In this document: positions 1 through 64,000 of the stretch, in pieces | Layout of the letters: each line of letters begins with the position of its first letter | How positions within the stretch are numbered: position 1 is the stretch's first letter | Source: a virus | Strand: one strand, 5' to 3' | Length of the DNA: 64,000 nucleotides | Virus record (IMG/VR): IMGVR_UViG_3300045988_123611 | Notes under the pieces: model-generated | Told to the model about the DNA's origin: nothing | Database searches by the model: none | The model's input: only the letters and a program-made list of their open reading frames with translations | Made by a program: the position numbers and the translations under genes

Positions 1-68
1 TTTGGTACATCAATGTTTTAAAATTTGCTGTTAGCGTCTTTGTTATTCAAAAAGAAAGGAAAGATAAA

Positions 69-272
69 TTATGCGTTTGCGGGTTCCACATTCTTCGGTC
101 TGCGGAACTTTACATAACGCTCACCATCATATCGGGACATCCAAATGATTGTGCCATCCTTAAAATGGAAATCATAAGTAAAATCCTTATCCTGTTCATC
201 AACCTGATGGCAAAAGCCCTTACCGTACTTCTTAGAATAAACCTTATCGCCGGGCTTAAACTTAAACTTCAT
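69..272 (-). CDS. small hypothetical protein (67 aa)
   Basis: Complete ORF with an AAGGAG site 8 nt upstream of the ATG. No TAG. Near the tRNA array. Confidence 0.45.
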   Translation of the reverse strand: MKFKFKPGDKVYSKKYGKGFCHQVDEQDKDFTYDFHFKDGTIIWMSRYDGERYVKFRRPKNVEPANA

Positions 273-310
273 TTAGATATCTCCTTTTGGATTATTTTAA
301 TTTTACAAGA

Positions 311-384
311 CACAAATGAAATATTTGTTGGAATTGAACCAACTACAATTTGTTTAACAGACAAATACTCTACCAATGAGTTAA
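311..384 (-). tRNA. tRNA-Asn(GTT)-like, AT-rich, no encoded CCA
   Basis: Minus-strand cloverleaf. D arm ACTC/GAGT, anticodon loop CTGTTAA, T arm GTTGG-TTCAATT-CCAAC. Paralogous to the tRNA-Asn at 3523-3599. Confidence 0.4.
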
Positions 385-471
385 AATACTTTCAATAGAA
401 AATGATTGCTGTGTGTGTCTTTATTACTGTGATACCTCTTAAAAGAGGGCTTACGGCATTACGCCTAATAT

Positions 472-1262
472 TTATATGTTTTTCCATTCATCATCAGTGT
501 ATAAATTTATAATTTTTTTTGTATTAGGTAAATTATAAGAAATACACCATTTTCTAATGGAATTATCACTTACATGATATATATTCGCGATAGAAGTAAA
601 ACTTTTATTACGAATCAATTTTTTTAATTTATCACGAGAAGGTCTTTTAATTTTTCGATGTTCTTTAGCAGAACATTTCTAACATTTTTGACCTTTTCCG
701 CTCCACTCTCCACCACATATAGGACAAACTTTTTTTAAAAGTTTTTTCTCTTCTTCTGGTTTATTTTTATCAAAACGAGAATAATGTAAAGGATAATTTA
801 ATTTTTCATTAAACCAAGTTCTTCCAACATTTATATCTCTAATAGTATCTTTACTAACTTTATATTTTTTAGCTAATTCCGAATGATTAACTACACCTAA
901 CTTATCATTAATTAAAATATTTTGAATATCTTGGACTTCCTAATAATTTAATTTTTGATAAATTACGCGATAATCTCCACCTATTGTCTAATTATACTCT
1001 GGTTTATAATAATCAATCCAATAAGTTTCTCTACTATTTAGATTATCAATTTCACATTCTTCTAACACTTCAAATATAAAATTAGAAACACCATATTTTC
1101 TGAAACTTTGATATAAGGGATAATTATAGCTTTTACTCTTTTCATCTTGGGAGCTATATATATGATTTTCCCAACGTTCTGCTATATTTCTTGACTATCC
1201 AATATAACAATGATTATTTATTTTATTAGTAATTTTATAAATTCCTATCATATTACCATCTC
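472..1262 (-). CDS. GIY-YIG homing endonuclease with C-terminal zinc finger/HTH; four in-frame TAG codons
   Basis: Translation MIGIYKITNKINNHCYIG(tag)SRNIAERWENH gives the GIY-x9-YIG motif. The TAG falls exactly at the conserved Gln of YIGQS. CPICGG...C finger. AAGGAG RBS. It is an ORF only if TAG is sense. Confidence 0.75.
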
Positions 1263-1334
1263 CTTACACTATAATTAAAATTTTATTTAAGATAATTATA
1301 ATTTTTCGACCTCGAAAGTATTTAGGTGATGATA

Positions 1335-1407
1335 TGGTTGCGGTCGGGCGATTCGAACGCCGTTTTTGGCTTATGAGGCCAACGAGCTACCTTTGCTCCA
1401 CCACCGC
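1335..1407 (-). tRNA. tRNA-Met (CAT)
   Basis: Acceptor GCGGTGG, anticodon loop CTCATAA, T loop GGCGTTCGAATCGCC, 3' CCA encoded. Confidence 0.75.
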
Positions 1408-1409
1408 AA

Positions 1410-1485
1410 TGGTCGGTCAAATTAGAATCGAACTAATATCCCTTGTCTTATGAGAACAATGCTCTACCAGTTAAGCTATTGACCG
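1410..1485 (-). tRNA. tRNA with CAT anticodon (second Met/initiator or Ile2-lysidine type)
   Basis: Acceptor CGGTCAA, anticodon loop CTCATAA, T loop TTAGTTCGATTCTAA, CCA encoded. Confidence 0.7.
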
Positions 1486-1642
1486 AAAATAGGATAGATA
1501 TAATATTCATGACTATTATATCTATTGGACTTTCTAACCTATCGTCCCAAAATTCTTAATAGACCTCATCAAATGGCCAACTTTTGTAGAGGCTTTTGTG
1601 CGACCACCTGCGCACTTACATAGACATAAGAATAATGCCAAC

Positions 1643-1722
1643 GTATGGCGACCCCGACGGGTGCCGACCCCGCTATCTCCAGCGTGACAGGCTGGCGGCT
1701 CTGCTGACTGCCCCCAGGGCCA
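1643..1722 (-). ncRNA. GC-rich tRNA-like element, unresolved. Possible anticodon arm CCAGC-CTGTCAC-GCTGG (GTC, Asp) but non-canonical T arm.
   Basis: A 65% GC island inside the tRNA array with a good anticodon-arm hairpin. I could not fold a canonical acceptor/T arm by eye. Confidence 0.25.
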
Positions 1723-1724
1723 TA

Positions 1725-1801
1725 TGGTACTCCCAGCCGGATTCGAACCGGCGACTCCAACGTGAAAGGCTGGTGACTTAAGTCCGCTTGTCGATGGGAG
1801 C
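1725..1801 (-). tRNA. tRNA-Glu (TTC)
   Basis: Acceptor GCTCCCA/TGGGAGT, anticodon stem CCAGC/GTTGG, loop CTTTCAC, T loop GGTTCGAATCC, CCA. Confidence 0.7.
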
Positions 1802-1868
1802 ATATTAAATAGACTATAAAGCCGTTTATTAGGGCAAATAATATTTCAGTTCCTTACTAAAAGCGATA

Positions 1869-1946
1869 AAAGTAAGGTGGTGGCGCGAAGGGGATTCGAA
1901 CCCAACTATCGCGAGAGTGAGAATCTCGCATCCTAAACCGTTAGAC
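1869..1946 (-). tRNA. tRNA with anticodon CTC (Glu, GAG)
   Basis: T loop GGTTCGAATCC. Anticodon arm GCGAGA-TTCTCAC-TCTCGC with U33 and A37. CCA encoded. Acceptor has one mismatch. Confidence 0.55.
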
Positions 1947-1959
1947 GACCGCGTCATAT

Positions 1960-2216
1960 TTAAGCACATCTATCATAATCTTGATTTTTGTGCTTTTGTT
2001 TTCGCTTAAACGAGCCTTTACCTTTCTTCGCAGGAACTTTAAATCCTCTGCGCCGAAACAATTGAAGATACTCATTAAGCTCTTCCTTATTCTTTTTCAT
2101 ATAACTTTTATTCACGGTATTCATCCTCATCTTCATAAAGGGAAAGATCCTGATAAGCAGCATATTCATCACTCTGAATCTCGCAAGCATAGCTTTCATA
2201 GTAATCATTATACATA
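1960..2216 (-). CDS. small hypothetical protein(s). A 35-aa acidic ORF is favoured by RBS spacing, with an overlapping 82-aa alternative frame.
   Basis: Class-A early promoter and AAGAAAGGAAG RBS upstream. The frame is ambiguous. Confidence 0.3.
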
Positions 2217-2224
2217 ATTTAAAT

Positions 2225-2280
2225 CTTCCTTTCTTAACTTTCTATAAATATTATAACTTATTTTTTATAAAATGTCAAAA
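2225..2280 (-). promoter_or_regulatory. Class-A early promoter: TTGACA-N17-TATAAT plus conserved ATATAGAAAGTTAAGAAAGGA leader
   Basis: The reverse complement reads CTTTTGACATTTTATAAAAAATAAGTTATAATATTTATAGAAAGTTAAGAAAGGAA. The same module recurs upstream of about 20 minus-strand genes. Confidence 0.6.
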
Positions 2281-2394
2281 GATTAAAAGACCAACCAAAA
2301 GCGATATTTGTTAACGATGGTCGCCACTCCACCGCCGTCAATATTCACAAACACTTACCATTTTCACACTAACCTACTAATTAAAGGAGGTGAC

Positions 2395-2482
2395 TGGTGC
2401 TTCGAGAGAGACTTGAACTCTCACCATCCGTTCGGATAATCGGGTTTGAGCCGATCGCGTCTGCCAATTCCGCCATCAAAGC
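2395..2482 (-). tRNA. tRNA-Leu (CAA), class II with long variable arm
   Basis: 88 nt. Anticodon arm ATCGG-CTCAAAC-CCGAT, variable arm ATCCGAACGGATGG, T loop GAGAGTTCAAGTCTCTC, CCA. Confidence 0.7.
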
Positions 2483-2496
2483 ATAACTAAGAGGAT

Positions 2497-2625
2497 TTTT
2501 AAGAAGAATCCTCAAAACTTCTTTCTAATCATCTAATTGGATTTTTAAGAAGAACCCTCAAAACTTCTTTCTAATCTAACGGAAGTTTTAAGAAGATCTT
2601 CCAACTTCTTTCTAATCTTAATCGC
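2497..2625. repeat. Three tandem copies of a ~42-bp unit (TTTTAAGAAGAATCCTCAAAACTTCTTTCTAATC...), each with an internal AAGAAG/CTTCTT inverted repeat
   Basis: Direct inspection. Followed by the GC hairpin GGGCGGCCGTCCCTTCGCGGCG. Confidence 0.7.
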
Positions 2626-3029
2626 ACTTTAGGGCGGCCGTCCCTTCGCGGCGTCACGATTTGCATAATTTACTGTATTACCATTTTATTTTCCGAAAAA
2701 GGCTACAAACCAAAATGGGAGTTATTTAAGAATAACTTCTAGACTACGCTAACTGCTCAAATTTTCTCTTCTTAGTGGGAAAAACTTTCTTAGCGCTGAA
2801 ACCAAAATCACTATTAGCATTTTGTATATATTATCTTATTGTATATAAGTTTTATTAATATACCTTATCTATTATATCATTTAGTATATTGTATTAATGT
2901 TTAATTAATAAGATAATATTTCTGGCTGTTTTTATCACCAATCATATAATTGGTTATATTGGGCAATGCTCCCAAACTTGCGGTTTACTTAACCGCCGTG
3001 CTTACTCTTTACACCATATAACCATATAA

Positions 3030-3108
3030 TGGTGGACCTCGTGAGAATCGAACTCACCTGATTTTCTGTGTGCAAGACAGACGACCACGCCATGCAGTCC
3101 CGAAGCCC
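3030..3108 (-). tRNA. tRNA-Ala (TGC), tentative
   Basis: T arm GTGAG-TTCGATT-CTCAC. Anticodon arm TCTGT-CTTGCAC-ACAGA. Acceptor GGGCTTC/GAGGTCC has two G-U pairs. CCA encoded. Confidence 0.45.
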
Positions 3109-3195
3109 GAAATGCGACTTATTTATGTATAGATGGAGTCGCCAACCACCTGCGTTCAAAGTCCGCAAGCCTTCAACGCATTCCCAGGGAGGGAT

Positions 3196-3272
3196 TGGTG
3201 CTGGAGAAAGGACTCGAACCTTCAGATTAATGATCCTAAATCATTCGTCTATGCCAATTCGACTACACCAGC
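3196..3272 (-). tRNA. class-I tRNA with anticodon TAG (decodes CUA, Leu-type). G37 present.
   Basis: Acceptor GCTGGTG/CTCCAGC. Anticodon arm AATGA-TTTAGGA-TCATT. T loop GGTTCGAGTCC. CCA. Note it is not the CTA suppressor. Confidence 0.55.
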
Positions 3273-3284
3273 AAATAAAGAGTT

Positions 3285-3380
3285 TTATAACCCACATCGC
3301 GAAGATTCGAACTTCGTCAACCGTTAGGACTCGAACCAACTTTTACTCTTTTGGATTCCCAGAACCCATAGCCTTGATTA
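3285..3380 (-). ncRNA. tRNA-like element with two T-loop-like motifs (GTTCGAGTC and CGAAG-TTCGAAT-CTTCG). Possible long-arm or degenerate tRNA.
   Basis: Motifs seen by eye. A full cloverleaf was not resolved. Confidence 0.25.
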
Positions 3381-3522
3381 ATGTGAGTATAGCCACTACT
3401 TCACAATAAGTTTTACTTCGCTTTCTTATATTTAGTCGGGCGTTTTCCGCAAACCACATACTCTTTCGATCGGTGGTAGTTTAAACTTACAAAATCCGTG
3501 TTAACGCCCCAATGGCGGGAGA

Positions 3523-3599
3523 GATAGGATTCGAACCTATGACATCTTGTTTAACAGACAAGCGCTCTAACCAACTGAGCTACACTCCCATAAAAGAAG
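3523..3599 (-). tRNA. tRNA-Asn (GTT)
   Basis: Acceptor GGGAGTG, D arm GCTCAGTTGGTTAGAGC, anticodon arm CTTGT-CTGTTAA-ACAAG, T loop GGTTCGAATCC, CCA. Confidence 0.75.
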
Positions 3600-3699
3600 G
3601 ACTTTTTAAAATCCTTACTTTATATATTTATTATATTATATTTTTTTTAAAAAATCAACTTTTCTCTTTTACCCAAATTTTTTTATTTTCTTTTTTCTT

Positions 3700-3750
3700 T
3701 CTTCATTTTATATAAATATTATATAATATTTTTTATAAAATGTCAATAAG
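3700..3750 (-). promoter_or_regulatory. Class-A promoter facing the tRNA-Asn and tRNA array
   Basis: RC reads TTGACATTTTATAAAAAATATTATATAAT. Same consensus as 2225-2280. Confidence 0.5.
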
Positions 3751-3925
3751 GTCTTTGAATTGGCATTAAATCATCTTCTGAAAGAAGCCACTTTTCACCA
3801 TGCTCATCAAGGACTTCAATCTGATAATTTAATACTCGAATGACAGTACATTTAAGATACTGTCTACGATAACAACGACCACGATAAGGGACAAAACAAT
3901 AAGAATTACCAACTTCAATATTCAT
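3743..3925 (-). CDS. small hypothetical protein (60 aa)
   Basis: GAAAGGAGAAAATAAATAATG RBS. Class-A promoter at 3935-3990. Confidence 0.5.
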   Translation of the reverse strand: MNIEVGNSYCFVPYRGRCYRRQYLKCTVIRVLNYQIEVLDEHGEKWLLSEDDLMPIQRPY

Positions 3926-4081
3926 TATTTATTTTCTCCTTTCTCAACTTTCTATATATATTATATTATATATTTTTAATAAAATCAAAAAAGTTCTTTT
4001 TGTTTAAGTAGATTTAACAAATTTACCACAATTTTAGTCGAAATCAGGAACACCGCGTGAAGGTATTGTGGATAGTTCCCG

Positions 4082-4153
4082 CAGGCGCCGTAGGATTCGA
4101 ACCCACACCTCAAGATTTTGGAGATCCGAATGCGACCGTTACACCAGACGCCT
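4082..4153 (-). tRNA. tRNA-Trp (CCA), no encoded 3' CCA
   Basis: Acceptor AGGCGTC/GGCGCCT. Anticodon loop CTCCAAA with U33 and A37. T loop GGGTTCGAATCC. Confidence 0.5.
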
Positions 4154-4164
4154 ATAAAACAAGA

Positions 4165-4250
4165 CCTTAACTTTGTCCGGAAAATGGATTTGAACCATTA
4201 ACTTAATCTTAAATGATTATGACCTAACCTTTAGTCTATTCTGGAAGTTA
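4165..4250 (-). ncRNA. tRNA-like gene with atypical anticodon arm. Perfect stem TAATC/GATTA but a 6-nt loop ATTTAA.
   Basis: T arm AATGG-TTCAAAT-CCATT, D arm GACT...GGTC, acceptor TCCAGAA/TTCCGGA. Loop geometry is non-canonical. Confidence 0.3.
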
Positions 4251-4324
4251 TTTTTGCTGTAAAGGTCTTTCTTTATTTTATAAATATATTATATATTATT
4301 TTTTTAAAAATGTCAAAAAATTTT

Positions 4325-5641
4325 TTAATTCGTTATTAGTTTCCATGTAGTGTTATTTATTTTTACATATACTCTACTGTCAGGATGAGCCATATAATAA
4401 GTTAAGTATACTGAACCGGTAGTAGAAGAATTGCTATAAGGCTTAACATATATATAATAAGTAGTTCCAGCCGTAACTTTATAACAAATACCAAAATTAG
4501 CTCCAGTACCGCCATATTTTTTTGCATAATCATCATCGCTAGCTAAAATATTAGAAGAAGGCTATCCACTATCATTAAGAGAAGTAATACTTGATGTTAA
4601 ATAACCATAAGTGTCTATTGAAGAATTAGAATAAACAATAAAGTCCCCTGAAATAGTAGGAGTAAAAGAAAAATATCGACAAGTGCTTGGAGATAAAGTC
4701 CAAGAAGAGGTGTTCTATTTGTTATAAGTGGGAGCAGATATTGACACAGTAGAATAAGCCCAATTTGCTATAGACTAAATAGTAATTCTTATATAGCCAT
4801 TTCCACCATGACCTGTTTCAGATGACCCTGTTGGAGAAATAAATGAAGAATTACCTGCGATAGTTGATGCAGAAGTTAAATAATAGTTACTATTTAACAA
4901 ACAACCAGAAGGATAATTAGAAGCAGTGGATGAGGTATATACATAACCAGAACCTCCGCCACCATGATATTTTGTTCCACCCTGCATATTAGAGAGTGAA
5001 ACAATTCCACCATACCAGCCGCCTCCTCCAGCTCCATTTATATTATAAGAAGAACTGGATGAATATCCATTTCCTCCTACTCCAAAGCTATTTCCTGAAG
5101 TTTGTGTACTTAGACCTGGACTATTAGACCCTGCTACACTACTGGTGCCCCCACCGGCATCTCCGCTTTCTGTATTAGATCCCCAAGAGGTAGCTCCGCC
5201 TCCGCCGGCGACAATTACACGAGCGTAGAGAGAGTTTGATCCAATACGAATATCAGAAGCTCCTCCACCACCACCGCTTCGAGACATAGATCCGGAGACT
5301 CCTCCAGTACCGCCTCCATTAAATCCTCCTGTATAATCATTAGCAGAAGAAGAAATACAACCTCCTTTTCCACCAGTATATAAATATACCGTTTGAGAGG
5401 AAGAAAGAGTTAAAATTCCCGTTGAATATCCACCTTTTCCTCCTATAGCTCCCGAAGAAGCGTCAAAACTAGAGTTACTATTAGCACCATTTCCTCCCTA
5501 AGCCCCCCAACATTCTAATTTATAAGTACCTTTTGGAAGGGCAATATTTTTATAAGTTCCACTATAAGGACAATTTAATATATCTCCTGTTTTTAAAGAA
5601 GAAGAAGAAGGAATTGAAGAAGTTAAGTCGTAAGTTGCCAT
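4325..5641 (-). CDS. Gly-rich tail-fibre-like protein, copy 2. Four in-frame TAG codons.
   Basis: GGAGG RBS + ATG at 5641. Motifs KLECWGA(tag)GGNG, GGGGGASDIRIGSNSLYARVIVAGGGG and NYPSGCLLNSNYYLT are shared with copy 1. It is an ORF only if TAG is sense. Confidence 0.6.
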
Positions 5642-7035
5642 GTAGTTATTCCTCCTTTCCAAGTCGTATTATCTATTTTTGTGTATATCGCTTTAATGGG
5701 AGCATAAGTATTAGAATTGATTTTTACATTTAATGGTGATAATACAGTAATGCGAATATATCCCTACGTCCCTCCAGGATTAGTTCTATTATATCCCATT
5801 GTAGTAGAAGCATTTGTTAAATAATAGTTACTATTTAACAAACAACCAGAAGGATAATTAGAAGCGGTTGATGAAGTATATACATACCCAGAACCACCAC
5901 CATTATAAGTTCTATAATCAGCAGAGCTATCACTAACATTAGTAGAAGCACCACCACCATACCAGCCGCCACCACCACCACCGGGGCCATAATTATAATT
6001 AGTAGATCCACTAGCATCAGCACCTTGACCAAAAGATCCATTTGTTCCTGCTTTAGTCTATGTAGCCTTATATTCTTCAACCGCAGAGTTACCCGTCAAT
6101 CCGCCACCCTATTTAATAGAAGAATTACTTTCTCCCGCGCCACCACCACCACCACCGGCAACAATTACACGGGCATAAAGAGAGTCTTGACCTACGCGGA
6201 TATCGGAAGCTCCTCCGCCTCCTCCACCTGATGTGTAAGCAGAAGTATACCATCTAATCCTAGAGCTACCTCCTCCATTAAATCCACCATTAACTATCTT
6301 ACCTTTTTCACTATCACTTGAATAACTACCATGCCCCCCGGTGTATAAATAAATAGTGGTAGGAACTGGTAAAGAAAGAATTCCTATAGAATATCCTCCT
6401 GTTCCACCCCAATAACTATTTTTTGAACTCGCAGGAGTATAAGTAGTATTACTTTCCTATTTCTAAATCTAAAAATAAACTTCTTCATTATCCACGGAAT
6501 TTGAGCTATCTTTAGTATAAGTCATTACGATAGTAGATCCTGATGATAAAGAATAAGTGCCAGTAGTAGTAAGAGAACTTGATCCAGAAACCGCATTTAA
6601 AACTGTATTTCCTCCAACAGTTAAAGTGACTTTATCATAGCTTGCTTCAGTTTTATAATAATATGAAAATTTATAAGTCCCCCCAGAAGTACAAGTTAAT
6701 GTAGTTGTAGCAGTACTTGAATCTATTCCTCCGTTAGTAGCTATCCAGTCATTTCCGTCTTGACGAAAATAATAATTTGAATCATTAACAGTAAAATAAC
6801 TGGTCGCATTATGAGTTCCTATATATATCCATGAAGTTGTTGTTGATGAAGTTAAAGAACCAGAATAACCAATTCCGCCATAGCCACCCCAACATTCTAA
6901 TTGATAATTTCCCGCTGGAAGTTTTACTGGATTTACCGCTCCTGAATAGCTACTATTAATAATATCTCCTGGAATAAATTTAATAGAAGAATAATCTGTT
7001 ATAGAAGTTCCAGAAGGATTATAAGTATTTGGCAT
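5623..7035 (-). CDS. Gly-rich tail-fibre-like protein, copy 1. At least six in-frame TAG codons, three of them within 13 nt at 6457-6471.
   Basis: AGGAGG RBS + ATG at 7035. Motifs LPAGNYQLECWGGYGG and GGGGGASDIRVGQDSLYARVIVAGGGG. Overlaps copy 2 by 19 nt. Confidence 0.6.
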
Positions 7036-7051
7036 TTAAATTCCTCCTCTA

Positions 7052-7606
7052 TTAAGTGAAATACTAAATCCAAATATCTCCAACATTTCCGTCTGAAGCG
7101 GTGGGAGCAGAAGTGGATACTTTAATATTTCTTAAAATATTATTGTTTAAATAAGAAGAATTAGTAGTGACAGATAAATTAGATCCCATAGAACCATTAG
7201 TAATCTAAGCTAAGTCTAATCCTGGATTAATGGGTAAAATATAATCACCACTGGATGACCCTAATTGTATCTATCCGATAAATGCTTCATCTTTATATAG
7301 AAAATTTGCTTCTACAGCAGTATTCTAATGCCAACATCCTAATCCATTATTAGAATGTTCTTTTTTAATATAATATTGAGTTAATTTTAATGCTCCTAAA
7401 TTATTTATATTTATTGTTATATTAGTAATTGGATTTGTCGCAACATTATTCATATTTGGAATAAGGCCAATAATCATTCCGTCTTTATATTCTTTAATAG
7501 ATTTTGCGGTTCCTATGTAAGTTAATCCATCAGTAGAAGTAATTGGAATAATTTCTAAACTACCACTTCCACTACGCATATGTTCTATTGCTTTTGGAAT
7601 TGCCAT
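7052..7606 (-). CDS. hypothetical late/structural protein with three in-frame TAG
   Basis: GGAGG RBS + ATG at 7606. ORF continues through TAG at 7325 to TAA at 7052. Confidence 0.5.
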
Positions 7607-7690
7607 TTAAATGACCTCCTTATAAATTTTATTATTTCTATAAAATTTAAAAATTTATAGGTAAGTCATTAATTTAATTTGGTTAAATAA

Positions 7691-7724
7691 AAAAAGAGTA
7701 ATGTCAAATGACATTACTCTTTAG
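7691..7724. terminator. Bidirectional rho-independent terminator
   Basis: AGAGTAATGTCA-AA-TGACATTACTCT hairpin flanked by A/T runs. Confidence 0.6.
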
Positions 7725-7725
7725 A

Positions 7726-8031
7726 TTAACTTAATCCCAATCTTGCCTTTAAATCGGCAATATTTTTCTTTTCATCTATAGTGATTTCAATTGGGGTTTC
7801 TCCGCCTGCAGTTGCCCCATCTTCAAAATTCAAAACATTTGAATCCGCGGTTGCACCTGCTTCACCGATCGGAGTCTTTGGGCACGTCATACTAATAGCA
7901 ATCTGAATTCGCTCACCATTTTCATTAGCCCAAAGATAATACTTTTTATCTCGCTCGCCGATCCAATCAGCGCCAAATACTTCCGCCATTTTCTTAGCGA
8001 TTTGTTCCTTAGCTACTGCACCTTTAGCCAT
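7726..8031 (-). CDS. hypothetical protein (101 aa)
   Basis: Complete ORF, no TAG. First gene of the non-recoded early block. Confidence 0.55.
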   Translation of the reverse strand: MAKGAVAKEQIAKKMAEVFGADWIGERDKKYYLWANENGERIQIAISMTCPKTPIGEAGATADSNVLNFEDGATAGGETPIEITIDEKKNIADLKARLGLS

Positions 8032-8043
8032 ATCTAATTCTCC

Positions 8044-9477
8044 TTAACTAAAATTATGTATAAAGTCTTTTAAAGACCTAAAATTATTAACTTTTTCTTC
8101 ACCAGCATCTCTAAAACACCAAGGACATAAATACATATCAGTCCCTTTATGATAGTGAATATCTTCTGTATAATATAAATTATTACAACATTCGCATCGT
8201 TTACAATAAGTATCCGCGCAACTATCGCAAACTAATTCATTCTCATCGCCCACAGAATTTGCTTCATCAAGAATTATACGAGAACCGCAACAAGCGCAAT
8301 AACCATAGTTATCGTCTTCGTTTACTCCATAACTGAATTCACAATCTCCGCATCGCATATATTCTCCACTTTCGATTATAGTTTTACCGCATTGTAAGCA
8401 GGGAACATCACCACCAATAGACCAATGAGGAAGATCAGTCTCTAATGGATAATAATACAATTTTAAACTGTAAATAGGTAAATAACAAGAGGAATAAAGC
8501 AAATCATTATATTGAAGAGTATGCTCGCCAATATCTCCAACAATATCACCAATAGGATATAAACGAGATAAAATAGGAATCCATGTTTCAGATAATCCAA
8601 TAATCTCTTCATTCCCAAAATGAGAACTACCCATCCTATTAGAAACAGTGTTAATACCTCCGTCTACCCAATCACGCAACTGAAAAGTCTTATCAAAAGT
8701 ATTGATAATATCTTTAATTTTAATTAAAGCATTAGTTGTCATAAAAGGATATTGGCGACCAGCCATCAAACCGCGTCGTTTATCTTCCATATAAAGAAGC
8801 ATACGCCATTTCTTAGAATTCCAAAGAACGTCTTCGGGGAAATGCGGAAGTTTCTGATTCTCCGCTCCGCGCAAATAGCAAATAAAAGTGCTTCTATCTA
8901 CCATGTAAGATAAATTTCCTGCTCTGTATTCACCATCAAGCGCATGACAAGAACGCCAATTATAAGTATTTTCACTCACGCTCAGAAAATCCAAAGGATG
9001 AACTGAGAAACATAATGTTCCCTCAATCTTGTCCTCTTGGATAATACGACTTGCGTAATTTTGAATATCTTCCAAAGAGCGCGGATTCTCTTCAAAATAC
9101 TTAAAAGCCTTAACTAATTTCATTCCTCTTGGAATCTTTTTATCCTTATAAAAATAAGTATCTATAACTGTATTATTAAAGAATCCTTCTTTATTTACTG
9201 AAATAAAATCTTTTAAGTCTTCATTATTATAAGTATAATTAATTGTTTCAAGAAACTCCTCAAGACGATGCTCTTTAGTTTTATCATCTAAAGAAAAAGA
9301 TACCTTTTCCGGCCATTCATAAATTAAATGACCGTGAAAAAATTTAATTAAGTCTTTTTTGGCTTCGAGGAATCTTTCGAATAGTTCTTCTGTTTTTGGA
9401 TTACTGATTCCTTGGGAGTAACTGATGACTTTGTTGAACTGTTCTCTAATGCTTTCGATGTCGAAGTCATATGACAT
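8044..9477 (-). CDS. large Cys-rich (multi-CxxC zinc-ribbon) protein, paralog of 11985-13589
   Basis: Shared core FSVHPLDFLSVSEN...WRSCHALDGEYRAGNLSYM versus LSVHPLDYITMSDN...WDSCMRWQNGGGEYRQGTVEM. C-terminal CxxC clusters. GGAGG RBS before MSYDF. Confidence 0.6.
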   Translation of the reverse strand: MSYDFDIESIREQFNKVISYSQGISNPKTEELFERFLEAKKDLIKFFHGHLIYEWPEKVSFSLDDKTKEHRLEEFLETINYTYNNEDLKDFISVNKEGFFNNTVIDTYFYKDKKIPRGMKLVKAFKYFEENPRSLEDIQNYASRIIQEDKIEGTLCFSVHPLDFLSVSENTYNWRSCHALDGEYRAGNLSYMVDRSTFICYLRGAENQKLPHFPEDVLWNSKKWRMLLYMEDKRRGLMAGRQYPFMTTNALIKIKDIINTFDKTFQLRDWVDGGINTVSNRMGSSHFGNEEIIGLSETWIPILSRLYPIGDIVGDIGEHTLQYNDLLYSSCYLPIYSLKLYYYPLETDLPHWSIGGDVPCLQCGKTIIESGEYMRCGDCEFSYGVNEDDNYGYCACCGSRIILDEANSVGDENELVCDSCADTYCKRCECCNNLYYTEDIHYHKGTDMYLCPWCFRDAGEEKVNNFRSLKDFIHNFS

Positions 9478-10454
9478 TTGACTAATCCTCCAATACAATC
9501 TTTACAATACTCGCTGTGTGGGTTCGCAGGGTCAATTTCAAATGCCTCTTCACACTCCGCACACCATTCAACATTACTGGGAATACAATCAGGACAATAA
9601 AAACATGTATGTCCATCTAATCCCTTTACTGGAAATGTTTCATACTCACTAAATAGCTGACCGCATCCTCTACAATGAACGTAGAATCCATCGCCATCAG
9701 TTGGAAAATTCTTACAAATATTATCGAACCAAATATTATGATAATTACGATAATACTCAAAATTAGGGATATCTTTCTCTTGGAGCATGCGGATTACCTT
9801 ATTAATCGTATCAAAAAGAGCGCCCGCATTTAATGTTTCAACATGACTATGTTCATTCTTGTATCCAACTGAAAGATTTACACCACAAATTTTCCATTCA
9901 GGACATAAAACACTAATATCACTAAACGTGCCAAAATCCTCTACAAATCCAAAAGATTCAATGTAATCAATGAATTTAGGATTGTAAAGGTCGTAAAATA
10001 CACAATCATTTGTGCCTTGTCTATCCAACTGAATAATATATTTCAAATCAGGAAATGGACACTCAAAATATTGTAATACTAATGCTTCGGCGCCTAATCC
10101 ACCAATTTCTTCATCAGTGGTAAAAATAATAGAAGGGCGCAAAAATGTATTCCTCAAAATATGAAGAATCGCATATACTCCTGCTCTATCATCTGCACCA
10201 AGACCTTCAGGTGACCAAAGCACATTTTTTCTTGTGTCATAATATAAATCTTTGACCGGTTTCTCAAACACGGTATCAAGATGAGCCACTAAGGCAATCG
10301 GAATATCGCCAACCGCACAAACATACTCTTTAGTAATAACTACTTCAGAATATTTAGATTTCAATACATCGGCAACATATTCCCTTAACTCATCTTGCGT
10401 CGAGCGAACCAGATATTCAAATAACCAAAGTTCATTAGTTTTAAAACCTCTCAC
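9348..10454 (-). CDS. M42/M20-family metallopeptidase-like domain fused to C-terminal zinc ribbons
   Basis: Motifs AHLDTVF, GADDRAGV, FTTDEEIGGLGA and IQLD match the co-catalytic metal ligands of M42/M28 peptidases. The C-terminus is CxxC-rich. The 3' end overlaps the next gene by about 130 nt. Confidence 0.55.
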   Translation of the reverse strand: MRGFKTNELWLFEYLVRSTQDELREYVADVLKSKYSEVVITKEYVCAVGDIPIALVAHLDTVFEKPVKDLYYDTRKNVLWSPEGLGADDRAGVYAILHILRNTFLRPSIIFTTDEEIGGLGAEALVLQYFECPFPDLKYIIQLDRQGTNDCVFYDLYNPKFIDYIESFGFVEDFGTFSDISVLCPEWKICGVNLSVGYKNEHSHVETLNAGALFDTINKVIRMLQEKDIPNFEYYRNYHNIWFDNICKNFPTDGDGFYVHCRGCGQLFSEYETFPVKGLDGHTCFYCPDCIPSNVEWCAECEEAFEIDPANPHSEYCKDCIGGLVKCHMTSTSKALENSSTKSSVTPKESVIQKQKNYSKDSSKPKKT

Positions 10455-10505
10455 AGTTTATTCTCCTATCTTTTATCTTATATTTATATTATAACATTAT
10501 TTTTT

Positions 10506-11306
10506 TTATTTGTCAATTGAGTCCTCTTCCGCCTCGGGGATAGGATTATTCTGCTTACTTGCTTGAACGGCTTTATCTATAACACGAGAGAATATAAATG
10601 CGGTTTCACAATAATGGCACGTCCCTTGTCGTTGACAGCGCTGACCGCAATTGATGCGGTTGGGGCCAAAATCTTCGGGGATTCCACGATTATCCGCATT
10701 ATAATTTAGATTGGTTAATAAAAGGTTTAGATTACCTTGCCAATGACCGCTTTGGTAGATATCCAAAAGCACAGCTTCTTTGGAGAGTGCGGGCTCGTCG
10801 AATTCTAAAGTTGAGACATATGTTCCATAGTAATCTACGTCTTCCGGTCGGACGTAGGAACCGCATATCCCATTTTCTCTTGGAAGGTTATCGTCATAGC
10901 ATTTATTCGCAATCATACGGATTGGAACTTTTGCTTGCTGATTTAATTGTCTCAAATCAAATGTAAGCGGTGCTCCGATAAAAAGTTCGCTAACTCCAAG
11001 GTCAAGGAGAACGCGGACTTCTGCCCATGTAGTAGCAGGATAAGCAAAATAATACTTTACATCAATATTACACCCATTACGAGTAAGCATATCTTCAAAT
11101 GCTACAATAAGATCAACTTTATCCTTAAATGAATCAATCTCTTCCCAATTCACTTCTTCATCTTTGCGGATTCTGATAATATATCGCTTATTAGAGAATT
11201 TCTAAATCATATCATACATAATGTTTATATCATTATAATTAACCATAAGCTCATCAGCCTTTTCGCGAACGGCATCAGGTTGGCGCACAGAAACACAATA
11301 TTTCAA
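10506..11306 (-). CDS. hypothetical protein. Either 215 aa from ATG 11153, or about 267 aa from TTG 11306 including one in-frame TAG.
   Basis: The in-frame upstream extension carries AAGGAGTGATATAA-TTG. The start is uncertain. Confidence 0.4.
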
Positions 11307-11477
11307 ATTATATCACTCCTTTATAATATAATTATAATAAAAAACTCCAATTTTGTCAAGAAAATTCTAAACGGCTTTTTACTTTTGGACTTTCGGTATG
11401 TGCGACCAGCACCGGTCGGAGCAGATAACAAGAAAAAATGGACTGAAAAATTTTCAGTCCATTTAATCATTTAATGC

Positions 11478-11894
11478 TTAGTCCTCAGCGACAATCTTGC
11501 GATAAGCCACTTTCTTTGAAGCCTTACCGCCATCAGCACCCGGAACGGAAACCTCAGTCTTCTCCGCGCGATTCTCGCTCACAAGAGTGCGGAGTCGATA
11601 ACTCGCCTTCTGAGCAGAAACGCTCTCATCGCCGAGAGCCTTGACGATCTCAGGGATGGTCATAAACTCATCGTCATAAAGAACATTATAAATCTGCTCA
11701 GTCAGCTCATCACCCTCAGCACGCTTGGCGGCCGCACGCTCCTTAGCCTTGGCGGTCTTCTTATCAAGCAACTCAATCTCATGCTCACAGAATGCGATCA
11801 CATCATTGGGATCATACTTGATCTCACCAGTGTGCATAGCTCCGATAATCGCGGTCAGATAATCGCGCTTAGAAACCTTAACTTCATTAGTCAT
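11478..11894 (-). CDS. hypothetical protein, member of a 3-copy small-protein family (with 32781-33218 and 35404-35784). Possible winged-helix.
   Basis: Shared N-terminal SKRD(Y/R)...A and C-terminal basic segment. GC-rich relative to its neighbours. Confidence 0.5.
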   Translation of the reverse strand: MTNEVKVSKRDYLTAIIGAMHTGEIKYDPNDVIAFCEHEIELLDKKTAKAKERAAAKRAEGDELTEQIYNVLYDDEFMTIPEIVKALGDESVSAQKASYRLRTLVSENRAEKTEVSVPGADGGKASKKVAYRKIVAED

Positions 11895-11984
11895 AATTTT
11901 TACCTTAACCTTTCATAAATAACAATTTTATTTTTAGGAAGTATCTCTTCCTTTACCTTACATAAATATTATATATTATTTTTT

Positions 11985-13589
11985 TTAAAAAATCAAAGAA
12001 GGTCTTTGATTTGGGTTAGTGCCATTGACCCAAGAAATAAATTCCTCTTCATTAATGTCAAAGAGGTCTCTGCCCTTTTCAGTGAGAGTTTCTCCATCGA
12101 CATAATAATTAGAACGCCAACCGTCTCTTTCTTCTTCAATTTCACCAGTGAAGAAGGTTTTTACTTTTTTATCTCCACAACAATCCCAACAAATATCCGC
12201 ATAGAATCCAACTGGCTTCTTTTGGAATCGAAGGCGGATTTGCTTCATATCATCATAATCTTTACGAACTTCACAACAAGGACAAACTTCTGTGCTTTCG
12301 TCATAACAATAAGCACAATAAGTTTTTCCATCGACATTATAAGTGTCATCGACATAAACAATATCGCCACACTTATCGCACTTTACTGCACCCGAGCAAC
12401 TCGGACAGATAGTCATTTCTGCATTATTCTCTCTATCATCAAAGAGAGAATCATCAAAAAGCTCTCCGCAACACATACACTCAGATTCACCTGAGTAGTT
12501 AAGATCAATGTTTTCATCCGTAGGGATTTTAGTGGAAACATAAGCATTATGATCTGAGTAGATATCGTTATACATAAAATTGGTATCAAGATTGAAGTAA
12601 ATACTTCTATCAAGCTCACCAATAAAATTAACACTGTAGTTATGAATCTGGTTCAAATACTGAGTATAAGGGCCAAAGCCAAGATTCTGTTCAGCGAGCT
12701 TCTTGATCCAAGCGAGACAAATACTTTCAAGGTTATCATTACAATAAGGATACCCCTTGATGCCAAGGATAAGGCTTTCATCTACAATGAAAAGTTCACG
12801 CCAGCGCTTGCTATTCCACATCACAGGCCTACCAACCTTATAACAAATTTCCATGTCCTTATCAGACTTAAGATAAGCCTCAAGGATAATGGGAGAATTC
12901 ATCATCTCAACGGTTCCCTGACGATATTCGCCACCGCCATTCTGCCATCTCATACAAGAATCCCAACCGCAATCATTATCACTCATAGTGATATAATCAA
13001 GAGGATGAACAGAAAGACAAAGTTCACCAGAAATATTTTTCTGATTGAGGAACTGAGAATGAGCGATACGGAACTTTTCATAAACATCGCGGTCAATCTC
13101 CAAAATATCACTCAGCTTACCAAGCATCTTACTAAGCTTCATGCCCTTATTAATCATAAGAGTTTTATTATTATAAGTGAATTTAAAAGATTCACCATCA
13201 TAGATGTTAGACATTAAAGGTTCAACATCCAAAAGACTTGCCAAATTAAGATACTGAGTATTAGAGATGGTTGTCCTGAGATAAAGATCTCTTACCTTAT
13301 TATTAAAGGTATTTCGGAATTCGAAACCATCACCATTTCTACTGAAATAATCATAATAATCATCACTCATCTCTTCATAAGAACGAGAATAACTTACCTT
13401 ACGAGAAATGATAAGATTATCTCCCAACATCTTATAAAGATTCTGCTTATTATAAGCCCAAAAGCGGAGAATGTAGTCGAGAGATGCCTTCATATCGGAA
13501 CTATCTCCGCCGAGGCCCGCAAAATTACGAATATACTCTTCAATCTTTTCGCAATCTTCTTTGGAAAGGAGCTCAAATAAATTAGCCAT
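11985..13589 (-). CDS. large Cys-rich zinc-ribbon protein (534 aa), paralog of 8044-9477
   Basis: See 8044-9477. Class-A promoter at 13600-13660. Confidence 0.6.
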   Translation of the reverse strand: MANLFELLSKEDCEKIEEYIRNFAGLGGDSSDMKASLDYILRFWAYNKQNLYKMLGDNLIISRKVSYSRSYEEMSDDYYDYFSRNGDGFEFRNTFNNKVRDLYLRTTISNTQYLNLASLLDVEPLMSNIYDGESFKFTYNNKTLMINKGMKLSKMLGKLSDILEIDRDVYEKFRIAHSQFLNQKNISGELCLSVHPLDYITMSDNDCGWDSCMRWQNGGGEYRQGTVEMMNSPIILEAYLKSDKDMEICYKVGRPVMWNSKRWRELFIVDESLILGIKGYPYCNDNLESICLAWIKKLAEQNLGFGPYTQYLNQIHNYSVNFIGELDRSIYFNLDTNFMYNDIYSDHNAYVSTKIPTDENIDLNYSGESECMCCGELFDDSLFDDRENNAEMTICPSCSGAVKCDKCGDIVYVDDTYNVDGKTYCAYCYDESTEVCPCCEVRKDYDDMKQIRLRFQKKPVGFYADICWDCCGDKKVKTFFTGEIEEERDGWRSNYYVDGETLTEKGRDLFDINEEEFISWVNGTNPNQRPSLIF

Positions 13590-13659
13590 ATCTTATCAAC
13601 CTCTTTTTAATATCTTTCTTAACTTTATATATATATTATAATATATTTTTTTATAAAAA

Positions 13660-13705
13660 TAAAGAAAGCCCTTTGCGGTCAATCAAAGGGCTTTCTTGCG
13701 AAAGG
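13660..13705. terminator. Bidirectional terminator
   Basis: GAAAGCCCTTTG-CGGTCAAT-CAAAGGGCTTTC. Confidence 0.6.
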
Positions 13706-13718
13706 GGTTTTATTATAT

Positions 13719-15077
13719 TTACTTACAAAGATTACCCATGAACATGAGCGGAAGAAGATCATCCGCGTTCTTGGAATCCTTCATAAGGAAATACATCATC
13801 ATAGGATTCTTAGAGAAATCCATACCACTCTGACCACCCATCATAGAGAGCATCAGCATGGTGTTCATGTCGAACTCACCACTATTCTCACTCATCATGA
13901 GGAAGGGAAGCATATTGCCGAACGGCGCATCCGGAGTGGGCGCATCAGAAGTCATGTTAAAGAGAGACACGACCTTCGTTGCGAAGTTGAAACCAAACGG
14001 AGACTTGGTAAGCAGAATCTTCTTCTCCTCACCGGCCTGCGGATCAATCGCAGTCATACCCGTTTCAGCAACCTCAGTCACAAACATCGCCTTGCGGTTG
14101 TGGATCACAATGTCGCCGACCTTAACGTCCTTGATGGCAACCGGCATCTTGTAAAGGAACTTACCGCCATCAAAGTTGAAGATATCGACGTCGATAATCT
14201 CCTTACTCTCAGGGTTGTAAGAAACCCAAGTGCCATTCGCGTTCTTCACGGCCAGGCCATACATAGACATACGAATGTTATCAGTGGTGCAGGGGCCAAA
14301 ATCAAAATTAAACGCCTTCATTTTCTTATTTCCTTTCTTATTATCAACATTATTGTTAAATGTATTTTGTTCGTTCAAAACTTTATTGATTCGATCATCA
14401 ATATAATCGTTATCAATCATGGCACACTTATCTTTAATTGCGTCAATTTGACTACCACCGAGTGTAATTGTATCAGGGGCAGAAGCGAGAGTAGTAGCAA
14501 AAATTGCGTTAGAATCAATTGAAGCAACCTTTCCAGTCATGCAATCATCATCAGAGACTACTGTAATAGGTGTGGCATTTAACTCTCCAAGAATCTTCTG
14601 GGCTTCTTCATCAGAAATAGTCCACGCAGTGGAAAATTCTGTATTCCACCCCGCACACACTTTGGTGTAATCAAGGTCATCGCGAGTTTTGCTTATATCG
14701 TTATTCTTTTCAGTAGTCTTCTTCGCTTTATGCATCTTATATTCGAAAAGCTTTTCAGAGCACTTGATCGCATACTTATCTGTAAAAATATTACAAATAT
14801 TATCAGCTAAAAATTCACCAAAAGAACCATCATCAGCATTGGCAAAGAAAGAATTCATAATGTAAGTATCAGGAAAAACATCAAAGAAAATTTTGCCATT
14901 AAGGTCAGATTTAACGACAATCCTAACACTATTCTTAGAAGTCTTTAACTTACGCCAAAAGACGTAATCAAGCTTATAATACTTATTATCTTGAACTACT
15001 TGACTAAATCTATCTAAAATTTTATCAAAAACATTAGGTGGGAATTCAAAAATTCCCATTACATTAGTTTCAGCCAT
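13719..15077 (-). CDS. hypothetical protein (452 aa) with Met-rich C-terminus
   Basis: Long ORF, no TAG. Confidence 0.55.
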   Translation of the reverse strand: MAETNVMGIFEFPPNVFDKILDRFSQVVQDNKYYKLDYVFWRKLKTSKNSVRIVVKSDLNGKIFFDVFPDTYIMNSFFANADDGSFGEFLADNICNIFTDKYAIKCSEKLFEYKMHKAKKTTEKNNDISKTRDDLDYTKVCAGWNTEFSTAWTISDEEAQKILGELNATPITVVSDDDCMTGKVASIDSNAIFATTLASAPDTITLGGSQIDAIKDKCAMIDNDYIDDRINKVLNEQNTFNNNVDNKKGNKKMKAFNFDFGPCTTDNIRMSMYGLAVKNANGTWVSYNPESKEIIDVDIFNFDGGKFLYKMPVAIKDVKVGDIVIHNRKAMFVTEVAETGMTAIDPQAGEEKKILLTKSPFGFNFATKVVSLFNMTSDAPTPDAPFGNMLPFLMMSENSGEFDMNTMLMLSMMGGQSGMDFSKNPMMMYFLMKDSKNADDLLPLMFMGNLCK

Positions 15078-15230
15078 TTAGTCTCCTCTCCACTTCTCGT
15101 CGGATATATTCCATATCGCTATCCGTCAGAGTGAGTTCAGTCTGGAAACTTGTGGCGCCCGCACTAATTTCCTTGATAATTCTTTCAAGTTCCTCAGTGT
15201 GATTCGCATAACACATAAATAAATTATCCA

Positions 15231-15506
15231 TTACTCCATCCACTCCAATGTATCTTTATCGTCCCAAAAGAAATCAAACTCAGTATACGCTTTACCGTCC
15301 TTATCTTTCTTAATAAGAATATCCATCATATGAGCATGAATACCATCTTCGGGATAATCCATTTCCCAAATTTCACGAATCTTATAACGAGACTTGTGCG
15401 GAATGGCTAAATGAGTAATGAATTCCTCGGGAGTCCAAGTTTCAGTAGCCGTGCAGAACACCAAATCATAATGCTCACTATGAACCGCGATTACTTTTTC
15501 AATCAT
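15231..15506 (-). CDS. hypothetical protein (91 aa)
   Basis: ORF. Overlaps next gene by 8 nt. Confidence 0.45.
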   Translation of the reverse strand: MIEKVIAVHSEHYDLVFCTATETWTPEEFITHLAIPHKSRYKIREIWEMDYPEDGIHAHMMDILIKKDKDGKAYTEFDFFWDDKDTLEWME

Positions 15507-15741
15507 TGTTATCTTCTCCTAATATATCACAAATTGCCTGATGACTAAAAGTAATCTTTGCTCCAAGATAAGGAACTGTTTTATCATCAGCAATAATAAT
15601 TTCCACAAAAGCAATATCGTATTTATAAAAATATACAATACGTTTAATTGCTTCCAAATAATCAGAGGCTACTATTACACCCTGAAAATCTTCCTTTCCT
15701 GGGTCTACTGCATTAACATGAGCTATGTAGTGATACTCCAT
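15499..15741 (-). CDS. hypothetical protein (80 aa)
   Basis: ORF with class-A promoter at 15750-15810. Confidence 0.45.
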   Translation of the reverse strand: MEYHYIAHVNAVDPGKEDFQGVIVASDYLEAIKRIVYFYKYDIAFVEIIIADDKTVPYLGAKITFSHQAICDILGEDNND

Positions 15742-15809
15742 AACAAATAACCTCTTTTCTTATTTTCTATATATATTATATATTATTTTTTTAAAAATGT
15801 CAAAAGATC

Positions 15810-16094
15810 TTACCAACTACGACATACGAGAATACTTACATAGTCAGTATCACAAAAGACCTTACGAAGCTCGGCATAAACACGATTCGCGTTAGCAAAA
15901 ATTTCGCGCTCATCTTCATCAACAAGAGATAAATCTTCATCATTGTTGATAAAATAAACTTCGGTATAACTCCAATCACCAAGAATAACATCTAAAACAT
16001 CATCAACGTCATTCTCTGACCATTCAGGGAAAGTATCATGAAGCCAAATCCTAAATTGACTTCCATATACAATAGGTTTCAAAGTATAATCCAT
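15810..16094 (-). CDS. hypothetical acidic protein (94 aa)
   Basis: ORF with class-A promoter at 16105-16160. Confidence 0.45.
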   Translation of the reverse strand: MDYTLKPIVYGSQFRIWLHDTFPEWSENDVDDVLDVILGDWSYTEVYFINNDEDLSLVDEDEREIFANANRVYAELRKVFCDTDYVSILVCRSW

Positions 16095-16172
16095 AAAAAA
16101 GTCCTCTCTTAACTTTCTATAAATATTATATAATAATATTTATAAAAAATCAAAAAAGGACTTTTAATTTAT

Positions 16173-16844
16173 TTAATTGTTGAATAAATCAGTATCAATG
16201 ATGGCGAAATTCGCACGATGAATATATACTGCCTTGCCATCAATCGTCAACTGAGTAGTCTTAGGAAGATTCTTTGGAATGTCCCAAGAGACGTTATCCC
16301 CTACAAACATACAAATGGGGTCGCCCATCTGGGACTGAATTACTACAATCTTACTGCCGGAATCTGCATTGTTCAAATTTTTAGACTTCAAATACCACCA
16401 AGAAAGATCCCAATAATCATTCCAACGGCGGTCGGTAGGCGCGGAAATGCTAGCTCCATTGCCACTATTAGTCGAAGCTTCCGCGGGAATGTCTACATCA
16501 TACTGAGTGAGACGACTATCAGCAAAAACAATAGTAGAACCGCAACTCTCAATACTCTTACCATCAATATCGACGCTTATAACCGACGAAAGAGAATAAT
16601 AACTAACCCAACTACCGTCAGTGTTATAACCCCATTCCTTCACTTTGTTGGGCTTAATGTCAAAGGTCTCGCCTTCACACTGGAACCACTGAGCACCGTG
16701 GTTATCATAAAAGGTAGCGAGGAAAGAAAGCTTAACGTCGCCGTCCTCCGGCTCGGCGGTAATTGTAGTTGTTTCTGGACTGTCGCACGCAGTCAACGAA
16801 AGGCAAAGGATAATCGCAATAATACCACAAATAAATCTCTTCAT
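16173..16844 (-). CDS. lipoprotein (signal peptide + lipobox LTAC)
   Basis: N-terminus MKRFICGIIAIILCLSLTACDS. Confidence 0.6.
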   Translation of the reverse strand: MKRFICGIIAIILCLSLTACDSPETTTITAEPEDGDVKLSFLATFYDNHGAQWFQCEGETFDIKPNKVKEWGYNTDGSWVSYYSLSSVISVDIDGKSIESCGSTIVFADSRLTQYDVDIPAEASTNSGNGASISAPTDRRWNDYWDLSWWYLKSKNLNNADSGSKIVVIQSQMGDPICMFVGDNVSWDIPKNLPKTTQLTIDGKAVYIHRANFAIIDTDLFNN

Positions 16845-16865
16845 AATTTAATGCTCCTTTGGATT

Positions 16866-17030
16866 ATTTTCCATATAATTTTTGATACGTTCACCATTAA
16901 ACCGAGAAGGACATTTAAGACAAATATAACTATTATAATAGTCGCACCAGTGCTTTTCTGTCCCATCAGGATTCAGAGTAGGATTCAGCGTATCATACGC
17001 ACAATACATCTTATCAGTCATTATTTTACC
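16866..17030 (-). CDS. small Cys-containing hypothetical protein (~55 aa)
   Basis: GTGAGGTAAAATA-ATG start. Manual translation. Confidence 0.3.
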
Positions 17031-17740
17031 TCACTACATCTTGTTAATGTGTTAATCTTTACATTCTTACGAACATCTTGCGACTTCACAGTTCCACGAA
17101 TGTGATAAGTATTTCCAATAGTCCAATCACTCTTGGAAGAAGTGATCCACATAAACTGATTACCATCAACATCGCTCATAGAATAAGCAATGGTATGACC
17201 ATATTTACTTTCAAGGGCGTGCTTGTCATCAATTTTCACAGTAATCTCAATGCGGTCGCCGATGTTGCCGATCCACTGAGCCAAACTCTCATCATACACA
17301 AGGGCATCAACCGCGTGCTTTACCACTTCTTCACGATAAAGCTCGCCGTCCGCTCCGCCGACCTTATCCCAATCAAGACGAATCGGTTCAACATCTGCGG
17401 GAAGCGCAGGAATCTCATCACAAGAGCGGAAATACCAACCCCACAACCGCGTATAGCGCGCAGAGCTCATCTTAAACCAATCGTTCTCTTCATCACAATT
17501 ACCTTTGAAAATCGTGATGTAGCCCGCATCGCCAAACCCAAGAACCTGACGATGCGGAGCCATCTTGGTTGCTACCTCTTGGGATTTTTCGGGGTAAAGT
17601 TTAGCATACTCCGCGTCTTCATACCAACGCACCTGACGAATAGTCCCGGTTTTCGGGTTCTTCACCTGGATATATTTCTTTCCCGCAGATACATACACGT
17701 CGCCAATGAATTCAAATTTTTGAAAACTCGGAGCTACCAT
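17021..17740 (-). CDS. hypothetical protein (239 aa)
   Basis: ORF, no TAG. Confidence 0.5.
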   Translation of the reverse strand: MVAPSFQKFEFIGDVYVSAGKKYIQVKNPKTGTIRQVRWYEDAEYAKLYPEKSQEVATKMAPHRQVLGFGDAGYITIFKGNCDEENDWFKMSSARYTRLWGWYFRSCDEIPALPADVEPIRLDWDKVGGADGELYREEVVKHAVDALVYDESLAQWIGNIGDRIEITVKIDDKHALESKYGHTIAYSMSDVDGNQFMWITSSKSDWTIGNTYHIRGTVKSQDVRKNVKINTLTRCSEVK

Positions 17741-17743
17741 GCT

Positions 17744-18031
17744 TTACACCTCCCACATACTAACTATGCTAAAATGTTTTTCATCCTCTAAAATATAAGC
17801 TTCAAGCGTTTCATATTTCTTAGAGTTATTATACTTATTATATAGCTCAAAAGAGCATTTCATACTATCAAAATAATCTTCAATGGATAAATCGTGATAA
17901 ACACAAGACCAAAGAAAATCATCATAAGTTCTTTCTTCATAAAAAGAAAGAAGCATTTCATATGCATCTGAAAGATCACCGCAAGCTAAAACGGGGCGAA
18001 ATTCATCACATACTAAGTGAACTCTTTTCAT
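17744..18031 (-). CDS. hypothetical protein (95 aa)
   Basis: ORF. Confidence 0.45.
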   Translation of the reverse strand: MKRVHLVCDEFRPVLACGDLSDAYEMLLSFYEERTYDDFLWSCVYHDLSIEDYFDSMKCSFELYNKYNNSKKYETLEAYILEDEKHFSIVSMWEV

Positions 18032-18342
18032 AGGATTGTCTGCTCCTCAATATAATATTCATGGCTCTTAAACTGAATTGCGAAACCTTCGGTTGTGATA
18101 TAGGGAGACTTCATGGCTTGAAGCTTACTATACCAATCTTTCAAACTGGCAACCTCAGTCCACCACTTTTCCGGTTCAATGGTAAGATAAGAGCTTGTGA
18201 ACCGCACGGTATCACTAAGGAATCGCTCATACATTGCTTCCTCTTGGAGAGAAAGAACTGTCTCCTGAGCGTCATCAATAGTTTCTGTAAGAAGAACAAT
18301 CTCCTCAGTCTCATTGTCTCTAATAGCGTAAATCGTTTTCAT
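18028..18342 (-). CDS. hypothetical protein (104 aa)
   Basis: ORF with ATGA overlap. Confidence 0.45.
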   Translation of the reverse strand: MKTIYAIRDNETEEIVLLTETIDDAQETVLSLQEEAMYERFLSDTVRFTSSYLTIEPEKWWTEVASLKDWYSKLQAMKSPYITTEGFAIQFKSHEYYIEEQTIL

Positions 18343-18344
18343 AA

Positions 18345-18596
18345 TTAAAACTCCTTATACTTTTCATATTCTTCTTCCGAGACTTCCCAAACATTGTATC
18401 CACATTCGGCAAGATAAGCGTCATACTCATCATAGAAGTCTTCTTCGCTTTGCTGATCCCACCACTCCATAGCGTCATCTTCAACACAAGATTCCGCATA
18501 TTGTTCCATTTCTTTTTCCGTGCCTTTAAAGAAATGATCTATTGTTTCGCCACAATAGCAGGTATATGTTTGAATGTGATAAAATTTAACTTCCAT
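18345..18596 (-). CDS. hypothetical acidic protein (83 aa)
   Basis: ORF. Confidence 0.45.
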   Translation of the reverse strand: MEVKFYHIQTYTCYCGETIDHFFKGTEKEMEQYAESCVEDDAMEWWDQQSEEDFYDEYDAYLAECGYNVWEVSEEEYEKYKEF

Positions 18597-18597
18597 A

Positions 18598-18876
18598 TTA
18601 ATCCTCCATCAAATAGTCAAATCCATAACCGCATAAACGACCTTCTTCAACCCAAGAGATGAAGCAAGCGCCACCTTTTTCATTAGGCCATTCAGAGCAA
18701 GAAAGATTCCATTGCTGAGACGCGGGCTTACTCTGGAAGTATTCAATAATTTTATCAACCGCGATCTCGTCGCAAGTCATTACATCATAACCACCATGAC
18801 CATACTCAACGCAAATATTCTCAATATCTTCTTCAATTTTAGAATAAGGAATATTAACAGTGCCAAGCATAAGCAT
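18598..18876 (-). CDS. hypothetical protein (92 aa)
   Basis: ORF with class-A promoter at 18885-18950. Confidence 0.45.
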   Translation of the reverse strand: MLMLGTVNIPYSKIEEDIENICVEYGHGGYDVMTCDEIAVDKIIEYFQSKPASQQWNLSCSEWPNEKGGACFISWVEEGRLCGYGFDYLMED

Positions 18877-18971
18877 CTCTCCTTTTTTTATCTTCTCTTT
18901 AACTTTCTATAAATATTATAATATATTTTTTTATAAAAATAAAGAAAGACCTTATGATTTACATAAGGTCT

Positions 18972-19145
18972 TTAATCATCGCCATATTTATCATCATAAA
19001 CGTTCCAAAAACAGCGGAATGCCAGAACCAGCCAAGTGATTAGTGCGGGAACCGCGATCTCTACGCCGACACCTTCCATAATATTGAGGCAAGCACCGGC
19101 ACATAAAACAGAGAAACAAAGTCCACCTAAAATATTACCTTTCAT
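18972..19145 (-). CDS. small membrane protein (~57 aa)
   Basis: ACGGAGGATCCTACTG-ATG start. Hydrophobic. Confidence 0.35.
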   Translation of the reverse strand: MKGNILGGLCFSVLCAGACLNIMEGVGVEIAVPALITWLVLAFRCFWNVYDDKYGDD

Positions 19146-19152
19146 CAGTAGG

Positions 19153-19320
19153 ATCCTCCGTATCTTACATTCCAGTAATAAAGTCATACCAATAGCTAAA
19201 AGCAATGGCACCAGACAGAAGCACCGGAACAATCCAATGAATAGGATGCCCATGAATTCCCTCTAAAAGAAGGAACGTTGTAAGAAAAGTATAACACCCA
19301 GCGTTAAGAAACTTCATCAT
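19153..19320 (-). CDS. small membrane protein (~55 aa)
   Basis: Hydrophobic ORF MMKFLNAGCYTFLTTFLLLEG. Confidence 0.3.
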
Positions 19321-19487
19321 AAATCAATCCCTCATATGATCAGTAGCGTCAAGAAAACCGTAAGCAGAAATCGCCAGAGCAAAAATTACAGTAATGGGCC
19401 AAGGAATGATAGCTCCTGAAAGCCCAACAAAGGTAAAAAAGATAGCTAGAAGCCCATAGGCAATGCCAATTACAAAACCAGCTTTCA
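19310..19487 (-). CDS. small membrane protein (~59 aa, GTG start)
   Basis: GGAGGATTTGAACT-GTG. Two predicted TM helices. Confidence 0.3.
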
Positions 19488-19787
19488 CAGTTCAAATCCT
19501 CCATACATCATAGCCTGAGAAGAGAAACGAAGCAAGCCCGCGATCATTTCGCGGTTCTTAATATCTTTTTTGAGAGTCTCAGGGCAACAACCCGTGGTTT
19601 CCTCAATATAAGAGACGAGTTCCGCATTGCGCTCACAAGCTTCCGCGAGTTCTTTCTTCGCGGTTTCCAGCTCCTTTTGGGCTTCCGCAAGCTCTCTACA
19701 AAGTTGAAGATTACGTGCTTGAAGCTTAACCTTCTCGCGTTCAAAAGCGAGATCTTTCGCGCTCTTCTTATACTTACTCGTTGCCAT
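19485..19787 (-). CDS. coiled-coil protein (100 aa)
   Basis: Heptad-like segment KLQARNLQLCRELAEAQKELETAKKELAEA. Confidence 0.45.
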   Translation of the reverse strand: MATSKYKKSAKDLAFEREKVKLQARNLQLCRELAEAQKELETAKKELAEACERNAELVSYIEETTGCCPETLKKDIKNREMIAGLLRFSSQAMMYGGFEL

Positions 19788-20373
19788 TAAGATTCATCTC
19801 CTTATTATAAAGCTCCTCGTAAATCTGACAGGTCTCAAGGTAAACATATACGCCATACTGCTTATTATATTCCGTAGCAAAATGCTCCTCAAAGGTTTCG
19901 ATCTGAGCATCAATCTCAGTGTTAGAATAACCCTTAACCTTGATATACACAGGATCACCAACATGTTCCTTAGTGATAGAATTGTAATAATCAATGCGAT
20001 AATACTCTTCGCGCATTTCATTATCCTCTTCATCTTCAAGGCCATTGGCTCGATCCCAAAGAGTATTAAGCATCTGCCCATAAGGGAAGAATCCAAACTC
20101 AGGGAACTTCTTACCGAAGACCATTTCAATGCCTTCGGGATACTCTTCGAACTCAGACGTCTCAAAGGCACTAAGGAACTCATCGACGTTATTATATTCA
20201 ATTTCCTCATTAGAGCCAACTTGGTAGATAAACGGCTGACCGCACTCCATGTCCGTAATAATCGCGTTCAGAGCTACAACATAACGCTCATATTCCTTTT
20301 CGTCCATAATGGAGAAACCTTCAATGGTCATTTCATCAGCCCAGCTATCAGTATAACGAACACAATAAAACAT
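19774..20373 (-). CDS. hypothetical protein (199 aa)
   Basis: ORF. Confidence 0.5.
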   Translation of the reverse strand: MFYCVRYTDSWADEMTIEGFSIMDEKEYERYVVALNAIITDMECGQPFIYQVGSNEEIEYNNVDEFLSAFETSEFEEYPEGIEMVFGKKFPEFGFFPYGQMLNTLWDRANGLEDEEDNEMREEYYRIDYYNSITKEHVGDPVYIKVKGYSNTEIDAQIETFEEHFATEYNKQYGVYVYLETCQIYEELYNKEMNLNGNE

Positions 20374-20394
20374 ATTGATTACTCCTTTACACTC

Positions 20395-20703
20395 TTAATA
20401 AACATCAATGCCTTCAACCGCATCTTCGCAATTCCAAAGAATTTCGAAAGCCTTCACAGTCTCTTCGGTATGAAATAACTCAGTAGAAGAATCCATTGCT
20501 TCAAAAGCTTCTACGACATTGCTTTCTTCGAGGTCTTCATAATGGATAGTTTTAATGATATAAGTTTCATTATGACAAATTGCAATCTTATTAACAAAAA
20601 GCCAGAAACTATACTTATGAATATCGCCTTCACAGATGACATACTTATCGTGATAGCCATCATCAAAAACGATTGCATTAATAAACTTCTCCATAATTAT
20701 CAT
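20395..20703 (-). CDS. hypothetical protein (102 aa)
   Basis: ORF. Confidence 0.45.
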   Translation of the reverse strand: MIIMEKFINAIVFDDGYHDKYVICEGDIHKYSFWLFVNKIAICHNETYIIKTIHYEDLEESNVVEAFEAMDSSTELFHTEETVKAFEILWNCEDAVEGIDVY

Positions 20704-20730
20704 TCCCTTTCTTTTACTAATATTTATTGA

Positions 20731-20913
20731 TTACTCTTTTACCGACCTAATAAAACTTTCAAGAATTGAAATGTTTAAAGTAAGTTCATCAAGCTCATCG
20801 CTATCAATGATACCCTGCCAGTCAAGCATATCAACATAAGTGTCAATTACTTCAAGAGCCTTAACTGCGTCTTCCTTAGTAAAGGGCTTTTCTACCAACT
20901 TCATAATTATCAT
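20731..20913 (-). CDS. hypothetical protein (60 aa)
   Basis: ORF with class-A promoter at 20915-20975. Confidence 0.4.
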   Translation of the reverse strand: MIIMKLVEKPFTKEDAVKALEVIDTYVDMLDWQGIIDSDELDELTLNISILESFIRSVKE

Positions 20914-21149
20914 TCCCTTTCTTAACTTTCTATAAATATTATATTATATTTTTTATAAAAAATCAATAAAACTCTTTTTTGGAGGTATCATACAATCAAG
21001 GATTCAGCGTATATAATATAGCCTATTCAAGTTTGTTAGCAGAACTATCATACCCACTTATAATCTAACCTTATTGAATAGCACCCCTGAGCGGTATGGA
21101 CTGAAACTTTATCCTATTGGGGAAGAGAATGCCCTTCCAGAGTTTTATA

Positions 21150-21467
21150 TTAAGTATTGTGGATATCTACACAACAATACTCATCAATAAAGAGACTTCT
21201 ACCGAGGTTCGCAAATTCGCAGTCAAGCTCACTAACGGAAAGCCCAGTGTTATCGCGGACGGGCCAAACTTCCCATTCAATGCCTTCCTCTACCTCTTCT
21301 AAGTCGTAATCCTCAAAGGCATGACTATAACCGTCGATTACGTCATAAGCCATTCCTTTGCCAATATCATCAGCTTCTGCGACACTATCAACCTCAAAGA
21401 CACCACCAGTATTAATACCGTGGAGTCCGCAATAGACGCTTTCATAAGCATAAATCATTACAACCAT
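21150..21467 (-). CDS. hypothetical acidic protein (105 aa)
   Basis: ORF. Confidence 0.45.
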   Translation of the reverse strand: MVVMIYAYESVYCGLHGINTGGVFEVDSVAEADDIGKGMAYDVIDGYSHAFEDYDLEEVEEGIEWEVWPVRDNTGLSVSELDCEFANLGRSLFIDEYCCVDIHNT

Positions 21468-21724
21468 TAGATAGTCTCCTTATCAACTTCCATAATCTTT
21501 ATATAGTAGTCGCCGTAGCCGTGAACGAAAAACCCATCAAACGAAGGCTTTTTACAATATGAGATAGACTTATTTTTTTCCCAACGTTCTTGCGCTTCCT
21601 TTTCTTTCTTTCGTCCTGCTTCAAAAGCCTTTTCCTCAGTAGAATAAAGGGCAAGCACCGCGGTATCATCACCGCCAAAACTATCATAATGATAACAAAG
21701 AGCATAAACAGTCATTAATGACAC
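21467..21724 (-). CDS. hypothetical protein (85 aa)
   Basis: ORF. Confidence 0.45.
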   Translation of the reverse strand: MSLMTVYALCYHYDSFGGDDTAVLALYSTEEKAFEAGRKKEKEAQERWEKNKSISYCKKPSFDGFFVHGYGDYYIKIMEVDKETI

Positions 21725-21999
21725 ACCTCCGTATAATAAGTTCCAAGAGAGCCATCTGCGTTAATCCAAGAGACAATCAGCACGTAAACCATTTCGATGC
21801 CGATTGTATCAAAAACGCAGGGGATTTCAATGTTATACTCACGGATTCGGCCCTCGCCCTTAGCCTTAGAGAAAAGAATCTCGACCGCATTGGCGATATG
21901 AACGCCATCCTTAGAAACGAGCATTGCATATTCATCATCTTCTGGATCAGTGTATTTTCTACCAATCAGATCCCAAAGCTCTACATACATAATTTTCAT
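21715..21999 (-). CDS. hypothetical protein (94 aa)
   Basis: ORF with class-A promoter at 22000-22060. Confidence 0.45.
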   Translation of the reverse strand: MKIMYVELWDLIGRKYTDPEDDEYAMLVSKDGVHIANAVEILFSKAKGEGRIREYNIEIPCVFDTIGIEMVYVLIVSWINADGSLGTYYTEVCH

Positions 22000-22087
22000 T
22001 TCCTTCCTTTACTTTATATATATATTATATTATATTTTTTTAATAAAATAAAATAAGGACTTATGAATTAACATAAGTCCTTATTGT

Positions 22088-22690
22088 TTAATAAGCATTA
22101 TCTGCTTCGCCGAGATAATACATAACTTCACCAACATCAGTAATTTTACCTTCAACAGTGATATAAATTCCAATAGTAGTATTTTTAATAAACTCATATA
22201 CATCAGAAGTTTTCTTCATCTTCCACTGAATTGTATTGGTAATAACAAAACTATCATCATCTTCGGCAATAGTAAAATATTTACCATCACTATCTACATT
22301 CCGCACATAACCTGAGACGCGGATATACTGACCCTCGTAATCTTCTGCCTGCATAGGGTAATTATCCACAAGAGCGATCATATCGCTAATATTTTCATTA
22401 GAATATTTATCTTCTTCGCTTTTGGTCGCGGTTTCCTGCTCTTCGATCTCTTCGACGGGATCAACCGCACTCTGAGACGAGACTCCCGCGCTTTCTACAA
22501 CCGGAGTGCGGTATACCATAGGTTCGGGATCGGGATTCCTAATGACATAATCAATCCCCGTAAAGATGATAAGCACAAGGAGAATGTGGAACTACGTCTT
22601 ATCATAGAAAGGAACTTTTACATTGCCTCCACAAAACGGACAAATCTTTGACTTATCAGAAATGGGCTGACCGCAATGTTTACAAATAAT
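22088..22690 (-). CDS. zinc-ribbon + single-TM protein with one in-frame TAG (~200 aa)
   Basis: N-terminus MIICKHCGQPISDKSKICPFCGG, then (tag), then TM FHILLVLIIFTGI. GGAGAATAAAA-ATG start. Confidence 0.45.
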
Positions 22691-22704
22691 CATTTTTATT
22701 CTCC

Positions 22705-23109
22705 TTACTTTAACTCAATAGGTTCAAGTCGATCAACATATTCTCCGGCGTAGATCTTCAACCAAGGGTTCGCGCGATTAGATTTTGCGCCCGCAAGGTC
22801 TTCATTATATTCCTGAATTTCTTTATAAAGTTCAGTTGCGCCAAGGTTGTTATCATTATCGGTATAATCCTGTTCGAGTCGCCATTCAAGAGCTTCTCGA
22901 CGAGTTGTATATTTCTCATAAAGAGCATCACTGTATACATTTTCATTGATAATCACAATAGTAGAAAATACCATTACGATTCCAAAGATAACGGTGCCAG
23001 CGATGCCGACAATCGAAGTAAGACAACCAAGAGCAGAATATTTATCAAAACCCCAAATTGCGAGAGCAATAAAGCCCGCAAACGCAAGAATAAAAACTAC
23101 ATAAAGCAT
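22705..23109 (-). CDS. membrane protein (134 aa, two N-terminal TM)
   Basis: ORF. Confidence 0.5.
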   Translation of the reverse strand: MLYVVFILAFAGFIALAIWGFDKYSALGCLTSIVGIAGTVIFGIVMVFSTIVIINENVYSDALYEKYTTRREALEWRLEQDYTDNDNNLGATELYKEIQEYNEDLAGAKSNRANPWLKIYAGEYVDRLEPIELK

Positions 23110-23122
23110 AACTATTTTCTCC

Positions 23123-23329
23123 TTAATGAATAAAATATTGAATTACTCCATACAATCCTAAAATAATTGGGAGTGCTGAGATTACAAGTAGAAGAATTCC
23201 GGTAATGATACAAGTATCAATCAGAAACATATCTTTGGAAGAGTCGGCGCCGTCGATAAGGTTAAAGATATACAAAGCAATCCTTATTACAACTAATCCA
23301 AGAATAATTTCTATAATAAATCCTACCAT
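23123..23329 (-). CDS. small membrane protein (68 aa)
   Basis: ORF. Confidence 0.4.
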   Translation of the reverse strand: MVGFIIEIILGLVVIRIALYIFNLIDGADSSKDMFLIDTCIITGILLLVISALPIILGLYGVIQYFIH

Positions 23330-23408
23330 ACACCCTCCTTAATCTAATTCATCGAACAAAACGGATAAAATGCCAAGAGCGCAAAAACAAAGAATTATTG
23401 TTTTAAGC

Positions 23409-23575
23409 ATAAAAGACTGACTGAATGAAACCGGCAAACAGGCAGAGCAACATGCCCATACCGCAGTAATAATACTTCTCATTAAGAGACATAGTATTAT
23501 CATCCAGCAAATCCATATACATAAAGCCGAAAAATACTAATATAATAAATAGCATAATAATCATTTCTCCCATAC
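23409..23575 (-). CDS. small membrane protein (~55 aa)
   Basis: Manual translation MGEMIIMLFIILVFFGFMYMD. Confidence 0.3.
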
Positions 23576-24295
23576 CTTTTTGCCTCCTCGCTTCTGCTTT
23601 CTCTTGGTCGCGGTGTCAATTGTTTTTCTATGGACGCTCCCAATCTTCGCGGTCGGACCATTTTTCATGAACTGATTCAAGTTCAAAGGGGTGGGGCCAA
23701 ACACATCTACACAAACATTCTTATGATAGATATCCGTCTCTTTATGATTGTGGTCGTGGCCGTGAAGATTGAGAGCCCAGTCCTGCTTAATCGGTTCGTG
23801 AGAAAGCATAAGTTTCTCACCAATAAGGAGCGCGCCATCATATACTTCGTCAAAAAGACCGTTGTCCGCGGAAACCTCCCAATATTCATAGGGAGCATGA
23901 AAATCATATCCTGAATCAATGGAATATTTACAGTCAGGATAAAGGCGCTTCATTTCCATAAGCGCCTCGTCCTTTTGGTATTGATCCATAGAGAACTTCT
24001 TCTTAACGATTTTGCGTTTATAGTTTTCAGATCCCGCATCGTGGTTGCCCTTGATAAGAACCTTATAGCCGGCGCGCAGTTTCCGCACATAGGAGATTTC
24101 GTTTACATCACCCAAACAAAGAAGCACATCTTTCCGACCGGCTTTGCTGTTTAAAAGTTTTACAAGGTCATCATCAGAAATGCGGTCGGGGTGGCCAATC
24201 CGCAAATCTGAATCACCAAAATGCCAATCAGAAGATACCCAGACCGTCTGACCGCCCCAGCGCGTATTAAAAATTTCATAAAGTCCAGGAATCAT
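23561..24295 (-). CDS. calcineurin-like metallophosphoesterase
   Basis: Motifs SDWHFG, LGDV, GNHD and GHDH in canonical order. Confidence 0.7.
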   Translation of the reverse strand: MIPGLYEIFNTRWGGQTVWVSSDWHFGDSDLRIGHPDRISDDDLVKLLNSKAGRKDVLLCLGDVNEISYVRKLRAGYKVLIKGNHDAGSENYKRKIVKKKFSMDQYQKDEALMEMKRLYPDCKYSIDSGYDFHAPYEYWEVSADNGLFDEVYDGALLIGEKLMLSHEPIKQDWALNLHGHDHNHKETDIYHKNVCVDVFGPTPLNLNQFMKNGPTAKIGSVHRKTIDTATKRKQKRGGKKVWEK

Positions 24296-24306
24296 TTATA
24301 TCCTCC

Positions 24307-24588
24307 TTAAAATACGTAAGCATTAAATTTATACATATAGAACTCGCCATCCATAAGAAGAAGTTTATCAACTTCTTTCTGATAATCCACTTCTGTTCTC
24401 CACCAATCGGGCTTAGGAAGAGGGATATCGAAGTATTCGATCTGTTGCGTTTCCATAATATCTTCTTCGATCGCGCCTTCAAGAAAAGCGAGATATAACT
24501 CTTCTGCTTCTGCCTCAGAAATATTGGCGAAGGTCCAAGACTTACCAGTCATTTCATCTTCGATTTTATAACAAGTAATTTCTTTCAT
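24307..24588 (-). CDS. hypothetical protein (93 aa)
   Basis: ORF. Confidence 0.45.
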   Translation of the reverse strand: MKEITCYKIEDEMTGKSWTFANISEAEAEELYLAFLEGAIEEDIMETQQIEYFDIPLPKPDWWRTEVDYQKEVDKLLLMDGEFYMYKFNAYVF

Positions 24589-24599
24589 AGTTATTCTCC

Positions 24600-24920
24600 T
24601 TACATTTCAACCGCGTCAACGAAATCAATGAAAACATCATCGGCGACGTTATTCATCATATCGAGATAAGAAGAGAATCTCTTCGTCCAATCGCCGGTCA
24701 TCTCGCCATGGTAATGCCACCAGTCGTAATCAGAATCCGCCTGAATCGCTTGAAACTGACGCTCCATAAGGCTATCATTGACCATATCACGGCAGTATTC
24801 CATAAACATTTCCTGCATATCGGCTTCGGACGCATTCAGGAAATAGAAATTATGGTCTCCGGCCGTATCACAAAGAATACCAATGGAATGAGTTTTAATC
24901 TTAGAATTAGAAGTAGTCAT
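24600..24920 (-). CDS. hypothetical protein (106 aa)
   Basis: ORF with class-A promoter at 24935-25000. Confidence 0.45.
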   Translation of the reverse strand: MTTSNSKIKTHSIGILCDTAGDHNFYFLNASEADMQEMFMEYCRDMVNDSLMERQFQAIQADSDYDWWHYHGEMTGDWTKRFSSYLDMMNNVADDVFIDFVDAVEM

Positions 24921-25017
24921 AATTTTTATTTCCTTTCTTTACTTTATATATATATTATATATTATTTTTTATAAAAAATCAAAAAAGGATTTGCGGTTTG
25001 CGCAAATCCTTTAAAGA

Positions 25018-25233
25018 TCAAAGAACAGGAGCATAATTATAATAAATAATCATATCTTCCAATGCGTCTTTGTAAAGTTTTGTATCAAATTTATGACAGT
25101 GGAATCGTTTCTCAACATTCTCTTCAATCGCGGACATAGCGATTTCCAGCGCATCAGATCCACTTACGTTTGTAGCGCAATAAATCTCATCACAAGGCGC
25201 GTCATAAACGAATAAGACAGGCATATGCTTCAT
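25018..25233 (-). CDS. hypothetical protein (71 aa)
   Basis: ORF. Confidence 0.4.
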   Translation of the reverse strand: MKHMPVLFVYDAPCDEIYCATNVSGSDALEIAMSAIEENVEKRFHCHKFDTKLYKDALEDMIIYYNYAPVL

Positions 25234-25291
25234 ATATTATTCCTCCATTAATTGATTTTACCCAAAATTTTTGTTATAATATATTTAGAAA

Positions 25292-25537
25292 TTAAAAGAT
25301 TTCAACTGCGTTTTCAAAAAGATTGAGGAATTCATCAGCTACTTCGGAAATTGCGAGAATGCTTGTGGAAGAACCGCCATACCAATCAATATGAATGCGC
25401 GTGAGGGGACTACCGCCCGCTTCCGCAATCTCGTCTGCATACTGTTTAGAATCGACCGCAGAAAAGCTAACGCTATTGATATTATTAGTATTGATAAGAT
25501 ACTTAATACCGCGGAAGTTGTGTAAAATTACAGTCAT
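25292..25537 (-). CDS. hypothetical protein (81 aa)
   Basis: ORF. Confidence 0.4.
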   Translation of the reverse strand: MTVILHNFRGIKYLINTNNINSVSFSAVDSKQYADEIAEAGGSPLTRIHIDWYGGSSTSILAISEVADEFLNLFENAVEIF

Positions 25538-25549
25538 CTAAATGCCTCC

Positions 25550-25803
25550 TTAGTATAAGAAATTTCTAAGTTGTCTCATAACTGCCATACCATCAGGATC
25601 ATTGTCCTCGAACTCATATGAATAAAGAGTTTTATTACTCATACAAAAATCAAGTTTTGTTTCAAAAGTTTCAGTAGAAATACTGTCATTGTCTGAATTA
25701 TCCTTAGTAGTATGGGAAATAAGGACCGCGATAATTTCATTCGCATTAAGAAAAACGCTGTCGCCGTTAGACATTTTTAAATAAATCAAATCACCTTTGT
25801 TCA
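25550..25803 (-). CDS. hypothetical protein. ORF track gives 25550-25933, but the upstream part overlaps the next gene, so a shorter start is likely.
   Basis: ORF. Confidence 0.35.
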
Positions 25804-25805
25804 TT

Positions 25806-26405
25806 TTACTTCTCCACAATATAGTCTTTTGCCACGTCTGTTCCTTCTGGAATATAAAGATAAGCTCGCGTTGATTTAGTGCAGACAAAGAACCACTCTC
25901 TCCAATCGCCATAACGAGGGAGACGCTTTTCAATGTGCGGAACCTGATTAGAGTAAATAACTACTGTGCTATTCACGGGATAATTTTCAGTGCTTGTAAT
26001 GCCATCAGCACTGAGTGTAAGATAAGTGTAATAAACACTTTCCCCTTCGAATGCGCGGTAAGTATAGATATTGCCATCATTATCCATACTTGTTAGCTCT
26101 TGGGCTTCCGCAATCGTATAATCATACTTAGAATAGTCCTTATTAACAGAAGACATTATAACTCCACCAAACATACCCACGGCAAGATAAAGACAAACGC
26201 CGATCCAAAAGGCAGGAATAATTTGACGGGGAATGTCAACGCGGTCGCGGTGAGACCAATTGCGGAAGCGCTTGGCCTTAGGATCGGAAAGAGTGCTGTA
26301 ATAGCCATAGCTACAATAAGCAGAATGAATGGCGAAAATCAGAAAAATAATTAAGGTCGGTAGAACAAATCCGCCCACCAGCGTTTTCAAGAAGAAGATA
26401 AACAT
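25806..26405 (-). CDS. membrane protein (199 aa)
   Basis: N-terminal TM segments. Confidence 0.5.
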   Translation of the reverse strand: MFIFFLKTLVGGFVLPTLIIFLIFAIHSAYCSYGYYSTLSDPKAKRFRNWSHRDRVDIPRQIIPAFWIGVCLYLAVGMFGGVIMSSVNKDYSKYDYTIAEAQELTSMDNDGNIYTYRAFEGESVYYTYLTLSADGITSTENYPVNSTVVIYSNQVPHIEKRLPRYGDWREWFFVCTKSTRAYLYIPEGTDVAKDYIVEK

Positions 26406-26419
26406 ATTTAAAAACTCCT

Positions 26420-26869
26420 TTAAAGAATAGGTTTGAGGTTATCGCAACAATTGAAATCTCTCATACAACCATTTTCTTCGCTGAAACAAGAACAACCATT
26501 TTGGCATGTGTCTCGGACAATGTCGGGATTACGGACATTCATAACGGTTTGCATATTTCCAACGACTTCTCGCTTTTGGATCATTTTCGGCGTGTCGGGA
26601 GAAGCATTAAATGCGCAGTTCACATTTTGTTCACAATTAGCGCATGTGTTAAGTTTTGCCCAACATTTATTACAATAAGTGTTGCCTTGATCGTCGATGA
26701 TCATTTGCTTATGGAAAATTGGAGTATGACATACTTTACAAGTGTAATATTCACCGCAAAGAAAATTATCGCAGATCGCATGATTTGGATCAATTGTATT
26801 GCCTGTGATTTGACATAATCCGGTTGTTGGCCGGTAATAACCGCAGTTATTACAATAAAAAGTCATCAT
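26420..26869 (-). CDS. Cys-rich protein (149 aa, ~28 Cys)
   Basis: Repeated CxxC/CxC motifs. Confidence 0.5.
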   Translation of the reverse strand: MMTFYCNNCGYYRPTTGLCQITGNTIDPNHAICDNFLCGEYYTCKVCHTPIFHKQMIIDDQGNTYCNKCWAKLNTCANCEQNVNCAFNASPDTPKMIQKREVVGNMQTVMNVRNPDIVRDTCQNGCSCFSEENGCMRDFNCCDNLKPIL

Positions 26870-27120
26870 AGTGTTTTAGCAGAATAGGGTTCATCTTCGC
26901 TGTCAAATTTTAGAATCTTGTTAGCAAGATCGCGGTTGACGCGCAAAGGGCCATCGTCAAGAGGGGTAAATGCGACAGTAATAAGATCGTCGAAATACTC
27001 TTCTGCCCAACGACCAGCCTCAGTGAGAGTTTCCGCGAAGATAAAACCGCACGTAAATCTATCCATTTTATCAGAGTCGTCCCAATAGCGCGCTTCATAA
27101 TAAACGGGGCATTGTTTCAT
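26866..27120 (-). CDS. hypothetical protein (84 aa)
   Basis: ORF. Confidence 0.45.
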   Translation of the reverse strand: MKQCPVYYEARYWDDSDKMDRFTCGFIFAETLTEAGRWAEEYFDDLITVAFTPLDDGPLRVNRDLANKILKFDSEDEPYSAKTL

Positions 27121-27136
27121 ATTTATTTTCCTTTCT

Positions 27137-27475
27137 TTAAGAAATTGTGGAGATTAGAAAAATCTCGGGATCATCGAGGCTTTCAATGGGGATTTTAAGA
27201 AACTTTGCATAAGCTTCTTTCATCGCGTCATTAAGGCGATAATACTCCTGCGGAGCGATGAAGATATTGTCGATGCGGATGGCTTGTCCCGATTCAGCAT
27301 CACCGAGAACATAACCAAAGACCGGATTTTCATCGTTATTATAGTAGCTTGCGCGATGCCAATAACCTTCCTCGGTAAGCTGTTCGATAGCTTCAGTCAT
27401 ATTATCATAGTTCTCAAGAAGGTTCTTGGGGACTTTATAACCACATACGAGCTTAGAACCAAAATCAACAGACAT
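27137..27475 (-). CDS. hypothetical protein (112 aa)
   Basis: ORF. Confidence 0.45.
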   Translation of the reverse strand: MSVDFGSKLVCGYKVPKNLLENYDNMTEAIEQLTEEGYWHRASYYNNDENPVFGYVLGDAESGQAIRIDNIFIAPQEYYRLNDAMKEAYAKFLKIPIESLDDPEIFLISTIS

Positions 27476-27476
27476 A

Positions 27477-27674
27477 TTACTTATCCTCCTTAAAAATAGA
27501 ATTGATAAAAGTGCTATATTCAGTGGGTCTTACATAATACGCGGTTTTCGCTTCATTATCCCAAAAAATCATCACAAGTTTATCCGACCCAGAATTCTTT
27601 ACGGAAATTGAATGAATATGAGTCGTATTAAGGATATGAGTTTGACCTTGATTATCAATAAGTTTAGCAAGCAT
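27477..27674 (-). CDS. hypothetical protein (65 aa)
   Basis: ORF with class-A promoter at 27685-27750. Confidence 0.4.
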   Translation of the reverse strand: MLAKLIDNQGQTHILNTTHIHSISVKNSGSDKLVMIFWDNEAKTAYYVRPTEYSTFINSIFKEDK

Positions 27675-27884
27675 TTTTTATCACCTTTAATAGTTTTTCT
27701 TTATTTTATATTTATATTATATATTAAAATTTAATAAAAATCAATAAAGAATAAGCGATTGGACAAAAATGTTAAATGTAATTAAATGTTAAAAAATTGT
27801 GTTAAAATTTTAGACATCTATGTGTAGGTATTAGAGATCGCTATGCTTAGGATAGAAGGAACATTAGACGGGAAAACCGCGTCT

Positions 27885-28035
27885 TTTTACCAAAAATGGT
27901 CATTTCAAATGAAAATGGTCAAAATTTTCTATATGTTGGTCAAAAATTTCTATAAAAATGGTCAAAAATTTCTATATTTTTGGTTAAAAAATGGTAGATA
28001 AATGGTCAAAAATTTCTATATTTTTGGTTGTATTT
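27885..28035. repeat. Iteron array: at least 5 direct repeats of (A)TGGTCAAAAATTTCTATA spaced ~21-25 bp
   Basis: Sequence reads tggtcatttcaaatgaaaatggtcaaaattttctatatgttggtcaaaaatttctataaaaatggtcaaaaatttctatatttttggttaaaaaatggtagataaatggtcaaaaatttctata. Confidence 0.7.
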
Positions 28036-28099
28036 TTTAGGTCAGGAACAAATAATAGATTATAAATAATTTTTAAATAATAGTGAGAGGAGGTGTGTT

Positions 28100-28723
28100 A
28101 TGGAGATAAAGAAAAATTCTCGATAGATTCCCTCTGTTCCGACTATTACACGAGAAAAAGATTATTGTGATTTATTATATGCTTGGTTGTAGTGTCATTC
28201 AGAGAGAATTACTATGGATAGTGAAGGTCGTCGAATTAATAAGTCATTAGTTAAATGGACGGCCATAGAAAAAGACTTTGTTAGAACATTGTCAGATGGC
28301 ACAACTGAAAAAGTTATGTCAAGAAAAACTATTGCGAAATATTTCAAATATTTAGAAGATAAAGGTTTAATTCAATTACAAGATGATGGTTATTATTATT
28401 TGACTATATTAGATGCTACAGAAGCTAATTTAATTGAATATAATACTTTATCTAAATTAATAAATGTTTTATAGAAAAATAGTTTGAGTATTTATGTTTA
28501 TTTGTTTAATAGATATTACGCCAATGGTTTTTAGCCATTTATTGCTACTATTAAATAGATAAAAGAATTTATTGGTATTGCCACTACCACAACATCTAAT
28601 AATATTATTGTAGATGATACAATTGATATTTTAAAAAGATTAGGATTATTAGATTATAGAATTAAAACTGAAGATAATAAAAGTTATTTAGAGTTTTAGT
28701 GGGTAAAGAACGCGTTAGAATAA
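28100..28723 (+). CDS. winged-HTH replication-initiator-like protein, iteron-flanked, six in-frame TAG
   Basis: GAGAGGAGG RBS + ATG. Central segment LVKWTAIEKDFVRTLSDGTTEKVMSRKTIAKYFKYLEDKGLIQL is wHTH-like. Iteron arrays lie on both sides. Confidence 0.5.
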
Positions 28724-28724
28724 A

Positions 28725-28800
28725 AATGGTCAAAATTTTCTGACGGAGTGGTCAAAATTTTCTGATAAATGGTCAAAATTTTCTACATTTTGGTCGTTTT
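28725..28800. repeat. Second iteron array: 3-4 copies of TGGTCAAAATTTTCT(G/A)
   Basis: Sequence reads aaaaatggtcaaaattttctgacggagtggtcaaaattttctgataaatggtcaaaattttctacattttggtcg. Confidence 0.7.
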
Positions 28801-28930
28801 TTAGAAACCATATAAATAGTAATAGTAATAGTTTTTAAAATAGAGGGTATATATTTATAAAACTCCGGGCTACGCCCTTCGTTTTATAAATATATACCGG
28901 GGTATTTTTTGAGAGTAAAAGGAGTAAAAT

Positions 28931-29182
28931 ATGAGTTATAGTTATACAGATATAAGAGGCGGGAAAGGCAATCCTTCAATAATAAGATTTGTAAGAGGAA
29001 CGCAAGAATAGTTTGATAAGATGGATAAAACAAATATGATAAAACCTGAATTATATATGAGAGATGATATTCTTTATTTTGTTATTCCAAGTAATACAAA
29101 ACCAGTAAAAGTAGCATTTGACAACGATAGACCTGAATCAATAGAAGAAAATCCATTCTTACAAGAGTCAATTGACTTTTGA
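28931..29182 (+). CDS. hypothetical protein (~83 aa, one in-frame TAG)
   Basis: AAAGGAGTAAAAT-ATG. Confidence 0.4.
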
Positions 29183-29412
29183 CTCGGATACTACGTATCC
29201 TCGTTGATAAGGGTATTATTGACTTCGGGCATAAATGCCCTCGTTTATAGGGGTATTATTTGATTTATAATAAATAATATATTATAATATATATAATAAA
29301 AGAAAAAATGAAATGAAAATAATACCCCGTAGGCAGGGAGGATCGTAGATCCGAGTCGCCTGCCGGCGTGGCGAACGCAATTTCAAATGAAAAAACGAAA
29401 AGGAAAAATGAA

Positions 29413-29784
29413 ATGAAATTTACGATTGAAGAATTAAAGAAGAATAATGGAGAAAAGGTAGGCGTCTTCCGCAATTGGAATGTAATTGCTACTACTAAGA
29501 AAGAGTTCTTTAATAGAGAGAATACGCAAGGCGCATATCTTATTTGGGACGATTGTAATAAGTTGGTTTTTAATGGTAAGGTTCTTGGTCGAATTAGTGA
29601 GCAAGGTAAGGTGGAATATATTGAGAGTGAGTATAGATATGTGAAGCCTGTATTAGAAGAGAAACCGCAGGCTATTAATTCTGTTGCTCCTGGATCTGAG
29701 GATGTGGATCTCAGTAAGAGAACGCTTGCTGATGATATTCTTGATAGTGCATTTAAAACAAAGTTGGAGGAGTTGCTTGTATGA
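29413..29784 (+). CDS. hypothetical protein (~123 aa)
   Basis: Part of the 29368-29784 ORF. Start at MKFTIEELKK. Confidence 0.45.
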   Translation: MKFTIEELKKNNGEKVGVFRNWNVIATTKKEFFNRENTQGAYLIWDDCNKLVFNGKVLGRISEQGKVEYIESEYRYVKPVLEEKPQAINSVAPGSEDVDLSKRTLADDILDSAFKTKLEELLV

Positions 29785-29855
29785 GTGGTATTATTTGGTT
29801 TTTAATTGGTGTAGCTGTTGGATATTGCATATGGAACGCTGGAAGAGACCGATAA
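29781..29855 (+). CDS. 24-aa hydrophobic peptide MSGIIWFLIGVAVGYCIWNAGRDR
   Basis: ATGA overlap with upstream gene. Confidence 0.25.
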   Translation: MSGIIWFLIGVAVGYCIWNAGRDR

Positions 29856-29989
29856 TAGACCTATATTGGTTGATTCGCTTCTGGATAGTGATTAAGTTTT
29901 TAGGTTCAGAATCGGATGACGTAGAGTAAAGTGCGGTTGAGTGGAATAATTGATCGGAAATATAGAAATTATTATGAATTGCTGAAATT

Positions 29990-30040
29990 TGCGAAAATGC
30001 TGGAATGCTGAAATGCTGAAATGCTGAAATGCTGAAATGC
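29990..30040. repeat. Microsatellite (GCTGAAAT)x6
   Basis: Sequence reads tgctggaatgctgaaatgctgaaatgctgaaatgctgaaatgctgaaaattgc. Confidence 0.7.
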
Positions 30041-30117
30041 TGAAAATTGCGGTTGTGTGGTGCCGATCGGTTTAATCAATCACCAACCACATTTTCCCCG
30101 TCTCCGATCTCCGAACC

Positions 30118-30155
30118 TAAAAAAAAGAGAGACTTTTTTTAGTCTCTCTTTTTTC
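30118..30155. terminator. Bidirectional terminator
   Basis: AAAAAAAAGAGAGACT-TTTTT-AGTCTCTCTTTTTTC. Confidence 0.65.
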
Positions 30156-30221
30156 ATATTAGGCAATTCTTGGTGAAATTGTCGATTCTTAGGATGAAAA
30201 ATATCTCACCCGACACATTGT

Positions 30222-30602
30222 TCACTTATTGATGAAAGTATTCAAAAAATCGGCAATTACATCATCATCAGTTCTCTTGACCTTCTTAACCTTTACTTTT
30301 TCACTCTTGGGAAAAAGCACGTCAAGAAGATCGTTAACCCCGGTCATAAGACCGTAAACCTCAGCAAAGATGTTCTCCACATCGGACGCGGTCAACGCGG
30401 AATCCTTGTAGCCATTAAGAGCGGCATACTCGTTAATCCGATCGGCGATTTCCTGCGCGAGTGCGGTCTTCCGATCGGCCTGCTTGGTTTCCTTCTCTAC
30501 CTGCTTGACCGCAGCGTTCAGAGATTTAGCCATTTCGTCCGCAATAGTCTGAGCGTCCTCACCATTCTTCAGACGAGCAATAATATCATTCATATCCATA
30601 TG
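30222..30602 (-). CDS. hypothetical protein (~126 aa). First gene of the GC-richer cassette block.
   Basis: AAGAAAAGAGGT RBS before MDMNDIIARL. Confidence 0.5.
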   Translation of the reverse strand, partial: HMDMNDIIARLKNGEDAQTIADEMAKSLNAAVKQVEKETKQADRKTALAQEIADRINEYAALNGYKDSALTASDVENIFAEVYGLMTGVNDLLDVLFPKSEKVKVKKVKRTDDDVIADFLNTFINK

Positions 30603-30919
30603 AATACCTCTTTTCTTATTTTCTATATATATTATATACTTTTTTTTTAAAAATGTCAAGATTTTTTTAAATGAAAACATACGTGTGAAACAATGTAAGG
30701 GCGAAGCAATTTTTAATTAATCATAAAGGCATATGATCCTACGCGGGCTTAAAAAAGTCTTTTTTTACCATTATAACATATTTTTTATAAAAAGTCAATT
30801 TTCGGGATTTTTTTGGGCCATATGGAGAGGTGCTAGAAGTATGAGAAATTTTGCATATGGGTATACCGATCGGAAACTCGGCCCGAGACGTTCCACCTCG
30901 GGCCGGCCAACCCAATGTA

Positions 30920-31534
30920 TTAGAGCTCTTGAAGCAACTCCAAAGTTTTTTCGTATCCATACTTATTTATCAATCGAGTTGTTTCAATTGTAATTTCTTT
31001 TCGATTCATTAACATCCATCTGGTGTTATCTTCCGGCGAACCCCATCTAAGATTTTCTAATCTATTATCAGTGCGGTTTCCGTTAATGTGATCTACAATC
31101 TATTCTTCAAAATTAATATTTGGTTGCCAAGATTGTAATACTACACGATGTAAATTATAATTCTAATTATCAATAGAAACTCTAACATAGCCCTAATGAA
31201 TTGTTCCTTTTAAAATTATTTTAGTTCGTTTATTTCTTACTCGACCTAAATTAGAAACTTCATAATTTTTAGAGCAATAAGTTTCTATCCATTTTTCACC
31301 TTCTAGTTCTGTCGTATCACTTCCGCGAGTAGAAAATAAAGATTTATCAACATCTTGTTTTTCTGCGCGTTCAACTGTATAAATTGCTTTTGCTCCAATA
31401 CCTGTCCTTGTAATTAAAAATCCTCGTTTTAATTGATTTTTACAAAACAAAGGAAAATTTGTATTAATTGTGGAGATGGCTACTCCAAAATAATCTGCTA
31501 ATTCTTGTTTATTCAAAATAATCAGTCCTTTCAT
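30920..31534 (-). CDS. HNH homing endonuclease with N-terminal HTH and NUMOD4-like motif, three in-frame TAG
   Basis: ETYCSKNYEVSNLGRVRN (NUMOD4-like). (tag)GYVRVSIDN...LHRVVL...DHINGNRTDNRLENLRW (HNH_3). AT-rich insert in a GC-richer region. Confidence 0.7.
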
Positions 31535-31738
31535 TATTATATAAATTTCGGGATTTCATAATTTTCTATTTTTGTCCGATAATTTTTCGCAAAATTTGCT
31601 AAACCTATAATTATTCCGAAATTCCGCCCGGAGCGTCAGTGATCGGGCGGTTCATTATACCACATTTTCCGATCGGTGTCAATAGGCAAAATGCACAAAA
31701 AAAATCAGCAGGTTTTAGTCAACCTGCTGATTGAATAT

Positions 31739-32155
31739 TTATGCAAGAAATGCGCTTACAATTTCATCGAAAACCGTGGGGTTAATGTCCACATTAAAAA
31801 AGCGGTCGTTCTTGCGGAACGCTTTGGGGTAGCGTCTAATCAGTTCCGCACGCAACGCGCTTTCCGCACCCTCGGCGGGATAGTCCCCGCAAGAACGGAT
31901 TCGATGAACTTCAACGCGCGTGATAGAATACTTTTTCGAGTATTCGCCGATTTCATCACGCAAGCGCCCTACAACGTCTTTTGCGGACGTGCCTACCTTG
32001 TTAAATTCAAGTTTGTTGTTGTTGTAAAACTTGAAAAAGTAGACCGCTTGAACGTCTTTCAGATTCTCGCCACAATTAGGCATAAACTCCATTGAAACGG
32101 GTGGTCTACCGTCCTTAAATCGGCGTAGCTTAATAGTAATTTCTTCCATCGGCAC
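31739..32155 (-). CDS. hypothetical protein (138 aa). Weak GIY-YIG-like pattern.
   Basis: Pattern VYFFKFY...KVGTS...RLRDEIGEY is weak. Confidence 0.45.
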   Translation of the reverse strand: MPMEEITIKLRRFKDGRPPVSMEFMPNCGENLKDVQAVYFFKFYNNNKLEFNKVGTSAKDVVGRLRDEIGEYSKKYSITRVEVHRIRSCGDYPAEGAESALRAELIRRYPKAFRKNDRFFNVDINPTVFDEIVSAFLA

Positions 32156-32272
32156 AAAATCCTCTCTATTGATTGAGGTTTACCATCGTTCTCTCAACCA
32201 TTATTTTTTACCCTTTTTTGCTTGTTTTTGGGTGAAAAACCGCATTTTTCAGCGGTTTTTCACCCTTTTTCG

Positions 32273-32680
32273 TCAGTTTTTGGGCTTTCGCTTTTGAATC
32301 AGGGTCAATTCATAGTCATTTTCGCCCACATGGAACGCAATCATGCGCTCGACATTCGTAATTTCTACATTTTCGCACGCATTTTCGCTGTTTTCACGCA
32401 AAAAAGTCGCAAGTTCAGCGATAATCGAGCGTTTTGTGGGGTTTTCCTTGCGCTGTCGCTTCTCAAACTTATAAGCGGTCGGCGCTTTGCGTGTTCCGGT
32501 CTTAGAATACTTGTTAGCTTCTTTCAGCTTTTCCGCGGACAGGTCAAAGTCCTTGGCGATTCCATGGTCAATGTCATCATCGTCCATGAGAATTTCTTTT
32601 GCTTCCTCGGCAGTACAATCCAACTTTTTCATCAGATTATCAATCTTTGCCTGAAAGTCCTTTTCACTCATTTTAGGCAT
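32273..32680 (-). CDS. hypothetical protein (135 aa)
   Basis: ORF. Confidence 0.5.
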   Translation of the reverse strand: MPKMSEKDFQAKIDNLMKKLDCTAEEAKEILMDDDDIDHGIAKDFDLSAEKLKEANKYSKTGTRKAPTAYKFEKRQRKENPTKRSIIAELATFLRENSENACENVEITNVERMIAFHVGENDYELTLIQKRKPKN

Positions 32681-32780
32681 TTCTTTTGCCCCCTTTCAAG
32701 TATGATTATAACACCGCCGTCAGCAAATGTCAAGAGAAATTTTTGGGAGCGCCTAATTTTTTTTAGGCGCTCCCCCTGAA

Positions 32781-33218
32781 TCAGTGAGCGAGACGGAAGT
32801 AGGACTTGCGCTTGTCCACAATCTTCTCGACGCCGTTCGCTTCAATCATCTGACGCAGAAGAGCGGAAACGCGCTGGTTGGTGAGGTCGCCCAGACCGTC
32901 CACGTTCTTGATGAGGTCGGTCACGGTGTACAGCTTGTCAGGGTTTGCGGACAGCTCAGCGAAGATAATGTCCTTGTAGCCGTCGTTGGCAATCTGATTC
33001 GCGGTCGGCTTCTTATCTCCCGAGTTCTTACGAGCCAACAGGTCAATCTCGTGATTGATAAACTCAACCATAGCGGGGTCAGCCTGAACCTCGCTCATTT
33101 TGAGCAGAGCCTCGAAACGGTCGCGCTTGGTGAGCTTCTTAACAGTAGAAGTAGACATAGTATCAATTCCTTTCTTTGGCGGTAGGTCGCTACCCTTTTG
33201 ATATATTGAGTATACCAC
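32781..33218 (-). CDS. small protein family member A (145 aa), paralog of 35404-35784. Possible winged-helix.
   Basis: About 70% identity to 35404-35784 across KKLTKRDRFEALLKMSEVQA...NQRVSALLRQMIEAN. Confidence 0.6.
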   Translation of the reverse strand: MVYSIYQKGSDLPPKKGIDTMSTSTVKKLTKRDRFEALLKMSEVQADPAMVEFINHEIDLLARKNSGDKKPTANQIANDGYKDIIFAELSANPDKLYTVTDLIKNVDGLGDLTNQRVSALLRQMIEANGVEKIVDKRKSYFRLAH

Positions 33219-33699
33219 ATTTTAGAGTGCTTGTCAAGAGGTTTCACAAACTTTTCACACGAATTACTACCCCGACCTGACGGATAATTTATTGTTTGTT
33301 GATTCAATCTATTTGTCAGCGGAAAACCGCGTCAAGGATAGTTGGTTCAATCAAACTCACTTTCGCGTTCAACGTTTGGCTTTACAACGTGGTGTATTAT
33401 GTTTTCTTCCTGTACTTTCTCAAGGTCGCGCGCCCTCGGATTTCTTGGGCTACTCCCTCTTGACATTTTCTATTGTAGCACACTCGCTGGGATTTGTCAA
33501 GAGGTTTTCAAGAAAAAACTCATGAATTTTTTCTTTTATCCCGTGCGTTCCGCTCCGAAGAGACCTTAACGTAATAGGTGAACGGTCTATTGCTACTTCC
33601 AACCGTAGCCCCACACCGACCTGTGGCTCAGGGGTTCCCCTCTTGACATTATCTATTATAACAGATTGCCCACGGATTACAATTGACAAAATAACCAAA

Positions 33700-33895
33700 T
33701 TACGGGAAAAAATTTTCTTTACTTTTGTGCAACTTTTCTCTTGACAAAATTGGCGGGGCGTGATATAATGGTGAATTCGGCCCGCTTTGGGCGTTGGCGG
33801 GCCGGCCATTTTATCATAAAAGTTCTTGTTTGTCAATAGACAAAATAGACAAAAAAAACTACCCATTTTTGGGCAGTTTTTTTATTTTAGTCCAG
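33700..33895 (+). ncRNA. Plus-strand mini transcription unit, copy 1: promoter TTGACAAAATTGGCGGGGCGTGATATAAT, GC hairpin, ATTTTATCA, TTGTCAATAGACAA, terminator
   Basis: Elements in the same order and spacing as the other six copies. Confidence 0.5.
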
Positions 33896-34132
33896 CAGGT
33901 TAATCTCACCGGGAATTTTGAAAGAATCAGCGTCCAGTGTGGAATTGTAGTCCTCGGTAAAAAGGTCAATCATTCCACATTCCATGATGTAATTCTGCAC
34001 CGCCCGCTGAACATTTCTCCAAAGGTCAATCTTTCGGCTTTCCTCGCGGGCTTTTCTGGCTTCCTGTATCTGGATAATGAGTTCGTCCAGTTCCTCGTCG
34101 GTCATGTAATTCAAATCTAAATCCATTTTCAA
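33887..34132 (-). CDS. hypothetical protein (81 aa)
   Basis: ORF. Confidence 0.45.
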   Translation of the reverse strand: MKMDLDLNYMTDEELDELIIQIQEARKAREESRKIDLWRNVQRAVQNYIMECGMIDLFTEDYNSTLDADSFKIPGEINLLD

Positions 34133-34416
34133 AACTCCCCTTTAATTGCTTCTTTCCATGCATCCCAGCCGAATTTTTCCTCGCGGTCTAACTTCTTGCC
34201 AATGTCTTTTGCGGTCAGTAGGTCAAGCTCGTCCGCAATCTCATCTTCAAAGTTTACCCAAGAGTCGTAGGTCTGAATAATGAAAACTTCATCGGCTTCA
34301 AAGACGCCACCGCACTCGGCGCAGATAATATAGTCATGGTCGATTAAAATGCCCATGTGAGGGTCATTGTCATCAGGGACTACAAAAAGGACTTGTTTAG
34401 CGTTCATGTGAAACAC
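34129..34416 (-). CDS. hypothetical protein (95 aa)
   Basis: Class-B promoter and AAAGGAAAGGGG-type leader upstream. Confidence 0.5.
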   Translation of the reverse strand: MFHMNAKQVLFVVPDDNDPHMGILIDHDYIICAECGGVFEADEVFIIQTYDSWVNFEDEIADELDLLTAKDIGKKLDREEKFGWDAWKEAIKGEF

Positions 34417-34484
34417 CTCTTTCGTTTGATGTATTGATTATACCATAGGGAATAGGACTTGTCAAGCCCTATTCCCTATTTTTT

Positions 34485-35261
34485 TTAGCTCATGTTTACA
34501 ACGGGATTTTCCTTAATGTTTCGCATGAGCGCGCGCTGAAACTCGGTAGGCTTGGGGCGTTCCGCCGTGGGAGTTTTGAAAAGGGACTTTTCCATGGTCT
34601 TATGCTGTCGGACGCAATAGCGCAGAATCTCAACTTCAATGAGAACATCTTCAAGTCCCGTGTGGGATTCATCAAAGCTGTCCTCACCGCTGATAAAGCG
34701 ATAAAGAATTTCTGCGGTAAAGCGGAGCTGTCCGTTCTTGGTCTTGTAGCCGTTCTTTTCGCAATAGTCGCGGTAAGTGGGCATTTTGCCGATAACCTGT
34801 CGCGCCATTTTCAACGTGTCCCAAATTTCGAGGTCGTAGGGAAAGAAATAGCGATACTTGCTTTTCGTGTCCCATCTTTGCGCGTTGTTGCAGGCGTTAA
34901 GGTCGAACCGCATATTATGAGCACAGACAAAAGAGCAGTTGTAGCGCTCGACACATTCGCAGAACGCCTGACGAATTTCGTAAAGGTCAGCCATAATGCG
35001 CGAACCGTTCTTAATGTCCTCAATGTAGCGAGGAATCTTGTCGGCGTAGTAGGCAGACCGCATGAGGTCGCGTTCGTAGCAGAAAATGTCGCGATTCACA
35101 AAGGAATGAGTTTCATAAACATTTCCCTTGGAATCAATGACCGCCCAGCCGAAGTCGTAGGGAAGCACATTTGACATATCCAGCTTATCGCCATCCTGAA
35201 TGGTGTTTGCGGTTTCCGTGTCCAGCATAATGCCGTAGTTTTTGCGCCTATCAATACCCAT
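34485..35261 (-). CDS. DEDDh 3'-5' exonuclease (DnaQ/RNase T-like)
   Basis: Exo I IMLDTETAN, Exo II AHNMRFD, Exo III HTGLEDV. Confidence 0.75.
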   Translation of the reverse strand: MGIDRRKNYGIMLDTETANTIQDGDKLDMSNVLPYDFGWAVIDSKGNVYETHSFVNRDIFCYERDLMRSAYYADKIPRYIEDIKNGSRIMADLYEIRQAFCECVERYNCSFVCAHNMRFDLNACNNAQRWDTKSKYRYFFPYDLEIWDTLKMARQVIGKMPTYRDYCEKNGYKTKNGQLRFTAEILYRFISGEDSFDESHTGLEDVLIEVEILRYCVRQHKTMEKSLFKTPTAERPKPTEFQRALMRNIKENPVVNMS

Positions 35262-35403
35262 CTTATCGTCTCCTATTGGAAAAGTAGATTGAGGTTTACC
35301 ATCGTTCTCTCAACCTCTGATAATAGTATAGCACTTTGCTATTGGTTTGTCAACAGTTTTTTTTGTAGGGCAGGGGATTTTTTTATCCCCTGCCCTTTTC
35401 CCT

Positions 35404-35784
35404 TTACGCGAGGGAGAAGTAGGACTTGCGCTTGTCAACCGTCTTGACAACGGTGTTGGCCTCAATCATCTGACGCAGAAGAGCGGAAACGCGCTGATTG
35501 GAGTAGTCCGCAAGCTCGGGAACGCCCTTGATGAGGTCGGTCACGGTATACAGCTTGTCAGGGTTTGCGGTCATCTCGTCCAGAATGACCTGCTTCACAG
35601 TGTCATTCTCCATCTGCTTGGCCGTGGGCTTCTTGTCGCCCGCGTTCTTCTTGGCGAGCAGTTCAATCTCATGCTCGATGAACGCCACCATGTCAGGATT
35701 TGCCTGAACCTCGCTCATTTTGAGCAGAGCCTCGAAACGGTCGCGCTTGGTGAGCTTCTTAGTGGTAGAAGTAGAAGTAGCCAT
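35404..35784 (-). CDS. small protein family member B (126 aa), paralog of 32781-33218
   Basis: See 32781-33218. Confidence 0.6.
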   Translation of the reverse strand: MATSTSTTKKLTKRDRFEALLKMSEVQANPDMVAFIEHEIELLAKKNAGDKKPTAKQMENDTVKQVILDEMTANPDKLYTVTDLIKGVPELADYSNQRVSALLRQMIEANTVVKTVDKRKSYFSLA

Positions 35785-36287
35785 AGTATCAATTCCTTTC
35801 TGGTTTTTAAGACTGTCCTTGTCTTTGATGTAGTTATTATACCATAGGCGGAGCAGGTTGTCAATAGTTTTTGCAAATTTTTTTTAGGGGCGGTCGCGAG
35901 GTTTATTACTATACATCTTGTTTATACCTACCTTTATCTATACTCATAAACCAATTCATTTTACTAAACCAAATTAGTCTTTAAGGCGGTGGGCGAGCAT
36001 TAGAAGTCATCTTGTTTTTACCTCTCTCATTTGATGTATTCATTATACCCTACGTAGAACGGTTTGTCAAGGGGTTTTTCAAACTTTTTTTGAAAGTTTG
36101 TTCGGCACGCCACGCTTGGAACATTCCGTCGGATTTTGGTATAATGAATGGTCAAGAGAACTGCCTTTCCGAAGGTCTTACTCTTTCCTCCTGACATTAT
36201 GTAGTATAGCAGATTGGTAATGATTTGTCTATTGGTAAAATAGCTAAATAACGGGAAAAAATAAAATTGAAATTTGTGCGAAATTTC

Positions 36288-36435
36288 TCTTGACAAAAAT
36301 GCTGGCAGGGTGTATAATGGTAAATTCCGGCCGTAGCGCGCGGAAACGGCCGGCCCATTATATCACATTCAAGGAATTTTGTCAATGGTCAAAGTAAACA
36401 AAAAAATCTCCCCATTTTTGGGGAGATTTTCTTTT
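36288..36435 (+). ncRNA. Plus-strand mini transcription unit, copy 2
   Basis: CTTGACAAAAATGCTGGCAGGGTGTATAAT, CCGGCCGTAGCGCGCGGAAACGGCCGG, CCATTATATCACATTCAAGGAATTTTGTCAATGG, terminator ATCTCCCCATTTTTGGGGAGAT. Confidence 0.5.
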
Positions 36436-36691
36436 AGCCAATCACACTGACTTCGGTTCTGACAGGCGTTACCATCTTGTCGCGCGAGAACTCGCGAACC
36501 TGACCCGTTTCAAGATTCACCGCGTAGCAATACTGCGAACCTCTCGACCGGACAAACGGCGTGTTGTTGTTGCTGTCAATTTTGAGATACATTCCCATAC
36601 CGCTACCGTTAGAGCGCAGAGTGGTGAACGTGCCACCGCTGAGAATGTTGATAATTTGGAGCTGACCCTTAGTGCCAAAATTTACTTTCAT
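36434..36691 (-). CDS. hypothetical protein (85 aa)
   Basis: ORF. Confidence 0.45.
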   Translation of the reverse strand: MKVNFGTKGQLQIINILSGGTFTTLRSNGSGMGMYLKIDSNNNTPFVRSRGSQYCYAVNLETGQVREFSRDKMVTPVRTEVSVIG

Positions 36692-36707
36692 TTTTATTTC
36701 TCCTCTC

Positions 36708-36852
36708 TTAAAGCAGATGTTCCTTGACCCATTTTGCGGTCACGGTCGCGCGTTCTTTGGTGATAACAGTTTCATAGATGAAAAGGTCGTCATCAATCTT
36801 TTCAACTACTTTTCCGATGATTCCAACATCAACCCAAAAATAAGGCATCATT
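36708..36852 (-). CDS. hypothetical protein (~47 aa, start MMPYFWVDV)
   Basis: AAAGGGGTGATAAAA-ATG. Confidence 0.35.
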
Positions 36853-36856
36853 TTTA

Positions 36857-37063
36857 TCACCCCTTTGAACCGACCGAGAAGATGGACTGCAAAAGCACGA
36901 GAATAATCCAAATTGCGAGTGCCAGCTTCCACGAGAACACGATGACGAAAGTGCCGATTGCGGTAATACCGAGGGCGGGAAGAAGCCAACAGAGAAGCCA
37001 AACCAGACCAGAGGTAGCAAGGAACGAAAATGCGAGAGACAGCAGAATCAAAAGAACAAACAT
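36857..37063 (-). CDS. two-TM membrane protein (~68 aa)
   Basis: AAAGGGGAAAATAAA-ATG before MFVLLILL. Confidence 0.45.
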   Translation of the reverse strand: MFVLLILLSLAFSFLATSGLVWLLCWLLPALGITAIGTFVIVFSWKLALAIWIILVLLQSIFSVGSKG

Positions 37064-37117
37064 TTTATTTTCCCCTTTCATTTGATACATTTATTATACC
37101 ATTGGAGTAGGGTTTTG

Positions 37118-37618
37118 TCAAGCCCTTTTCTCCAAAAGTTCCGAAAGTTTTTCGATAATGTTTACTGCGGTTGGGTCAATGGTTTCACCCAAGTGCCAAC
37201 CATTCCGAACCTTTTCATTATCGTCAACCAAGATGGACACGTCATAGCGGTCGCGCACGCTGTCGGCCTTAGTCGCGCCATATTGGACGCCGTGGAAGTG
37301 GTCATAGTGGAAGCCCTGTTCTTCAAGCCACGCGCGCTTTGCTTCACGCACGAGGTTTTTGTATTCCTCGCTCGAATCTTTGGAAAGCCAAGTGATGATG
37401 TTGATTTCCCAGCCCTCGGCGCGGAGAAGTTCGCAAACCTCATTCAATTCAGCCATATCACACATGGGAACGGCAGTCCGATAGGGCTTAGGATTTTCCG
37501 AACGGAGAAGTGCAAGCCAATCCTTGACGCCGTAGAGGTCAGCAATAGTGCCGTCCATGTCAAAGTTGATGGAGCGTCGAGTGGCCACAACGTGGGACTT
37601 GATGTAAGTGATTTTCAT
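37118..37618 (-). CDS. HAD-superfamily phosphatase (deoxyribonucleotidase-like)
   Basis: Motif I FDMDGTIADL (DxDGT). Motif IV ILVDDN. Confidence 0.7.
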   Translation of the reverse strand: MKITYIKSHVVATRRSINFDMDGTIADLYGVKDWLALLRSENPKPYRTAVPMCDMAELNEVCELLRAEGWEINIITWLSKDSSEEYKNLVREAKRAWLEEQGFHYDHFHGVQYGATKADSVRDRYDVSILVDDNEKVRNGWHLGETIDPTAVNIIEKLSELLEKRA

Positions 37619-37734
37619 AGGTATTTACCCCTTTCCTTTACTGTATCCATAGTATAGCAGATTATTACATTCTTGTCTATTGGTAAAATACCCAAATTCG
37701 GGAAAATAATTAGTTGGACTTTTGGCTAAATTTC

Positions 37735-37887
37735 CTATTGACAAATTGCTGAGATGGTGGTATAATGGAAATTCCGGCCGTGGCATGCGCAAACGGCCGG
37801 CCATTTTATCACACTATTGGATTTTTGTCAATAGGCAAAATAAATAAAATTTTGAGACGAGATTTGGTTATCTCGTCTCAAAATATT
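37735..37887 (+). ncRNA. Plus-strand mini transcription unit, copy 3
   Basis: ATTGACAAATTGCTGAGATGGTGGTATAAT, CCGGCCGTGGCATGCGCAAACGGCCGG, CCATTTTATCACAC, TTGTCAATAGGCAAAATA, terminator TTGAGACGAGAT...ATCTCGTCTCAA. Confidence 0.5.
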
Positions 37888-37888
37888 T

Positions 37889-38341
37889 TTAATGTTCGGA
37901 CACAATGCTGAGGTAGCGGACAATCATGTCCATTTCGCAACCCATGTCCTGCTGGTCGCAAACCGCATAACCCACAAGGTCGCCGTCCGCACAAATCGGG
38001 TAAACGCCATAAGTGTTATTGAAAACAAACGGCTTTCTTTTAAAATCCCACTGGGTCGAAACATAAGGCGGAAAGTTTTCCATACCCCGCAGTTTCACGG
38101 TAGTATCATAGATTGCGATGGGACGCAAACCGGAATTTGATGCCATTGTAATAGCGGTTCGCAGAGCTTCTTCGGTCAAAGAGCCAAGCACCAAATACCT
38201 CTTGAAGCAAACGCAGTCGTTGTCTTCAATGAAGATTTCGAGCGGGTCTCCCTCGCGAATCTTCAAAGTCCGGCGAATCTCTTTCGGGATAACCACACGT
38301 CCAAGGTCATCAATTCTGCGAACAATACCAGTAGCTTTCAT
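37889..38341 (-). CDS. AbrB/SpoVT-family transcriptional regulator (swapped-hairpin N-domain + C-terminal domain)
   Basis: N-terminus GIVRRIDDLGRVVIPKEIRRTLKIREGDPLEIF matches the AbrB/MazE/SpoVT DNA-binding fold. 150 aa, as in SpoVT-like proteins. Confidence 0.7.
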   Translation of the reverse strand: MKATGIVRRIDDLGRVVIPKEIRRTLKIREGDPLEIFIEDNDCVCFKRYLVLGSLTEEALRTAITMASNSGLRPIAIYDTTVKLRGMENFPPYVSTQWDFKRKPFVFNNTYGVYPICADGDLVGYAVCDQQDMGCEMDMIVRYLSIVSEH

Positions 38342-38405
38342 TTTAATTTTCCCCTTTCACTTGATACATTAAGTATAGCAGAATAAAAGGCTTTTGTCAA
38401 GCCCT

Positions 38406-38948
38406 TTATTCAAGATTTTTCCAAAAATAACCGTAAGCGCTCTTTCTTCGTCCTTTTATTACCGCGCTGATATTTGAACTGGCGCTGTCTGATAAATTGA
38501 GAAAATGAATGGCATCACGGACACTATCAAATTCTTTAATTGTTTCATGAGTGGTTTTATTACATATCGCAACTTTTACACAATAACCATTCTTCTTTCG
38601 TGTTTCAACAGATTTTAGAATTCTGTTATCATAATGATTATTCTCTTTATACGTGCACCATTCTAAATTTGAAACATTATTATTTAATTTATTACAATCC
38701 AAATGATTAACACAAGGTAAATTATTTGGATTTGGTATAAAAGTTAAAGCTATTAAACGATGAACTCGACAAGCTTTTTGCTAATTATTTTTACATAAAT
38801 TAACATAATAATATTTTTTCCCTTCTGGACCTCTTAGTTGCAAAGAAAGAAATTTCTTATGTTTCATACTCCAAATCTATCCGTCAGAAGTGGCTTGATA
38901 CCAACCTTCATAACCTGGCACATCTCTAAAAATTCTATTCACTTAGTT
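38406..38948 (-). CDS. HNH homing endonuclease with AP2-like C-terminal domain, two in-frame TAG, GTG start
   Basis: VPGYEGWYQATSDG(tag)IWS (NUMOD4-like). HRLIALTFIPNPNNLPCVNHLDCNKLNNNVSNLEWCTYKEN (HNH). ETIKEFDSVRDA...YGYFWK (AP2-like). Confidence 0.65.
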
Positions 38949-39009
38949 CACCCTTTTTTATTTTATTATACTCTAAAATTTTGATAAAGTCAAGTGGATA
39001 GAGTTTATC

Positions 39010-39483
39010 TTATGTTAGTTTATTTTCAGAAGCGAACATTTTTCCATGATATTTTTTACATAGCTCAGTAATAAAAGCAGTATCTTCTCTTTTATCGCAA
39101 TAGCAATCTAAAACATAATATTTCCCTAAATCATAATAAGTGCAAGGAATTTTTGTTTTTTCAATTTCTTCATGAAACCAAAGAAAATTTTCATGGGGTA
39201 CAGTTGTTTTTACAAGCCATAGCTTGTCTTTGCGGGCTTTCTCTTCAATCCACTTGACAAAGTAGACGCCCACAAAATTACAAACGGCAGTAATAGCCAT
39301 TTTCAACCATATAGGCATACCGTCTGCGGAAGTCAGCACAATCACATAGGAATAAAAACCATAAGTGATAGCATTGATAAGAGACGCGCTAACTTTTCCG
39401 CCGTTGACAGTCAAAATGCTTTTGATAGTTGACAGAATCACATTCACCGCCGTGCAAAGCGCGAACAGAAGAATTGTATTCAT
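39010..39483 (-). CDS. membrane protein (N-terminal TM helices + C-terminal domain)
   Basis: AAGGAAAGGGTGATAATA-ATG before MNTILLF. Confidence 0.5.
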   Translation of the reverse strand: MNTILLFALCTAVNVILSTIKSILTVNGGKVSASLINAITYGFYSYVIVLTSADGMPIWLKMAITAVCNFVGVYFVKWIEEKARKDKLWLVKTTVPHENFLWFHEEIEKTKIPCTYYDLGKYYVLDCYCDKREDTAFITELCKKYHGKMFASENKLT

Positions 39484-39562
39484 TATTATCACCCTTTCCT
39501 TTTTCTATTATAATAATATCATATTATAATAGAAATGTCAATAGAGAGTTTTTAATTTACTC

Positions 39563-39722
39563 TTTTAATTTTTCTAATAGATCATCAGCACATTCATAAC
39601 TGATACTTCTGCGGTTGCACTCGTTGGACAAAGGACAACAAGCGCAGTCATTAAAGGTTTCCGTCCAAGCGCGCAACCAGTCAGTCAAACGCAAAGTGTT
39701 AACTTCCTCATACATTGTTATC
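39563..39722 (-). CDS. small Cys-containing protein (~52 aa)
   Basis: Manual translation MITMYEEVNTLRLTDWLRAWTETFNDCACCPLSNECN. Confidence 0.35.
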
Positions 39723-40055
39723 ATTCTCCTTCACTCGGACAAAAAAGACCTTGTTATAGATTTTATTTGCTTTAAGGTCAATCCAAAAATACACGTTTCC
39801 GCATACTCGATAGATTTTACAAGTTTCTCCGCTAACCTTTTTGACTTCTTCAAATTTCTCAGGCGTTGTGGGGTGGAAAACCGTCAGTTTGAGAAATATG
39901 CAATAGAAAGACAAAGGAACGAAGCCGATAATCAGAGCAATCCATGCGAGAACGTCAGTTAAAGTGTTTTCCCATTCGCACCACTCATCGGTGATTGTAG
40001 CGAACGCAATACCCACGCAAAACGCGAGAATCAACCAATACCATGCGACCATCAT
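39708..40055 (-). CDS. membrane protein (115 aa)
   Basis: TM helices. Confidence 0.5.
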   Translation of the reverse strand: MMVAWYWLILAFCVGIAFATITDEWCEWENTLTDVLAWIALIIGFVPLSFYCIFLKLTVFHPTTPEKFEEVKKVSGETCKIYRVCGNVYFWIDLKANKIYNKVFFVRVKENDNNV

Positions 40056-40154
40056 TTTAGTCCCCCTTTATTTGTTGTATACATCTTACCACATTATAGG
40101 ATTTTTGTCTATTGGCATTTTACACAAAAATTCGTGTGAAAATTTGTTGGACTT

Positions 40155-40282
40155 ACATCTTGACAAAAAACTCGGCGCGCCACAATCGTGCACGCGCCGC
40201 CAATTTTATCACATTCAAGGAACTTTGTCAATAGTGAAATTAAACAAAAAAAATCACCCAAATTGGGTGATTTTTTATTTAG
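40155..40282 (+). ncRNA. Plus-strand mini transcription unit, copy 4
   Basis: CTTGACAAAAAACTCGGCGCGCCACAATCG, GCGCGCCGCC hairpin, AATTTTATCACATTCAAGGAACTTTGTCAATAG, terminator ATCACCCAAATTGGGTGAT. Confidence 0.45.
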
Positions 40283-40287
40283 TTTTT

Positions 40288-40470
40288 TTACGCTTCAAGG
40301 TCTTCGAGAATGGGGACGAGCTTATCTTCAAGAAGCTCGATGCGCTTAATCATTTCATTCCCCGTAGTATTTTTTGAAGAATACTTTTCCTGAACGCCAT
40401 GTCGTGCCATCAGGCACACAGCCTTGACAGTCTCACTAAGTTTCTTATTCTTCATTTTTCTTATCTCCAT
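40288..40470 (-). CDS. hypothetical protein (60 aa)
   Basis: ORF. Confidence 0.4.
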   Translation of the reverse strand: MEIRKMKNKKLSETVKAVCLMARHGVQEKYSSKNTTGNEMIKRIELLEDKLVPILEDLEA

Positions 40471-40565
40471 TTAATTTATTTTTTGGAAAGGGTGTCGGTT
40501 GTTTCAGGCACAACCGCCAAAGCCATTAGAAAGGGGAGAAAAACACGAACAAAAGTTCGGTTTTG

Positions 40566-40814
40566 TCAAGGAATAATCAGTTCCGCGTCATAGACAGGCC
40601 GAACCATGCAGGGCGCGCCAAAGCAGTCGAGATTGTAAGTGTCCAAATTGAGAGCGTTCCATTCTTCTGCGCCGGTATTTTCATCAACCACTGACGCGGT
40701 TTTGATGTAATAGACGTTTCCGGAAGCGGGGTCTTGAAAAATCATACCCTCGGGGAGGTCTTCAAATGCAACCATTTTGTTGCTATGCTTAACAGTAATT
40801 TTCATTTTATTCAC
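40566..40814 (-). CDS. hypothetical protein (82 aa)
   Basis: ORF. Confidence 0.45.
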   Translation of the reverse strand: MNKMKITVKHSNKMVAFEDLPEGMIFQDPASGNVYYIKTASVVDENTGAEEWNALNLDTYNLDCFGAPCMVRPVYDAELIIP

Positions 40815-41166
40815 TCCTTGTTATAACGTTCATAAGCCCGTTCGATAACTTCATGACTCGTGGTAGACCATTCTTTTTTGGGGCTGTCAAACTTGTCCGT
40901 GTATTTTTTGATATAATCGTTGTATTCCATACGCGCGGTATCGTATGCTCCAATAGCCACAAGCAAGGACTGTTTTGCCTTTTCAGCATCGGAAACGGCT
41001 TTCTTGCGGTCAGCACCATCGGGGTAAAGGTTAATCACTCCTACGCGCGTAATGACTTGCCTTGTCTTTTTGTCCATGTAATCGATCTTCTCCCAAAGTT
41101 CATAGGTCATTTCCTCAACGCGCATTTCATATGGGTTAAAAGATTTCTTTTTCTTACCGAACATTT
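40811..41166 (-). CDS. hypothetical protein (~118 aa)
   Basis: AAAAGGAGAAAAAGAAAA-ATG before MFGKKKKSF. Confidence 0.45.
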
Positions 41167-41492
41167 TTCTTTTTCTCCTTTTCCTGTTTATTCCACATTC
41201 TATCAAAGAACGCATTTGCGAGGACACGCTTGTAAAGGTTGTCAGGCATGGGGCGCTCGCCATGCTTGTTTCTCCATATCGCGGTGATTTTATCAATATC
41301 CGCGATATAGGCTGTAATGAGTGTGCCGTCCTTGGCACTACGAATAAGTAGAATACCGGTCGTAGTGATAGTGTAGAGAACATCGTCCTCAACGCTGTCG
41401 ATATATGGTTCGCCGATTCCTACATTATCATAGATGAAGAGCAGGCGGTCAATGCGGTCTTGCGTGGCGTGTTTTGACATTTTGATAAGCAT
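41154..41492 (-). CDS. hypothetical protein (112 aa)
   Basis: AAGAGGAAAAAAAGAGGTAAATAAA-ATG. Confidence 0.5.
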   Translation of the reverse strand: MLIKMSKHATQDRIDRLLFIYDNVGIGEPYIDSVEDDVLYTITTTGILLIRSAKDGTLITAYIADIDKITAIWRNKHGERPMPDNLYKRVLANAFFDRMWNKQEKEKKKNVR

Positions 41493-41567
41493 TTTATTTA
41501 CCTCTTTTTTTCCTCTTGGATTGATTATATTGTATCACAGGAAAGGGCTTTTGTCAAGCCCTTTTTA

Positions 41568-41774
41568 TCAGAAATAATAATTTCTGATGATTGCATCGAA
41601 CTTGGGGGCATATACGTTTTTCCACTGCTCTTCCAGAGTTTTGTCATTCGTGCGATATAATTCCCACGAGACTGCGCCATAAGCATTATGCTTGAAAAGC
41701 TCGGCATCACTGGGCATCTGCTCAGCATAGAGAAGCTGGGTCTTGACAAAAGAGTGAATATTGTAGTTAGTCAT
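41568..41774 (-). CDS. hypothetical protein (~68 aa, start MTNYNIH)
   Basis: GGAAAGATGAGGTAAATAAA-ATG. Confidence 0.4.
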   Translation of the reverse strand: MTNYNIHSFVKTQLLYAEQMPSDAELFKHNAYGAVSWELYRTNDKTLEEQWKNVYAPKFDAIIRNYYF

Positions 41775-41894
41775 TTTATTTACCTCATCTTTCCGTTCCC
41801 CTTGGAACAATTATAGTATAGCAAATGCTTAGGCATTTGTCTATTGACGGATCGCACAAAATCGGGAAAAATAATTTGTGCAAATTTTCGCAAC

Positions 41895-42050
41895 TTTTTG
41901 CTTGACAAATTGCTGGCCCTGTGATATAATGGAAATTCCGGGCGCGTGGGCCGTGCGCGCCCGGCCGAACAGTCATTGTTAAAATTTTAACAAAAATGAA
42001 ATAGAAAGGGCGCGGTAATTATCAGCTACCGCGCAAACCATAGTATGAAA
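41895..42050 (+). ncRNA. Plus-strand mini transcription unit, copy 5
   Basis: CTTGACAAATTGCTGGCCCTGTGATATAAT, CCGGGCGCGTGGGCCGTGCGCGCCCGG hairpin, terminator GCGCGGTAATTATCAGCTACCGCGC. Confidence 0.45.
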
Positions 42051-42178
42051 AATTTGTTTACTACTTCAAGAGGCTTACCATTTCCTCTTGACATGATTAT
42101 AATACCACAATGGGGCGAGTTTGTCAATAGTTTTTTGAAAAAAAATTTCAGGCGAGATAATTAAATCTCGCCTGAAAA

Positions 42179-42385
42179 TTACACGTCCCACATGGCTTCC
42201 GCAATCCAGAAGTAGTCATAGCGGAGTTTTGACTGAATCGCAAACAAGGCGTCCGCGATTTCTTTGCCGTCTCTGCGATCTTCCGTATCTGAAAATTTCT
42301 GGCTTTCTTTCGCAATTCTTTGAGCCAACTTTTCAAGGGCGTCTGCCTGTTCTCTCAAAGCCTGCGGGATAGGTTTTTCATTCAT
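42179..42385 (-). CDS. hypothetical protein (~68 aa)
   Basis: AAAGGGGGAAACAAATA-ATG. Confidence 0.45.
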   Translation of the reverse strand: MNEKPIPQALREQADALEKLAQRIAKESQKFSDTEDRRDGKEIADALFAIQSKLRYDYFWIAEAMWDV

Positions 42386-42734
42386 TATTTGTTTCCCCCT
42401 TTGCAAAGTTAGAGGTTAGCTCTAACGTATGTCCGCATTCATCGCAATACCAATAGTAATAAACTGTTCCATACCGGCCATGAGAAGCATTTACAAATTT
42501 CATTTCATTTCCGCAGATGGAGCAATAGCCGTCACTCCATGCTTTTTTATCGGCGTTGTGGTCTGCAACTACTGCACCCGTCATACCATAGCCAAGGGCG
42601 CATGAAATGAGAAGACCAACCAACAGTCTGACTATTGGGTGAGACTTGTCCATGTTGCACCAACAGACAAGGCAGACAAACAGCGCAAGGATTGCGCTAA
42701 AAATTCCGCCAACAATTAAGAATTCCGTTCCCAT
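42378..42734 (-). CDS. membrane protein with C-terminal zinc ribbon (~118 aa)
   Basis: TM segment then CSICGN...CDECGH. Confidence 0.5.
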   Translation of the reverse strand: MGTEFLIVGGIFSAILALFVCLVCWCNMDKSHPIVRLLVGLLISCALGYGMTGAVVADHNADKKAWSDGYCSICGNEMKFVNASHGRYGTVYYYWYCDECGHTLELTSNFAKGETNNE

Positions 42735-42807
42735 TTTTATTTCCCCTTTCCGCATTTAATGCATTGAGCGTGCGTTCAGCACTTTCCATCGCAATAAGGA
42801 CATTTCA

Positions 42808-42921
42808 TTTTAATTCCCCTTTCTCAAACTCTCTTCAATTTCTTCCCATTCGCTTCTGAACAATTCAATGTTCGTATTGCAGATACACTCTAAAATAGCT
42901 TTAATCTGTTCCTCAGTAAAT
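42808..42921 (-). CDS. 37-aa hypothetical peptide
   Basis: GGAAAGGGGAATAAAAAA-ATG start. Manual translation. Confidence 0.3.
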
Positions 42922-43003
42922 TTCATTTTTTTATTCCCCTTTCCTTTGATACATTAAGTATAGCAAAAAAAGGGCTTTTTGTCAAGCCCTTTTTCTTATT
43001 TTT

Positions 43004-43360
43004 TTATTCTTTTTCTCGAATGGAATAATAAACCTTACTCCCTCGCGGCCTGCGTTTGAGTTTATGGTCGAGGTATAACTGCATACAATACCAAGTGAAT
43101 TTGCCGTTGGCATACTCATAGCCATACTTTTTGAATGCCATAAACTGCATTTCAGTCGGCGTGATAGGTCTGCCCGCCTCGTTCAGCAGTTCAAAGACGA
43201 GTTTAATCATCTGCTGATTTTTCCATTCGCGTTCCTCGCGGTCGGCTTTTAAGTCTCTTTCATATTTGTCGCAAGCGTGTTCTGCGATACTCAGATCAAT
43301 GGGCGAGAGAGTGCCCGACGCGATAGCCTTTTTCAAAACTTCATAGATATCCTTGTTCAT
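43004..43360 (-). CDS. hypothetical protein (118 aa)
   Basis: ORF. Confidence 0.5.
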   Translation of the reverse strand: MNKDIYEVLKKAIASGTLSPIDLSIAEHACDKYERDLKADREEREWKNQQMIKLVFELLNEAGRPITPTEMQFMAFKKYGYEYANGKFTWYCMQLYLDHKLKRRPRGSKVYYSIREKE

Positions 43361-43460
43361 TGTAGTTTCCCCTTTCCTTTATTGTGCTTTTATTATAGCA
43401 TCTGTTTTTGGATTTGTCAAGGGCTTTTTGGAAAAAGAGGGAAAAATTTTCCTTCTTTAT

Positions 43461-43733
43461 TTATCCCCAATAAATCGAAAGAACGTTGTCAATGTAGCTG
43501 GCTTTATAACCATAATTCTGCATGATATCTTTGCAAGCCTGCCTGACCTTCTTGTCATTTATTGAAGCAAGAGAACACTCGTAAAGTGTTTCTCCCGTTC
43601 CTGACACTCGCTCAATTTCTGGCATGATGTGGTCTTCGATGAACGCACGCGCGAGAGCATTGTTTTTAGCTTGGATTTCTTTGCGGACTTCTTCGGCTTT
43701 GCGCGTCATTTCATAAGCATATTTAATTTCCAT
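43461..43733 (-). CDS. hypothetical protein (90 aa)
   Basis: ORF. Confidence 0.5.
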   Translation of the reverse strand: MEIKYAYEMTRKAEEVRKEIQAKNNALARAFIEDHIMPEIERVSGTGETLYECSLASINDKKVRQACKDIMQNYGYKASYIDNVLSIYWG

Positions 43734-43812
43734 GGTGTTTCTCCCTTTCCTTTATTGTATTTTTATTGTAGCATATAGGGCTTGTTTTGTCAAGCCCTAT
43801 ATGCAATTTTTT

Positions 43813-44121
43813 TTAGCAGTAAGCCAGATTCCCGCGTGCCCAGCCATATACGCTGATTTGATTGCACGCCTTGCCAATTTCAAGCGCCTGCTTCTTGGTC
43901 TGCACCCTCTTGGACTTGTCAACATAATAGATGCCGTTCGCAAGCCATACACCGCAGTTTCCGCCATATTCCTTAACCGCGTTGATAGCTTCGCGGGCGG
44001 TCTTACATTCAACGCCGTTGGTAGCGACCTGCCAGCCGGACTTGTAGTTGACTTTCTTGCCATATTTGAGGGTCATGCCGTCGTTTTCAGTGAGCTTGCG
44101 AATAGAACGAATGTTAATCAT
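43813..44121 (-). CDS. hypothetical protein (~102 aa, start MINIRSIRKL)
   Basis: AAACCGGAAAGGGATAACAAC-ATG. Confidence 0.45.
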   Translation of the reverse strand: MINIRSIRKLTENDGMTLKYGKKVNYKSGWQVATNGVECKTAREAINAVKEYGGNCGVWLANGIYYVDKSKRVQTKKQALEIGKACNQISVYGWARGNLAYC

Positions 44122-44244
44122 GTTGTTATCCCTTTCCGGTTTGGTAGGTTTTCCTTCCCTTACTGTGATTATAGTATAGCACCGATTCGGGATTTTGTCT
44201 ATTGACATTATGCACAAAGATTTGCCCCAAAAATTTGTGCAATC

Positions 44245-44375
44245 CGCCTATTGACAAAAACTCGGCGCGCCAGGTCCGATCGCGCGCCGCCCAATTATAC
44301 CACAAAGTTTTGAAATTGTCAATAGGCAAAATATACAAAAAAATCTCCCCATTTTTGGGGAGATTTTCATTTTAT
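44245..44375 (+). ncRNA. Plus-strand mini transcription unit, copy 6
   Basis: ATTGACAAAAACTCGGCGCGCCAGGTCCGATCGCGCGCCGCC, CAATTATACCACAAAG, TTGTCAATAGGCAAAATA, terminator ATCTCCCCATTTTTGGGGAGAT. Confidence 0.45.
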
Positions 44376-44378
44376 TTT

Positions 44379-44618
44379 TTAACCATCAACATAAATGATA
44401 AGAACATCATCTTTGGCTTTCAAACCGCTGACCGGCAGTCCCAGCACCCATTCTTCGCTTGCGCCCAAAGCATCGCCGTTCAGAGTCATGCGACCTTTGC
44501 GGTCTTTGAGATAGCGACCGCAAGTGTTTTCATTTATCACTTCAACGCCGTTCCCCTCATAGAACATCAGCGCGCCTTTTACCAGACCAATCACATTTTT
44601 AACCATGCCCAAAGTCAT
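44379..44618 (-). CDS. hypothetical protein (79 aa)
   Basis: GAAAGAGGTTAACAAAA-ATG. Confidence 0.45.
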   Translation of the reverse strand: MTLGMVKNVIGLVKGALMFYEGNGVEVINENTCGRYLKDRKGRMTLNGDALGASEEWVLGLPVSGLKAKDDVLIIYVDG

Positions 44619-44747
44619 TTTTGTTAACCTCTTTCATCTTTAATGTCGTTCCCTTGGAACAATTATAGTATAGCATGAAGTATAGTAAAAATCAATAGGC
44701 AAAATAGATAAAAACTCGGCAGGATTTTGTGTATCCTGCCGAGTTTC

Positions 44748-44942
44748 TTATTCCTCCCAGCTCTCAATGACTTCGCCGGTCATTGCATCGATGATGTCCA
44801 CCGAGAGGACGTTATCCGCGTCCATGAACTTCTGCCCGAGGGCATAGGCATTTTCCTGTCCCGCGACAGACACTTCATAGCGGTAATGCCCCATGTCGCC
44901 CGCCTTATAATTGTAGTAGTTGACAGAAACGATAAATAACAT
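44748..44942 (-). CDS. hypothetical protein (64 aa)
   Basis: AAAGGAAAGGGGATAAAAAAA-ATG. Confidence 0.45.
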   Translation of the reverse strand: MLFIVSVNYYNYKAGDMGHYRYEVSVAGQENAYALGQKFMDADNVLSVDIIDAMTGEVIESWEE

Positions 44943-45047
44943 TTTTTTTATCCCCTTTCCTTTTATACTCTTATTATACCACAGATTCGAGATTTGTCAA
45001 TAGTTTTTTGAAAAAAATTTGAAAAAAAAATAAGGGCGTTTCCGCCC

Positions 45048-45302
45048 TTATTCTTCATAAACGATGATATTGTTGCCTTGCTTTTCAACGCGGGAATCTT
45101 CGCAAAAGTGATAAGTGAATTCCACAGAGAGATGTTTGAGAAATTCGCGTCTCCATTCGCGGGGCTTCGGCTCTAATTCAAAGAGAATGTAAAGCGTTTC
45201 CTCTAACCGGTCAAGGAAGTTTTCAGTATCCGCAACGTTGAATTTGCCCGCAAGCTTCGGTTCAAGAGAAGCGCCAATAGTGAGAATGTTGTAAGTAGTC
45301 AT
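45048..45302 (-). CDS. hypothetical protein (84 aa)
   Basis: ORF. Confidence 0.45.
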   Translation of the reverse strand: MTTYNILTIGASLEPKLAGKFNVADTENFLDRLEETLYILFELEPKPREWRREFLKHLSVEFTYHFCEDSRVEKQGNNIIVYEE

Positions 45303-45404
45303 GGTTTTTACCCCCTTCCTTTATTGTATCTACATTATACCATCTGCTTTTGGATTTGTCAAGTGTTTTTTATAAAAAAATAAGGGCTTTTTCAGCCCTT
45401 ATTC

Positions 45405-45566
45405 TTAGTACTTGACCCACGTGTTGGCTAACTTCCGCTCAATGGTCGCGGGCTTCGTCAAAGTCTTCGCATACGCTTGTGCTTCTTTCTTAGTCTTGAA
45501 GTAGGTCGGCAGGTAGTAGCCAAGGCGAGCGCTGTAATTATCTTCGGTGTAAACTCTGTATTTCAT
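45405..45566 (-). CDS. hypothetical protein (~53 aa)
   Basis: AAAGGAAAGGGGAAAACAAAAG-ATG. Confidence 0.35.
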   Translation of the reverse strand: MKYRVYTEDNYSARLGYYLPTYFKTKKEAQAYAKTLTKPATIERKLANTWVKY

Positions 45567-45654
45567 CTTTTGTTTTCCCCTTTCCTTTACTATAATTATA
45601 ATACCACAGACCGCGGAGAATGTCAAGAGTTTTTTATAAAAAAAGAGAAGTTTT

Positions 45655-45774
45655 TCAACTTCTCTTTCTGCGATGAATCGCTCTCTTTACGCGGTGCTCC
45701 ACGTATTCGATGAGCGCACCCGCGCCGATAACACCAACATAGATAGCGAGAAGAACAAGACCGTCATGAGTAGA
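45655..45774 (-). CDS. 39-aa single-TM peptide
   Basis: AAAGAAAGAGGTAAATCAA-ATG before MSTHDGLVLLAIYVGVIGAG. Confidence 0.3.
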   Translation of the reverse strand, partial: STHDGLVLLAIYVGVIGAGALIEYVEHRVKRAIHRRKRS

Positions 45775-45856
45775 CATTTGATTTACCTCTTTCTTTCTTT
45801 TGATGTATTCATTATACCAAACAAAGGGGCTTTTGTCAAGCCCCTTTTTTATTTTT

Positions 45857-46075
45857 TTACAGTTCTTTTCCAACCTTAACAAATACGATTTTCTCCGGTA
45901 AGACTTCGATGCCCTTAATGCCCGCTTCATTGACTTCCTTGTTCGTGCAAGTCCACCCAAACTCATCTAATGCGTCCCATTCATCGTTCCCGCTGGGAGT
46001 CCAAGTGTTGAATCCATCATCAATCATCACGTCATAGCCCTTGCTGTAAGTCTCCATAATCTGTTCGATAGTCAT
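45857..46075 (-). CDS. hypothetical protein (~72 aa)
   Basis: AAAGGAAAGGGGAATACAACAA-ATG. Confidence 0.45.
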   Translation of the reverse strand: MTIEQIMETYSKGYDVMIDDGFNTWTPSGNDEWDALDEFGWTCTNKEVNEAGIKGIEVLPEKIVFVKVGKEL

Positions 46076-46258
46076 TTGTTGTATTCCCCTTTCCTTTGAT
46101 GATACTATTATAGCATTTCGGGATAGGAATGTCAAGTGGTTTTTGGCAAAAAATGGAAAAAATTTTGCTTTAACGCTTTACTGTGGTAAAGTTCGGGCTG
46201 GGACGCCCTACACGCGCACTACGGCGCAAGAGAAAGAGCGGGAAGCCCGCTCCCGCCC

Positions 46259-46468
46259 TTAATACATTTCGCTATTGGGTTTAACTGTGAAATACTCGAC
46301 ATTCCGCAAGTCGAGCTTGCCATAGGATTTGTCATTATACATTGTAGCACCTGTCGCGAGTAAGTCATTCATCTTACCTGCAATCTCCATAGCGCGCTGT
46401 TCCTCGAACGCCTGCTGGAAGAGATAGCCCTGACCGCCCTTAGTGTAATAAACAATGCCGTAAATCAT
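46259..46468 (-). CDS. hypothetical protein (69 aa)
   Basis: AAAGGAAAGGGGAATGAAAA-ATG. Confidence 0.45.
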   Translation of the reverse strand: MIYGIVYYTKGGQGYLFQQAFEEQRAMEIAGKMNDLLATGATMYNDKSYGKLDLRNVEYFTVKPNSEMY

Positions 46469-46599
46469 TTTTCATTCCCCTTTCCTTTTGTGATTATAGA
46501 ATACCACACTCTAACTGATTTGTCAAGACCTTTTTGAGAAAAAATCTTTGTTAATTTTTTAACAATCTACGCCGTTGGAAAGAGAGCATTACTGCTCCC

Positions 46600-46890
46600 T
46601 TATTCTGCGTAAAGACTTATCAATTCATTTATCTTTTCAATGGCTTCATCAATGTCATCGAGGTAGTTGTCTGCTAACATACTTGCATGGCTGGCTTCCT
46701 CATAATCATCATACGCGTCGCTGAGTTCCTGTGTGCCAAACTTGTCTGCCTGTTCGAGTGCATCTACCTCGTGCCATGCCCTCGACATCTCACCACGCTT
46801 AACCTGACAGTCGCGGAACGCCTGCTTGCTTTCGTTCATTAAACGTTCCTTTTCTGCTTTGAGAGCCTTGTAAAAATCCTGATTAGTCAT
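46600..46890 (-). CDS. hypothetical protein (~96 aa)
   Basis: AATAAGAAAGGGGAATACTCAA-ATG. Confidence 0.45.
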   Translation of the reverse strand: MTNQDFYKALKAEKERLMNESKQAFRDCQVKRGEMSRAWHEVDALEQADKFGTQELSDAYDDYEEASHASMLADNYLDDIDEAIEKINELISLYAE

Positions 46891-47018
46891 TTGAGTATTC
46901 CCCTTTCTTATTGTATCTACATTGTAGCACATTACCGCGCATTTGTCAAGACCTTTTTACTCTTCTCTGCTTGTTAATTTTTTAACAATCTTCGCCGATC
47001 CGCAAGAAAGAGAGAGAC

Positions 47019-47381
47019 TTAATAAGCCTCTCTCCATACCTTAATGATTGTATCATCTTCCACAGTATCAGTGTCATTGTCGTTAATCCACAAGAGCAAG
47101 AAGTCGTTGTCATCAATGTTGAGTGCTTCTACGTTCCACAGGTTGTCCTGCTCATCAATGAGCGTCAGGGTATCGTCTTCGCGTGCGTAGACCTCTGCGC
47201 CGACGAAACGAATGCTTCCGCGCTCCGTACCTGCACCGCACCAATTCTCAATGACCGAGAGGTCGTAGGACTGGGGTGCTTCCTCACAGGCTTCCGCCGT
47301 TGTGTGGTCGTGGAATCCGAAGAAAGACACGGAAAGAATGATGGCAATGGCCATGGTGATGATTTTGGAAACGTTCTTCAT
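47019..47381 (-). CDS. secreted acidic protein with signal peptide (120 aa)
   Basis: N-terminus MKNVSKIITMAIAIILSVSFFG. Confidence 0.5.
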   Translation of the reverse strand: MKNVSKIITMAIAIILSVSFFGFHDHTTAEACEEAPQSYDLSVIENWCGAGTERGSIRFVGAEVYAREDDTLTLIDEQDNLWNVEALNIDDNDFLLLWINDNDTDTVEDDTIIKVWREAY

Positions 47382-47429
47382 TTTGATTTACCTCTTTCTT
47401 TTTGATGATACAAGTATAGCACATGACTA

Positions 47430-47600
47430 CTGGATTGTCAATAGTCATTTTGCACAAATGTGATGGCGTAGTTTCGGGTATTTTGACTATTGTGCATTAT
47501 GACGAAGTTTCGGCGAGAAATTTGTGCAAACTACTGATTTTTATAAAACTCGGCTCGCCACTACCGCCAGCGAGCCGAGCAACGTTTACCGGGGTGTTTG
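47430..47600 (+). ncRNA. Degenerate seventh copy of the plus-strand unit. Has TTGTCAATAG and three TTTGTGCA boxes but lacks the TTGACA-N17-TATAAT promoter and the CCGGCCG-type GC hairpin.
   Basis: Hairpin CTCGGCTCGCCACTACCGCCAGCGAGCCGAG. Confidence 0.3.
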
Positions 47601-47754
47601 TGCGGGATGGCATCGTGCGTTCCGCAAAAGAGCGAGAGTAAGGCTGGTATACTCTCAGAGAATAAACGAGTTAGAACCTTATGGATGGGGGTGTATTTCG
47701 GGAAAAAATTTTTTTTGATTTGTGTTTTTTCTTTTGCGTGGACAAAACACAATC

Positions 47755-47860
47755 CAAATCAATTTTCAATTTCAGAATACGGTTTAAAACAACAAATCAA
47801 TTTTCAATTTCAGATTACGATTACAAATCAATTTTCAATTTCAAATTACGAAACAAAATA
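47755..47860. repeat. Three tandem ~30-bp repeats CAAATCAATTTTCAATTTCA(G/A)A(A/T)TACG at the early/late module junction
   Basis: Direct inspection. Confidence 0.65.
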
Positions 47861-47868
47861 ATAATTTT

Positions 47869-48005
47869 AAATCACGATTTCTTTTTTCTACCTCTTTTAG
47901 GTTTTTCACCCCACATAAGAGTGTATAATCCAGAAGTAGCAGAATAAGTAGCTTTCTGCTGATACTTTTTAGCAACTGCCTTCAAGGGACTGAGTGGTTT
48001 CCGCA
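47869..48005 (-). CDS. small basic protein (~45 aa)
   Basis: GGAGGAAAAATTAA-ATG start. Manual translation. Confidence 0.3.
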
Positions 48006-48364
48006 TTTAATTTTTCCTCCATATATTCGATTAATTTATCTCTATATTTACAACTATCAATATATCTGTTAATAGTATTTATATCATATTTTTCCATTAA
48101 ATGTTCTAATACATATTTATATTTATTTAATAAATATTCTTCTTGTTCTGTCCTCGTGCTTAATTGAGCTTTTTCCGCATCAGATAAAGGCTTATAAGTA
48201 ATTGTTCTTGATCCATTAGCTTTTTGCTCAATACGTATTGTTTTAAATTTTTTCCAATCTCTTAAAAAGGGATCTTTATCTCTGGTAGCATTAAAATATT
48301 CTTGTTCTAATCTAAATATTACTGCGTCTATCCCTCTTACTTCAAAAGGCTGGTTCCGCCTCAT
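47969..48364 (-). CDS. hypothetical protein (~131 aa from M12)
   Basis: GGGAGG RBS before MRRNQPFEV. TAA stop. Confidence 0.45.
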   Translation of the reverse strand: MRRNQPFEVRGIDAVIFRLEQEYFNATRDKDPFLRDWKKFKTIRIEQKANGSRTITYKPLSDAEKAQLSTRTEQEEYLLNKYKYVLEHLMEKYDINTINRYIDSCKYRDKLIEYMEEKLNAETTQSLEGSC

Positions 48365-48720
48365 CTTCGATATCCTCCCATTCAAATGTTCCATCATCTA
48401 ATTCATATACAAATGCTTGTTTATAAAATGATGAAACAATTCCATCATTTGCAATTCCTTTTGGACTATTTTTTGCATCATGAAAACAATTATAAACAAT
48501 TAATCCTTGCGTTTCATATCGTGAAAAATCTACTGCCCTTCCCTCAAAATCATAATTATAAAATATATTTAACAATAGCATACACTCATATTGTGCGATT
48601 GGCCATTTATTCAATTCTTTTTGCTAATTTGCCATTTTTTGGTACAATACCCAAAAAGCTTTTCTATATAACCATAAAAAAAGGAGTGATGCTACTAACG
48701 CACAACTCAATAATATAATA
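48342..48720 (-). CDS. membrane-anchored hypothetical protein with one in-frame TAG (~125 aa)
   Basis: AAAAGGAGTATTT-ATG before METIFIILLSCALVASLLF...MAN(tag)QKELNKWPIAQYE. Confidence 0.4.
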
Positions 48721-48873
48721 AAAATAGTTTCCATAAATACTCCTTTTCTTTTTTCTTATAATAATAATAAAATAAAAATAAAGAAATGTCAAGTCATGGA
48801 GCGTGATTGGGCAAAAGTTATTTGTTTTATTAAAAAAATTTTTAAATATAAAAAGAAAAAATTTTAAATGAAA

Positions 48874-48905
48874 CTTGACAAAAAAAATTTTTTCGAGTAT
48901 AATAT
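48874..48905 (+). promoter_or_regulatory. Plus-strand sigma70-type promoter at the head of the late module
   Basis: CTTGACAAAAAAAATTTTTTCGAGTATAAT, about 20 nt before the RBS of 48928. Confidence 0.5.
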
Positions 48906-48927
48906 AAATATAGACTGGAGGTAAAAA

Positions 48928-49983
48928 ATGATAAAACTTGATTATTCTTTACAAACTCCAGAAGAAAGAAATCAATTAGTCGAACAAATTTTGGCTGATA
49001 ATCCAGATCCGCCTGAAAAGTATTTAGAAATTTTAGCAGACTATTTGGTTCTTTGTATGGAGAAACAAGAAAAAAAGGAGAAAAAATTATTAACTGATAA
49101 TCGTATGGCTACAGTTAATAAGCGTGAGACTTCTTTTGAAGGTCTTGTTTCCCAACTCGAAAATGGCGAAGATGGAATTTATAATTTAATTACAGATAAT
49201 AGAAATACAATATTTCAACCACATATTACAATTACAAAAAAAGATTTAGAAGAGATACCAAGTTTAAATTAGTTAAGAGAAGCCATTAATGTTTGGGAGG
49301 CTAAATTAAAAGTAACAGAAGGTAAAGATGCTTTTGTTATTAAAAAGGCTCTTATTGAAATGCGTAAAGATTAGTATGTTATGAAAAATGCTTATCGTCG
49401 TCCAATAGTGCCTACAAAATTAACCAGATCAAAGTCTTATATTCCATTAGATGATAAAACATTTATTTTTGATGATGATGGTTTTCCCATTCCTGATGGA
49501 ATTAGTTTATTAAGACCTGAAATATGTTCTGCGGTTTTATGTAATTATTCCCGATTAAAGCAAGATAGTTGGGGTGAATACGATAAAGACTTATGGTATT
49601 TAATGAAGGATTTTGATAAACTTTGTGATAAAGCTTTAGCTAATTACCCTCTTTATGATAGAATCGTTGAATATAAAATTGATGGTTTACAAAATATTGA
49701 CATTCAAGAGAAAATACAAATGGAATTTGGTATTAAACATAGTCTTGAATATATTTCAAGTTTATGGCGTAATAAAATTCCAAAATTAATTGCTTCGACT
49801 GCGGAAGATGAATATTTAGATAATTATTATTTAAATGTTGAAAAAGGTAAATATAAAAAATGTAGTCGTTGTGGTAAAATAAAATTAGCTCATAATAAAT
49901 ATTTTAGTAAAAATAAAACAAGTAAAGATGGCTTTTATAGTATTTGTAAAAGTTGTCGAAATTCTAAGGCCAAAAAATCTTAA
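48928..49983 (+). CDS. hypothetical protein with C-terminal zinc ribbon, two in-frame TAG (~351 aa)
   Basis: ORF-track segments 48928-49272 and 49381-49983 are in the same frame and joined by TAG codons. C-terminal CSRCGK...CKSC. Confidence 0.5.
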
Positions 49984-50032
49984 TATTGTCCTTTTGTTTA
50001 TAATAAATAGTTGAAAGGAGAATATTTTATTT

Positions 50033-51220
50033 ATGGCTGAAACATATTATTGCGAAAAATGTAATCGCACAATGAATGGCACGGAATTTTATTCATCTAA
50101 TAATTTAGAAAAATATCCTAATGATGGTAAATTTCCTGTGTGCAAAAAATGTATGACAATGCACGTCGATAATTGGAATCCAGATACTTATTTATGGATT
50201 TTACAAGAAGCGGATGTTCCTTATGTTCCAGATGAATGGAATAAATTAATGGAAAAATATGGGCGCGATCCGCAGTCTATGACCGGTATGACAATTCTTG
50301 GACGTTATTTGTCAAAAATGAAACTCAAATAGTTTAAAGATTATCGTTGGAAAGATACAGAATTTTTATAGTAGATGGCGAATAATAAATTAGAACAAAC
50401 TATGAAGCGTCAAGGATATGATGCTCAATAGATTGCAACCGCTATTGAAAAAAGTTCTATTGCTATTCCAGAAGGAGAACTAAAAGAGCCGGTTTATGCT
50501 CCACCACCTAACGCCCCTACGGAAGATTATTTCGCACAATAGAGTGGTGAAGTGGAACAAGAATTAGACTTAACTGATGAAGACCGCACTTATTTAAGAC
50601 TTAAATGGGGCAAAACTTATAAACCTGAAGAATGGGTTAAGCTTGAATAGTTGTATGAAGAAATGATGGCTTCTTATGATATTCAAGGCGCCGGACATAA
50701 GGATACGCTAAAACTAATATGTAAGACATCTTTAAAGGCAAATCAATTGATCGATATTGGTGATATTGAAGGTTTCCAAAAGATGAGCAAAGTATACGAT
50801 AGCTTAATGAAGTCTGGTAAATTTACTGCTGCTCAAAACAAAGCAGAATCAGGTGAATTTGTTGATTCAATTGGTGAATTAATTGAATTGTGTGAAAAAG
50901 AAGGATATATTGAAAGATATTATGTTGAATAGCCACATGATAAAGTGGATTTAACTATTCAAGATATGCAACGTTATACTCGCACTCTTATTGAAGATGA
51001 AACTAATATCAGCACAATGGTAGAAAAAGCTTTGCGCGAAAATGCTAAAGAAGATGAAGAGAAAGCAAAGAACGCGGAAAGCGATATCGTTGATGATGCT
51101 GATTTAAGTATTGAAGAACTTGAAAAAACTATCAAAGATAGTGATTACGCAGATTTTGAGGAATTTAAAGAATAGGAATCTGCGCAAGATAATGAGTTCT
51201 TATAGGGTTTAGATAAATAA
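50033..51220 (+). CDS. hypothetical protein with N-terminal zinc ribbon and acidic C-terminus, ~9 in-frame TAG (~395 aa)
   Basis: Segments 50033-, 50651- and 50945- are in the same frame. TAATG overlap with the terminase start. Confidence 0.45.
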
Positions 51221-52958
51221 TGGCATTACAAGATTTACTGTAGTTAAGTGATAGCCGTAGAAAAATAGGTCTATCACCGGAGCGAGTAGAAGCGGTAATG
51301 CCCACTATCCGTAAATACGTTGCCTTTTGGAGAGAATATCCTGATTTATTTGTAGATTTTATGGTGCGAGGAAGACGCACTGAAATAAAAGATGGAGAAT
51401 TTAATTTTTATTTTTATTAGAGAGTATTTCTCCGTTCTGTTATGCGTTATTAGTATGTTTATGCAGTTTTTCCTCGTGCTTATTCTAAATCATTTTTGTC
51501 TGTTATGGCGTTAATGATTAGATGTATTTTATATCCTGGTGCGCATTTGTTTGTTACTTCTGGAGGTAAAGAACAAGGTGCTAGTATTCTTCATGATAAA
51601 GTTCAAGAAATATGTGAACTTATTCCAAGCTTTAATCGAGAAATTGATTGGAGTCGAGGAAAAACTCTTGAAGGAAAAGATAAAGTTAGATACGTATTTA
51701 AAAATGGTTCAGTTTTGGATAACCTCGCAGCTCGTGAAAGCACTCGTGGTCAACGTCGTCATGGTGGATTAATGGAAGAATGTGTTGGTATTGATGATGC
51801 CATTCTTCGTGAAGTTATTATTCCTGTTATGGCAATTTCCCGTAGAGCTAAAGATGGCACTACCAATGAACAAGAGCCATTAAATAAATCACAAATTTAT
51901 ATTACTACTGCTGGTTATAAGGGCACATTTCCTTATGATAGACTTATTGGTTTCTTAGTTCGTATGGTGACTTAGCCTGATCGTTGTATGGTATTAGGCG
52001 GAACATGGCGAACTCCTGTTGCAGTAGGATTACAAAGTAAAACATTTATTACTGACCAAAAGAATGAAGGAACTTATAATGAAGCTTCATTCGAACGTGA
52101 ATATGAATCTAAGTGGTCAGGAACTGTTGAAGATGCTTTCTTTAATGGAGAGCATTTTGATAGAAATAGAAAATTATTATAGCCTGAGTATGAAGCTTCT
52201 GGACGTGCGGGCGCGCAAGCTTATTATGTGCTTTCTGTAGATGTAGGTCGTAAAGGATGCGATTCAGTAGTTTGTGTATTTAAAGTAACACCACAAGCCC
52301 AAGGTCCAGCTATTAAGTCTTTAGTAAATATGTATACTATGTCAGATGATCATTTTGAAGATCAGGCTATTAAATTAAAGAAATTATTTTATAAATATAA
52401 AGCTAAAACTTTGGTTATAGATGGTAATGGTTTAGGTATTGGACTTTTGGATTATATGGTAAAATCTCAAAATGATGAAGATGGTGAATTTTTACCTGAT
52501 TTTGGTGTTGAGAATGATGATGATGGGTATTATAAAAAATATCGCACACCAAATACTCAATTTGATGCTATGTATGTTATTAAAGCAAATGCTCCAATAA
52601 ATACTGAATGTCATGCTAATGCTCAGACTCAATTACAGGCGGGTAAGGTAAAATTCTTAATAGATGAGAGAACAGCTAAAGAAAAACTATTAGCCACTCA
52701 AAAAGGTTCAAAAATGACTTCTGAACAAAGGGCAGATTATTTAAAACCATTTACTTTAACCTCCATATTAAAAGAAGAAATGATGAATTTACGCGAAGAA
52801 AACGAAGGTATTAATATTATCTTAAAATAGGCAAATCGCGGAATTCGTAAAGATAAATTTTCGGCTTTTGAATATGGATTATATTATTTAAAACTTGAAG
52901 AAGATAAAAAGAAAAAACGTAAAAAGTTTAATGCGGCTGATTGGTGCTTTTTAAATTA
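51220..52958 (+). CDS. terL: terminase large subunit, six in-frame TAG (~579 aa)
   Basis: N-terminal ATPase region with deviant Walker A FPRAYSKSF. C-terminal RNaseH-like nuclease region LSVDVGRKGCDSVVCV...FGVENDDDGYY. Size and position fit. Confidence 0.65.
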
Positions 52959-52971
52959 AGGAGGGTGGAAA

Positions 52972-53328
52972 ATGCGTGCTTCAAGAGGAGAAATTAAAAT
53001 TGAAGAAATCTTAGAAGAAGCAGGACTACCTTTTAAAATGGAATACATCTTTCCAGATTTAAAAAGCCCAAGCGGGCGTCCACTTCGTTTTGATTTTGTT
53101 ATATTTGATGATGATGGAAAAATTGATTTCATTATTGAGTATTAGGGAAAATAGCATTATGAAGCCAGTTCTAAATTTGGTGGAAAGCGCGGTTTATACC
53201 AGTAGCAATATAATGATAATCAAAAAAGACGTTTTTGCGCTTTACATGATTTTAGATTAATAGAGATTCCATATACCGACGAAAACCTTATTTCTTATGA
53301 TTATATAATGAAATTAGCAGGTTATTAA
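52972..53328 (+). CDS. DUF559/Vsr-like PD-(D/E)xK endonuclease-fold protein, three in-frame TAG (~118 aa)
   Basis: RPLRFDFVIFDDDGKIDFIIEY(tag)GK(tag)HY matches the DUF559 signature (R.DF...iIE.DG..H). Strong AAGGAGGGTGGAAA-ATG. Free-standing between terL and portal. Confidence 0.55.
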
Positions 53329-53341
53329 AGGAGGTGGAACT

Positions 53342-54991
53342 TTGGATACGCAAGATCGTAATGATTAGATTCACGCTAAAGGTTTTGATATTTATAATAG
53401 TCGTTATGAATATAATTATAATGACACTATGGATTATGCCAATAGAAAAATAAAAGTTGGCACAAAAACCTTAGATGATGCTATTTTAAAACTTGGTGAT
53501 TATAGTAAGATTAGATATCCAGGTCAAAATCGTATTATTACGAAACCTGATGTGCTTCGCGCACTAGCAGAAAGAGATTTAAATGCTTTGCGATATATTT
53601 CTAATCTTTATTATGATATAAGTGGTGTATATCAACGAGTTTGTAATTATGTTGCTTTTTTATACCGCTATGATTGGTATATTGCAGCCGAAACTTATGA
53701 TGATAATGTAAAAGAAGAAAAAGTTTTAAAAGATTTTTATAGAATGTTGAATTATTTTGATAATAGTTATATTAAAAAGATTTGCGGAGATATTGCTTTA
53801 CAAGTCGTTAAAAATGGATGCTATTATGGATATATAGTTCCTTCAGAGAAAAATCTAATTTTACAAGAATTGCCAGTTAGATATTGTAGAACACGTTATA
53901 GTGTAAATAATACCCCAGTTGTCGAATTTGATATGCGATTTTTTGATACTTTTAGAGATATGAATTACCGCTTAAAAGTATTAAAATTATTCCCAGAAGA
54001 ATTCGCTAAAGGTTATGTTTTATATAAGCAAGGAAAACTTGCTTTAGAAGAAGCGGTTGGATGCTAGCATACTGGTAGTTGGTATGTTCTTGAGCCAGAA
54101 AATTGTATTAAATTTAATATTAATAATAGTGATGTTCCTATTTTTGTAAATTCCATTCCTACTATTATGGATTTAGATGCAGCGCAAGATCTTGACCGCA
54201 AGAAACAAATGTAGAAGTTGCTTAAAATTTTAGTCCAAAAGCTCCCAATGGATAAAAATGGTGATTTGATATTTGATGTTGATGAAGCCAGAGATATCCA
54301 TAATAATGCCGTTTAGATGTTATAGAGGGCTATTGGAGTAGATGTTTTAACTACATTTACTGATGTAGATTCTATTGATATGTCTGATAAGAATACTACT
54401 ACAACGACAGATGATTTAGCTAAAGTTGAACGTAGCGTTTATAATTCGTTAGGTATTTCATAGAATTTATTTAATACTGATGGTAATATGGCTTTAGAAA
54501 AATCAGTGTTAAATGATGAATCTACAATAAGAAGTTTAATTTTATAGTTTAATATATTCTTTAATAGAATTATTGAAAAAAAGAGTAGTAATAAGAAATA
54601 TAATTTTAGATTTTATTTATTAGAAACTACTCAGAATAATTATCAAACACTTTCTAAAATGTATAAAGAACAAGCGCAAATGGGACAATCAAAACTATTG
54701 TCTTAGATTGCTCTTGGACATTCATAGAGTTTTATTCTTAATGCAGCTCATTTTGAAAATGAGATTTTACATTTAAGTGAAATTATGATTCCTCCTCTTA
54801 TGAGTTCTACTATGGGTAGTGAAGATATTTTGGGTTTAAAAGGTTCATCATCTAATAATAAAACTCAAAATAATTCAGGAAGTTCAGGCTCTGGAACTGC
54901 TAAAGCTTCTAATGGCGAGGCAGGACGTCCGGAAAAACCTGATGATTAGAAAAGTGAAAAAACTATTCAAAATAAAGAAGCAATGAAATAA
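53342..54991 (+). CDS. portal protein (putative), ~10 in-frame TAG (~549 aa, TTG start)
   Basis: GGAGGTGG RBS. Size and position immediately after terL and before scaffold. Confidence 0.5.
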
Positions 54992-55000
54992 GGAGGATTT

Positions 55001-56578
55001 ATGAAACATACAAGTATTAAATTAAATACACCTTGTGAGTTTATAAATATAACTCCTGTAAATCCTTTAATTTCTAAATGCCAAATTAAGGTTTGTTATG
55101 TAGATGATAAACCTAATCGTAACAAAAGCGTAATTACTAAAGATGTAGCGACTGAGATGGCTAATAGTCTTCCTGGCAGTCCTATTGTTGGCTTTTTTAA
55201 TGAGAATGCTGAAGATTTTGAAGAACATAATAGGATAATTGAATTATCTAATGGCGAATTTAGAATGAGAGATAATACTCGCCCTTATGGTTTTGTTGAT
55301 CTTGGAGCTAAAGTTTGGTTTTAGAAATTTTTGGATGATGGTGTTGCCGAACGCGAGTATTTAATGACTGAAGGTTATTTATGGACTGGTTAGTATCCTG
55401 AATGTAAACGTGTAATTGATAAAGGGAATAATCATTCTATGGAGCTTGATGAAAAAACATTAAATGCTACGTGGGCAAAAGATAGCAATGGAAAACCTTA
55501 GTTTTTTATTATAAATAAGGCAATTATTTCTAAACTTTGTATTTTGGGAGAAGAAAATGAACCTTGTTTTGAAGGCTCCCAAATCAATGTGAATTTTTCA
55601 TTCGATGATGGTTTTAAGAACACTTTGTTCTCCATGATGAATGAACTTAAAGAATTTATGAAAGAAGGAGGAGCCAAAGTGTTTACACAATACGCTGTTA
55701 ATATTGGCGACAATTTGTGGAATTCTCTTTATTCTTATATTGAGAATAAGTATCCTGTCGAACCAAAGAATTATTGTTCTGTTTATCGCATTGAAGGTGT
55801 TTGCGAAGATGGTGAACAAAAGTTTGCTGTTTTGAAGAATAAACAGGATGAAAAATACTATCGTATGGATTTTTCTCTTGAAGCAGAGAATTTCGTTCCT
55901 TCTGATACTTTGATTGAAGTAACTGATTATGCTCCTGCGGCAGAGCCTCAGTTTGCTCTTAATGCTGTAGAAGAATTTGAAAATGAGTATGCTTCAAAAA
56001 AGAAAGCAGAAGAGGACAAAAATAATAAATCAAATAATCCTGACGGTGAAAATAAATCAGAGGGTAATGATAATAAAAAGAACCCTGATAATGGGGATCC
56101 CTCTAATAAGTCTGATAAAGGCGACAACGGTGAGAATGATGATGATAAAAAGAAAAAGAAAAATTATTCTCTTGAGGATGTCGTTGAATATACTGAACTT
56201 AAAGCTCAGTATGATGAATTACAGACTAAATTCGCGGCTCTTGAAACTGAAAATAATAGCTTGAAAGAGCAAATTGCTCCACTTGCTGAATTTAAAAATG
56301 CCGCTGAAAAGAAAGATAAAGAAGATATGATTGCTAAATTCTATATGCTTTCTGATGAAGATAAGGCTGATGTTGTTGAAAATATTGATAAATATTCTCT
56401 TGATGATATTGAAGCTAAATTATCTGTTATTTGTGTTCGCAACAAGGTGAGTTTCGACCTTGACGAAAATAATAAGCCCAATGGTGCTACTACTTTTAAT
56501 TTGAACAATAATGGTTCAGAAGATGATGATATGCCCGCTTGGGTGAAGGCGGCTTTTGCTACCGCCAACAAAAATTAA
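55001..56578 (+). CDS. scaffolding protein (putative), three in-frame TAG
   Basis: KD-rich low-complexity linker. Coiled-coil ELKAQYDELQTKFAALETENNSLKEQIAPLAEF. Located between portal and capsid genes. Confidence 0.5.
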
Positions 56579-56595
56579 TAAGGAGGACATACTAA

Positions 56596-57513
56596 ATGTT
56601 TAAAGACTTTTTGAATAAGAATCTTCCTATTAAGTCTCAGGCAAAGTATGTTGAGTTTGGTTACGGTCAGGTCGAGCCTAATCACCTTTCCGCGCAAAGA
56701 AATGCTCAAATCTATGCTCAACTTCCCGCCAATAAAGACATTGAGATTCTTGAAAACGGTCAGTTTGTAAAGTATGACTATGCTGCTAATGGTAATGGTA
56801 TCGGCGAAGTCAACTTCACTGGCGAAGGTGAATGGATGCTCGTTTATAACGAGATTAAGCTTTATCGTGATCATTATGATGGCAGTAAGCAGTGGGACTG
56901 CGAATTTGCTATGATTAAAGATGACTATCAGGCTCGTGTTTATAGTCCTTATGATTGGGAGCATACCGAGGTTGAATATGGTGGTCGTTTCTGGAATGGT
57001 GTTGATGAAAAGGGTCAAACCTATAAATTAATCAATCAAACCGTTTCCGCAGATCAGGGCTTAAAGACTGTTACTATTGCTGGTCGTGTTTATGATGTTG
57101 ATGAAACCGGTAAGTTTACTTATGATGGTAATGAATATACTCTTGATAGTAATCATCAGGTTGCTAATGTTCCTGTAAAGTATTATTATGATAAACTTCT
57201 TACTGATGTTCCTGATATGTATGAAATGAATTGGACCAATGATCCATATCATAAGTTGGGCATCTATCATGAGAAGTTCATGGAATCTGGCACTTCTATG
57301 GTTCCTCGTGTATTTAAGACCATGATTGGTGATCTTTATACTACTAATATGATTAATGAAGAGACTCTTGCTGTTGGAGATAAGCTTTCTCCTTCTGCGG
57401 CTACAAAGGGTATTCTTAGCAAAACTGGCGACGATTCAATGACCTGGCAGGTTGTTAAAGTTTATACTATGCCTGATGGTCAAAAGGGCGTCAAAGTAAT
57501 GCGTATTAAGTAA
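56596..57513 (+). CDS. abundant virion protein (305 aa, no TAG). Capsid-associated, possibly the major capsid protein.
   Basis: AAGGAGG RBS. High-expression codon usage. No TAG. Confidence 0.45.
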   Translation: MFKDFLNKNLPIKSQAKYVEFGYGQVEPNHLSAQRNAQIYAQLPANKDIEILENGQFVKYDYAANGNGIGEVNFTGEGEWMLVYNEIKLYRDHYDGSKQWDCEFAMIKDDYQARVYSPYDWEHTEVEYGGRFWNGVDEKGQTYKLINQTVSADQGLKTVTIAGRVYDVDETGKFTYDGNEYTLDSNHQVANVPVKYYYDKLLTDVPDMYEMNWTNDPYHKLGIYHEKFMESGTSMVPRVFKTMIGDLYTTNMINEETLAVGDKLSPSAATKGILSKTGDDSMTWQVVKVYTMPDGQKGVKVMRIK

Positions 57514-57530
57514 GAAAGGAGAAAAGGATA

Positions 57531-58637
57531 ATGTTAGATAAAAATAATTTAATTGCTCTTATGAAGCAAGTTGCTAAGGCTGATCCTTCTGCTCCTGTTG
57601 CTTATAGTTATGAGGGAAAAAATCTTAGTTATGAAGCCTTAAATGAAACTCTTCGTAATGAAATGAATGAGTTGGCTGGTACTTACGCTCTTTATCGTGA
57701 AAATAAGAATCTTATTTTCTCTATGATTGAGCAGACTCTTGATGAGGTTCTTCCTAAGAAAGTTATTCAGCAATATGATCAGTTTGCTGAGGTTAAGACT
57801 TTCGCTCAGGGTGATAAGCCTATTTTCCGCCGTCCTCTTAATAATCGTGCTCGTGCTAAGCAGTTTGTAACTCGCGTTGGTCTTGCTGGTATTTATGAAG
57901 TCTTCAAGCTCGGACCTAAAGAGAATGAAGCCTTCGAGGTACGCACTAGCGCTATCGGCGGAGCTGCTCAGATTGGCTTCGAAGAATTCCTTGATGGTCG
58001 TGTTGATTTTGGTGAAGTAACCAAGATCATCATGGATGGTATGGATGAACTTATTTATAAAGAAGTCGCTGCTGCTCTTAGATCTTCTATCAATCAGCTT
58101 CCTCCTGCTAACCGCGTTGCGGCTGCCGGATTTGATGAAGCTGCTATGGATCGTTTGATCACTATTGCTTCTGCTTATGGTACTCCTACTATTTATTGTA
58201 CTTATGAGTTCGCTGTTAAGATGATTCCTCATGAGGCTTGGAGATATACTGAAGCTATGAAGAACGAGCTTTGGAATAATGGTCGTCTTGCCACTTACAA
58301 GGGTACTAAGGTTATTATTCTTGAGCAGGGCTTTGAAGATGAAACCAATACTCGTAAGGTTATTGATCCTGGTTATGCTTGGGTTATTCCTACGGGCGCT
58401 GATGGTAAGCCTGTAAAGATTGCTTTCGAAGGTGGCACTATTGTTGATGAATTCAACAATTATGATCGTTCTCGTGAGATTCAGGTTTACAAGAAGGTTG
58501 GCGTAGTTTGTATGCTTGCCAATAACATCTGTGCTTATGTTGATACTTCACTTCTCGGTCAGATGTATACTTGGAATTATGATGGAGTTACTGGTAAGGT
58601 TATCACTTATGATGGTCGCCTTGGCGGTACTGTCTAA
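57531..58637 (+). CDS. major capsid protein candidate (368 aa, no TAG)
   Basis: AAGGAGAAAAGGATA-ATG. Size typical of HK97-fold MCP. Strongly biased codons and no TAG. Confidence 0.45.
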   Translation: MLDKNNLIALMKQVAKADPSAPVAYSYEGKNLSYEALNETLRNEMNELAGTYALYRENKNLIFSMIEQTLDEVLPKKVIQQYDQFAEVKTFAQGDKPIFRRPLNNRARAKQFVTRVGLAGIYEVFKLGPKENEAFEVRTSAIGGAAQIGFEEFLDGRVDFGEVTKIIMDGMDELIYKEVAAALRSSINQLPPANRVAAAGFDEAAMDRLITIASAYGTPTIYCTYEFAVKMIPHEAWRYTEAMKNELWNNGRLATYKGTKVIILEQGFEDETNTRKVIDPGYAWVIPTGADGKPVKIAFEGGTIVDEFNNYDRSREIQVYKKVGVVCMLANNICAYVDTSLLGQMYTWNYDGVTGKVITYDGRLGGTV

Positions 58638-58723
58638 TTTAATATAAATTATTCCATGGGGAGAAGGGATTAAACTCCCTCTCCCCATATTTTTGTTTTA
58701 TGAGTAAAAGGAGAAATTGAATA

Positions 58724-59317
58724 ATGATTAATAATGAAGATATTTATAATGTAAAAAATAGAAGCACTAGTGTAGTTGTTTATACTATTCCTGATACTAA
58801 TTTGCGTCGTGAATTTGCGCCCGGTGAAACTAAGCGCATTCCATTTGGTGAGCTAGAGAAGTTAACTTATCAGGCGGGCGGCCGCGAATTAATTGCTAAT
58901 TTTTTACAAATTTTAGAGCCAGAAGTAACTCATACTCTTAATGTTCATACTGAACCTGAATATAATATGTCAGAGCAACAAGTTGCTGATTTAATTCTTA
59001 ATGGCTCATTAGATGCTTTTTTAGATGCTCTTGATTTTGCTCCTATTGGAATTATTGACTTAATCAAGAATTTATCTGTTAGCCTTCCTATTACTGATAT
59101 TAATAAGCGTAGAGCTTTGAAGGAAAAAACTGGGTTTGATGTTGATAAAGCTATTGCTAATGATATCGCTAGTAAAGAAGAAGATACTATTGTAGAGAAA
59201 GAACCCGCTGCTAAGCGTCGTGTAGTAAGAGAAGAACCTACTACTCAAGGTCGTCGCACAAGCGGTTCTGGATATAAAGTAATTAATAAAACCGAGGAAA
59301 CTTCCTCCAAGAAATAA
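58724..59317 (+). CDS. virion-associated hypothetical protein (197 aa)
   Basis: AAAGGAGAAATTGAATA-ATG. Basic C-terminal tail. Confidence 0.45.
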   Translation: MINNEDIYNVKNRSTSVVVYTIPDTNLRREFAPGETKRIPFGELEKLTYQAGGRELIANFLQILEPEVTHTLNVHTEPEYNMSEQQVADLILNGSLDAFLDALDFAPIGIIDLIKNLSVSLPITDINKRRALKEKTGFDVDKAIANDIASKEEDTIVEKEPAAKRRVVREEPTTQGRRTSGSGYKVINKTEETSSKK

Positions 59318-59336
59318 TTTATAGGAGGGCGATTAA

Positions 59337-59909
59337 GTGGGAACATTATTCTCAACTGTTTATAATCGCTTTCTTAACAAGGTTACTGATGATATGTATC
59401 TGGAATTAACTCCCGAAGATACTTTAAGAGATTTATAGAATCTTATAATAGATGCTATTCCTGGATTTGAATTTCCACGAAAAAATCTTTTAGATTATAA
59501 TTTAGATGTTGCTACTATTAATGAATCTGATGCTGCGCCTGATGATTTCATTGTAGGAACAGTATGGGGAGAGCTTCCAGAACCGGGTGAAGAACCTCAA
59601 GTTTTAGTTGATAGATCCAGTTTTAATTGTGATCTAACTGAAGAAGAAATTAATATTCTAGCTATTTTAATGATGTGTGGTTGGACGCAAAGACAAGTCA
59701 CTTCAATTGAGAACACTCGAATGAAATATAGTGGCTCTGATTTTAAATTTACTTCTTAGGCAAATCATTTATCTAAATTATTAAATTTACTAGGTGAATG
59801 CCAAAGATAGTCTCACCATATGTAGCGTTTATATAAACGTAGACGCTTAAATGACAAAGGTGAGTATGAATCTAATTGGGATGTATTTAAAAGTCGGTAT
59901 GATTACTAA
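59337..59909 (+). CDS. hypothetical structural protein, four in-frame TAG (GTG start)
   Basis: TAGGAGGGCGATTAA-GTG. Confidence 0.4.
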
Positions 59910-60207
59910 ATATAATTTTGATATTCCAGTAGAAAGTATAAAGGTCAATTGTTTGCGCTTAACCAATCAATTATGGAAATTAATTCCAATGCGCGAAAAT
60001 AATGAAGATTGGCATAAATAGCTAGAAACTGTTATAAATGAAATTGTGGGGTTTAGTGTGATTTTTAGCGCTGAACCCCTTTATTTATAGTTATTAAACA
60101 AACTTGAGGGATTGTAGAATCAAGATACTGATTTTAATTTTTATCGTAAGACTGTATTTGAAACGATTAGTCTTTTATAGGAGATAAATTATGGCATCAG
60201 GGTTTGA
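59899..60207 (+). CDS. hypothetical protein, four in-frame TAG (~103 aa)
   Basis: Overlapping ATG. Continuous frame through TAGs. Confidence 0.35.
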
Positions 60208-61255
60208 TTATAGTAGTAAGCAACCTTTTAGATTACAACAAGGTCGCTTAGGAATTTATGATAAGTCACCCTTTGAAGGTAGCCCTGTTGAAGGCGTTAA
60301 TTATACAGCGGTTCGGCTCGGTCAGATGGGCGGAAACCGCCAACAAGAACGTATGATTTTATCTAAGCGCAGAAGTTTAGATAGAGCAGTATGGAATTCA
60401 TACCAAGCCGCGGAAATTATTAAATAGGACGCGGAATATAAAAAGCCTATTAGATGTTTGATTAATCCTAATAAATTAAAATAGGATTATGATGATAAGA
60501 TTTTGTCTGTTGGAAATGAATATTAGTTTAAGCCAGGAGATATTTTTGAATGGTGTGGAACTAATACTTATTGGATTTGTTATCTTTAGGATTTGACTGA
60601 ATTAGCTTATTTTAGAGGGGATATTAGAAAATGCTCTTATAAAATAAATTGGGTAGATAATGGAGAGAAAAAATCTACTTATGCAGCAATTCGCGGTCCA
60701 GTAGAAACGAAAATTGATTATATTTAGAAACATGAAATTAGCGTGGATCGACCTAATTATTCATTAAATATTTTAATGCCTAAAAATAAAGATACTTTAA
60801 GTTATTTTAGACGTTATACTAAATTTTATTTAGATAGTTAGGATGAAGGAGATAATTTAATTTGTTGGCGCGTTGAAGCTGTAGATTCCATAGGCATGCC
60901 TGGCATTTTGGAAGTCAATGCAACTGAATATTATATTAATGAGTAGGAAGATAATTTAGACGATAAGACTGTTGGTTCTTTAATTACAGAACCAATTGAT
61001 CCAAATCCTACGACAACTGATATTATAGGGGAAACATTTATTTTTCCAAAGAAAACTTATACTTATTATTTTGATGGTAAAGCTGTTTTAGAATGGGAAA
61101 TAAAGAATAATAAAAAGTTGCCGGTTTCTTTAAAAATTATTAAAGAAGCAAAAAAGCCAACAGTTGAAATAAGTTGGACTTCTGGATATAGTGGATAGTT
61201 CGATTTATGTTATGGAGACTATAAGAAAACGATTGTAGTTCAATCATTATTTTAA
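60191..61255 (+). CDS. hypothetical structural protein, ~8 in-frame TAG (~354 aa)
   Basis: GGAGATAAATT-ATG. Continuous frame to TAA. Confidence 0.4.
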
Positions 61256-61270
61256 GGAGTAAAAGGTGTT

Positions 61271-61852
61271 ATGAAAATTAATGGTGTAAATTTACCTAAA
61301 TCAAGTTTTCTTTCTGTTGAAAAAGATTTAGAAATTATTGTAAAACATCTCTGTAAAAATGAGAGATTAAAGCGCTTATTGTATTATACAACAAAAGATG
61401 CTATTGATAAGCCAGATTTAAATGATGAACAAATGATTCAATTATTTAATAAAAATATTAAGTTAATTCCTAAGCTTTATGTTGATGGAAGTGTATTAAA
61501 TTATTTAATTATTAATTTTGATAATTTTACACAAAGCGGAAATCCTGAGTTTAGAGATAATATTGTTGAATTCGATATTATTTGTCATTTTGATCAATGG
61601 CATTTAAAAGATTATCAATTGCGCCCTTATCGTATCGCCGCAGAAATTGATAGCATGATAGATAAAACACATTTAACTGGTATTGGTAAGTTAGAATTTC
61701 TTGGTGCGAATCAAATTATTTTAACTGATGAATATGCTGGTTTGTGTCTTATGTATCAGGCAGTTCATGGCGAGGAAGATAAAAAATTTATGCCGAATCC
61801 TAATGACGAGGAAAGATTTATAGAAGATTTTAAAAAAAGAACTGAAGAATAA
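61271..61852 (+). CDS. hypothetical protein (193 aa, no TAG)
   Basis: AAGGAGTAAAAGGTGTT-ATG. Confidence 0.5.
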   Translation: MKINGVNLPKSSFLSVEKDLEIIVKHLCKNERLKRLLYYTTKDAIDKPDLNDEQMIQLFNKNIKLIPKLYVDGSVLNYLIINFDNFTQSGNPEFRDNIVEFDIICHFDQWHLKDYQLRPYRIAAEIDSMIDKTHLTGIGKLEFLGANQIILTDEYAGLCLMYQAVHGEEDKKFMPNPNDEERFIEDFKKRTEE

Positions 61853-62577
61853 TGGATATTAGACTTGGTTTAATGACAGGTATTGATTTACCAATACCTG
61901 AATTAGAAGTCACTATTCATTAGCCATCTATAAAAGAAATTTCTTTTATAGGTGAAAAAGATCTTTTCTTGGGGATTTAGTGCTTATGTATTGATAAAAA
62001 CATAATAGAGAATTCGGGCGAAAGTCTTTTAAGAGAAACAAATAATTTTTAGATATTTATGACAATGATGAAAGAAAAAGAGATGGCCGATAAAAAACAA
62101 GCATCTATATAGGTTCTTACATTATTGTTTCCAAAGCAAAATGTTTTATTTACCCCGAGGTCAATTGTTTTACAAGGTGACTCACAAATAATGATTGACG
62201 AAAGCAATTTTAATATATTATAGGAATATATTAAAGAAATATTTTGTTTTAAATCTAATGCTTCGCAAGAAATGGGATTCAATCCTGGAAATGCGGCCGC
62301 GAAAAAGATAGCCGATAAATTAATGCGAGGTAGACAACGTGTCGCTGAATTAAACGGCACGGCTAATGCTAGTATATTTAGTTAGTATCTTTCAATGCTT
62401 ACTATAGGTCTTGATTCAATGTCTTTACAGGATTTAATGGATTTAACAATGTTCCAACTCTATGACCTTGTTGAAAGATATCAACTTTATATTAATTGGG
62501 ATATTGATATCCGGTCTAGATTAGCAGGCGCGAAGCCTGATAATAAGCCGGATAACTGGATGAAAAATATCCATTAA
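61852..62577 (+). CDS. hypothetical protein, six in-frame TAG (~241 aa). Candidate chaperone, since it sits before the abundant tail/virion gene.
   Basis: TAATG overlap start. Continuous frame. Confidence 0.4.
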
Positions 62578-62601
62578 ATTTTTTAAGGAGGAAAAAAACC
62601 T

Positions 62602-63585
62602 ATGAAATTTGGTGTACGCGAAATTTGCGATGTCGTTTTAAAGGCAAAGGCTAATCAAAAGATTGGTAATAAGCAATTTTATAAGAACGAGCCAGTTATT
62701 TATTTCGACACTTTAAAGACTTCCAGTATGGAAGGCGCTGCTACCACCGTATACGCACAGGGCGGTCGTGGTAATACTAACTTAGTCGCATGGGAAGGCG
62801 AGCGTACTGTTACCTTCACAATGGAAGATGCTCTTATTTCTCCTGAAGGTTTCATGATTCTTTCCGGTGCTGGTCTTGTTGAGGCTTCTGCTAACAATAA
62901 GATTAAGCAACATATTACTCAAACTGTTGATAAGACTAAAGACATTGTCCCTGCTAATACTGAAAAAGACATTAAAACTGATGGATTAATTATTCCTGTC
63001 TCTTATGCCCCTTATCTTGATAATGAACATAAAGATGACGATTATGTTTATGTTTTCTTCATGAAGGATGGCGAAATTATTTCTGAGCCTTATTTAGCAC
63101 ATGAAGGAGTTACCACTGGAGACACTGGTTTTAGTGTTACCGTAAAGGGATTTGCTCGTTCTACTGGAGCGGCTTATACTACTAACGATTTAGAGAATGA
63201 TTATGCTAAATGCGACTCTGTAATGATTGATTATTACACTGAGCGTGAATCTGGTGCTAAGCAGATTGAAATTACTGCTGATAAATTTGGTGGTAACTAT
63301 TATCTTGAAGCTTCTACTTTATTCCGTAATCAAGATGGTGTAGATATGCCTGCTGAATTTATTATTCCTAACTGTAAGATTCAGTCCAACTTTAACTTTA
63401 CAATGGCTTCTTCTGGTGATCCTTCCACTTTCACCTTTACTATGGATGCATTCCCTGACTATACTCGTTTCGATCATAGTAAGAAAGTTTTGGCTGCTAT
63501 TCAGATTATTGAAGAAGACGAAACTGTTGACAACGATATTCGTAGAAAGACCGCTGCTAATAGCACCACTGTTATTGGAGGCTAA
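62602..63585 (+). CDS. abundant virion protein (327 aa, no TAG). Candidate major tail/tube protein.
   Basis: AAGGAGGAAAAAAACCT-ATG. High-expression codon usage. Confidence 0.45.
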   Translation: MKFGVREICDVVLKAKANQKIGNKQFYKNEPVIYFDTLKTSSMEGAATTVYAQGGRGNTNLVAWEGERTVTFTMEDALISPEGFMILSGAGLVEASANNKIKQHITQTVDKTKDIVPANTEKDIKTDGLIIPVSYAPYLDNEHKDDDYVYVFFMKDGEIISEPYLAHEGVTTGDTGFSVTVKGFARSTGAAYTTNDLENDYAKCDSVMIDYYTERESGAKQIEITADKFGGNYYLEASTLFRNQDGVDMPAEFIIPNCKIQSNFNFTMASSGDPSTFTFTMDAFPDYTRFDHSKKVLAAIQIIEEDETVDNDIRRKTAANSTTVIGG

Positions 63586-63590
63586 TTAAT

Positions 63591-63773
63591 ATGGTTGTAA
63601 AAGGTCCAGTAAAATATACTCCACCAAAACAGCCTAAAAAAGAATCTACTAAAAAGCAGCCAAAAGTAGAAAAGGCTGTAAAGAAAGAGCCTATTAAACC
63701 TATTGAGGAAGTAATTCTTCAATAGGAAGATGAGGTAAGTAAGATTTTATCTGAATTAGATAAAAAAGATTAA
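63591..63773 (+). CDS. small Lys-rich protein, one in-frame TAG (~60 aa)
   Basis: ATG 5 nt after the previous stop. Confidence 0.35.
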
Positions 63774-63834
63774 TTAATGGGAGAGAATAGAAATATTCTC
63801 TCCCATTTTTTTGTTATGTGGAAAAGGAGAAAAT

Positions 63835-64000
63835 ATGGTTATTAAATCAGATGGAAATATTAAAAGTTCTTCTACTATTAATGAAACTGAAAAATAGATT
63901 ATTTAGGATATGACTACAGCAACTTAGTAGGATTGGGGATCTTTATTACAAAAATGGTCGATAGATATTTATAAATGGTTAAATAAAGCAAGAGCTTATG
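63835..64000 (+). CDS. partial gene with several TAGs, runs off window
   Basis: GGAAAAGGAGAAAAT-ATG. Confidence 0.3.

Follow-up and report, generated by a model that had tools for sequence, protein, structure and literature searches.

An earlier account of recoded phages is reportedly that of Ivanova et al. from 2014. TAG-recoded 'code 15' gut phages have been described by Borges et al. (2022, bioRxiv 10.1101/2021.08.26.457843) and TAG recoding in crAss-like phages by Yutin et al. (2021, PMC7886860), while proteomic proof of recoding was provided by Peters et al. (2022, PMC9523058). The code 15 gut phages use in-frame TAG as Gln with a concentration in structural and late genes, encode their own tRNA(CUA), have TAA-dominated stops and low GC, and show TAG/CAR differences between close relatives; the Agate phages amongst them carry a recoded homing endonuclease amongst their early genes (Borges et al., 2022). 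The phage analyzed here shares all of these features. It differs in being an SPbeta/Schiekvirus-like siphophage rather than a member of Crassvirales or Lak, in early genes that avoid TAG even as a stop, and in the consensus host-type promoters that mark its early class and tRNA array. Previous publications already cover late-biased TAG as Gln, suppressor tRNAs of phages, the timing model and the recoding of homing endonucleases (Borges et al., 2022; Peters et al., 2022; Babkin et al., 2023), and the phage is a clean example of recoding known from gut phages, the phenomenon itself not being new.

A further group for comparison is Phassvirus, with phAss-1 (OQ749652), BK046881 and BK025033 (Babkin et al., 2023, PMC10607447); NCBI classifies phAss-1 under 'Caudoviricetes code 15 clade'. 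Like this phage, the group falls into the same broad clade as the Enterococcus phages EF1 and H1 and Geobacillus virus E3, carries TAG in the TerL, portal, tape measure and fibre genes, and possesses large tRNA sets with a tRNA-Sup-CTA. The TerL proteins of phAss-1 and this phage are 44.7% identical, and 14 late proteins of the analyzed stretch are matched in order. However, the Phassvirus genomes measure 133-138 kb as opposed to 194 kb here, which together with a TerL identity below 50% places this phage in a different genus-level group. The cultured, standard-code phages H1/EF1 (Schiekvirus-like) and E3 have TerL proteins 46-47% identical to the one described here and share its layout, in which divergent small leftward genes are followed by a rightward HTH protein, TerL, an endonuclease-like gene, portal, capsid and tail tube. 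In contrast to this phage, they contain no in-frame TAG or other stop in 4,111 aligned codons, and 7 of 44 genes in H1 end in TAG as a normal terminator, against 0 of 84 here.

Genomic context of the window

We consider it probable, at roughly 80%, that the analyzed 64-kb stretch (the window) makes up about a third of the circular, ~194-kb genome of an SPbeta/Schiekvirus-like siphophage with a two-state genetic code timed by a suppressor. The genome originates from a human gut metagenome. ENA scaffold_31 (194,080 bp) is the window's own contig, being 100% identical across both overlaps checked, one at each window end, and locus L180 of the same contig equals positions 52602-64000 at 100% identity. 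The lineage is SPbeta/Schiekvirus-like, and a crAss-like affiliation is excluded. The ~84 kb read of the 194-kb genome showed no release-factor or synthetase gene, and the 64-kb window no lysis gene.

In-frame TAG by gene class

The window contains 92 in-frame TAGs spread over 25 genes. On the plus strand of the late region (48.9-64 kb), ORF coverage amounts to 0.60 in code 11, to 0.96 once TAG counts as sense and to 0.61 if TGA does instead, so that the restoration is specific to TAG; for the minus-strand cassette that holds the paralogs at 4325..7035, coverage rises from 0.50 to 0.99. Pfam and PHROG profile matches extend across the in-frame TAGs. The late operon is composed as follows:

48928-49983, plus: HTH and zinc-ribbon protein, first rightward gene, 2 TAG (PHROG label sigma factor, candidate)
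50033-51220, plus: late gene, 9 TAG, spanned by a PHROG match
51298-52959, plus: TerL, 5 TAG, spanned by a PHROG match
52972-53328, plus: endonuclease-like gene, 3 TAG, spanned by a PHROG match
53342-54991, plus: portal, 10 TAG, spanned by a PHROG match
55001-56578, plus: YonD-like scaffold candidate, 3 TAG, spanned by a PHROG match (Pfam YonD_N)
56596-57513, plus: late gene, no TAG, 8 CAG
57531-58637, plus: capsid-like YonB, no TAG, 10 CAG (PF27364 YonB; weak HK97 capsid match)
58724-59317, plus: late gene, no TAG, 1 CAG
59337-59909, plus: virion gene, 4 TAG
59866-60207, plus: virion gene, 4 TAG
60191-61255, plus: virion gene, 8 TAG
61271-61852, plus: YomW-like, no TAG
61852-62577, plus: virion gene, 6 TAG
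62602-63585, plus: tail tube protein (YomU_Tube), no TAG (PF27173)
63591-63773, plus: gene with 1 TAG
ending beyond 64000, plus: 357-aa gene, 11 TAG, only its start within the window

The remaining features are:

318..4245, minus: tRNA array, 11 tRNAs and one tRNA-like gene (4175-4245, 6-nt anticodon loop)
472-1251, minus: GIY-YIG homing endonuclease, 4 in-frame TAG (PF01541, 3.7e-10; phrog_7168, 3e-34 over residues 1-234)
4325-5641, minus: glycine-rich paralog, 4 TAG (PF12810, 2e-45 for the pair)
5623-7035, minus: glycine-rich paralog, 6 TAG (same match)
7052-7606, minus: 184-aa gene of the same cassette, 4 TAG, conserved or CAA in relatives
7726..48364, minus: early block, most of the 84 other minus-strand genes, free of in-frame TAG and of TAG stops
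10506-11306, minus: gene with one TAG (codon 35), early-type promoter at 11331
22088-22693, minus: zinc-ribbon/OB-like gene, one TAG (codon 34), spanned by Pfam and PHROG matches
28100-28723, plus: initiator-like winged-helix gene, 6 TAG (phrog_3396, 6e-7)
28931-29182, plus: 83-aa gene, one TAG, found in 5 of 5 relatives
30920-31534, minus: HNH/NUMOD4 homing endonuclease, 3 TAG, own consensus promoter at 31654 (PF13392, 6e-11; phrog_59, 2e-29)
38406-38942, minus: HNH/NUMOD4 homing endonuclease, 2 TAG, own consensus promoter at 38965 (phrog_59, 3.5e-42 over residues 1-173, spanning both TAGs)
48342-48734, minus: small membrane protein, first leftward gene, one TAG (codon 37), 11/12 promoter at 48792

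The GIY-YIG gene is inserted within the tRNA array and is missing from this site in most relatives, and the HNH gene at 30920-31534 forms an AT-rich island inside the GC-richer early region and was found in only one related locus. The 4.3-7.6 kb cassette is absent from three related loci (L170, L171 and L081), and since some relatives do without it, its tail-fibre label stays a candidate. The initiator-like gene, termed Rep-like in the preliminary description, is flanked by iterons TGGTCAAAAWTTTCT with 22-nt spacing (direct-repeat families D1 and D2; region 27909..28800), and its TAGs are conserved in relatives.

Amongst the Gln-type codons, the late genes use 59 TAG against 144 CAA and CAG (29% of Gln sites), while in the 84 other minus-strand genes the counts are 3 and 238 (Fisher p=4e-19); the latter genes terminate in TAA (62) or TGA (22), never in TAG. 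The same class bias holds across the phage family: TAG occurs 27 times in 103,718 aligned codons among orthologues of these other minus-strand genes and 1,017 times in 126,591 among those of the late genes. At the level of reading frames and alignments, TAG is shown to be a Gln-equivalent sense codon in the virion-morphogenesis operon, the variable glycine-rich cassette, four homing-endonuclease-type genes, the initiator-like gene with its flanking iterons and a small number of others. In the early genes TAG is neither sense nor stop, so that a change of code state leaves their reading unaltered.

The preliminary description had named the genes that require TAG as sense, and in-frame TAGs were found in every one of them; both the comparison of ORFs under the two codes and the count per gene class that it proposed bear this out. 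To its three endonucleases the gene at 52972-53328 adds a fourth endonuclease-like gene with TAGs. Its statement that TAG is confined to late, tail-fibre and endonuclease genes stands as a strong class bias but not as confinement, as the TAGs of 10506-11306 and 48342-48734 are conserved in relatives: codon 35 of the former is TAG in 7 relatives and GAA, GAG, CAA, AAA or GAT in others, and codon 37 of the latter is TAG in 7, CAG in 2 and CAA in 1. The roughly 100 TAG-free minus-strand genes ending in TAA or TGA turned out to be 84 genes with 3 TAGs, although the stops are as described. Finally, the genes at 56596, 57531 and 62602 do avoid TAG completely and belong to a set of five TAG-free late genes, capsid-like and tail tube genes included. 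These five have 47 Gln codons; were TAG as frequent in them as in the remaining late genes, its complete absence would have a probability of 2e-10. In relatives, orthologues of the capsid-like gene have 2 TAG in 9,409 codons and those of the tail tube gene none in 2,540 aligned codons. A terminator-like hairpin lies 3' of the capsid-like gene.

TAG sites in relatives and the suppressor tRNA

In order to identify the residue, codons at TAG sites were compared in 161 related loci, where the sites align with TAG, CAA or CAG. At a protein identity of at least 80%, TAG is replaced by CAA 171 times, by CAG 64 times and by other codons twice. Over the 161 loci, 57.5% of the non-TAG partners are Gln, compared to 65.7% at true Gln sites, and the substitution profile fits Gln with a log-likelihood of -1.77, the runner-up residue reaching -3.53. 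Many TAG sites are kept even in distant relatives. The TAG at codon 149 of 48928-49983 sits in an alignment column that is Gln in at least 90% of the sequences of a protein family extending to a cultured standard-code Enterococcus phage, and in phage H1 Gln is the commonest partner of window TAGs (13 of 47 sites). These alignments support the reading of TAG as Gln put forward in the preliminary description, with CAA or CAG in the TAG columns and continuous homology on both sides of each TAG. Its argument from an invariant YIG-Q-S position in the GIY-YIG gene is too strong, since relatives have Gln or Lys after YIG. In the gene at 22088-22693, codon 34 is TGG (Trp) in 3 relatives, probably reflecting a recent TGG-to-TAG change.

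No tRNA with a CUA anticodon occurs within the window. The tRNA array, however, runs on past position 1, and the postulated suppressor is present in the same array of the window's own contig, 6.7 kb beyond position 1 (L165:16947-17036). It folds as a cloverleaf with the loop CUCUAAA and, at 90 nt, has a long extra arm as well as G73, while relatives have a 73-nt form; each genome has one form or the other at a single locus. The two forms have in common a U1 that does not pair with position 72, the pair G2-C71, G10, G73 and an identical anticodon loop, which are GlnRS identity elements. The long extra arm is unusual for a Gln acceptor. In phAss-1, homologous suppressors of 72 and 88 nt occur in tandem.

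Promoters, proposed suppressor timing and competing explanations

About 30 consensus TTGA-N17-19-TATAAT promoters lie ~32 nt upstream of gene starts in the early block and the tRNA array. Perfect promoters number 38, of which 36 are intergenic, and the series continues to the suppressor, which has two host-type promoters 1.0-1.6 kb upstream and no terminator-like site in between. These host-type (sigma-A-like) promoters, a class defined by consensus matches, are located ahead of early genes and at several points within the tRNA array. The late region has a single one on its coding strand, a 12/12 match at 48875..48903, 25 nt upstream of 48928-49983; no late promoter motif was found. As the sigma-factor label of 48928-49983 is unconfirmed, a suppressor-gated transcription cascade is a mere possibility.

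A role in timing or lysis control has already been hypothesized in print by Borges et al., who proposed the same mechanism for code 15 gut phages, and we infer it here. Host RNA polymerase would transcribe the early genes and tRNA array from the onset of infection, tRNA(CUA), presumably charged via the host Gln pathway, would build up and compete with release factor 1, and TAG-containing mRNAs would yield full-length products only after this build-up. Endonuclease mRNAs from early-type promoters would likewise be gated by the suppressor. The absence of TAG and retention of CAG in the genes of the capsid-like and tail tube proteins, presumably the most abundant in the virion, may reflect a suppression that is slower or leakier than ordinary decoding. 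Most of the TAGs would have come from CAG by transition, in genes that are AT-rich and under weak constraint.

That the TAGs are true stops in split genes, pseudogenes or misassemblies might be suggested by the fragmentation of the late region into short ORFs under code 11 and by PHROG 'unknown function' families that match TerL halves. We rejected this as far as sequence analysis allows and regard it as extremely improbable: identical TAGs recur in dozens of independent assemblies, frame and homology continue on both sides of every TAG, the tape measure gene just beyond the window on the same contig stays open for at least 2,656 codons through 81 TAGs, and a cognate tRNA(CUA) is present. Hardly more credible is a host that itself decodes TAG as sense, with no switch during infection. 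Nothing in the window identifies the host, but a TAG-sense host would leave the near absence of TAG from early genes and their orthologues without a reason, the phage brings its own tRNA(CUA), and relatives with known hosts infect standard-code Bacillota. It is also unlikely that TAG encodes another amino acid in this genome, as could be argued from the 90-nt suppressor, whose long extra arm and G73 recall the Ser/Leu/Tyr-type bacterial shape and whose anticodon arm resembles those of phage tRNA-Trp and tRNA-Tyr, and from the TAG aligned with TGG. In the 7 genomes with the 90-nt form, however, TAG alternates with CAA 16 times, CAG 11 times and other codons 4 times, ~50 fixed TAG sites are common to both suppressor types, the near-invariant Gln column included, the GlnRS identity elements are shared by both forms, and the tRNA-Sup-CTA of phAss-1, which has both forms, was assigned Gln with tRNAscan-SE (Babkin et al., PMC10607447).

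A more serious competitor, to which we give somewhat less than even odds, is permissive drift, by which an existing suppressor would allow AT-biased CAG-to-TAG changes wherever they are cheap, with purging from early and very highly expressed genes and no regulatory role. Consistent with this, CAG is nearly gone from TAG-containing genes (12 CAG, 59 TAG and 85 CAA in late genes with TAG; 0 CAG in the homing endonucleases) but kept in TAG-free late genes and early genes, GC3 is lowest in TAG-containing genes (0.12-0.28), TAG/CAR is polymorphic between near-identical genomes, and a 'detoxification' route has been described (Borges et al., 10.1101/2021.08.26.457843). Drift is nevertheless compatible with regulation, as purifying selection on early genes implies weak early suppression, the very premise of suppressor timing, and it accounts less readily for the conservation of many TAG sites in distant relatives. 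Amongst the TAG-bearing genes, the initiator-like gene, 10506-11306 and 48342-48734, the first leftward gene, are not obviously late.

Genome layout, affinity and reading frames

The window (G+C 36.8%) is organised as follows:

318-4245, minus strand, tRNA array (ARAGORN/Rfam)
up to 48.7 kb, minus strand, long gene block
48.9 kb to the window end, plus strand, operon, referred to here as the late operon

Its own contig is ENA ERZ28569356 BRIT16-1_SAMN02333939 scaffold_31 (194,080 bp), represented among the related metagenome loci by L165 and L180, which match window positions 1-10272 and 52602-64000, respectively, with zero mismatches. By its coordinates the window crosses the ends of this contig, which seems to be circular, its termini overlapping by about 55 nt. 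In metagenome_contigs, no exact match to the left end of the window was obtained.

The terminase large subunit (TerL) finds its best matches in Enterococcus, Geobacillus, Alicyclobacillus, Bacillus and phAss-1 phages (47% identity to Enterococcus phage H1/EF1, 46% to Geobacillus E3 and 44.7% to phAss-1), and the structural proteins match the SPbeta-type Pfam families YonD_N, YonB, YomW, YomV and YomU_Tube. Since TerL is thus closest to cultured Bacillota siphophages and neither TerL nor the structural proteins show homology to Crassvirales, we reject an affiliation with that order, and the crAss-like precedent invoked in the preliminary description does not apply. The Pfam search of structural and large early proteins mostly returned no match, and comparison of the capsid-like and HTH proteins with PDB sequences gave no useful one. 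The order of the late operon is held in common with phAss-1 (Phassvirus), to which the only blastn match is a 73-nt stretch in 5.4 kb of late genes. This, in combination with the TerL identity, places the two phages in one broad clade and in different genera; judged by nucleotide similarity and synteny with phAss-1, the window falls outside Phassvirus. The NCBI taxonomy includes a "Caudoviricetes code 15 clade".

Reading TAG as a sense codon restores full-length genes, as had been proposed from the sequence. In the late operon, open reading frames of at least 100 amino acids cover a fraction of 0.60 under the standard code 11 and 0.96 when TAG is sense, with no such gain when TGA is sense instead (0.61); in the variable glycine-rich cassette at 4.3-7.6 kb the respective values are 0.50, 0.99 and 0.58. 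Stop-to-stop frames drawn with TAA and TGA as the only stops leave the late operon gapless. The window contains 92 in-frame TAGs spread over 25 genes. Pfam and PHROG profiles run unbroken through the TAGs of the GIY-YIG gene, of both HNH/NUMOD4 genes and, in the case of PF12810, of the glycine-rich paralogs, and the same holds for the profile matches of TerL, portal and PHROGs 3314, 3313, 3853 and 4051. The tape measure gene, which lies just past the window in the own contig, comprises at least 2,656 open codons including 81 TAGs.

The main value of this reading lies in annotation: under code 11, TerL, portal, tape measure and about 20 more genes are fragmented in a phage group that is widespread in the gut. 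In TerL (51298-52959, plus strand) the N- and C-terminal halves are matched by PHROGs 15503 and 24618, both of "unknown function", which look like families derived from recoded phages fragmented under code 11.

Amino acid assignment and distribution of TAG among gene classes

At a protein identity of 80% or more, IMG/VR relatives have TAG opposite the window TAGs in 971 cases, CAA in 171, CAG in 64 and other codons in 2. Over all loci, Gln accounts for 57.5% of the non-TAG partners, true Gln sites being conserved at 65.7%. Treated as a profile, the TAG positions have a mean log-likelihood of -1.77 as Gln and of -3.53 as Glu, the next best residue, with Trp and Tyr last or nearly last. In the reverse direction, TAGs of the relatives face a window TAG 511 times and Gln 289 times. 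Codon 149 of 48928-49983 places a TAG on a column where 90% or more of the sequences have Gln, in a family that extends to phage H1; in this standard-code phage Gln is the commonest partner of the window TAG sites (13 of 47). The homologue alignments, which put CAA or CAG at TAG sites, together with the best-fitting Gln profile support the proposed assignment of TAG to Gln with class-specific use. The motif argument initially offered for it is weaker than had been held, since the residue following YIG in the GIY-YIG gene, described as an invariant Gln (YIG-Q-S), is Gln or Lys in relatives. In 22088-22693 (minus strand), a gene otherwise of early type, the only TAG (codon 34) corresponds to TGG (Trp) in three relatives; it is likely to be a recent TGG-to-TAG change, a nonsense-type change that the suppressor may mask.

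TAG occupies 59 of 203 Gln-equivalent sites in the late genes, as compared with 3 TAG against 238 CAA and CAG codons in the 84 other minus-strand genes (early genes; Fisher p=4e-19). The stop codon of these 84 genes is TAA in 62 cases, TGA in 22 and TAG in none, a difference from phage H1, where TAG ends 7 of 44 genes. Across 161 related loci, early-gene orthologues contain 27 TAG in 103,718 aligned codons, 20 of the 27 in two genes, and late orthologues 1,017 in 126,591 codons. At the level of sequence, the late-gene bias of TAG is confirmed by these counts and is family-wide. Confinement in the strict sense does not hold: the winged-helix gene 28100-28723 (6 TAG) as well as 10506-11306 and 48342-48734 carry TAG, so that the codon is not strictly limited to virion genes. 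From the TAG avoidance in early genes and the Bacillota hosts of the relatives, we infer that the host uses the standard code.

Five late genes lack TAG, namely 56596, 57531 (YonB, capsid-like), 58724, 61271 and 62602 (tail tube), amongst them all three virion genes (56596, 57531 and 62602) for which avoidance had been noted. Together the five hold 47 Gln codons; were TAG as frequent in them as in the remaining late genes, the probability of finding none would be 2e-10. In relatives the avoidance is kept for 57531 (2/9,409) and 62602 (0/2,540) and is not kept for 61271 (48/5,413). Strong terminators consisting of a hairpin and a T-run are found at 58650-58700 (plus strand) immediately after the capsid-like gene and at 63776-63815 (plus strand) immediately after the tail-tube gene pair.

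A suppressor tRNA in two forms

ARAGORN and Rfam detect no tRNA(CUA) in the window. The tRNA-like gene 4175-4245 (minus strand) was rejected as a suppressor, having a 6-nt anticodon loop and no CUA; it forms a clean cloverleaf, is the first gene after the tRNA-array promoter and is invariant in relatives save for the loop (ATTTAA or CTTCAA). Beyond window position 1 the array continues in the own contig with Phe, Ser, Leu, His, Ile, Ile and Val, followed by CUA and then Tyr:

L165:16947-17036, 6.7 kb left of the window edge, on the window's minus strand, tRNA(CUA) with a cloverleaf and the loop CUCUAAA

The suppressor postulated in the preliminary description therefore exists in the own contig, outside the window, and a tRNA(CUA) is encoded in 8/8 ENA relatives and in the 9 IMG/VR relatives checked.

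The own contig carries a 90-nt form with an extra arm of 3-4 bp, while at this locus many relatives have an unrelated 73-nt tRNA(CUA) body between flanks that are identical (e.g. L081:20122-20194, in a related locus). The 90-nt form was found in four of the eight ENA loci and six IMG/VR contigs, the 73-nt form in the other four ENA loci and three IMG/VR contigs, and no single IMG/VR contig matched both patterns. The swap occurs between genomes whose TerL is 98-99% identical. Common to both forms are a U1 unpaired with position 72, G2-C71, G10, G73 and the anticodon arm, features which correspond to identity elements of GlnRS. TAG is still interchanged with CAA (16) and CAG (11) in genomes with the 90-nt form, and genomes with either form have the same approximately 50 fixed TAG sites. 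In phAss-1, homologues of both forms stand side by side in tandem, annotated as tRNA-Sup-CTA and assigned to Gln by tRNAscan-SE (Babkin et al., PMC10607447), in contrast to the one form per genome seen here.

If Gln is loaded onto the 90-nt form with its long extra arm, this tRNA would be a Gln-pathway substrate of class-II shape; charging with another residue would mean that sister phages translate TAG differently. We found no paper on long-arm suppressor tRNAs in recoded phages, and searching bacterial genomes for a Gln-anticodon counterpart of the 73-nt suppressor gave no match. The alternation of suppressor forms is a side lead to pursue. Close relatives also have length alleles of tRNA-Trp(CCA), with 73 nt at window 4081-4153 (minus strand) and 85 nt at L081:9836-9920; position 35 accounts for most of the difference between its anticodon arm and that of the suppressor.

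Promoters, timing and drift

A repeated intergenic element corresponds to a consensus promoter (TTGAYA/T, an AT-rich 17-nt spacer, TATAAT). Perfect TTGA-N17-19-TATAAT sites number 38, of which 36 are intergenic. On the minus strand there are about 30, placed either within the tRNA array or ahead of early genes at a distance of roughly 32 nt. The minus-strand sites span 2250-46107 (e.g. 4288, 15775, 20938, 24954 and 45334) and are of sigma-A type; a conserved AT-rich spacer or a TG-extended -10 is present in many of them. The series goes on in the own contig at L165:12535, 15326 and 15887; between the latter two and the suppressor, which lies 1.0-1.6 kb downstream of them, there is no terminator-like site. 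The coding strand of the late operon has a single such site, at 48875, before its first gene (48928-49983), which encodes an HTH protein with the PHROG label sigma factor and contains 2 TAG. TAG also occurs in the two HNH genes, although each has a consensus promoter of its own. No shared late-promoter motif is apparent upstream of the late genes, the cassette or the plus-strand island.

From this arrangement we infer an order of events in which host RNA polymerase would transcribe early genes and tRNAs from the outset, tRNA(CUA) would build up and compete with RF1, and TAG-containing messages would then be translated in full. The same model was put forward by Borges et al. (10.1101/2021.08.26.457843), whose examples include an early gene with a recoded endonuclease; phenomenon, proposed mechanism and endonuclease detail are already published, and the window leaves existing knowledge of phage recoding unchanged. 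It combines the features of that type of recoding, namely TAG-specific rescue of reading frames, alignment to Gln, a phage tRNA(CUA) and enrichment in structural genes with standard-compatible early genes. The position of the suppressor behind early host-type promoters and the 2 TAG in the first late gene could allow the code switch to act as master timer of late expression, with two interchangeable tRNA(CUA) bodies, a reading that we regard as unlikely.

The distribution also fits a drift from CAG to TAG under AT pressure wherever suppression is tolerated, with purifying selection cleaning early and highly expressed genes. CAG is nearly absent from the TAG-containing genes, which have the lowest GC3: late genes with TAG hold 12 CAG, 59 TAG and 85 CAA codons, and the three endonucleases of the minus-strand block 0, 9 and 15, respectively, while TAG-free late genes and early genes retain CAG. 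Drift is compatible with regulation, though it does not need it. Composition is strongly split: GC3 falls from 0.51 in the early genes at 31-48.8 kb to 0.37 in those at 7.7-31 kb and is 0.14-0.32 in the late genes, and CAG exceeds CAA in early genes, CAA exceeding CAG in late genes. In terms of biology, the window offers an unusually clean case of recoding outside Crassvirales. As the early class is definable independently through consensus promoters and has next to no TAG, the suppressor sits in a promoter-marked early tRNA array and the most abundant virion proteins are without TAG, the question of timing versus drift becomes testable if a host is found. The idea of lysis control could be tested on a NAGPA and SPOR-domain gene with 2 TAG inside the tRNA array of the own contig (L165:14459-15316), possibly a cell-wall hydrolase and candidate lysis gene; within the window no lysis genes were identified.

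Used as an anchor, the GIY-YIG protein, a mobile endonuclease, matches only 43%-identical copies, and the endonucleases of the tRNA array (318-4245; GIY-YIG, HNH, PD-(D/E)XK) vary from genome to genome. The glycine-rich cassette (4325-7606, minus strand) is missing or replaced in close relatives; in the related locus L170, radical-SAM and aldo-keto-reductase genes stand in its place. Inside the minus-strand early block, perfect promoters on the plus strand at 33741, 36290, 37738 and 41902 look alike in sequence (TTGACAAA.TTGCTGG...) and have no plus-strand open reading frame downstream; their products may be antisense or small RNAs. The winged-helix gene 28100-28723 is flanked by iterons TGGTCAAAAWTTTCT, at least seven in number and spaced 22 nt apart (27909-28033 and 28720-28800), and forms with them an origin-like module on the strand opposite to its neighbours.

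Follow-up and report, generated by a model that had tools for sequence, protein, structure and literature searches.

Which tRNA reads TAG in a phage that uses this codon as sense, when the tRNA array at hand contains no tRNA with a CUA anticodon? The sequence analyzed, called the window below, is a stretch of 64,000 nt from what would be a gut phage of the Firmicutes type with a genome of ~194 kb. The first-pass annotation had described an array at 300-4260 without an obvious CTA suppressor, and had proposed that TAG is decoded either by one of several unusual elements of the array or by a gene outside the window.

Reading of TAG

With TAG read as sense, ORFs of at least 100 aa reach a computed coverage of 84%, against 66% otherwise. 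In-frame TAGs cluster in structural and packaging genes (6 in terminase and 11 in portal, with a range of 3-11 among terminase, portal, and others). At five of the six terminase positions, CAA or CAG is found in relatives of 87-88% identity and, in closer relatives, these positions switch between TAG and CAG/CAA. Because the terminase TAG positions correspond to CAA/CAG in relatives, TAG is predicted to be glutamine (code 15) in the late genes, on the basis of codon substitution patterns together with acceptor features (see below). Among the described code-15 phages is the distantly related phAss-1 (45% identity in terminase), which has 36 tRNAs, with three Sup-CTA genes (PMC10607447). Recoding of TGA is not indicated, in agreement with the first pass.

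The tRNA array

The minus strand carries all 12 tRNA genes called by ARAGORN, which span 318-4245 (Table 1); 10 of them pass the Rfam tRNA model (gathering score 29 bits). All those previously folded by hand, two Met(CAT), Glu(TTC), Glu(CTC), Leu(CAA), Ala(TGC), two Asn(GTT), and Trp(CCA), are among the calls; their amino-acid identities, like their expression, are presumed. Three perfect sigma-70-type promoters occur on the tRNA strand. Small ORFs and homing endonucleases appear scattered through the array, and the counterpart of the 472-1251 ORF on contig L087 (9022-9801) matches PF01541.

Window positions 1-10272 are matched at 100% identity by contig L087, on which the array extends 7.4 kb beyond the left edge of the window, with Phe, Ser, Leu-AAG, His, Ile-TAT, Arg-TCT, Ile-GAT, Pro-like, Val, tRNA(CUA), and Tyr. 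The segment 300-4260 would be the promoter-proximal part (the first third) of an array of ~11.7 kb and ~24 genes. The survey covers ~74 kb of the genome, so that further tRNAs may lie elsewhere.

Table 1. Features of the array segment in the window and of the suppressor gene on the overlapping contig
Feature	Position	Strand	Detection and remarks
tRNA-Asn(GTT)	318-390	-	ARAGORN; Rfam 63.9 bits; 27% GC (AT-rich); CCA not encoded
GIY-YIG homing-endonuclease ORF	472-1251	-	Within array; TAG-as-sense ORF, 4 in-frame TAG
tRNA(CAT) (Met)	1335-1408	-	ARAGORN; Rfam 57.4 bits
tRNA(CAT) (Met)	1410-1485	-	ARAGORN; Rfam 64.1 bits
Putative non-canonical tRNA-Asp(GUC)	1646-1721	-	ARAGORN at lowered threshold only; Rfam 27.5 bits (cut-off 29)
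tRNA-Glu(TTC)	1725-1801	-	ARAGORN; Rfam 54.2 bits
tRNA-Glu(CTC)	1878-1955	-	ARAGORN; Rfam 35.5 bits
Promoter TTGACA-17-TATAAT	2250-2278	-	12/12 consensus
Class-II tRNA-Leu(CAA)	2395-2482	-	ARAGORN; Rfam 51.6 bits
Tandem repeat, 46-nt unit x 2.9	2493-2618	.	Tandem Repeats Finder score 162
tRNA-like gene ("Thr"-AGT)	2950-3024	-	Called by ARAGORN, not by Rfam
tRNA-Ala(TGC)	3030-3108	-	ARAGORN; G3.U70, atypical D-arm
Class-I tRNA, anticodon UAG ("Leu"-TAG)	3196-3272	-	ARAGORN; Rfam 59.8 bits
tRNA debris	3285-3380	-	Two orphan T-arm-like hairpins
tRNA-Asn(GTT), canonical	3513-3589	-	Rfam 74.7 bits
Promoter TTGACA-17-TATAAT	3718-3746	-	12/12 consensus
Minimal HDV-like "theta" ribozyme candidate	4080-4026	-	Our descriptor scan
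tRNA-Trp(CCA)	4081-4153	-	ARAGORN; Rfam 42.3 bits; CCA end not encoded
tRNA with 6-nt anticodon loop AUUUAA	4175-4245	-	ARAGORN "???" (2-nt anticodon call); Rfam 42.7 bits
Promoter TTGACA-17-TATAAT	4288-4316	-	12/12 consensus; -10 hexamer ends 42 nt upstream of the 6-nt-loop tRNA
tRNA(CUA) suppressor	L087 16947-17036	array strand	ARAGORN; Rfam 57.8 bits

A tRNA(CUA) beyond the left edge

In the 64 kb, no CTA anticodon is found by ARAGORN (default, lowered-threshold, and intron settings) or Rfam, and a scan for stem/NT-CTA-RN/stem hairpins gives chance matches only (4/5 pairs), which bears out the earlier description of the array. The missing suppressor is an edge effect, since the left edge of the window cuts the array: a tRNA(CUA), known from the overlapping L087 and not from the window, begins 6,675 nt to the left of window position 1. 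Of the two proposals for the decoder, that of a gene outside the window was thus correct. The anticodon loop of this tRNA is CUCUAAA, with U1 unpaired and G73. L087-L094 and L099 have a CTA tRNA at this slot, either 90 nt or 73 nt long, and so does every relative whose sequence covers the slot. In its acceptor features, the tRNA(CUA) resembles tRNA-Gln, the comparison being with E. coli features and not with an isotype model. The 21-nt variable region of the 90-nt form is unusual for tRNA-Gln.

A theta-type candidate starts at L087 17037, 1 nt past the suppressor end (descriptor scan), and both forms of the suppressor have the same candidate directly 3′. The computed layout ACC/U/CC/NNNN/GGU ... 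GG/GUAAYG/CUAA matches the published theta ribozyme, which is reported for 85% of the suppressor tRNAs in such phages (PMC10879173). If active, the ribozyme would presumably cut the suppressor tRNA free at its CCA-less 3′ end. The same arrangement would recur in the window, with tRNA-Trp (4153-4081) followed by the ribozyme candidate, G1 of which lies 1 nt past the 3′ end of tRNA-Trp (parsed as GGGAAC/UAU/CCACAAU/ACC/UUCACGC/GGU/GUUCCU/GA/UUUCGA/CUAA(A)/AUUGUGG). The order of domains in this candidate, too, agrees with the published theta layout. In relatives whose tRNA-Trp encodes CCA, the theta candidate is absent.

Suppressor genes are missing from some recoded phages (PMC10607447) and the window itself holds no CTA tRNA, as would be expected if the phage lacked a suppressor and left TAG to a host tRNA or to an odd element of the window other than 4175-4245. 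With a CTA tRNA and its dedicated candidate ribozyme in L087 and in all slot-reaching relatives, and no CUA in 1646-1721, 2950-3024, or 3285-3380, such a situation is very improbable. The proposal that an odd element decodes TAG is not supported in this genome for the three elements singled out in the first pass, none of which has a CUA anticodon, but it keeps some ground: the 6-nt-loop gene reads UUA under one loop numbering, and its loop allele CUCUAA in a metagenomic relative, L148, would then be CUA. We regard as highly probable the explanation as a whole: an array cut by the edge, the external tRNA(CUA) as amber decoder, theta ribozymes, and the identities of the odd elements given below.

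Non-canonical elements

The three odd elements are located where the first-pass annotation had placed them (1646-1721, 3285-3380, and 4175-4245), but the common label of non-canonical tRNA-like gene is too uniform, with a probable constrained tRNA-Asp, debris, and a real anomalous tRNA, respectively. In Rfam, 3285-3380 scores as nothing, 4175-4245 scores 42.7 bits, and 1646-1721 is just below the threshold. The element 2950-3024, called by ARAGORN, had been missed.

In 1646-1721, the anticodon loop is CUGUCAC, residue 73 is G, and CCA is encoded; the D-loop, AGUCAGCAGA, is without GG and the T-loop is GUCGGCA. Between this element and the variant in L083/L084/L145, three pairs change on both sides and one G.U becomes G-C, all in stems. 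Because of the three compensatory changes, 1646-1721 is interpreted as a structurally constrained, working but non-canonical tRNA-Asp. Relatives have a canonical 78-nt tRNA-Asp(GTC) in the same slot.

The loop of 2950-3024 is UAAGUAA (A33, anticodon AGU), with a T-loop AGCAUUG and a D-loop without the usual elbow motifs. Among nine variants, 99.5% of the cells are paired and two T-stem pairs are altered on both sides; the loop allele UAAAUAA occurs in L088/L101 and a 2-nt deletion affects the anticodon arm in L096 and L150. These computed patterns point to structural constraint on a tRNA-like gene that carries A33. The only Rfam match of the neighboring 3030-3108 is to the tRNA-Sec clan (23 bits), and relatives have a canonical alternative in that slot.

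The class-I tRNA 3196-3272 has a 5-nt variable loop, G37, A73, and an encoded CCA, and its D-stem pair 11-24 covaries between alleles (U-A to C-G). A normal 85-nt class-II Leu(UAG) occupies the slot in L083-85 and L102, and phAss-1 has its own 77-78-nt UAG and CAG tRNAs with a Leu-like D-arm, G37, and A73. Most likely, 3196-3272 is a tRNA-Leu minus the long variable arm, reading CUA/CUN; the first-pass view that it reads CUA and not TAG stands.

The hairpins of 3285-3380 are UUGG-UUCGAGU-CCUAA and CGAAG-UUCGAAU-CUUCG. There is no ARAGORN call at normal threshold, no Rfam match at E up to 10, and no locus with an intact paralogue; conservation in relatives is at the level of the flanks. This stretch would be a leftover of recombination.

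The tRNA with a six-nucleotide anticodon loop

The perfect stem and six-nucleotide loop noticed earlier at 4165-4250 belong to the tRNA 4175-4245 (stem UAAUC/GAUUA), the first gene of its own transcription unit. The cloverleaf is the minimum-free-energy fold, with an A4.C69 mismatch, discriminator C, and no encoded CCA. Infernal places a deletion at nucleotide 38 and retains U33 and A37. All ~35 related contigs retain the tRNA, always in first position, and its loop alleles are AUUUAA, CUUUAA, CUUCAA, and CUCUAA (the last in L148). Variation affects 3/42 paired vs. 9/29 unpaired positions (p = 0.011), and in no variant is a pair altered on both sides. The window and L082 differ at two loop positions, with full identity over the remaining 65 nt and over 60 nt of flanks. 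The alleles can be read as UUA/UCA/CUA, all three stop anticodons, or as UUU/UUC/UCU. This tRNA is not the main TAG decoder; the anticodon loop appears to be the part under selection, and any decoding role is putative.

With the numbering N32-U33-[34-36]-A37 and 38 missing, as in the best Infernal alignment, the anticodon is UUA and the tRNA would read UAA plus, by wobble, UAG, like classical ochre suppressors; it would be a second, weak TAG decoder under a host-type promoter, retargeted by population alleles to UGA (UCA) or UAG (CUA). UCA and CUA are the only two of the nine single-step neighbors of UUA that are stop anticodons (naive chance 1 in 36), and the difference from L082 in the loop alone, among identical flanks, argues that the loop is under selection. 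The UCA allele, also able to read UGG, tends toward contigs missing the adjacent tRNA-Trp(CCA) (3/5 vs. 3/24 contigs, p = 0.046, the contigs being phylogenetically non-independent), and U1-A72 is a tRNA-Gln-like first pair. Such stop reading is nonetheless unlikely. All late genes examined end in TAA, in carriers of the UUA and UCA alleles alike, so that efficient ochre reading would lengthen all structural proteins; neither in the window nor in the UCA-allele contigs do real genes contain an in-frame TAA or TGA; and a canonical CUA suppressor is already there. The discriminator is C or U instead of G, the acceptor stem has its mismatch, and six-membered anticodon loops are not known to decode.

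Numbered without U33 (N32-[34-36]-A37-A38), the tRNA would be of the Lys type, with anticodon UUU and alleles UUC (Glu) and UCU (Arg), and would supply AAA or else resist or soak up host anticodon nucleases that cut beside the wobble base. AAA is among the most used codons (47.7 per 1000) and no array examined has a canonical tRNA-Lys. Each allele equals a standard loop minus one U (xUUUUAA, CUUUCAx, CUUCUAA), and U33 is replaced elsewhere in the genome (A33 in 2950-3024, C33 in Arg(UCU) at L087 14317-14394). Anticodon-loop changes in phage tRNAs have been proposed to evade host tRNases (PMC10264068), and the exchange of non-homologous same-anticodon tRNAs at every slot fits an arms race. We consider a Lys-type tRNA tentative and rather unlikely: the most conserved loop nucleotide would be lost, LysRS, GluRS, and ArgRS would all have to accept the same tRNA body, a canonical Glu(UUC) is already present in contigs with the UUC allele (e.g., L090, L092), Infernal favors the other numbering, and the host and its anticodon nuclease are hypothetical.

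The loop sequence would be irrelevant in a decaying pseudogene or in a tRNA-shaped processing signal heading the Trp transcript. The short loop, the mismatch, the unusual discriminator, and the CCA-less end fit this possibility, as do the loss of the D-loop GG and one D-stem pair in L101/L142/L144, the lack of double-sided pair changes, and the debris elsewhere in the array. Retention in all related contigs in first position behind a 12/12 promoter, stems spared relative to loops, substitutions concentrated in the anticodon loop between identical flanks, and an Rfam score far above the cut-off (42.7 vs. 29 bits) speak against it, and we hold it to be possible, if somewhat doubtful.

Polymorphism and codon supply

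Polymorphism in the phage population extends to every slot of the array, and canonical and non-canonical genes with the same anticodon interchange; the purpose of this polymorphism is a matter of conjecture. The remaining tRNAs would serve codons heavily used by an AT-rich phage (AAT, GAA, GAT, ATT, TAT). A reading in terms of codon supply is loose: tRNAs for rare codons are present (CUA, 2.4 per 1000) and a canonical tRNA-Lys is absent despite the use of AAA (~48 per 1000). The 46-nt tandem repeat adjoins tRNA-Leu(CAA) on its transcriptionally upstream side.

tRNA genes of the window and a CUA tRNA beyond its left edge

All 12 tRNA genes found by ARAGORN in the 64-kb window are on the minus strand (see the table), and 10 of them also pass, as an independent check, the Rfam tRNA model. 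Because of this agreement, the tRNAs folded by hand in the first-pass annotation can be taken as all correct, the sole gene missed being the one with anticodon AGU. A 7-nt anticodon loop and U33 are present in all the tRNAs of the window, except in the genes at 4175–4245 (6-nt loop) and 2950–3024 (A33).

Features of the window and of the overlapping contig L087 (empty cells, no value reported)
Feature	Position	Strand	Rfam score in bits (RF00005 gathering cut-off, 29)	Remarks
Asn-GTT (two), Met-CAT (two), Glu-TTC, Glu-CTC, Leu-CAA, Ala-TGC, Trp-CCA	window, within 318–4245	-		ARAGORN; all 12 genes fall in this range
67-aa protein	window 283–80			used to reach relatives
GIY-YIG homing endonuclease	window 472–1251	-		inside the array; 4 in-frame TAG
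Asp-type element	window 1646–1721		27.5 (below cut-off)	G73, encoded CCA
Repeat	window 2493–2618			46-nt unit, 2.9 copies, 84% matches
'Thr'-AGT	window 2950–3024	-	no Rfam hit	ARAGORN
Ala-TGC, atypical	window 3030–3108	-	23 (below cut-off; tRNA-Sec only)	G3oU70
'Leu'-TAG, 77 nt	window 3196–3272	-	59.8	ARAGORN
T-arm-like hairpins	window 3285–3380		no Rfam hit	two hairpins
Candidate theta ribozyme	window 4080–4026			follows tRNA-Trp
Slot of tRNA-Trp	window 4081–4153	-		
Inverted repeat, 8 nt	window 4246–4275 and 4153–4174			upstream and downstream arms
6-nt-loop tRNA	window 4175–4245	-	42.7	ARAGORN, unassignable
Two glycine-rich paralogues	window 4325–7035	-		438 and 470 aa
Twister-like match	L087 10849–10899			about 0.6 kb left of the window
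Arg(UCU), C33	L087 14317–14394			
Pro(UGG)-like	L087 15670–15742		45.9	no ARAGORN call
Sup-CTA, 90 nt	L087 16947–17036		57.8	
Candidate theta ribozyme	L087 17037–17089			follows Sup-CTA

No CTA anticodon occurs in window positions 1–64,000 with ARAGORN in default mode, with lowered thresholds or in intron mode, no CTA tRNA is detected by Rfam with E up to 1–10, and a direct scan for hairpins of the form stem/NT-CTA-RN/stem gives none. Likewise, no gene of the window combines CUA in a 7-nt loop with U33, a purine at position 37, and a cloverleaf scoring as tRNA; nor is there a tmRNA. The array of the window thus lacks a CTA suppressor, as first proposed from the sequence, and no clean tRNA-Sup(CTA) appears even in the low-threshold ARAGORN search.

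Relatives were reached via the 67-aa protein, the look-up of which gave long metagenomic contigs. Contig L087, from a scaffold of 194,080 bp, is 100% identical to window 1–10272 and reaches past the left edge, where the array goes on with Phe-GAA, Ser-GCT, Leu-AAG, His-GTG, Ile-TAT, Arg-TCT (with C33), Ile-GAT, a Pro-TGG-like gene with an odd T-loop, Val-TAC, a tRNA with anticodon CTA, and Tyr-GTA, in that order. The tRNA(CUA), which begins 6,675 nt outside the left edge of the window, has the loop CUCUAAA (with U33, CUA, and a purine at 37). A CTA tRNA is found at this slot in every relative reaching it, the 90-nt form of the present genome in some and a 73-nt form unrelated to it in others. 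What hid the suppressor is therefore the edge of the window: TAG is decoded by a standard CUA tRNA encoded a short way beyond it. The first-pass annotation had looked for that decoder either among the odd elements of the array or in a gene outside; the second place is the right one, and none of the odd elements has CUA in a 7-nt loop. This resolves the apparent contradiction of a phage that recodes TAG but seems to lack a tRNA for it; when only a window is scanned, a suppressor may seem missing simply because of where the window ends, and caution is required in such cases. In the tRNA(CUA), U1 is unpaired and residue 73 is a G, both features of tRNA-Gln, and in view of this resemblance the tRNA may be charged with Gln.

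The 21-nt variable region of the 90-nt form can fold into a small hairpin (UUCC-CUUUGAA-GGAG), with a 7-nt loop resembling the anticodon loop of tRNA-Gln(UUG). In the same part of the array, the loop of Arg(UCU) is CCUCUAA (CUUCUAA in relatives) and the T-loop of the Pro(UGG)-like gene is GGCGGGA. Between tRNA-Phe and a small ORF, there is a weak match to the type-P1 twister ribozyme (39 bits vs. a gathering cut-off of 67; E = 9e-6 in that search).

TAG codons and the genetic code

With TAG as a sense codon, the coverage by ORFs of at least 100 aa rises from 66% to 84%, and long genes are restored, among them those of the large terminase subunit (6 TAG), the portal (11 TAG), and tail-fibre-like glycine-rich proteins. 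In the central gene block, TAG does not occur at all. In relatives with 87%–88% identical terminases, five of the six TAG positions of the terminase are occupied by CAA or CAG, and TAG alternates with CAG or CAA in the closest relatives, so that TAG stands for Gln (code 15). Real genes contain neither TGA nor TAA in frame, and the in-frame ORF pairs split by TAA are plain adjacent genes; recoding of TGA or TAA is rejected, and the earlier remark that TGA recoding is not indicated holds. The terminase is 44%–47% identical to those of Enterococcus phages H1 and VRE9_4, Geobacillus virus E3, and phAss-1.

The GIY-YIG endonuclease ORF, with its in-frame TAG codons, depends therefore on the suppressor. 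Directly upstream of the array, the two glycine-rich paralogues (Pfam ALK_LTK_GRD, on L087) contain 4 and 6 TAG and are highly variable among relatives.

Candidate theta ribozymes at the 3' ends of CCA-less tRNAs

Theta ribozymes, described by Kienbeck et al. (2024; PMC10879173), are a minimal HDV-like class located directly next to the 3' ends of phage tRNAs without CCA. In the present array, CCA is not encoded in four or five tRNAs. A scan with a simple nested-helix descriptor gave many loose AT-rich matches and two outstanding ones, one on L087 (GGUGCU AA AAACAAA ACC UCCUCGC GGU AGCACU GG GUAAUG CUAA UUUGUUU) and one in the window (GGGAAC UAU CCACAAU ACC UUCACGC GGU GUUCCU GA UUUCGA CUAA(A) AUUGUGG). 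Their G1 is at +1 from Sup-CTA (17036) and from tRNA-Trp (4081), respectively, and neither tRNA encodes CCA. In both, P1, P2, P3, and P1.1 are nested, G1 lies at the expected cleavage site, and J4/2 begins with a C; their domains parse as those of the published theta example (GAAUAGC AA AUGAGAA ACC U CC ACGU GGU GCUAUUC GG GUAACG CUAA UUCUCAU). In the window copy, P1.1 is formed by UC/GA in place of CC/GG, with the pairing kept.

The same ribozyme is found downstream of both suppressor forms, and it is absent in relatives where tRNA-Trp encodes CCA. The genome thus shows the published pattern of a suppressor tRNA with a theta ribozyme, and the window would hold a second such unit, with tRNA-Trp and a ribozyme predicted to cleave from its sequence and fold. 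The likeness to the class described in PMC10879173 extends to the position of the cleavage-site G, no more than 1 nt from the 3' end of a phage tRNA without CCA, to the layout of P1, P2, P3, and P1.1 with ACC...GGU and CUAA in J4/2, and to the position of one copy behind the amber suppressor of a code-15 gut phage; on the other hand, the in-window copy follows a tRNA-Trp and differs in P1.1. The exact sequences of the two candidates are absent from the supplement tables of that paper, as far as these are available. In about half of the relatives, the unrelated 73-nt Sup-CTA replaces the 90-nt form, and the ribozyme downstream is unchanged.

Among the described gut phages with code 15, phAss-1, of the proposed Phassvirus (PMC10607447), has 36 tRNAs and three genes for Sup-CTA. 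It and the present phage are both large phages of Firmicutes type with TAG as Gln in structural and packaging genes and with a long one-strand tRNA array, interleaved with small ORFs, that includes a Sup-CTA gene. Short 'Leu' tRNAs (77–78 nt) with UAG or CAG anticodons and Leu-like D-arms, comparable to the 77-nt gene of the window, also occur in phAss-1. Unlike the present phage, however, phAss-1 has a genome of 136 kb (vs. ~194 kb) and three suppressors (vs. at least one at the slot examined), and the terminases are only 45% identical. The present array has neither canonical Lys nor canonical Gln tRNAs, several of its genes have altered D- and T-loops, and its 6-nt-loop tRNA is not seen in phAss-1. 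The system is that of a phage with code 15 whose tRNA array includes a CUA suppressor, together with putative theta ribozymes, a combination known from other gut phages with this code; what is of interest beyond it are the deviant tRNAs, foremost the 6-nt-loop gene and its series of alleles.

Unusual tRNA-like elements of the array

The Asp-type element has a standard Asp loop (CUGUCAC), with a D-loop AGUCAGCAGA and a T-loop GUCGGCA that lack the usual elbow motifs. In comparison with the version of three relatives (L083, L084, and L145), there are seven differences, all in stems, with three pairs changed on both sides and one GoU replaced by G–C, which is strong evidence, by covariation, for a working structure. 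Its slot is taken in sister genomes by a canonical 78-nt tRNA-Asp, and a chimera of both is present in contig L093.

The loop of the 'Thr' gene is UAAGUAA, with A33 and anticodon AGU; UAAAUAA occurs in some relatives, and the anticodon arm has a 2-nt deletion in two. Over nine variants, 99.5% of cells are paired, with two pairs of the T-stem changed on both sides. The codons for these anticodon alleles are ACT and ATT, which the phage uses most for Thr and Ile, respectively.

The 77-nt 'Leu' gene is a canonical class-I cloverleaf with anticodon UAG, G37, A73, and an ACCA 3' end, and it contains the sequence GUCGAAUUGGCAUAGAC; the D-stem pair 11–24 covaries between alleles (one double-sided pair). 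With bacterial class-II tRNA-Leu it shares A73, G37 after an NAG anticodon, the Leu-type D-arm G-AAUUGG-A-AGAC, and its slot, which holds in four relatives (including L083–L085) an ordinary class-II Leu(UAG) with the long arm; in contrast, its own variable loop has only 5 nt. Charging with Leu is presumed from E. coli LeuRS data. In our reading, this is a gene of tRNA-Leu type that would serve CUN codons and lacks the long arm, in agreement with the earlier view that this class-I UAG tRNA is unrelated to TAG.

The Ala-TGC gene with G3oU70 has an atypical D-arm, and a canonical alternative is present at its slot in relatives. The element at 3285–3380 consists of two orphan T-arm hairpins, conserved no better than their flanks; it has no tRNA or other Rfam signal, no intact paralogue, and no cloverleaf fold, and we call it debris. 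To trace where the odd tRNAs come from, they were compared by BLAST with GenBank phages, and all matches (to tRNA-Glu, tRNA-Lys, and tRNA-Thr) were insignificant; their pairwise identity to 110 array tRNAs is at most 62%–72%.

Just 5' of tRNA-Leu(CAA) on the transcribed strand lies the 46-nt repeat, each unit of which can fold into alternative hairpins.

Alternative forms at the array slots

At nearly every slot of the array, there are at least two nonhomologous versions with the same anticodon: Trp occurs in four forms or is absent, Leu-UAG is class I or class II, and Ala, Asp, Glu-TTC, and Sup-CTA have at least two forms each. The deviant forms display altered D- and T-loop elbows, A33 or C33, a Leu type without long arm, or Trp with either CCA or a ribozyme. 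Such an alternation of canonical and deviant forms fits selection by host factors that target tRNAs. ORFs for GIY-YIG, HNH, and PD-(D/E)XK endonucleases are scattered among the tRNA genes, with HNH and PD-(D/E)XK at other positions in relatives. A reasonable reading is that cassettes would be exchanged by the endonucleases under selection by tRNA-targeting host factors.

At the slot of tRNA-Trp, some relatives (L083–L085, L102, L145, and L152) carry an 85-nt tRNA-Trp(CCA) with a long variable region and encoded CCA, and another Trp-CCA-like gene, without ARAGORN call, is present in contigs L096 and L154. The latter (CAMELE010000001.1, 163,874 bp) is a near-complete copy of the phage in a MAG labelled 'uncultured Mollicutes bacterium', a label that may be a binning artefact or a hint to the host.

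A tRNA with a 6-nt anticodon loop

The cloverleaf with a 6-nt anticodon loop is the minimum-free-energy fold of the gene at 4175–4245, which is the first of the array in all of the ~35 related contigs reached. The -10 hexamer of a promoter with 12 of 12 consensus positions (TTGACA-17-TATAAT) ends 42 nt upstream. Gapped patterns allowing loops of 4–9 nt, run on viral, metagenome, and genome collections, retrieved only 6-nt loops and no 7-nt-loop homologue; matches in contigs L095, L097, and L098 were dismissed as due to chance. Wider sampling via the neighboring 67-aa protein gave four clusters only, all of short contigs, and a search of the literature for 6-nt anticodon loops in phages returned nothing relevant.

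The loop is AUUUAA in the window and most contigs, CUUUAA in others, CUUCAA in five contigs, and CUCUAA in one (L148). Between the alleles of the window and of contig L082, two loop positions differ, and the remaining gene with 60 nt of flanks is identical. When all variants are taken together, variation affects 3 of 42 paired but 9 of 29 unpaired positions (p = 0.011), and no pair is changed on both sides. Such loop-only differences and spared stems suggest that the 6-nt loop itself matters. Stop-codon use does not track the loop allele: the terminase of a CUUCAA contig keeps its TAGs and has no TGA, and late stops are TAA throughout.

The loop can be numbered in two ways, which are about equally likely. 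If U33 and A37 are kept, as also in Infernal's alignment, the anticodons are UUA, UCA, and CUA, those of the three stop codons; if A37 and A38 are kept and U33 is dropped, they are UUU, UUC, and UCU, for Lys, Glu, and Arg. What makes the gene worth attention is that a conserved and strongly promoted tRNA has its few substitutions in the loop, where they spell either set. Neither decoding, nor a pseudogene, goes beyond a tentative possibility, and a function that depends on the loop, as decoder or decoy, is more likely than a pseudogene. A decoder would extend the known forms of anticodon loop, and a decoy would be a new anti-defence device.

Bacterial nonsense suppressors such as supE (amber, CUA) and supB (ochre, UUA) derive from tRNA-Gln, and tRNA-Trp(UCA) is present in Mycoplasma and mitochondria, all with 7-nt loops. 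Under the first numbering, the alleles share with them the anticodons, U33, and A37; however, nucleotide 38 is missing here, and the body is recognizable neither as tRNA-Gln nor as tRNA-Trp. The naive chance of drawing the three stop anticodons is 1/36, and the UCA allele is weakly associated with loss of the neighboring tRNA-Trp (p = 0.046, among contigs that are not independent). Yet TAA is the stop of all late genes whichever of the two allele types is present, neither TAA nor TGA is recoded (at the UCA-allele loci, real genes are free of both in frame), and a proper suppressor already exists. It is improbable, in our estimate, that the gene represents an undescribed kind of stop-codon-reading tRNA, in which a 6-membered loop without nucleotide 38 would retarget, by its alleles, one conserved body to three stop codons. 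Such a tRNA would provide tunable low-level read-through, or compete with release factors, beside the canonical amber suppressor in code-15 phages.

With the second numbering, a tRNA for Lys without U33 would answer the abundance of AAA in a phage where canonical tRNA-Lys is present in no array, and two further tRNAs of the same genome deviate at position 33; but in the UUC-allele contigs a canonical Glu(UUC) is already available. Such a loop would fit the proposal that anticodon-loop changes in phage tRNAs evade host anticodon nucleases (van den Berg et al. 2023; PMC10264068). As in that work, phage-encoded tRNAs depart here from canonical loops (A33, C33, and the 6-nt loop), with the same slots polymorphic across the population. 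The changes described there are substitutions in 7-nt loops, and loop-length changes are unmentioned, in contrast to the present 6-nt loop with its putative nuclease evasion.

The gene is bracketed by the 8-nt inverted repeat, with AAGACCUU upstream and AAGGUCUU downstream, which could pair across the tRNA.

Follow-up and report, generated by a model that had tools for sequence, protein, structure and literature searches.

The window (the whole 64,000-nt stretch of viral DNA analysed here) contains three intact homing endonuclease genes, one GIY-YIG and two HNH (HNH1 and HNH2), all of familiar types. The explanation proposed, considered probable as a whole, is that they are free-standing mobile endonucleases from the gene pool of recoded phages, in which TAG is tolerated and full-length protein would be made only under suppression. 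The source of the window is a large siphophage of Firmicutes, a gut phage recoded from TAG to glutamine, whose terL clusters with those of phAss-1 and the Enterococcus EF1 and Geobacillus E3 phages. Its structural (late) genes use TAG as Gln 61 times. The reading of TAG as Gln is indicated by the orthologues, in which TAG is exchanged only with CAA or CAG, and by a dN/dS of 0.08 after the first TAG. No CUA suppressor tRNA was found within the 64,000-nt window. The features discussed are as follows, with relatives designated by L numbers.

472..1251, minus strand: GIY-YIG homing endonuclease gene, 259 aa, ATG start, Shine-Dalgarno AAGGAG, GC 0.24
422..1403, minus strand: segment missing in relatives L196 and L104 (blastn and MAFFT junctions)
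30920..31534, minus strand: HNH1, with an N-terminal DNA-binding-like region, then NUMOD4, then HNH_3; GC 0.30
30910..31652, minus strand: HNH1-bearing insertion/deletion, 743 nt, exact junction versus L084, L085 and L093
31654..31682, minus strand: perfect TTGACA-17-TATAAT promoter (TG included), immediately before the HNH1 insert
38406..38942, minus strand: HNH2, I-HmuI-like HNH endonuclease, 178 aa, GTG start, GC 0.30
38421..39216, minus strand: HNH2 cassette, 796 nt replacing 192 nt of 12 close relatives (alignment with relatives)
38965..38993, minus strand: promoter TTGACT-17-TATAAT, arrived with the HNH2 cassette (from the sequence)
39010..39492, minus strand: membrane-protein-like gene upstream of HNH2, mosaic (comparison with L085, L200 and L201)
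52972..53328, plus strand: Vsr/PD-(D/E)xK-like gene, 118 aa, 3 TAG

Identity and coding of the nuclease genes

All three endonuclease genes matched PHROG homing-endonuclease families at 1e-24 to 1e-42, and Pfam and structure searches agreed with the first-pass annotation that they encode nucleases. The GIY-YIG gene matched PF01541 (40.4 bits, cut-off 22.6) and PHROG 7168, and its catalytic domain matched the solved structure of I-TevI (1mk0, E 3e-7), identifying it as I-TevI/Seg-like. A CxxC...CxxC pattern and a C-terminal HTH-like segment are visible in the protein sequence, though the HTH profile score is below threshold. HNH1 matched NUMOD4 (38.5 bits) and HNH_3 (42.2 bits), and its NUMOD4-HNH core matched the I-HmuI structure 1u3e; the helix-turn-helix earlier assigned to its N-terminus found no profile match. 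In HNH2, matches were obtained to NUMOD4 (31.3 bits), HNH_3 (27.4) and I-HmuI_NUMOD-like (27.9), and residues 5-173 aligned with I-HmuI 1u3e at an E of 7e-15. The AP2 label given to this protein was dropped, as the Pfam profile search returned no AP2 match and the C-terminus is an I-HmuI-type NUMOD/helix-turn-helix.

Some coordinates also required adjustment. The GIY-YIG limit at 472 was retained, while 1262 is out of frame with the open reading frame. The GTG start proposed for HNH2 is common to the L200 copy; it lies at 38942, however, and not at 38948. For HNH1, 30920-31534 is correct as an open reading frame (204 aa from ATG 31534), but TTG 31516 (198 aa) may be the likelier start because a Shine-Dalgarno AAAGGA lies upstream of it and homologues begin with MNK.

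The three genes are TAG-recoded, as had been noticed: every in-frame stop is TAG, with four in the GIY-YIG gene (codons 19, 88, 104 and 191), three in HNH1 (codons 114, 124 and 145) and two in HNH2 (codons 22 and 54). In the L081 orthologue of HNH1 (92.6% aa), two of the window's TAG positions read CAA and CAG, and dN/dS in HNH1 is 0.081 before the first TAG and 0.083 after it; in HNH2 it is 0.11 after the first TAG. The L200 copy of HNH2 (94% aa) has both TAG codons in common with the window. The three genes thus appear to be translated through TAG as Gln and to be under purifying selection.

Insertion sites and mobility

Each of the three genes is present in some close relatives and missing from others, with clean junctions, so that none shows the universal presence at the same locus that would speak against mobility. 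The genes are recent or sporadic insertions and mobile, and the comparison with relatives lacking the inserts, proposed earlier, defined insertion junctions for all three. These junctions fall between genes or where a gene ends, and no group I intron was found at gathering score in an Rfam search of the whole window; all three genes are therefore free-standing, with no split host gene.

The GIY-YIG gene lies directly 3' of a tRNA gene within the tRNA array. Besides the endonuclease gene, the segment 422..1403 contains an 83-nt leader and a second tRNA-Met(cat), located at 1335-1408; it is replaced by about 80 nt in L196 and about 145 nt in L104, the two genomes that make up this empty-site comparison. 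L197 has the second tRNA-Met, its contig ending short of the endonuclease site. A paralogue, 43% identical and with two TAG positions in common, lies 3' of tRNA-Trp in L109, L196 and L197.

HNH1 is present in 1 of the 12 close relatives spanning its site. The insert occupies the 5' leader, between the promoter and gene 30222-30680, and the promoter is kept in relatives with an empty site. About 120 nt of the 5' part of the insert is kept without the open reading frame in L082, L083 and L088, and L090 has a different 478-nt filler. Homologues at 51% identity occur in L194 and L195, where they have a GC of 0.27 and 4-5 TAG and are embedded in blocks that are otherwise TAG-free and have a GC of 0.37-0.50.

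HNH2 is absent from the 12 close relatives that span its site and occurs at the same site in L200 and, at 67% aa, in L201, a distant relative bearing the endonuclease. The L201 copy contains an in-frame TAA and hence appears to be decaying. The cassette consists of HNH2 itself, the intergenic promoter and the final ~200 nt, in diverged form, of gene 39010-39492; what was ancestrally the 3' end of that upstream gene now forms the last 3-4 codons and stop of HNH2 (K-N-L-E-stop). The N-terminal 88 aa of this upstream gene are identical to those of the endonuclease-less L085, whereas the C-terminal 69 aa share 24% with L085, 46% with L201 and 100% with L200. This mosaic may be interpreted as a co-conversion tract or as an allele of the target site that is linked with the endonuclease gene. 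A diverged 3' end brought in together with HNH2 is the mark that co-conversion leaves in homing.

The Vsr-like gene between terL and portal, listed earlier as a fourth candidate selfish nuclease, was rejected as such. It matches PHROG 9084 and 559 at 1e-26, and Pfam DUF2726 just below cut-off. It is found between the same two genes in 76 of the 76 relatives that reach portal, and adjoins terL in three more whose contigs end before portal, as well as in phAss-1 and the Enterococcus phages EF1, VRE9_4 and H1. The Enterococcus phages use the standard code. Its conservation is often above that of terL or portal, and among orthologues of at least 50% identity its three TAG positions vary only among TAG, CAA and CAG. 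Because it is present in every relative reaching the terL junction, including the standard-code phages, it belongs to the fixed core of the packaging module and is not mobile, by the very sign of immobility that the first-pass annotation had named.

Codon usage and expression timing

Both HNH genes had been described as AT-rich islands, and the only 400-nt stretches below 30% GC within 30.2-47.6 kb (30909-31632 and 38355-39249) are indeed the two HNH inserts. These have a GC3 of 0.19 and a TAG share of Gln codons of 0.36, compared with 0.21 and 0.30 in late genes. Across the three endonuclease genes, GC3 is 0.12-0.20 and CAA:CAG:TAG 15:0:9; late genes have 0.21 and 109:36:61, and genes of 30-48 kb 0.53 and 18:55:0, so that the deviation proposed earlier as a check is present. 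The codon usage of the endonuclease genes (AT-rich, CAA plus TAG) therefore fits the recoded late genes and not the genes around the HNH inserts.

The neighbours were also correctly called TAG-free, with no TAG in the four genes flanking the HNH inserts. TAG makes up 0 of 190 Gln codons in 58 standard-code middle-block ORFs and 9 of 24 in the three endonuclease genes (Fisher p = 6e-10), the zero being partly by construction because these ORFs were delimited with TAG as stop. Independent support comes from coding density. In the middle blocks it depends little on the code assumed (0.86 vs 0.88; 0.84 vs 0.87), whereas it shifts strongly in the recoded blocks (0.53 vs 0.96; 0.73 vs 0.93). One in-frame TAG may be real in the middle-block gene 22088-22693, whose product has a zinc-ribbon and a transmembrane segment.

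These data bear on the earlier suggestion that the endonucleases belong to the late, recoded class or were acquired from recoded phages. Codon usage and TAG share are consistent with the former; for the latter, endonuclease relatives in other TAG-recoded phages, including HNH1-family genes of distant relatives, also carry in-frame TAG, at positions partly in common. Endonuclease genes adjoining terL in the recoded L043 and L045 have 6-7 TAG, and in L058 both terL and its adjoining endonuclease gene are without TAG. In the explanation proposed here, the families would circulate within the gene pool of recoded phages, and TAG would be tolerated because there would be no selection for their translation before the code change. 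Full-length, active enzyme would be expected only once amber suppression operates, despite a strong sigma-70-type promoter before each HNH gene. Until suppression sets in, translation would end after 18 residues in the GIY-YIG protein, 21 in HNH2 and 113 in HNH1, leaving in HNH1 a nuclease-less fragment. We infer late-only translation from this. The 30-48 kb block could be early, as consensus sigma-70 promoters and gene content weakly suggest; the label is weak because the structural (late) operon at 48928 also begins with a perfect sigma-70 promoter.

Homing endonuclease genes often degenerate, as the TAA in the L201 copy illustrates, and TAG could be a true stop in three decaying pseudogenes. 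This is very improbable, since every in-frame stop is the codon used as Gln in late genes, the catalytic motifs are preserved, with matches to full-length profiles and structures, and the codon-alternation and selection data above refute it as far as sequence can. An intron- or intein-encoded origin, for which the terL of the related Enterococcus phage EF1 offers a precedent (an annotated intron containing an HNH gene splits it), is equally improbable: besides the negative Rfam search, empty-site alleles place HNH1 in a 5' leader and the GIY-YIG gene between tRNA genes, and HNH2 replaces the end of a gene that retains its own new stop codon. AT-richness and TAG might instead only mark very recent import from an AT-rich recoded donor and be uninformative on expression class. 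The foreign-type 200-nt flank of HNH2 favours such import, as does its best match in IMG/VR of 45%, with no close donor found there. It is nevertheless rather unlikely, as the HNH1 family is still AT-rich and TAG-bearing at 51% identity in homologous blocks of distant relatives, which suggests a long-lived state and not a transient un-ameliorated import, and the GIY-YIG paralogues retain common TAG positions.

A somewhat stronger, though still doubtful, possibility is that in-frame TAG is positively selected as an adaptive timer delaying nuclease production to late infection. Such a timer would shield early replication or align homing with recombination-dependent replication, matching the role of RBS-sequestering hairpins for I-TevI, SegB and MobE in T-even phages. 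The HNH genes have strong promoters, yet TAG lies inside or before the catalytic domain, and the TAG-bearing pattern is seen again in diverged lineages; in T4, translational control delays the endonucleases until late in infection (PMC2988022), and the same mechanism was proposed for the Agate-phage intron endonuclease (bioRxiv 10.1101/2021.08.26.457843). However, the TAG share of the endonuclease genes (0.375) is not higher than that of late genes (0.296; p = 0.48) and so gives no sign of selection for TAG. TAG positions also turn over freely with CAA/CAG, endonuclease genes in the late regions of relatives are equally TAG-rich, and tolerance without selection explains the data.

Comparison with known systems

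I-HmuI of Bacillus phage SPO1 (PDB 1u3e) resembles HNH2 end to end (residues 5-173 vs 3-167 of 174), with the same order of N-terminal NUMOD4 sheet, HNH motif and C-terminal helix-turn-helix. However, I-HmuI sits in a group I intron of a DNA polymerase gene, whereas HNH1 and HNH2 are free-standing and carry in-frame TAG. HNH1 differs further in that its extra putative DNA-binding region is N-terminal and not C-terminal. HNH proteins of the HK97 gp74 type belong to phage packaging modules. The Vsr-like gene resembles them in position only, as a small nuclease-fold protein by terminase/portal genes, while its fold is PD-(D/E)xK/Vsr-like and theirs HNH.

The GIY-YIG gene resembles T4 SegB and other Seg/I-TevI-type enzymes in standing free within a phage tRNA cluster, inserted between tRNA genes, and its N-terminal catalytic domain is homologous to that of I-TevI. 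The SegB gene is flanked by those for tRNA-Arg and tRNA-Ile; its product acts on the intergenic part of the tRNA region and leads to that region being inherited preferentially (PMC2988022). The tRNA allele beside the GIY-YIG site differs between endonuclease-bearing and endonuclease-less genomes. Unlike SegB, the gene has a Firmicutes-type host and four in-frame TAG. The distant relative phAss-1 ('Phassvirus') shares with the window a terL at 45% aa, a Vsr-like gene downstream of terL, large tRNA arrays and structural genes in which TAG is read as Gln, and differs in having three CUA suppressor tRNAs; in the portion of its description available, 'endonuclease' occurs once and a discussion of recoded endonucleases was not found (PMC10607447).

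The idea of late translation is not new: in Agate phages, an intron endonuclease family in an early gene is preferentially TGA-recoded, and Borges et al. proposed that recoded stops block its production until late infection (bioRxiv 10.1101/2021.08.26.457843). The Agate case and the HNH inserts are alike in having recoded in-frame stops in an endonuclease within a region otherwise without that recoded stop. The Agate work reportedly appeared later in Nat Microbiol 2022. It concerns an intron-encoded enzyme, TGA as Trp and a statistical preference across one lineage, whereas the window shows no excess of recoded stops over late genes and holds three free-standing genes of two families, with TAG as Gln and with junctions and empty sites defined.

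Recoded endonuclease genes and the genetic code of the phage

Three endonuclease genes were identified in the window, each with an ORF that is uninterrupted when TAG is read through:
472-1251, minus strand: GIY-YIG gene, 259 aa, four TAG codons
30920-31534, minus strand: HNH1, 204 aa, three TAG codons
38406-38942, minus strand: HNH2, 178 aa from a GTG start, two TAG codons

Two further genes are also considered:
51220-52959: terL, six TAG codons
52972-53328, plus strand: Vsr-like gene between terL and portal

The presence of three TAG-recoded endonuclease genes, proposed in a first-pass annotation, is upheld by Pfam, PHROG and structure matches together with the read-through ORFs, the PHROGs agreeing with the Pfam assignments in all three cases. 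The GIY-YIG protein matches PF01541 (40.4 bits against a Pfam cut-off of 22.6) and, among solved structures, the catalytic domain of I-TevI (1mk0, E 3e-7); its translation shows GIY...YIG(TAG)S...R...E...N, and also CPIC...CqKC and a C-terminal HTH-like stretch (HTH_Tnp_ISL3, 22.3 bits, below the cut-off of 27.4), candidates for a separate DNA-binding module. The gene itself had been recognized correctly, but the end assigned to it, 1262, is out of frame. HNH1 and HNH2 both carry NUMOD4 and HNH_3 above the curated Pfam cut-offs, and the His/Asn motifs DHINGNRTDNRLENL and NHLDCNKLNNNVSNL were found in their translations. The core of HNH1 matches the I-HmuI structure 1u3e, and no HTH profile was found by Pfam at its N-terminus; its start is more likely the TTG at 31516, since this codon is preceded by a Shine-Dalgarno sequence and agrees with the starts of homologues. 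HNH2 matches 1u3e end to end and carries at its C-terminus the I-HmuI_NUMOD-like domain, also above its cut-off (PF22083, 27.9 bits against 27). It had been described as an HNH-AP2 gene, but no match to AP2 (PF00847) was obtained in Pfam at E <= 0.01, and the label I-HmuI-like therefore replaces the earlier one; the proposed GTG start was correct, although it lies at 38942 and not at 38948.

Reading TAG through raised the ORF coverage of the structural blocks from 53% to 96% (4.3-7.7 kb) and from 73% to 93% (48.5-64 kb), whereas that of the two minus-strand middle blocks (7.7-27.5 and 30-48 kb) remained nearly constant (86 to 88% and 84 to 87%). In-frame TAG codons of this phage fall where orthologues have glutamine codons: the three TAG positions of the Vsr-like gene hold only TAG, CAA or CAG in orthologues at >=50% identity, which indicates that TAG is glutamine here. 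The terL product is 47% identical to those of Enterococcus phages VRE9_4, H1 and EF1, 46% to that of Geobacillus phage E3 and 45% to that of phAss-1, a TAG-recoded gut phage (PMC10607447), and 80 related loci with terL identities of 67-99% were found in IMG/VR; relatives are designated here by L numbers. Within the same terL clade, terL is TAG-free in L052, L058, L076 and L080 (terL ~10001-11773; 67-71% aa identity) but contains 4-7 TAG codons in other members, and the code state therefore varies inside the family.

The window has 12 tRNAs, none of them a CUA suppressor, and is part of a genome of ~160-195 kb; tRNAs with this anticodon were found in L130, L131 and L141, which are distant relatives. 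One tRNA (4175-4245, minus strand; Rfam tRNA, 42.7 bits) has a six-base anticodon loop, AUUUAA, in which Infernal aligns UUA, a stop-codon reader, as the anticodon, and has counterparts in L104 (15229-15299) and L109 (16028-16098). It is not accepted as a TAG suppressor because in the 96%-identical relative L104 the gene has the loop CUUCAA and reads UCA, although L104 uses TAG and not TGA.

Insertion anatomy and distribution among relatives

All three genes are absent from some close relatives in the comparison that the first-pass annotation had called for, and their sporadic distribution indicates that they are mobile; site-specific cleavage or nicking of alleles lacking the endonuclease, and biased inheritance, are predicted. 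They are also free-standing, as had been suggested: no intron reached the Rfam gathering score anywhere in the window, where only tRNAs were found, and the insert junctions are intergenic or lie at a gene end, which argues against group I intron-encoded enzymes.

HNH1 is carried by a clean 743-nt indel (30910-31652) located in a leader behind a perfect promoter. Among the twelve close relatives spanning the site, only L081 has the gene. The exact empty site is found in L084, L085 and L093, three other relatives keep ~120 nt from the 5' part of the insert without the ORF, and L090 has a different filler. The L084-type empty leader, with the junction ...TATAATGAG/GGCCGGCCCG... (slash at the insertion point), is a candidate target allele.

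At the HNH2 site, the window has 796 nt (38421-39216) against 192 nt in twelve close relatives with ~90-96% nucleotide identity in the flanks. The inserted piece comprises the strongly diverged last ~200 nt of the upstream gene (39010-39492, minus strand), a TTGACT-17-TATAAT promoter and the HNH2 ORF, which terminates with the last three to four codons plus stop codon of the ancestral upstream gene. The protein encoded by that upstream gene has a mosaic structure. Over its first 88 residues it does not differ from that of the endonuclease-less L085, but over its last 69 the identity is 24% with L085, against 46% with L201 (a distant relative that has the endonuclease) and 100% with L200. L200 carries HNH2 at the same place (94% identity, same GTG start, both TAG codons), and the 67%-identical L201 copy, with a TAA in frame, looks decayed. 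Such an arrangement is the pattern expected of homing with co-conversion of the flank (PMC2988022), and the HNH elements here are patchily distributed, with clean empty sites and co-converted flanking DNA. The corresponding candidate target allele is the 3' end of the upstream gene's orthologue as found in L083, with the junction ...GAAGAGAAAGCCCGCAAAGACAAGCTATGG/AAAGTCGAG.... In a megablast of 10-kb pieces against GenBank phages, the sole match was 77 nt of the HNH2 catalytic core (38636-38712), with 87% DNA identity to the HNH homing endonuclease gene carried by a marine Bacteroidota phage, Cellulophaga phage phi19:1.

The GIY-YIG gene is likewise sporadic at a defined site among close relatives, being missing from L104 and L196, whose flanks are 93-98% identical; the missing segment comprises the gene, its leader and a second tRNA-Met. 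The L196-type spacer separating tRNA-Met from tRNA-Asn is the candidate target allele here. In L109, L196 and L197, a 43%-identical GIY-YIG paralogue, with a leader resembling that of the window gene, occurs instead directly 3' of a different tRNA-Trp allele. The second tRNA-Met(cat) (1335-1408, minus strand), immediately upstream of the cassette, is unrelated in sequence to the adjoining tRNA-Met; L197 shares it with the window, L104 and L196 lack it, and it may travel with the cassette. The location between tRNA genes is shared with segB of phage T4 (PMC2988022).

The in-frame TAG codons could also mark the three genes as pseudogenes. Against this, two of the three window TAG codons of HNH1 are CAA and CAG in L081, where another glutamine codon has become TAG, dN/dS between these two HNH1 copies is almost the same on the two sides of the first TAG (0.081 upstream, 0.083 downstream), dN/dS of HNH2 after its first TAG is 0.11, and the catalytic motifs are intact. 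Codon exchange and purifying selection past the first TAG (0.08-0.11) therefore lead us to reject decay and to regard the genes as translated through their TAG codons.

Codon usage and the neighbouring genes

The two HNH genes had been described as AT-rich islands, and the two inserts indeed contain the only 400-nt windows below 30% GC in 30.2-47.6 kb. In the codon-usage check suggested alongside, the endonuclease genes match the late genes and not their neighbours in GC3 and TAG share.

Table. Third-position GC (GC3) and glutamine codons by gene group
Gene group; GC3; CAA:CAG:TAG
Three endonuclease genes; 0.12-0.20; 15:0:9
Sixteen late genes; 0.21; 109:36:61
26 genes, 30-48 kb block; 0.53; 18:55:0
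32 genes, 7.7-27.5 kb block; 0.38; 51:66:0

The endonuclease genes differed from their neighbours (p = 5e-5 to 6e-10), and no difference from the late genes was detected (p = 0.48). The zero TAG count of the neighbours is partly true by construction, as TAG was treated as a stop when their ORFs were defined; independent support comes from the unchanged coding density of the middle blocks. Maximal read-through ORFs in these blocks gained at most nine additional single TAG codons, and most of these are located at an ORF end, ahead of the probable start codon or within intergenic repeats. The statement that every neighbour is TAG-free holds for the 26 and 32 genes counted, with one possible exception: 22088-22693 (minus strand), encoding a zinc-ribbon and transmembrane protein, has an in-frame TAG (codon 34) apparently needed to join its two parts, and may be a true TAG-containing gene, the sole plausible non-endonuclease one in the middle block. 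Inspection of the other AT-rich spots and TAG-containing maximal ORFs of the middle blocks showed no nuclease-like genes.

Other features of these regions were also observed. GC3 is 0.53 in the block 30200-48500, 0.38 in 7.7-27.5 kb and 0.21 among the late genes, a strong codon-usage split within one genome. The first of these blocks has an excess of perfect TTGACA-17-TATAAT promoters, ~200-nt repeated intergenic elements (e.g., 37849-37650, 36403-36202, 33881-33639 and 40279-40103), and two paralogous genes (32781-33218 and 35404-35784, ~75% aa identity) that relatives also have. Between the middle blocks, coding strand and GC skew change over at 27900-28930. An ORF with six in-frame TAG codons (28100-28723, plus strand) is flanked there by at least eight copies of AAATGGTCAAAA(A)TTTTCT, and the region looks like an iteron-type replication origin with a recoded initiator gene.

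The contrast with neighbours recurs in other phages. L194 and L195, much more distant, carry HNH1 homologues at 51% identity in the homologous block, where the flanking proteins are 25-45% identical; these copies are AT-rich (GC 0.27 against 0.37-0.50) and have four and five TAG codons amid TAG-free neighbours. Beside terL, the recoded L043 and L045 have endonuclease genes of the HNH and GIY-YIG kinds, which contain six and seven TAG codons, whereas L058, with no TAG in terL, has a GIY-YIG gene without TAG, so the endonuclease genes follow the code of their home lineage. At the same hot spot, between terL and the Vsr-like gene, L064-L066 have a 1.5-kb AT-rich insert (GC 0.18-0.27) encoding two TAG-containing proteins, which by eye look HAD/kinase-like and cytidylyltransferase-like and not like nucleases.

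The Vsr-like gene had been put forward as a fourth selfish nuclease, a proposal that its distribution contradicts. It matches nuclease PHROGs 9084 and 559 at 1e-26 and DUF2726 at 23.6 bits, just below the Pfam cut-off of 24.7, with no Pfam match to DUF559 and no sequence match to any solved structure in the PDB. The gene lies between terL and portal in 76 of the 76 loci reaching portal, adjoins terL in three more, truncated loci, and also follows terL immediately in phAss-1 and in Enterococcus phages that use the standard code; this universal presence at one locus means that it is not mobile. Its identity (69-97%) is often above that of terL or portal of the same locus, and in L043, L045 and L058 true endonuclease genes vary in presence on either side of it. 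Its position suggests a fixed role in the packaging module. Within the clade, the Asp of E-x-D-G is replaced by Gln or Asn, but a nuclease-dead reading was dropped, since active PD-(D/E)xK sites of the E-x-Q and E-x-N types are known. Some GenBank records label this gene "homing endonuclease", and the annotation should be treated with caution, as it behaves as a fixed core gene.

Timing of expression and comparison with known systems

Full-length enzymes would need amber suppression, and their activity would then be limited to the phase of the code change; products made without suppression would end after 18 (GIY-YIG), 113 (HNH1) and 21 (HNH2) residues. The proposal that these genes belong to the late, recoded expression class agrees with their late-type GC3 and TAG share, but promoter type does not fix their timing. 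Sigma-70-like sites are in excess in 30-41 kb (64 observed against 21.9 +/- 4.6 expected), with eleven perfect sites (nine on the gene-coding minus strand), the site upstream of HNH1 among them; since a perfect sigma-70 promoter likewise heads the structural operon at 48928, assignment of blocks to early or late by promoter type was rejected as decisive. A Pfam search for early functions among ten plus ten middle-block proteins found almost all of them without known function.

It seems rather doubtful that the code switch acts as containment, with endonuclease genes that have landed in the strongly promoted, TAG-free part of a recoded genome being transcribed from the start of infection but translationally silent until amber suppression, and with TAG content selected as a general homing timer of recoded phages in place of the RBS hairpins of T-even phages. 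HNH1 would be an exception under containment, as its 113-residue DNA-binding fragment, devoid of the nuclease domain, could occupy or mark the target. The TAG share of the endonuclease genes is no higher than that of late genes (p = 0.48), and tolerance, in which early translation is simply not needed, would thus explain the data as well as a selected timer.

The case is unusually well resolved, with mobile nuclease genes using the recoded codon inside blocks that avoid it, and its value lies in the completeness of the anatomy and comparisons, which can draw on empty sites, a co-conversion tract and several independent lineages. Concrete candidate target sequences now exist for three new endonucleases. 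The genes are small and dispensable and their domain boundaries are known, so that they offer a way to test the published proposal of late translation gated by recoding. In TGA-recoded Agate phages, Borges et al. described a group I intron endonuclease in an early gene as preferentially recoded, and proposed that in-frame stops keep the endonuclease from being made before the late phase (bioRxiv 10.1101/2021.08.26.457843); in T-even phages, hairpins that sequester the RBS serve this purpose (PMC2988022). The three elements described here belong to known endonuclease families and are ordinary among them, and their recoding has this published precedent. They differ from the Agate case in being free-standing HNH and GIY-YIG genes with resolved junctions, in a phage of the phAss-1/EF1 group that recodes TAG.
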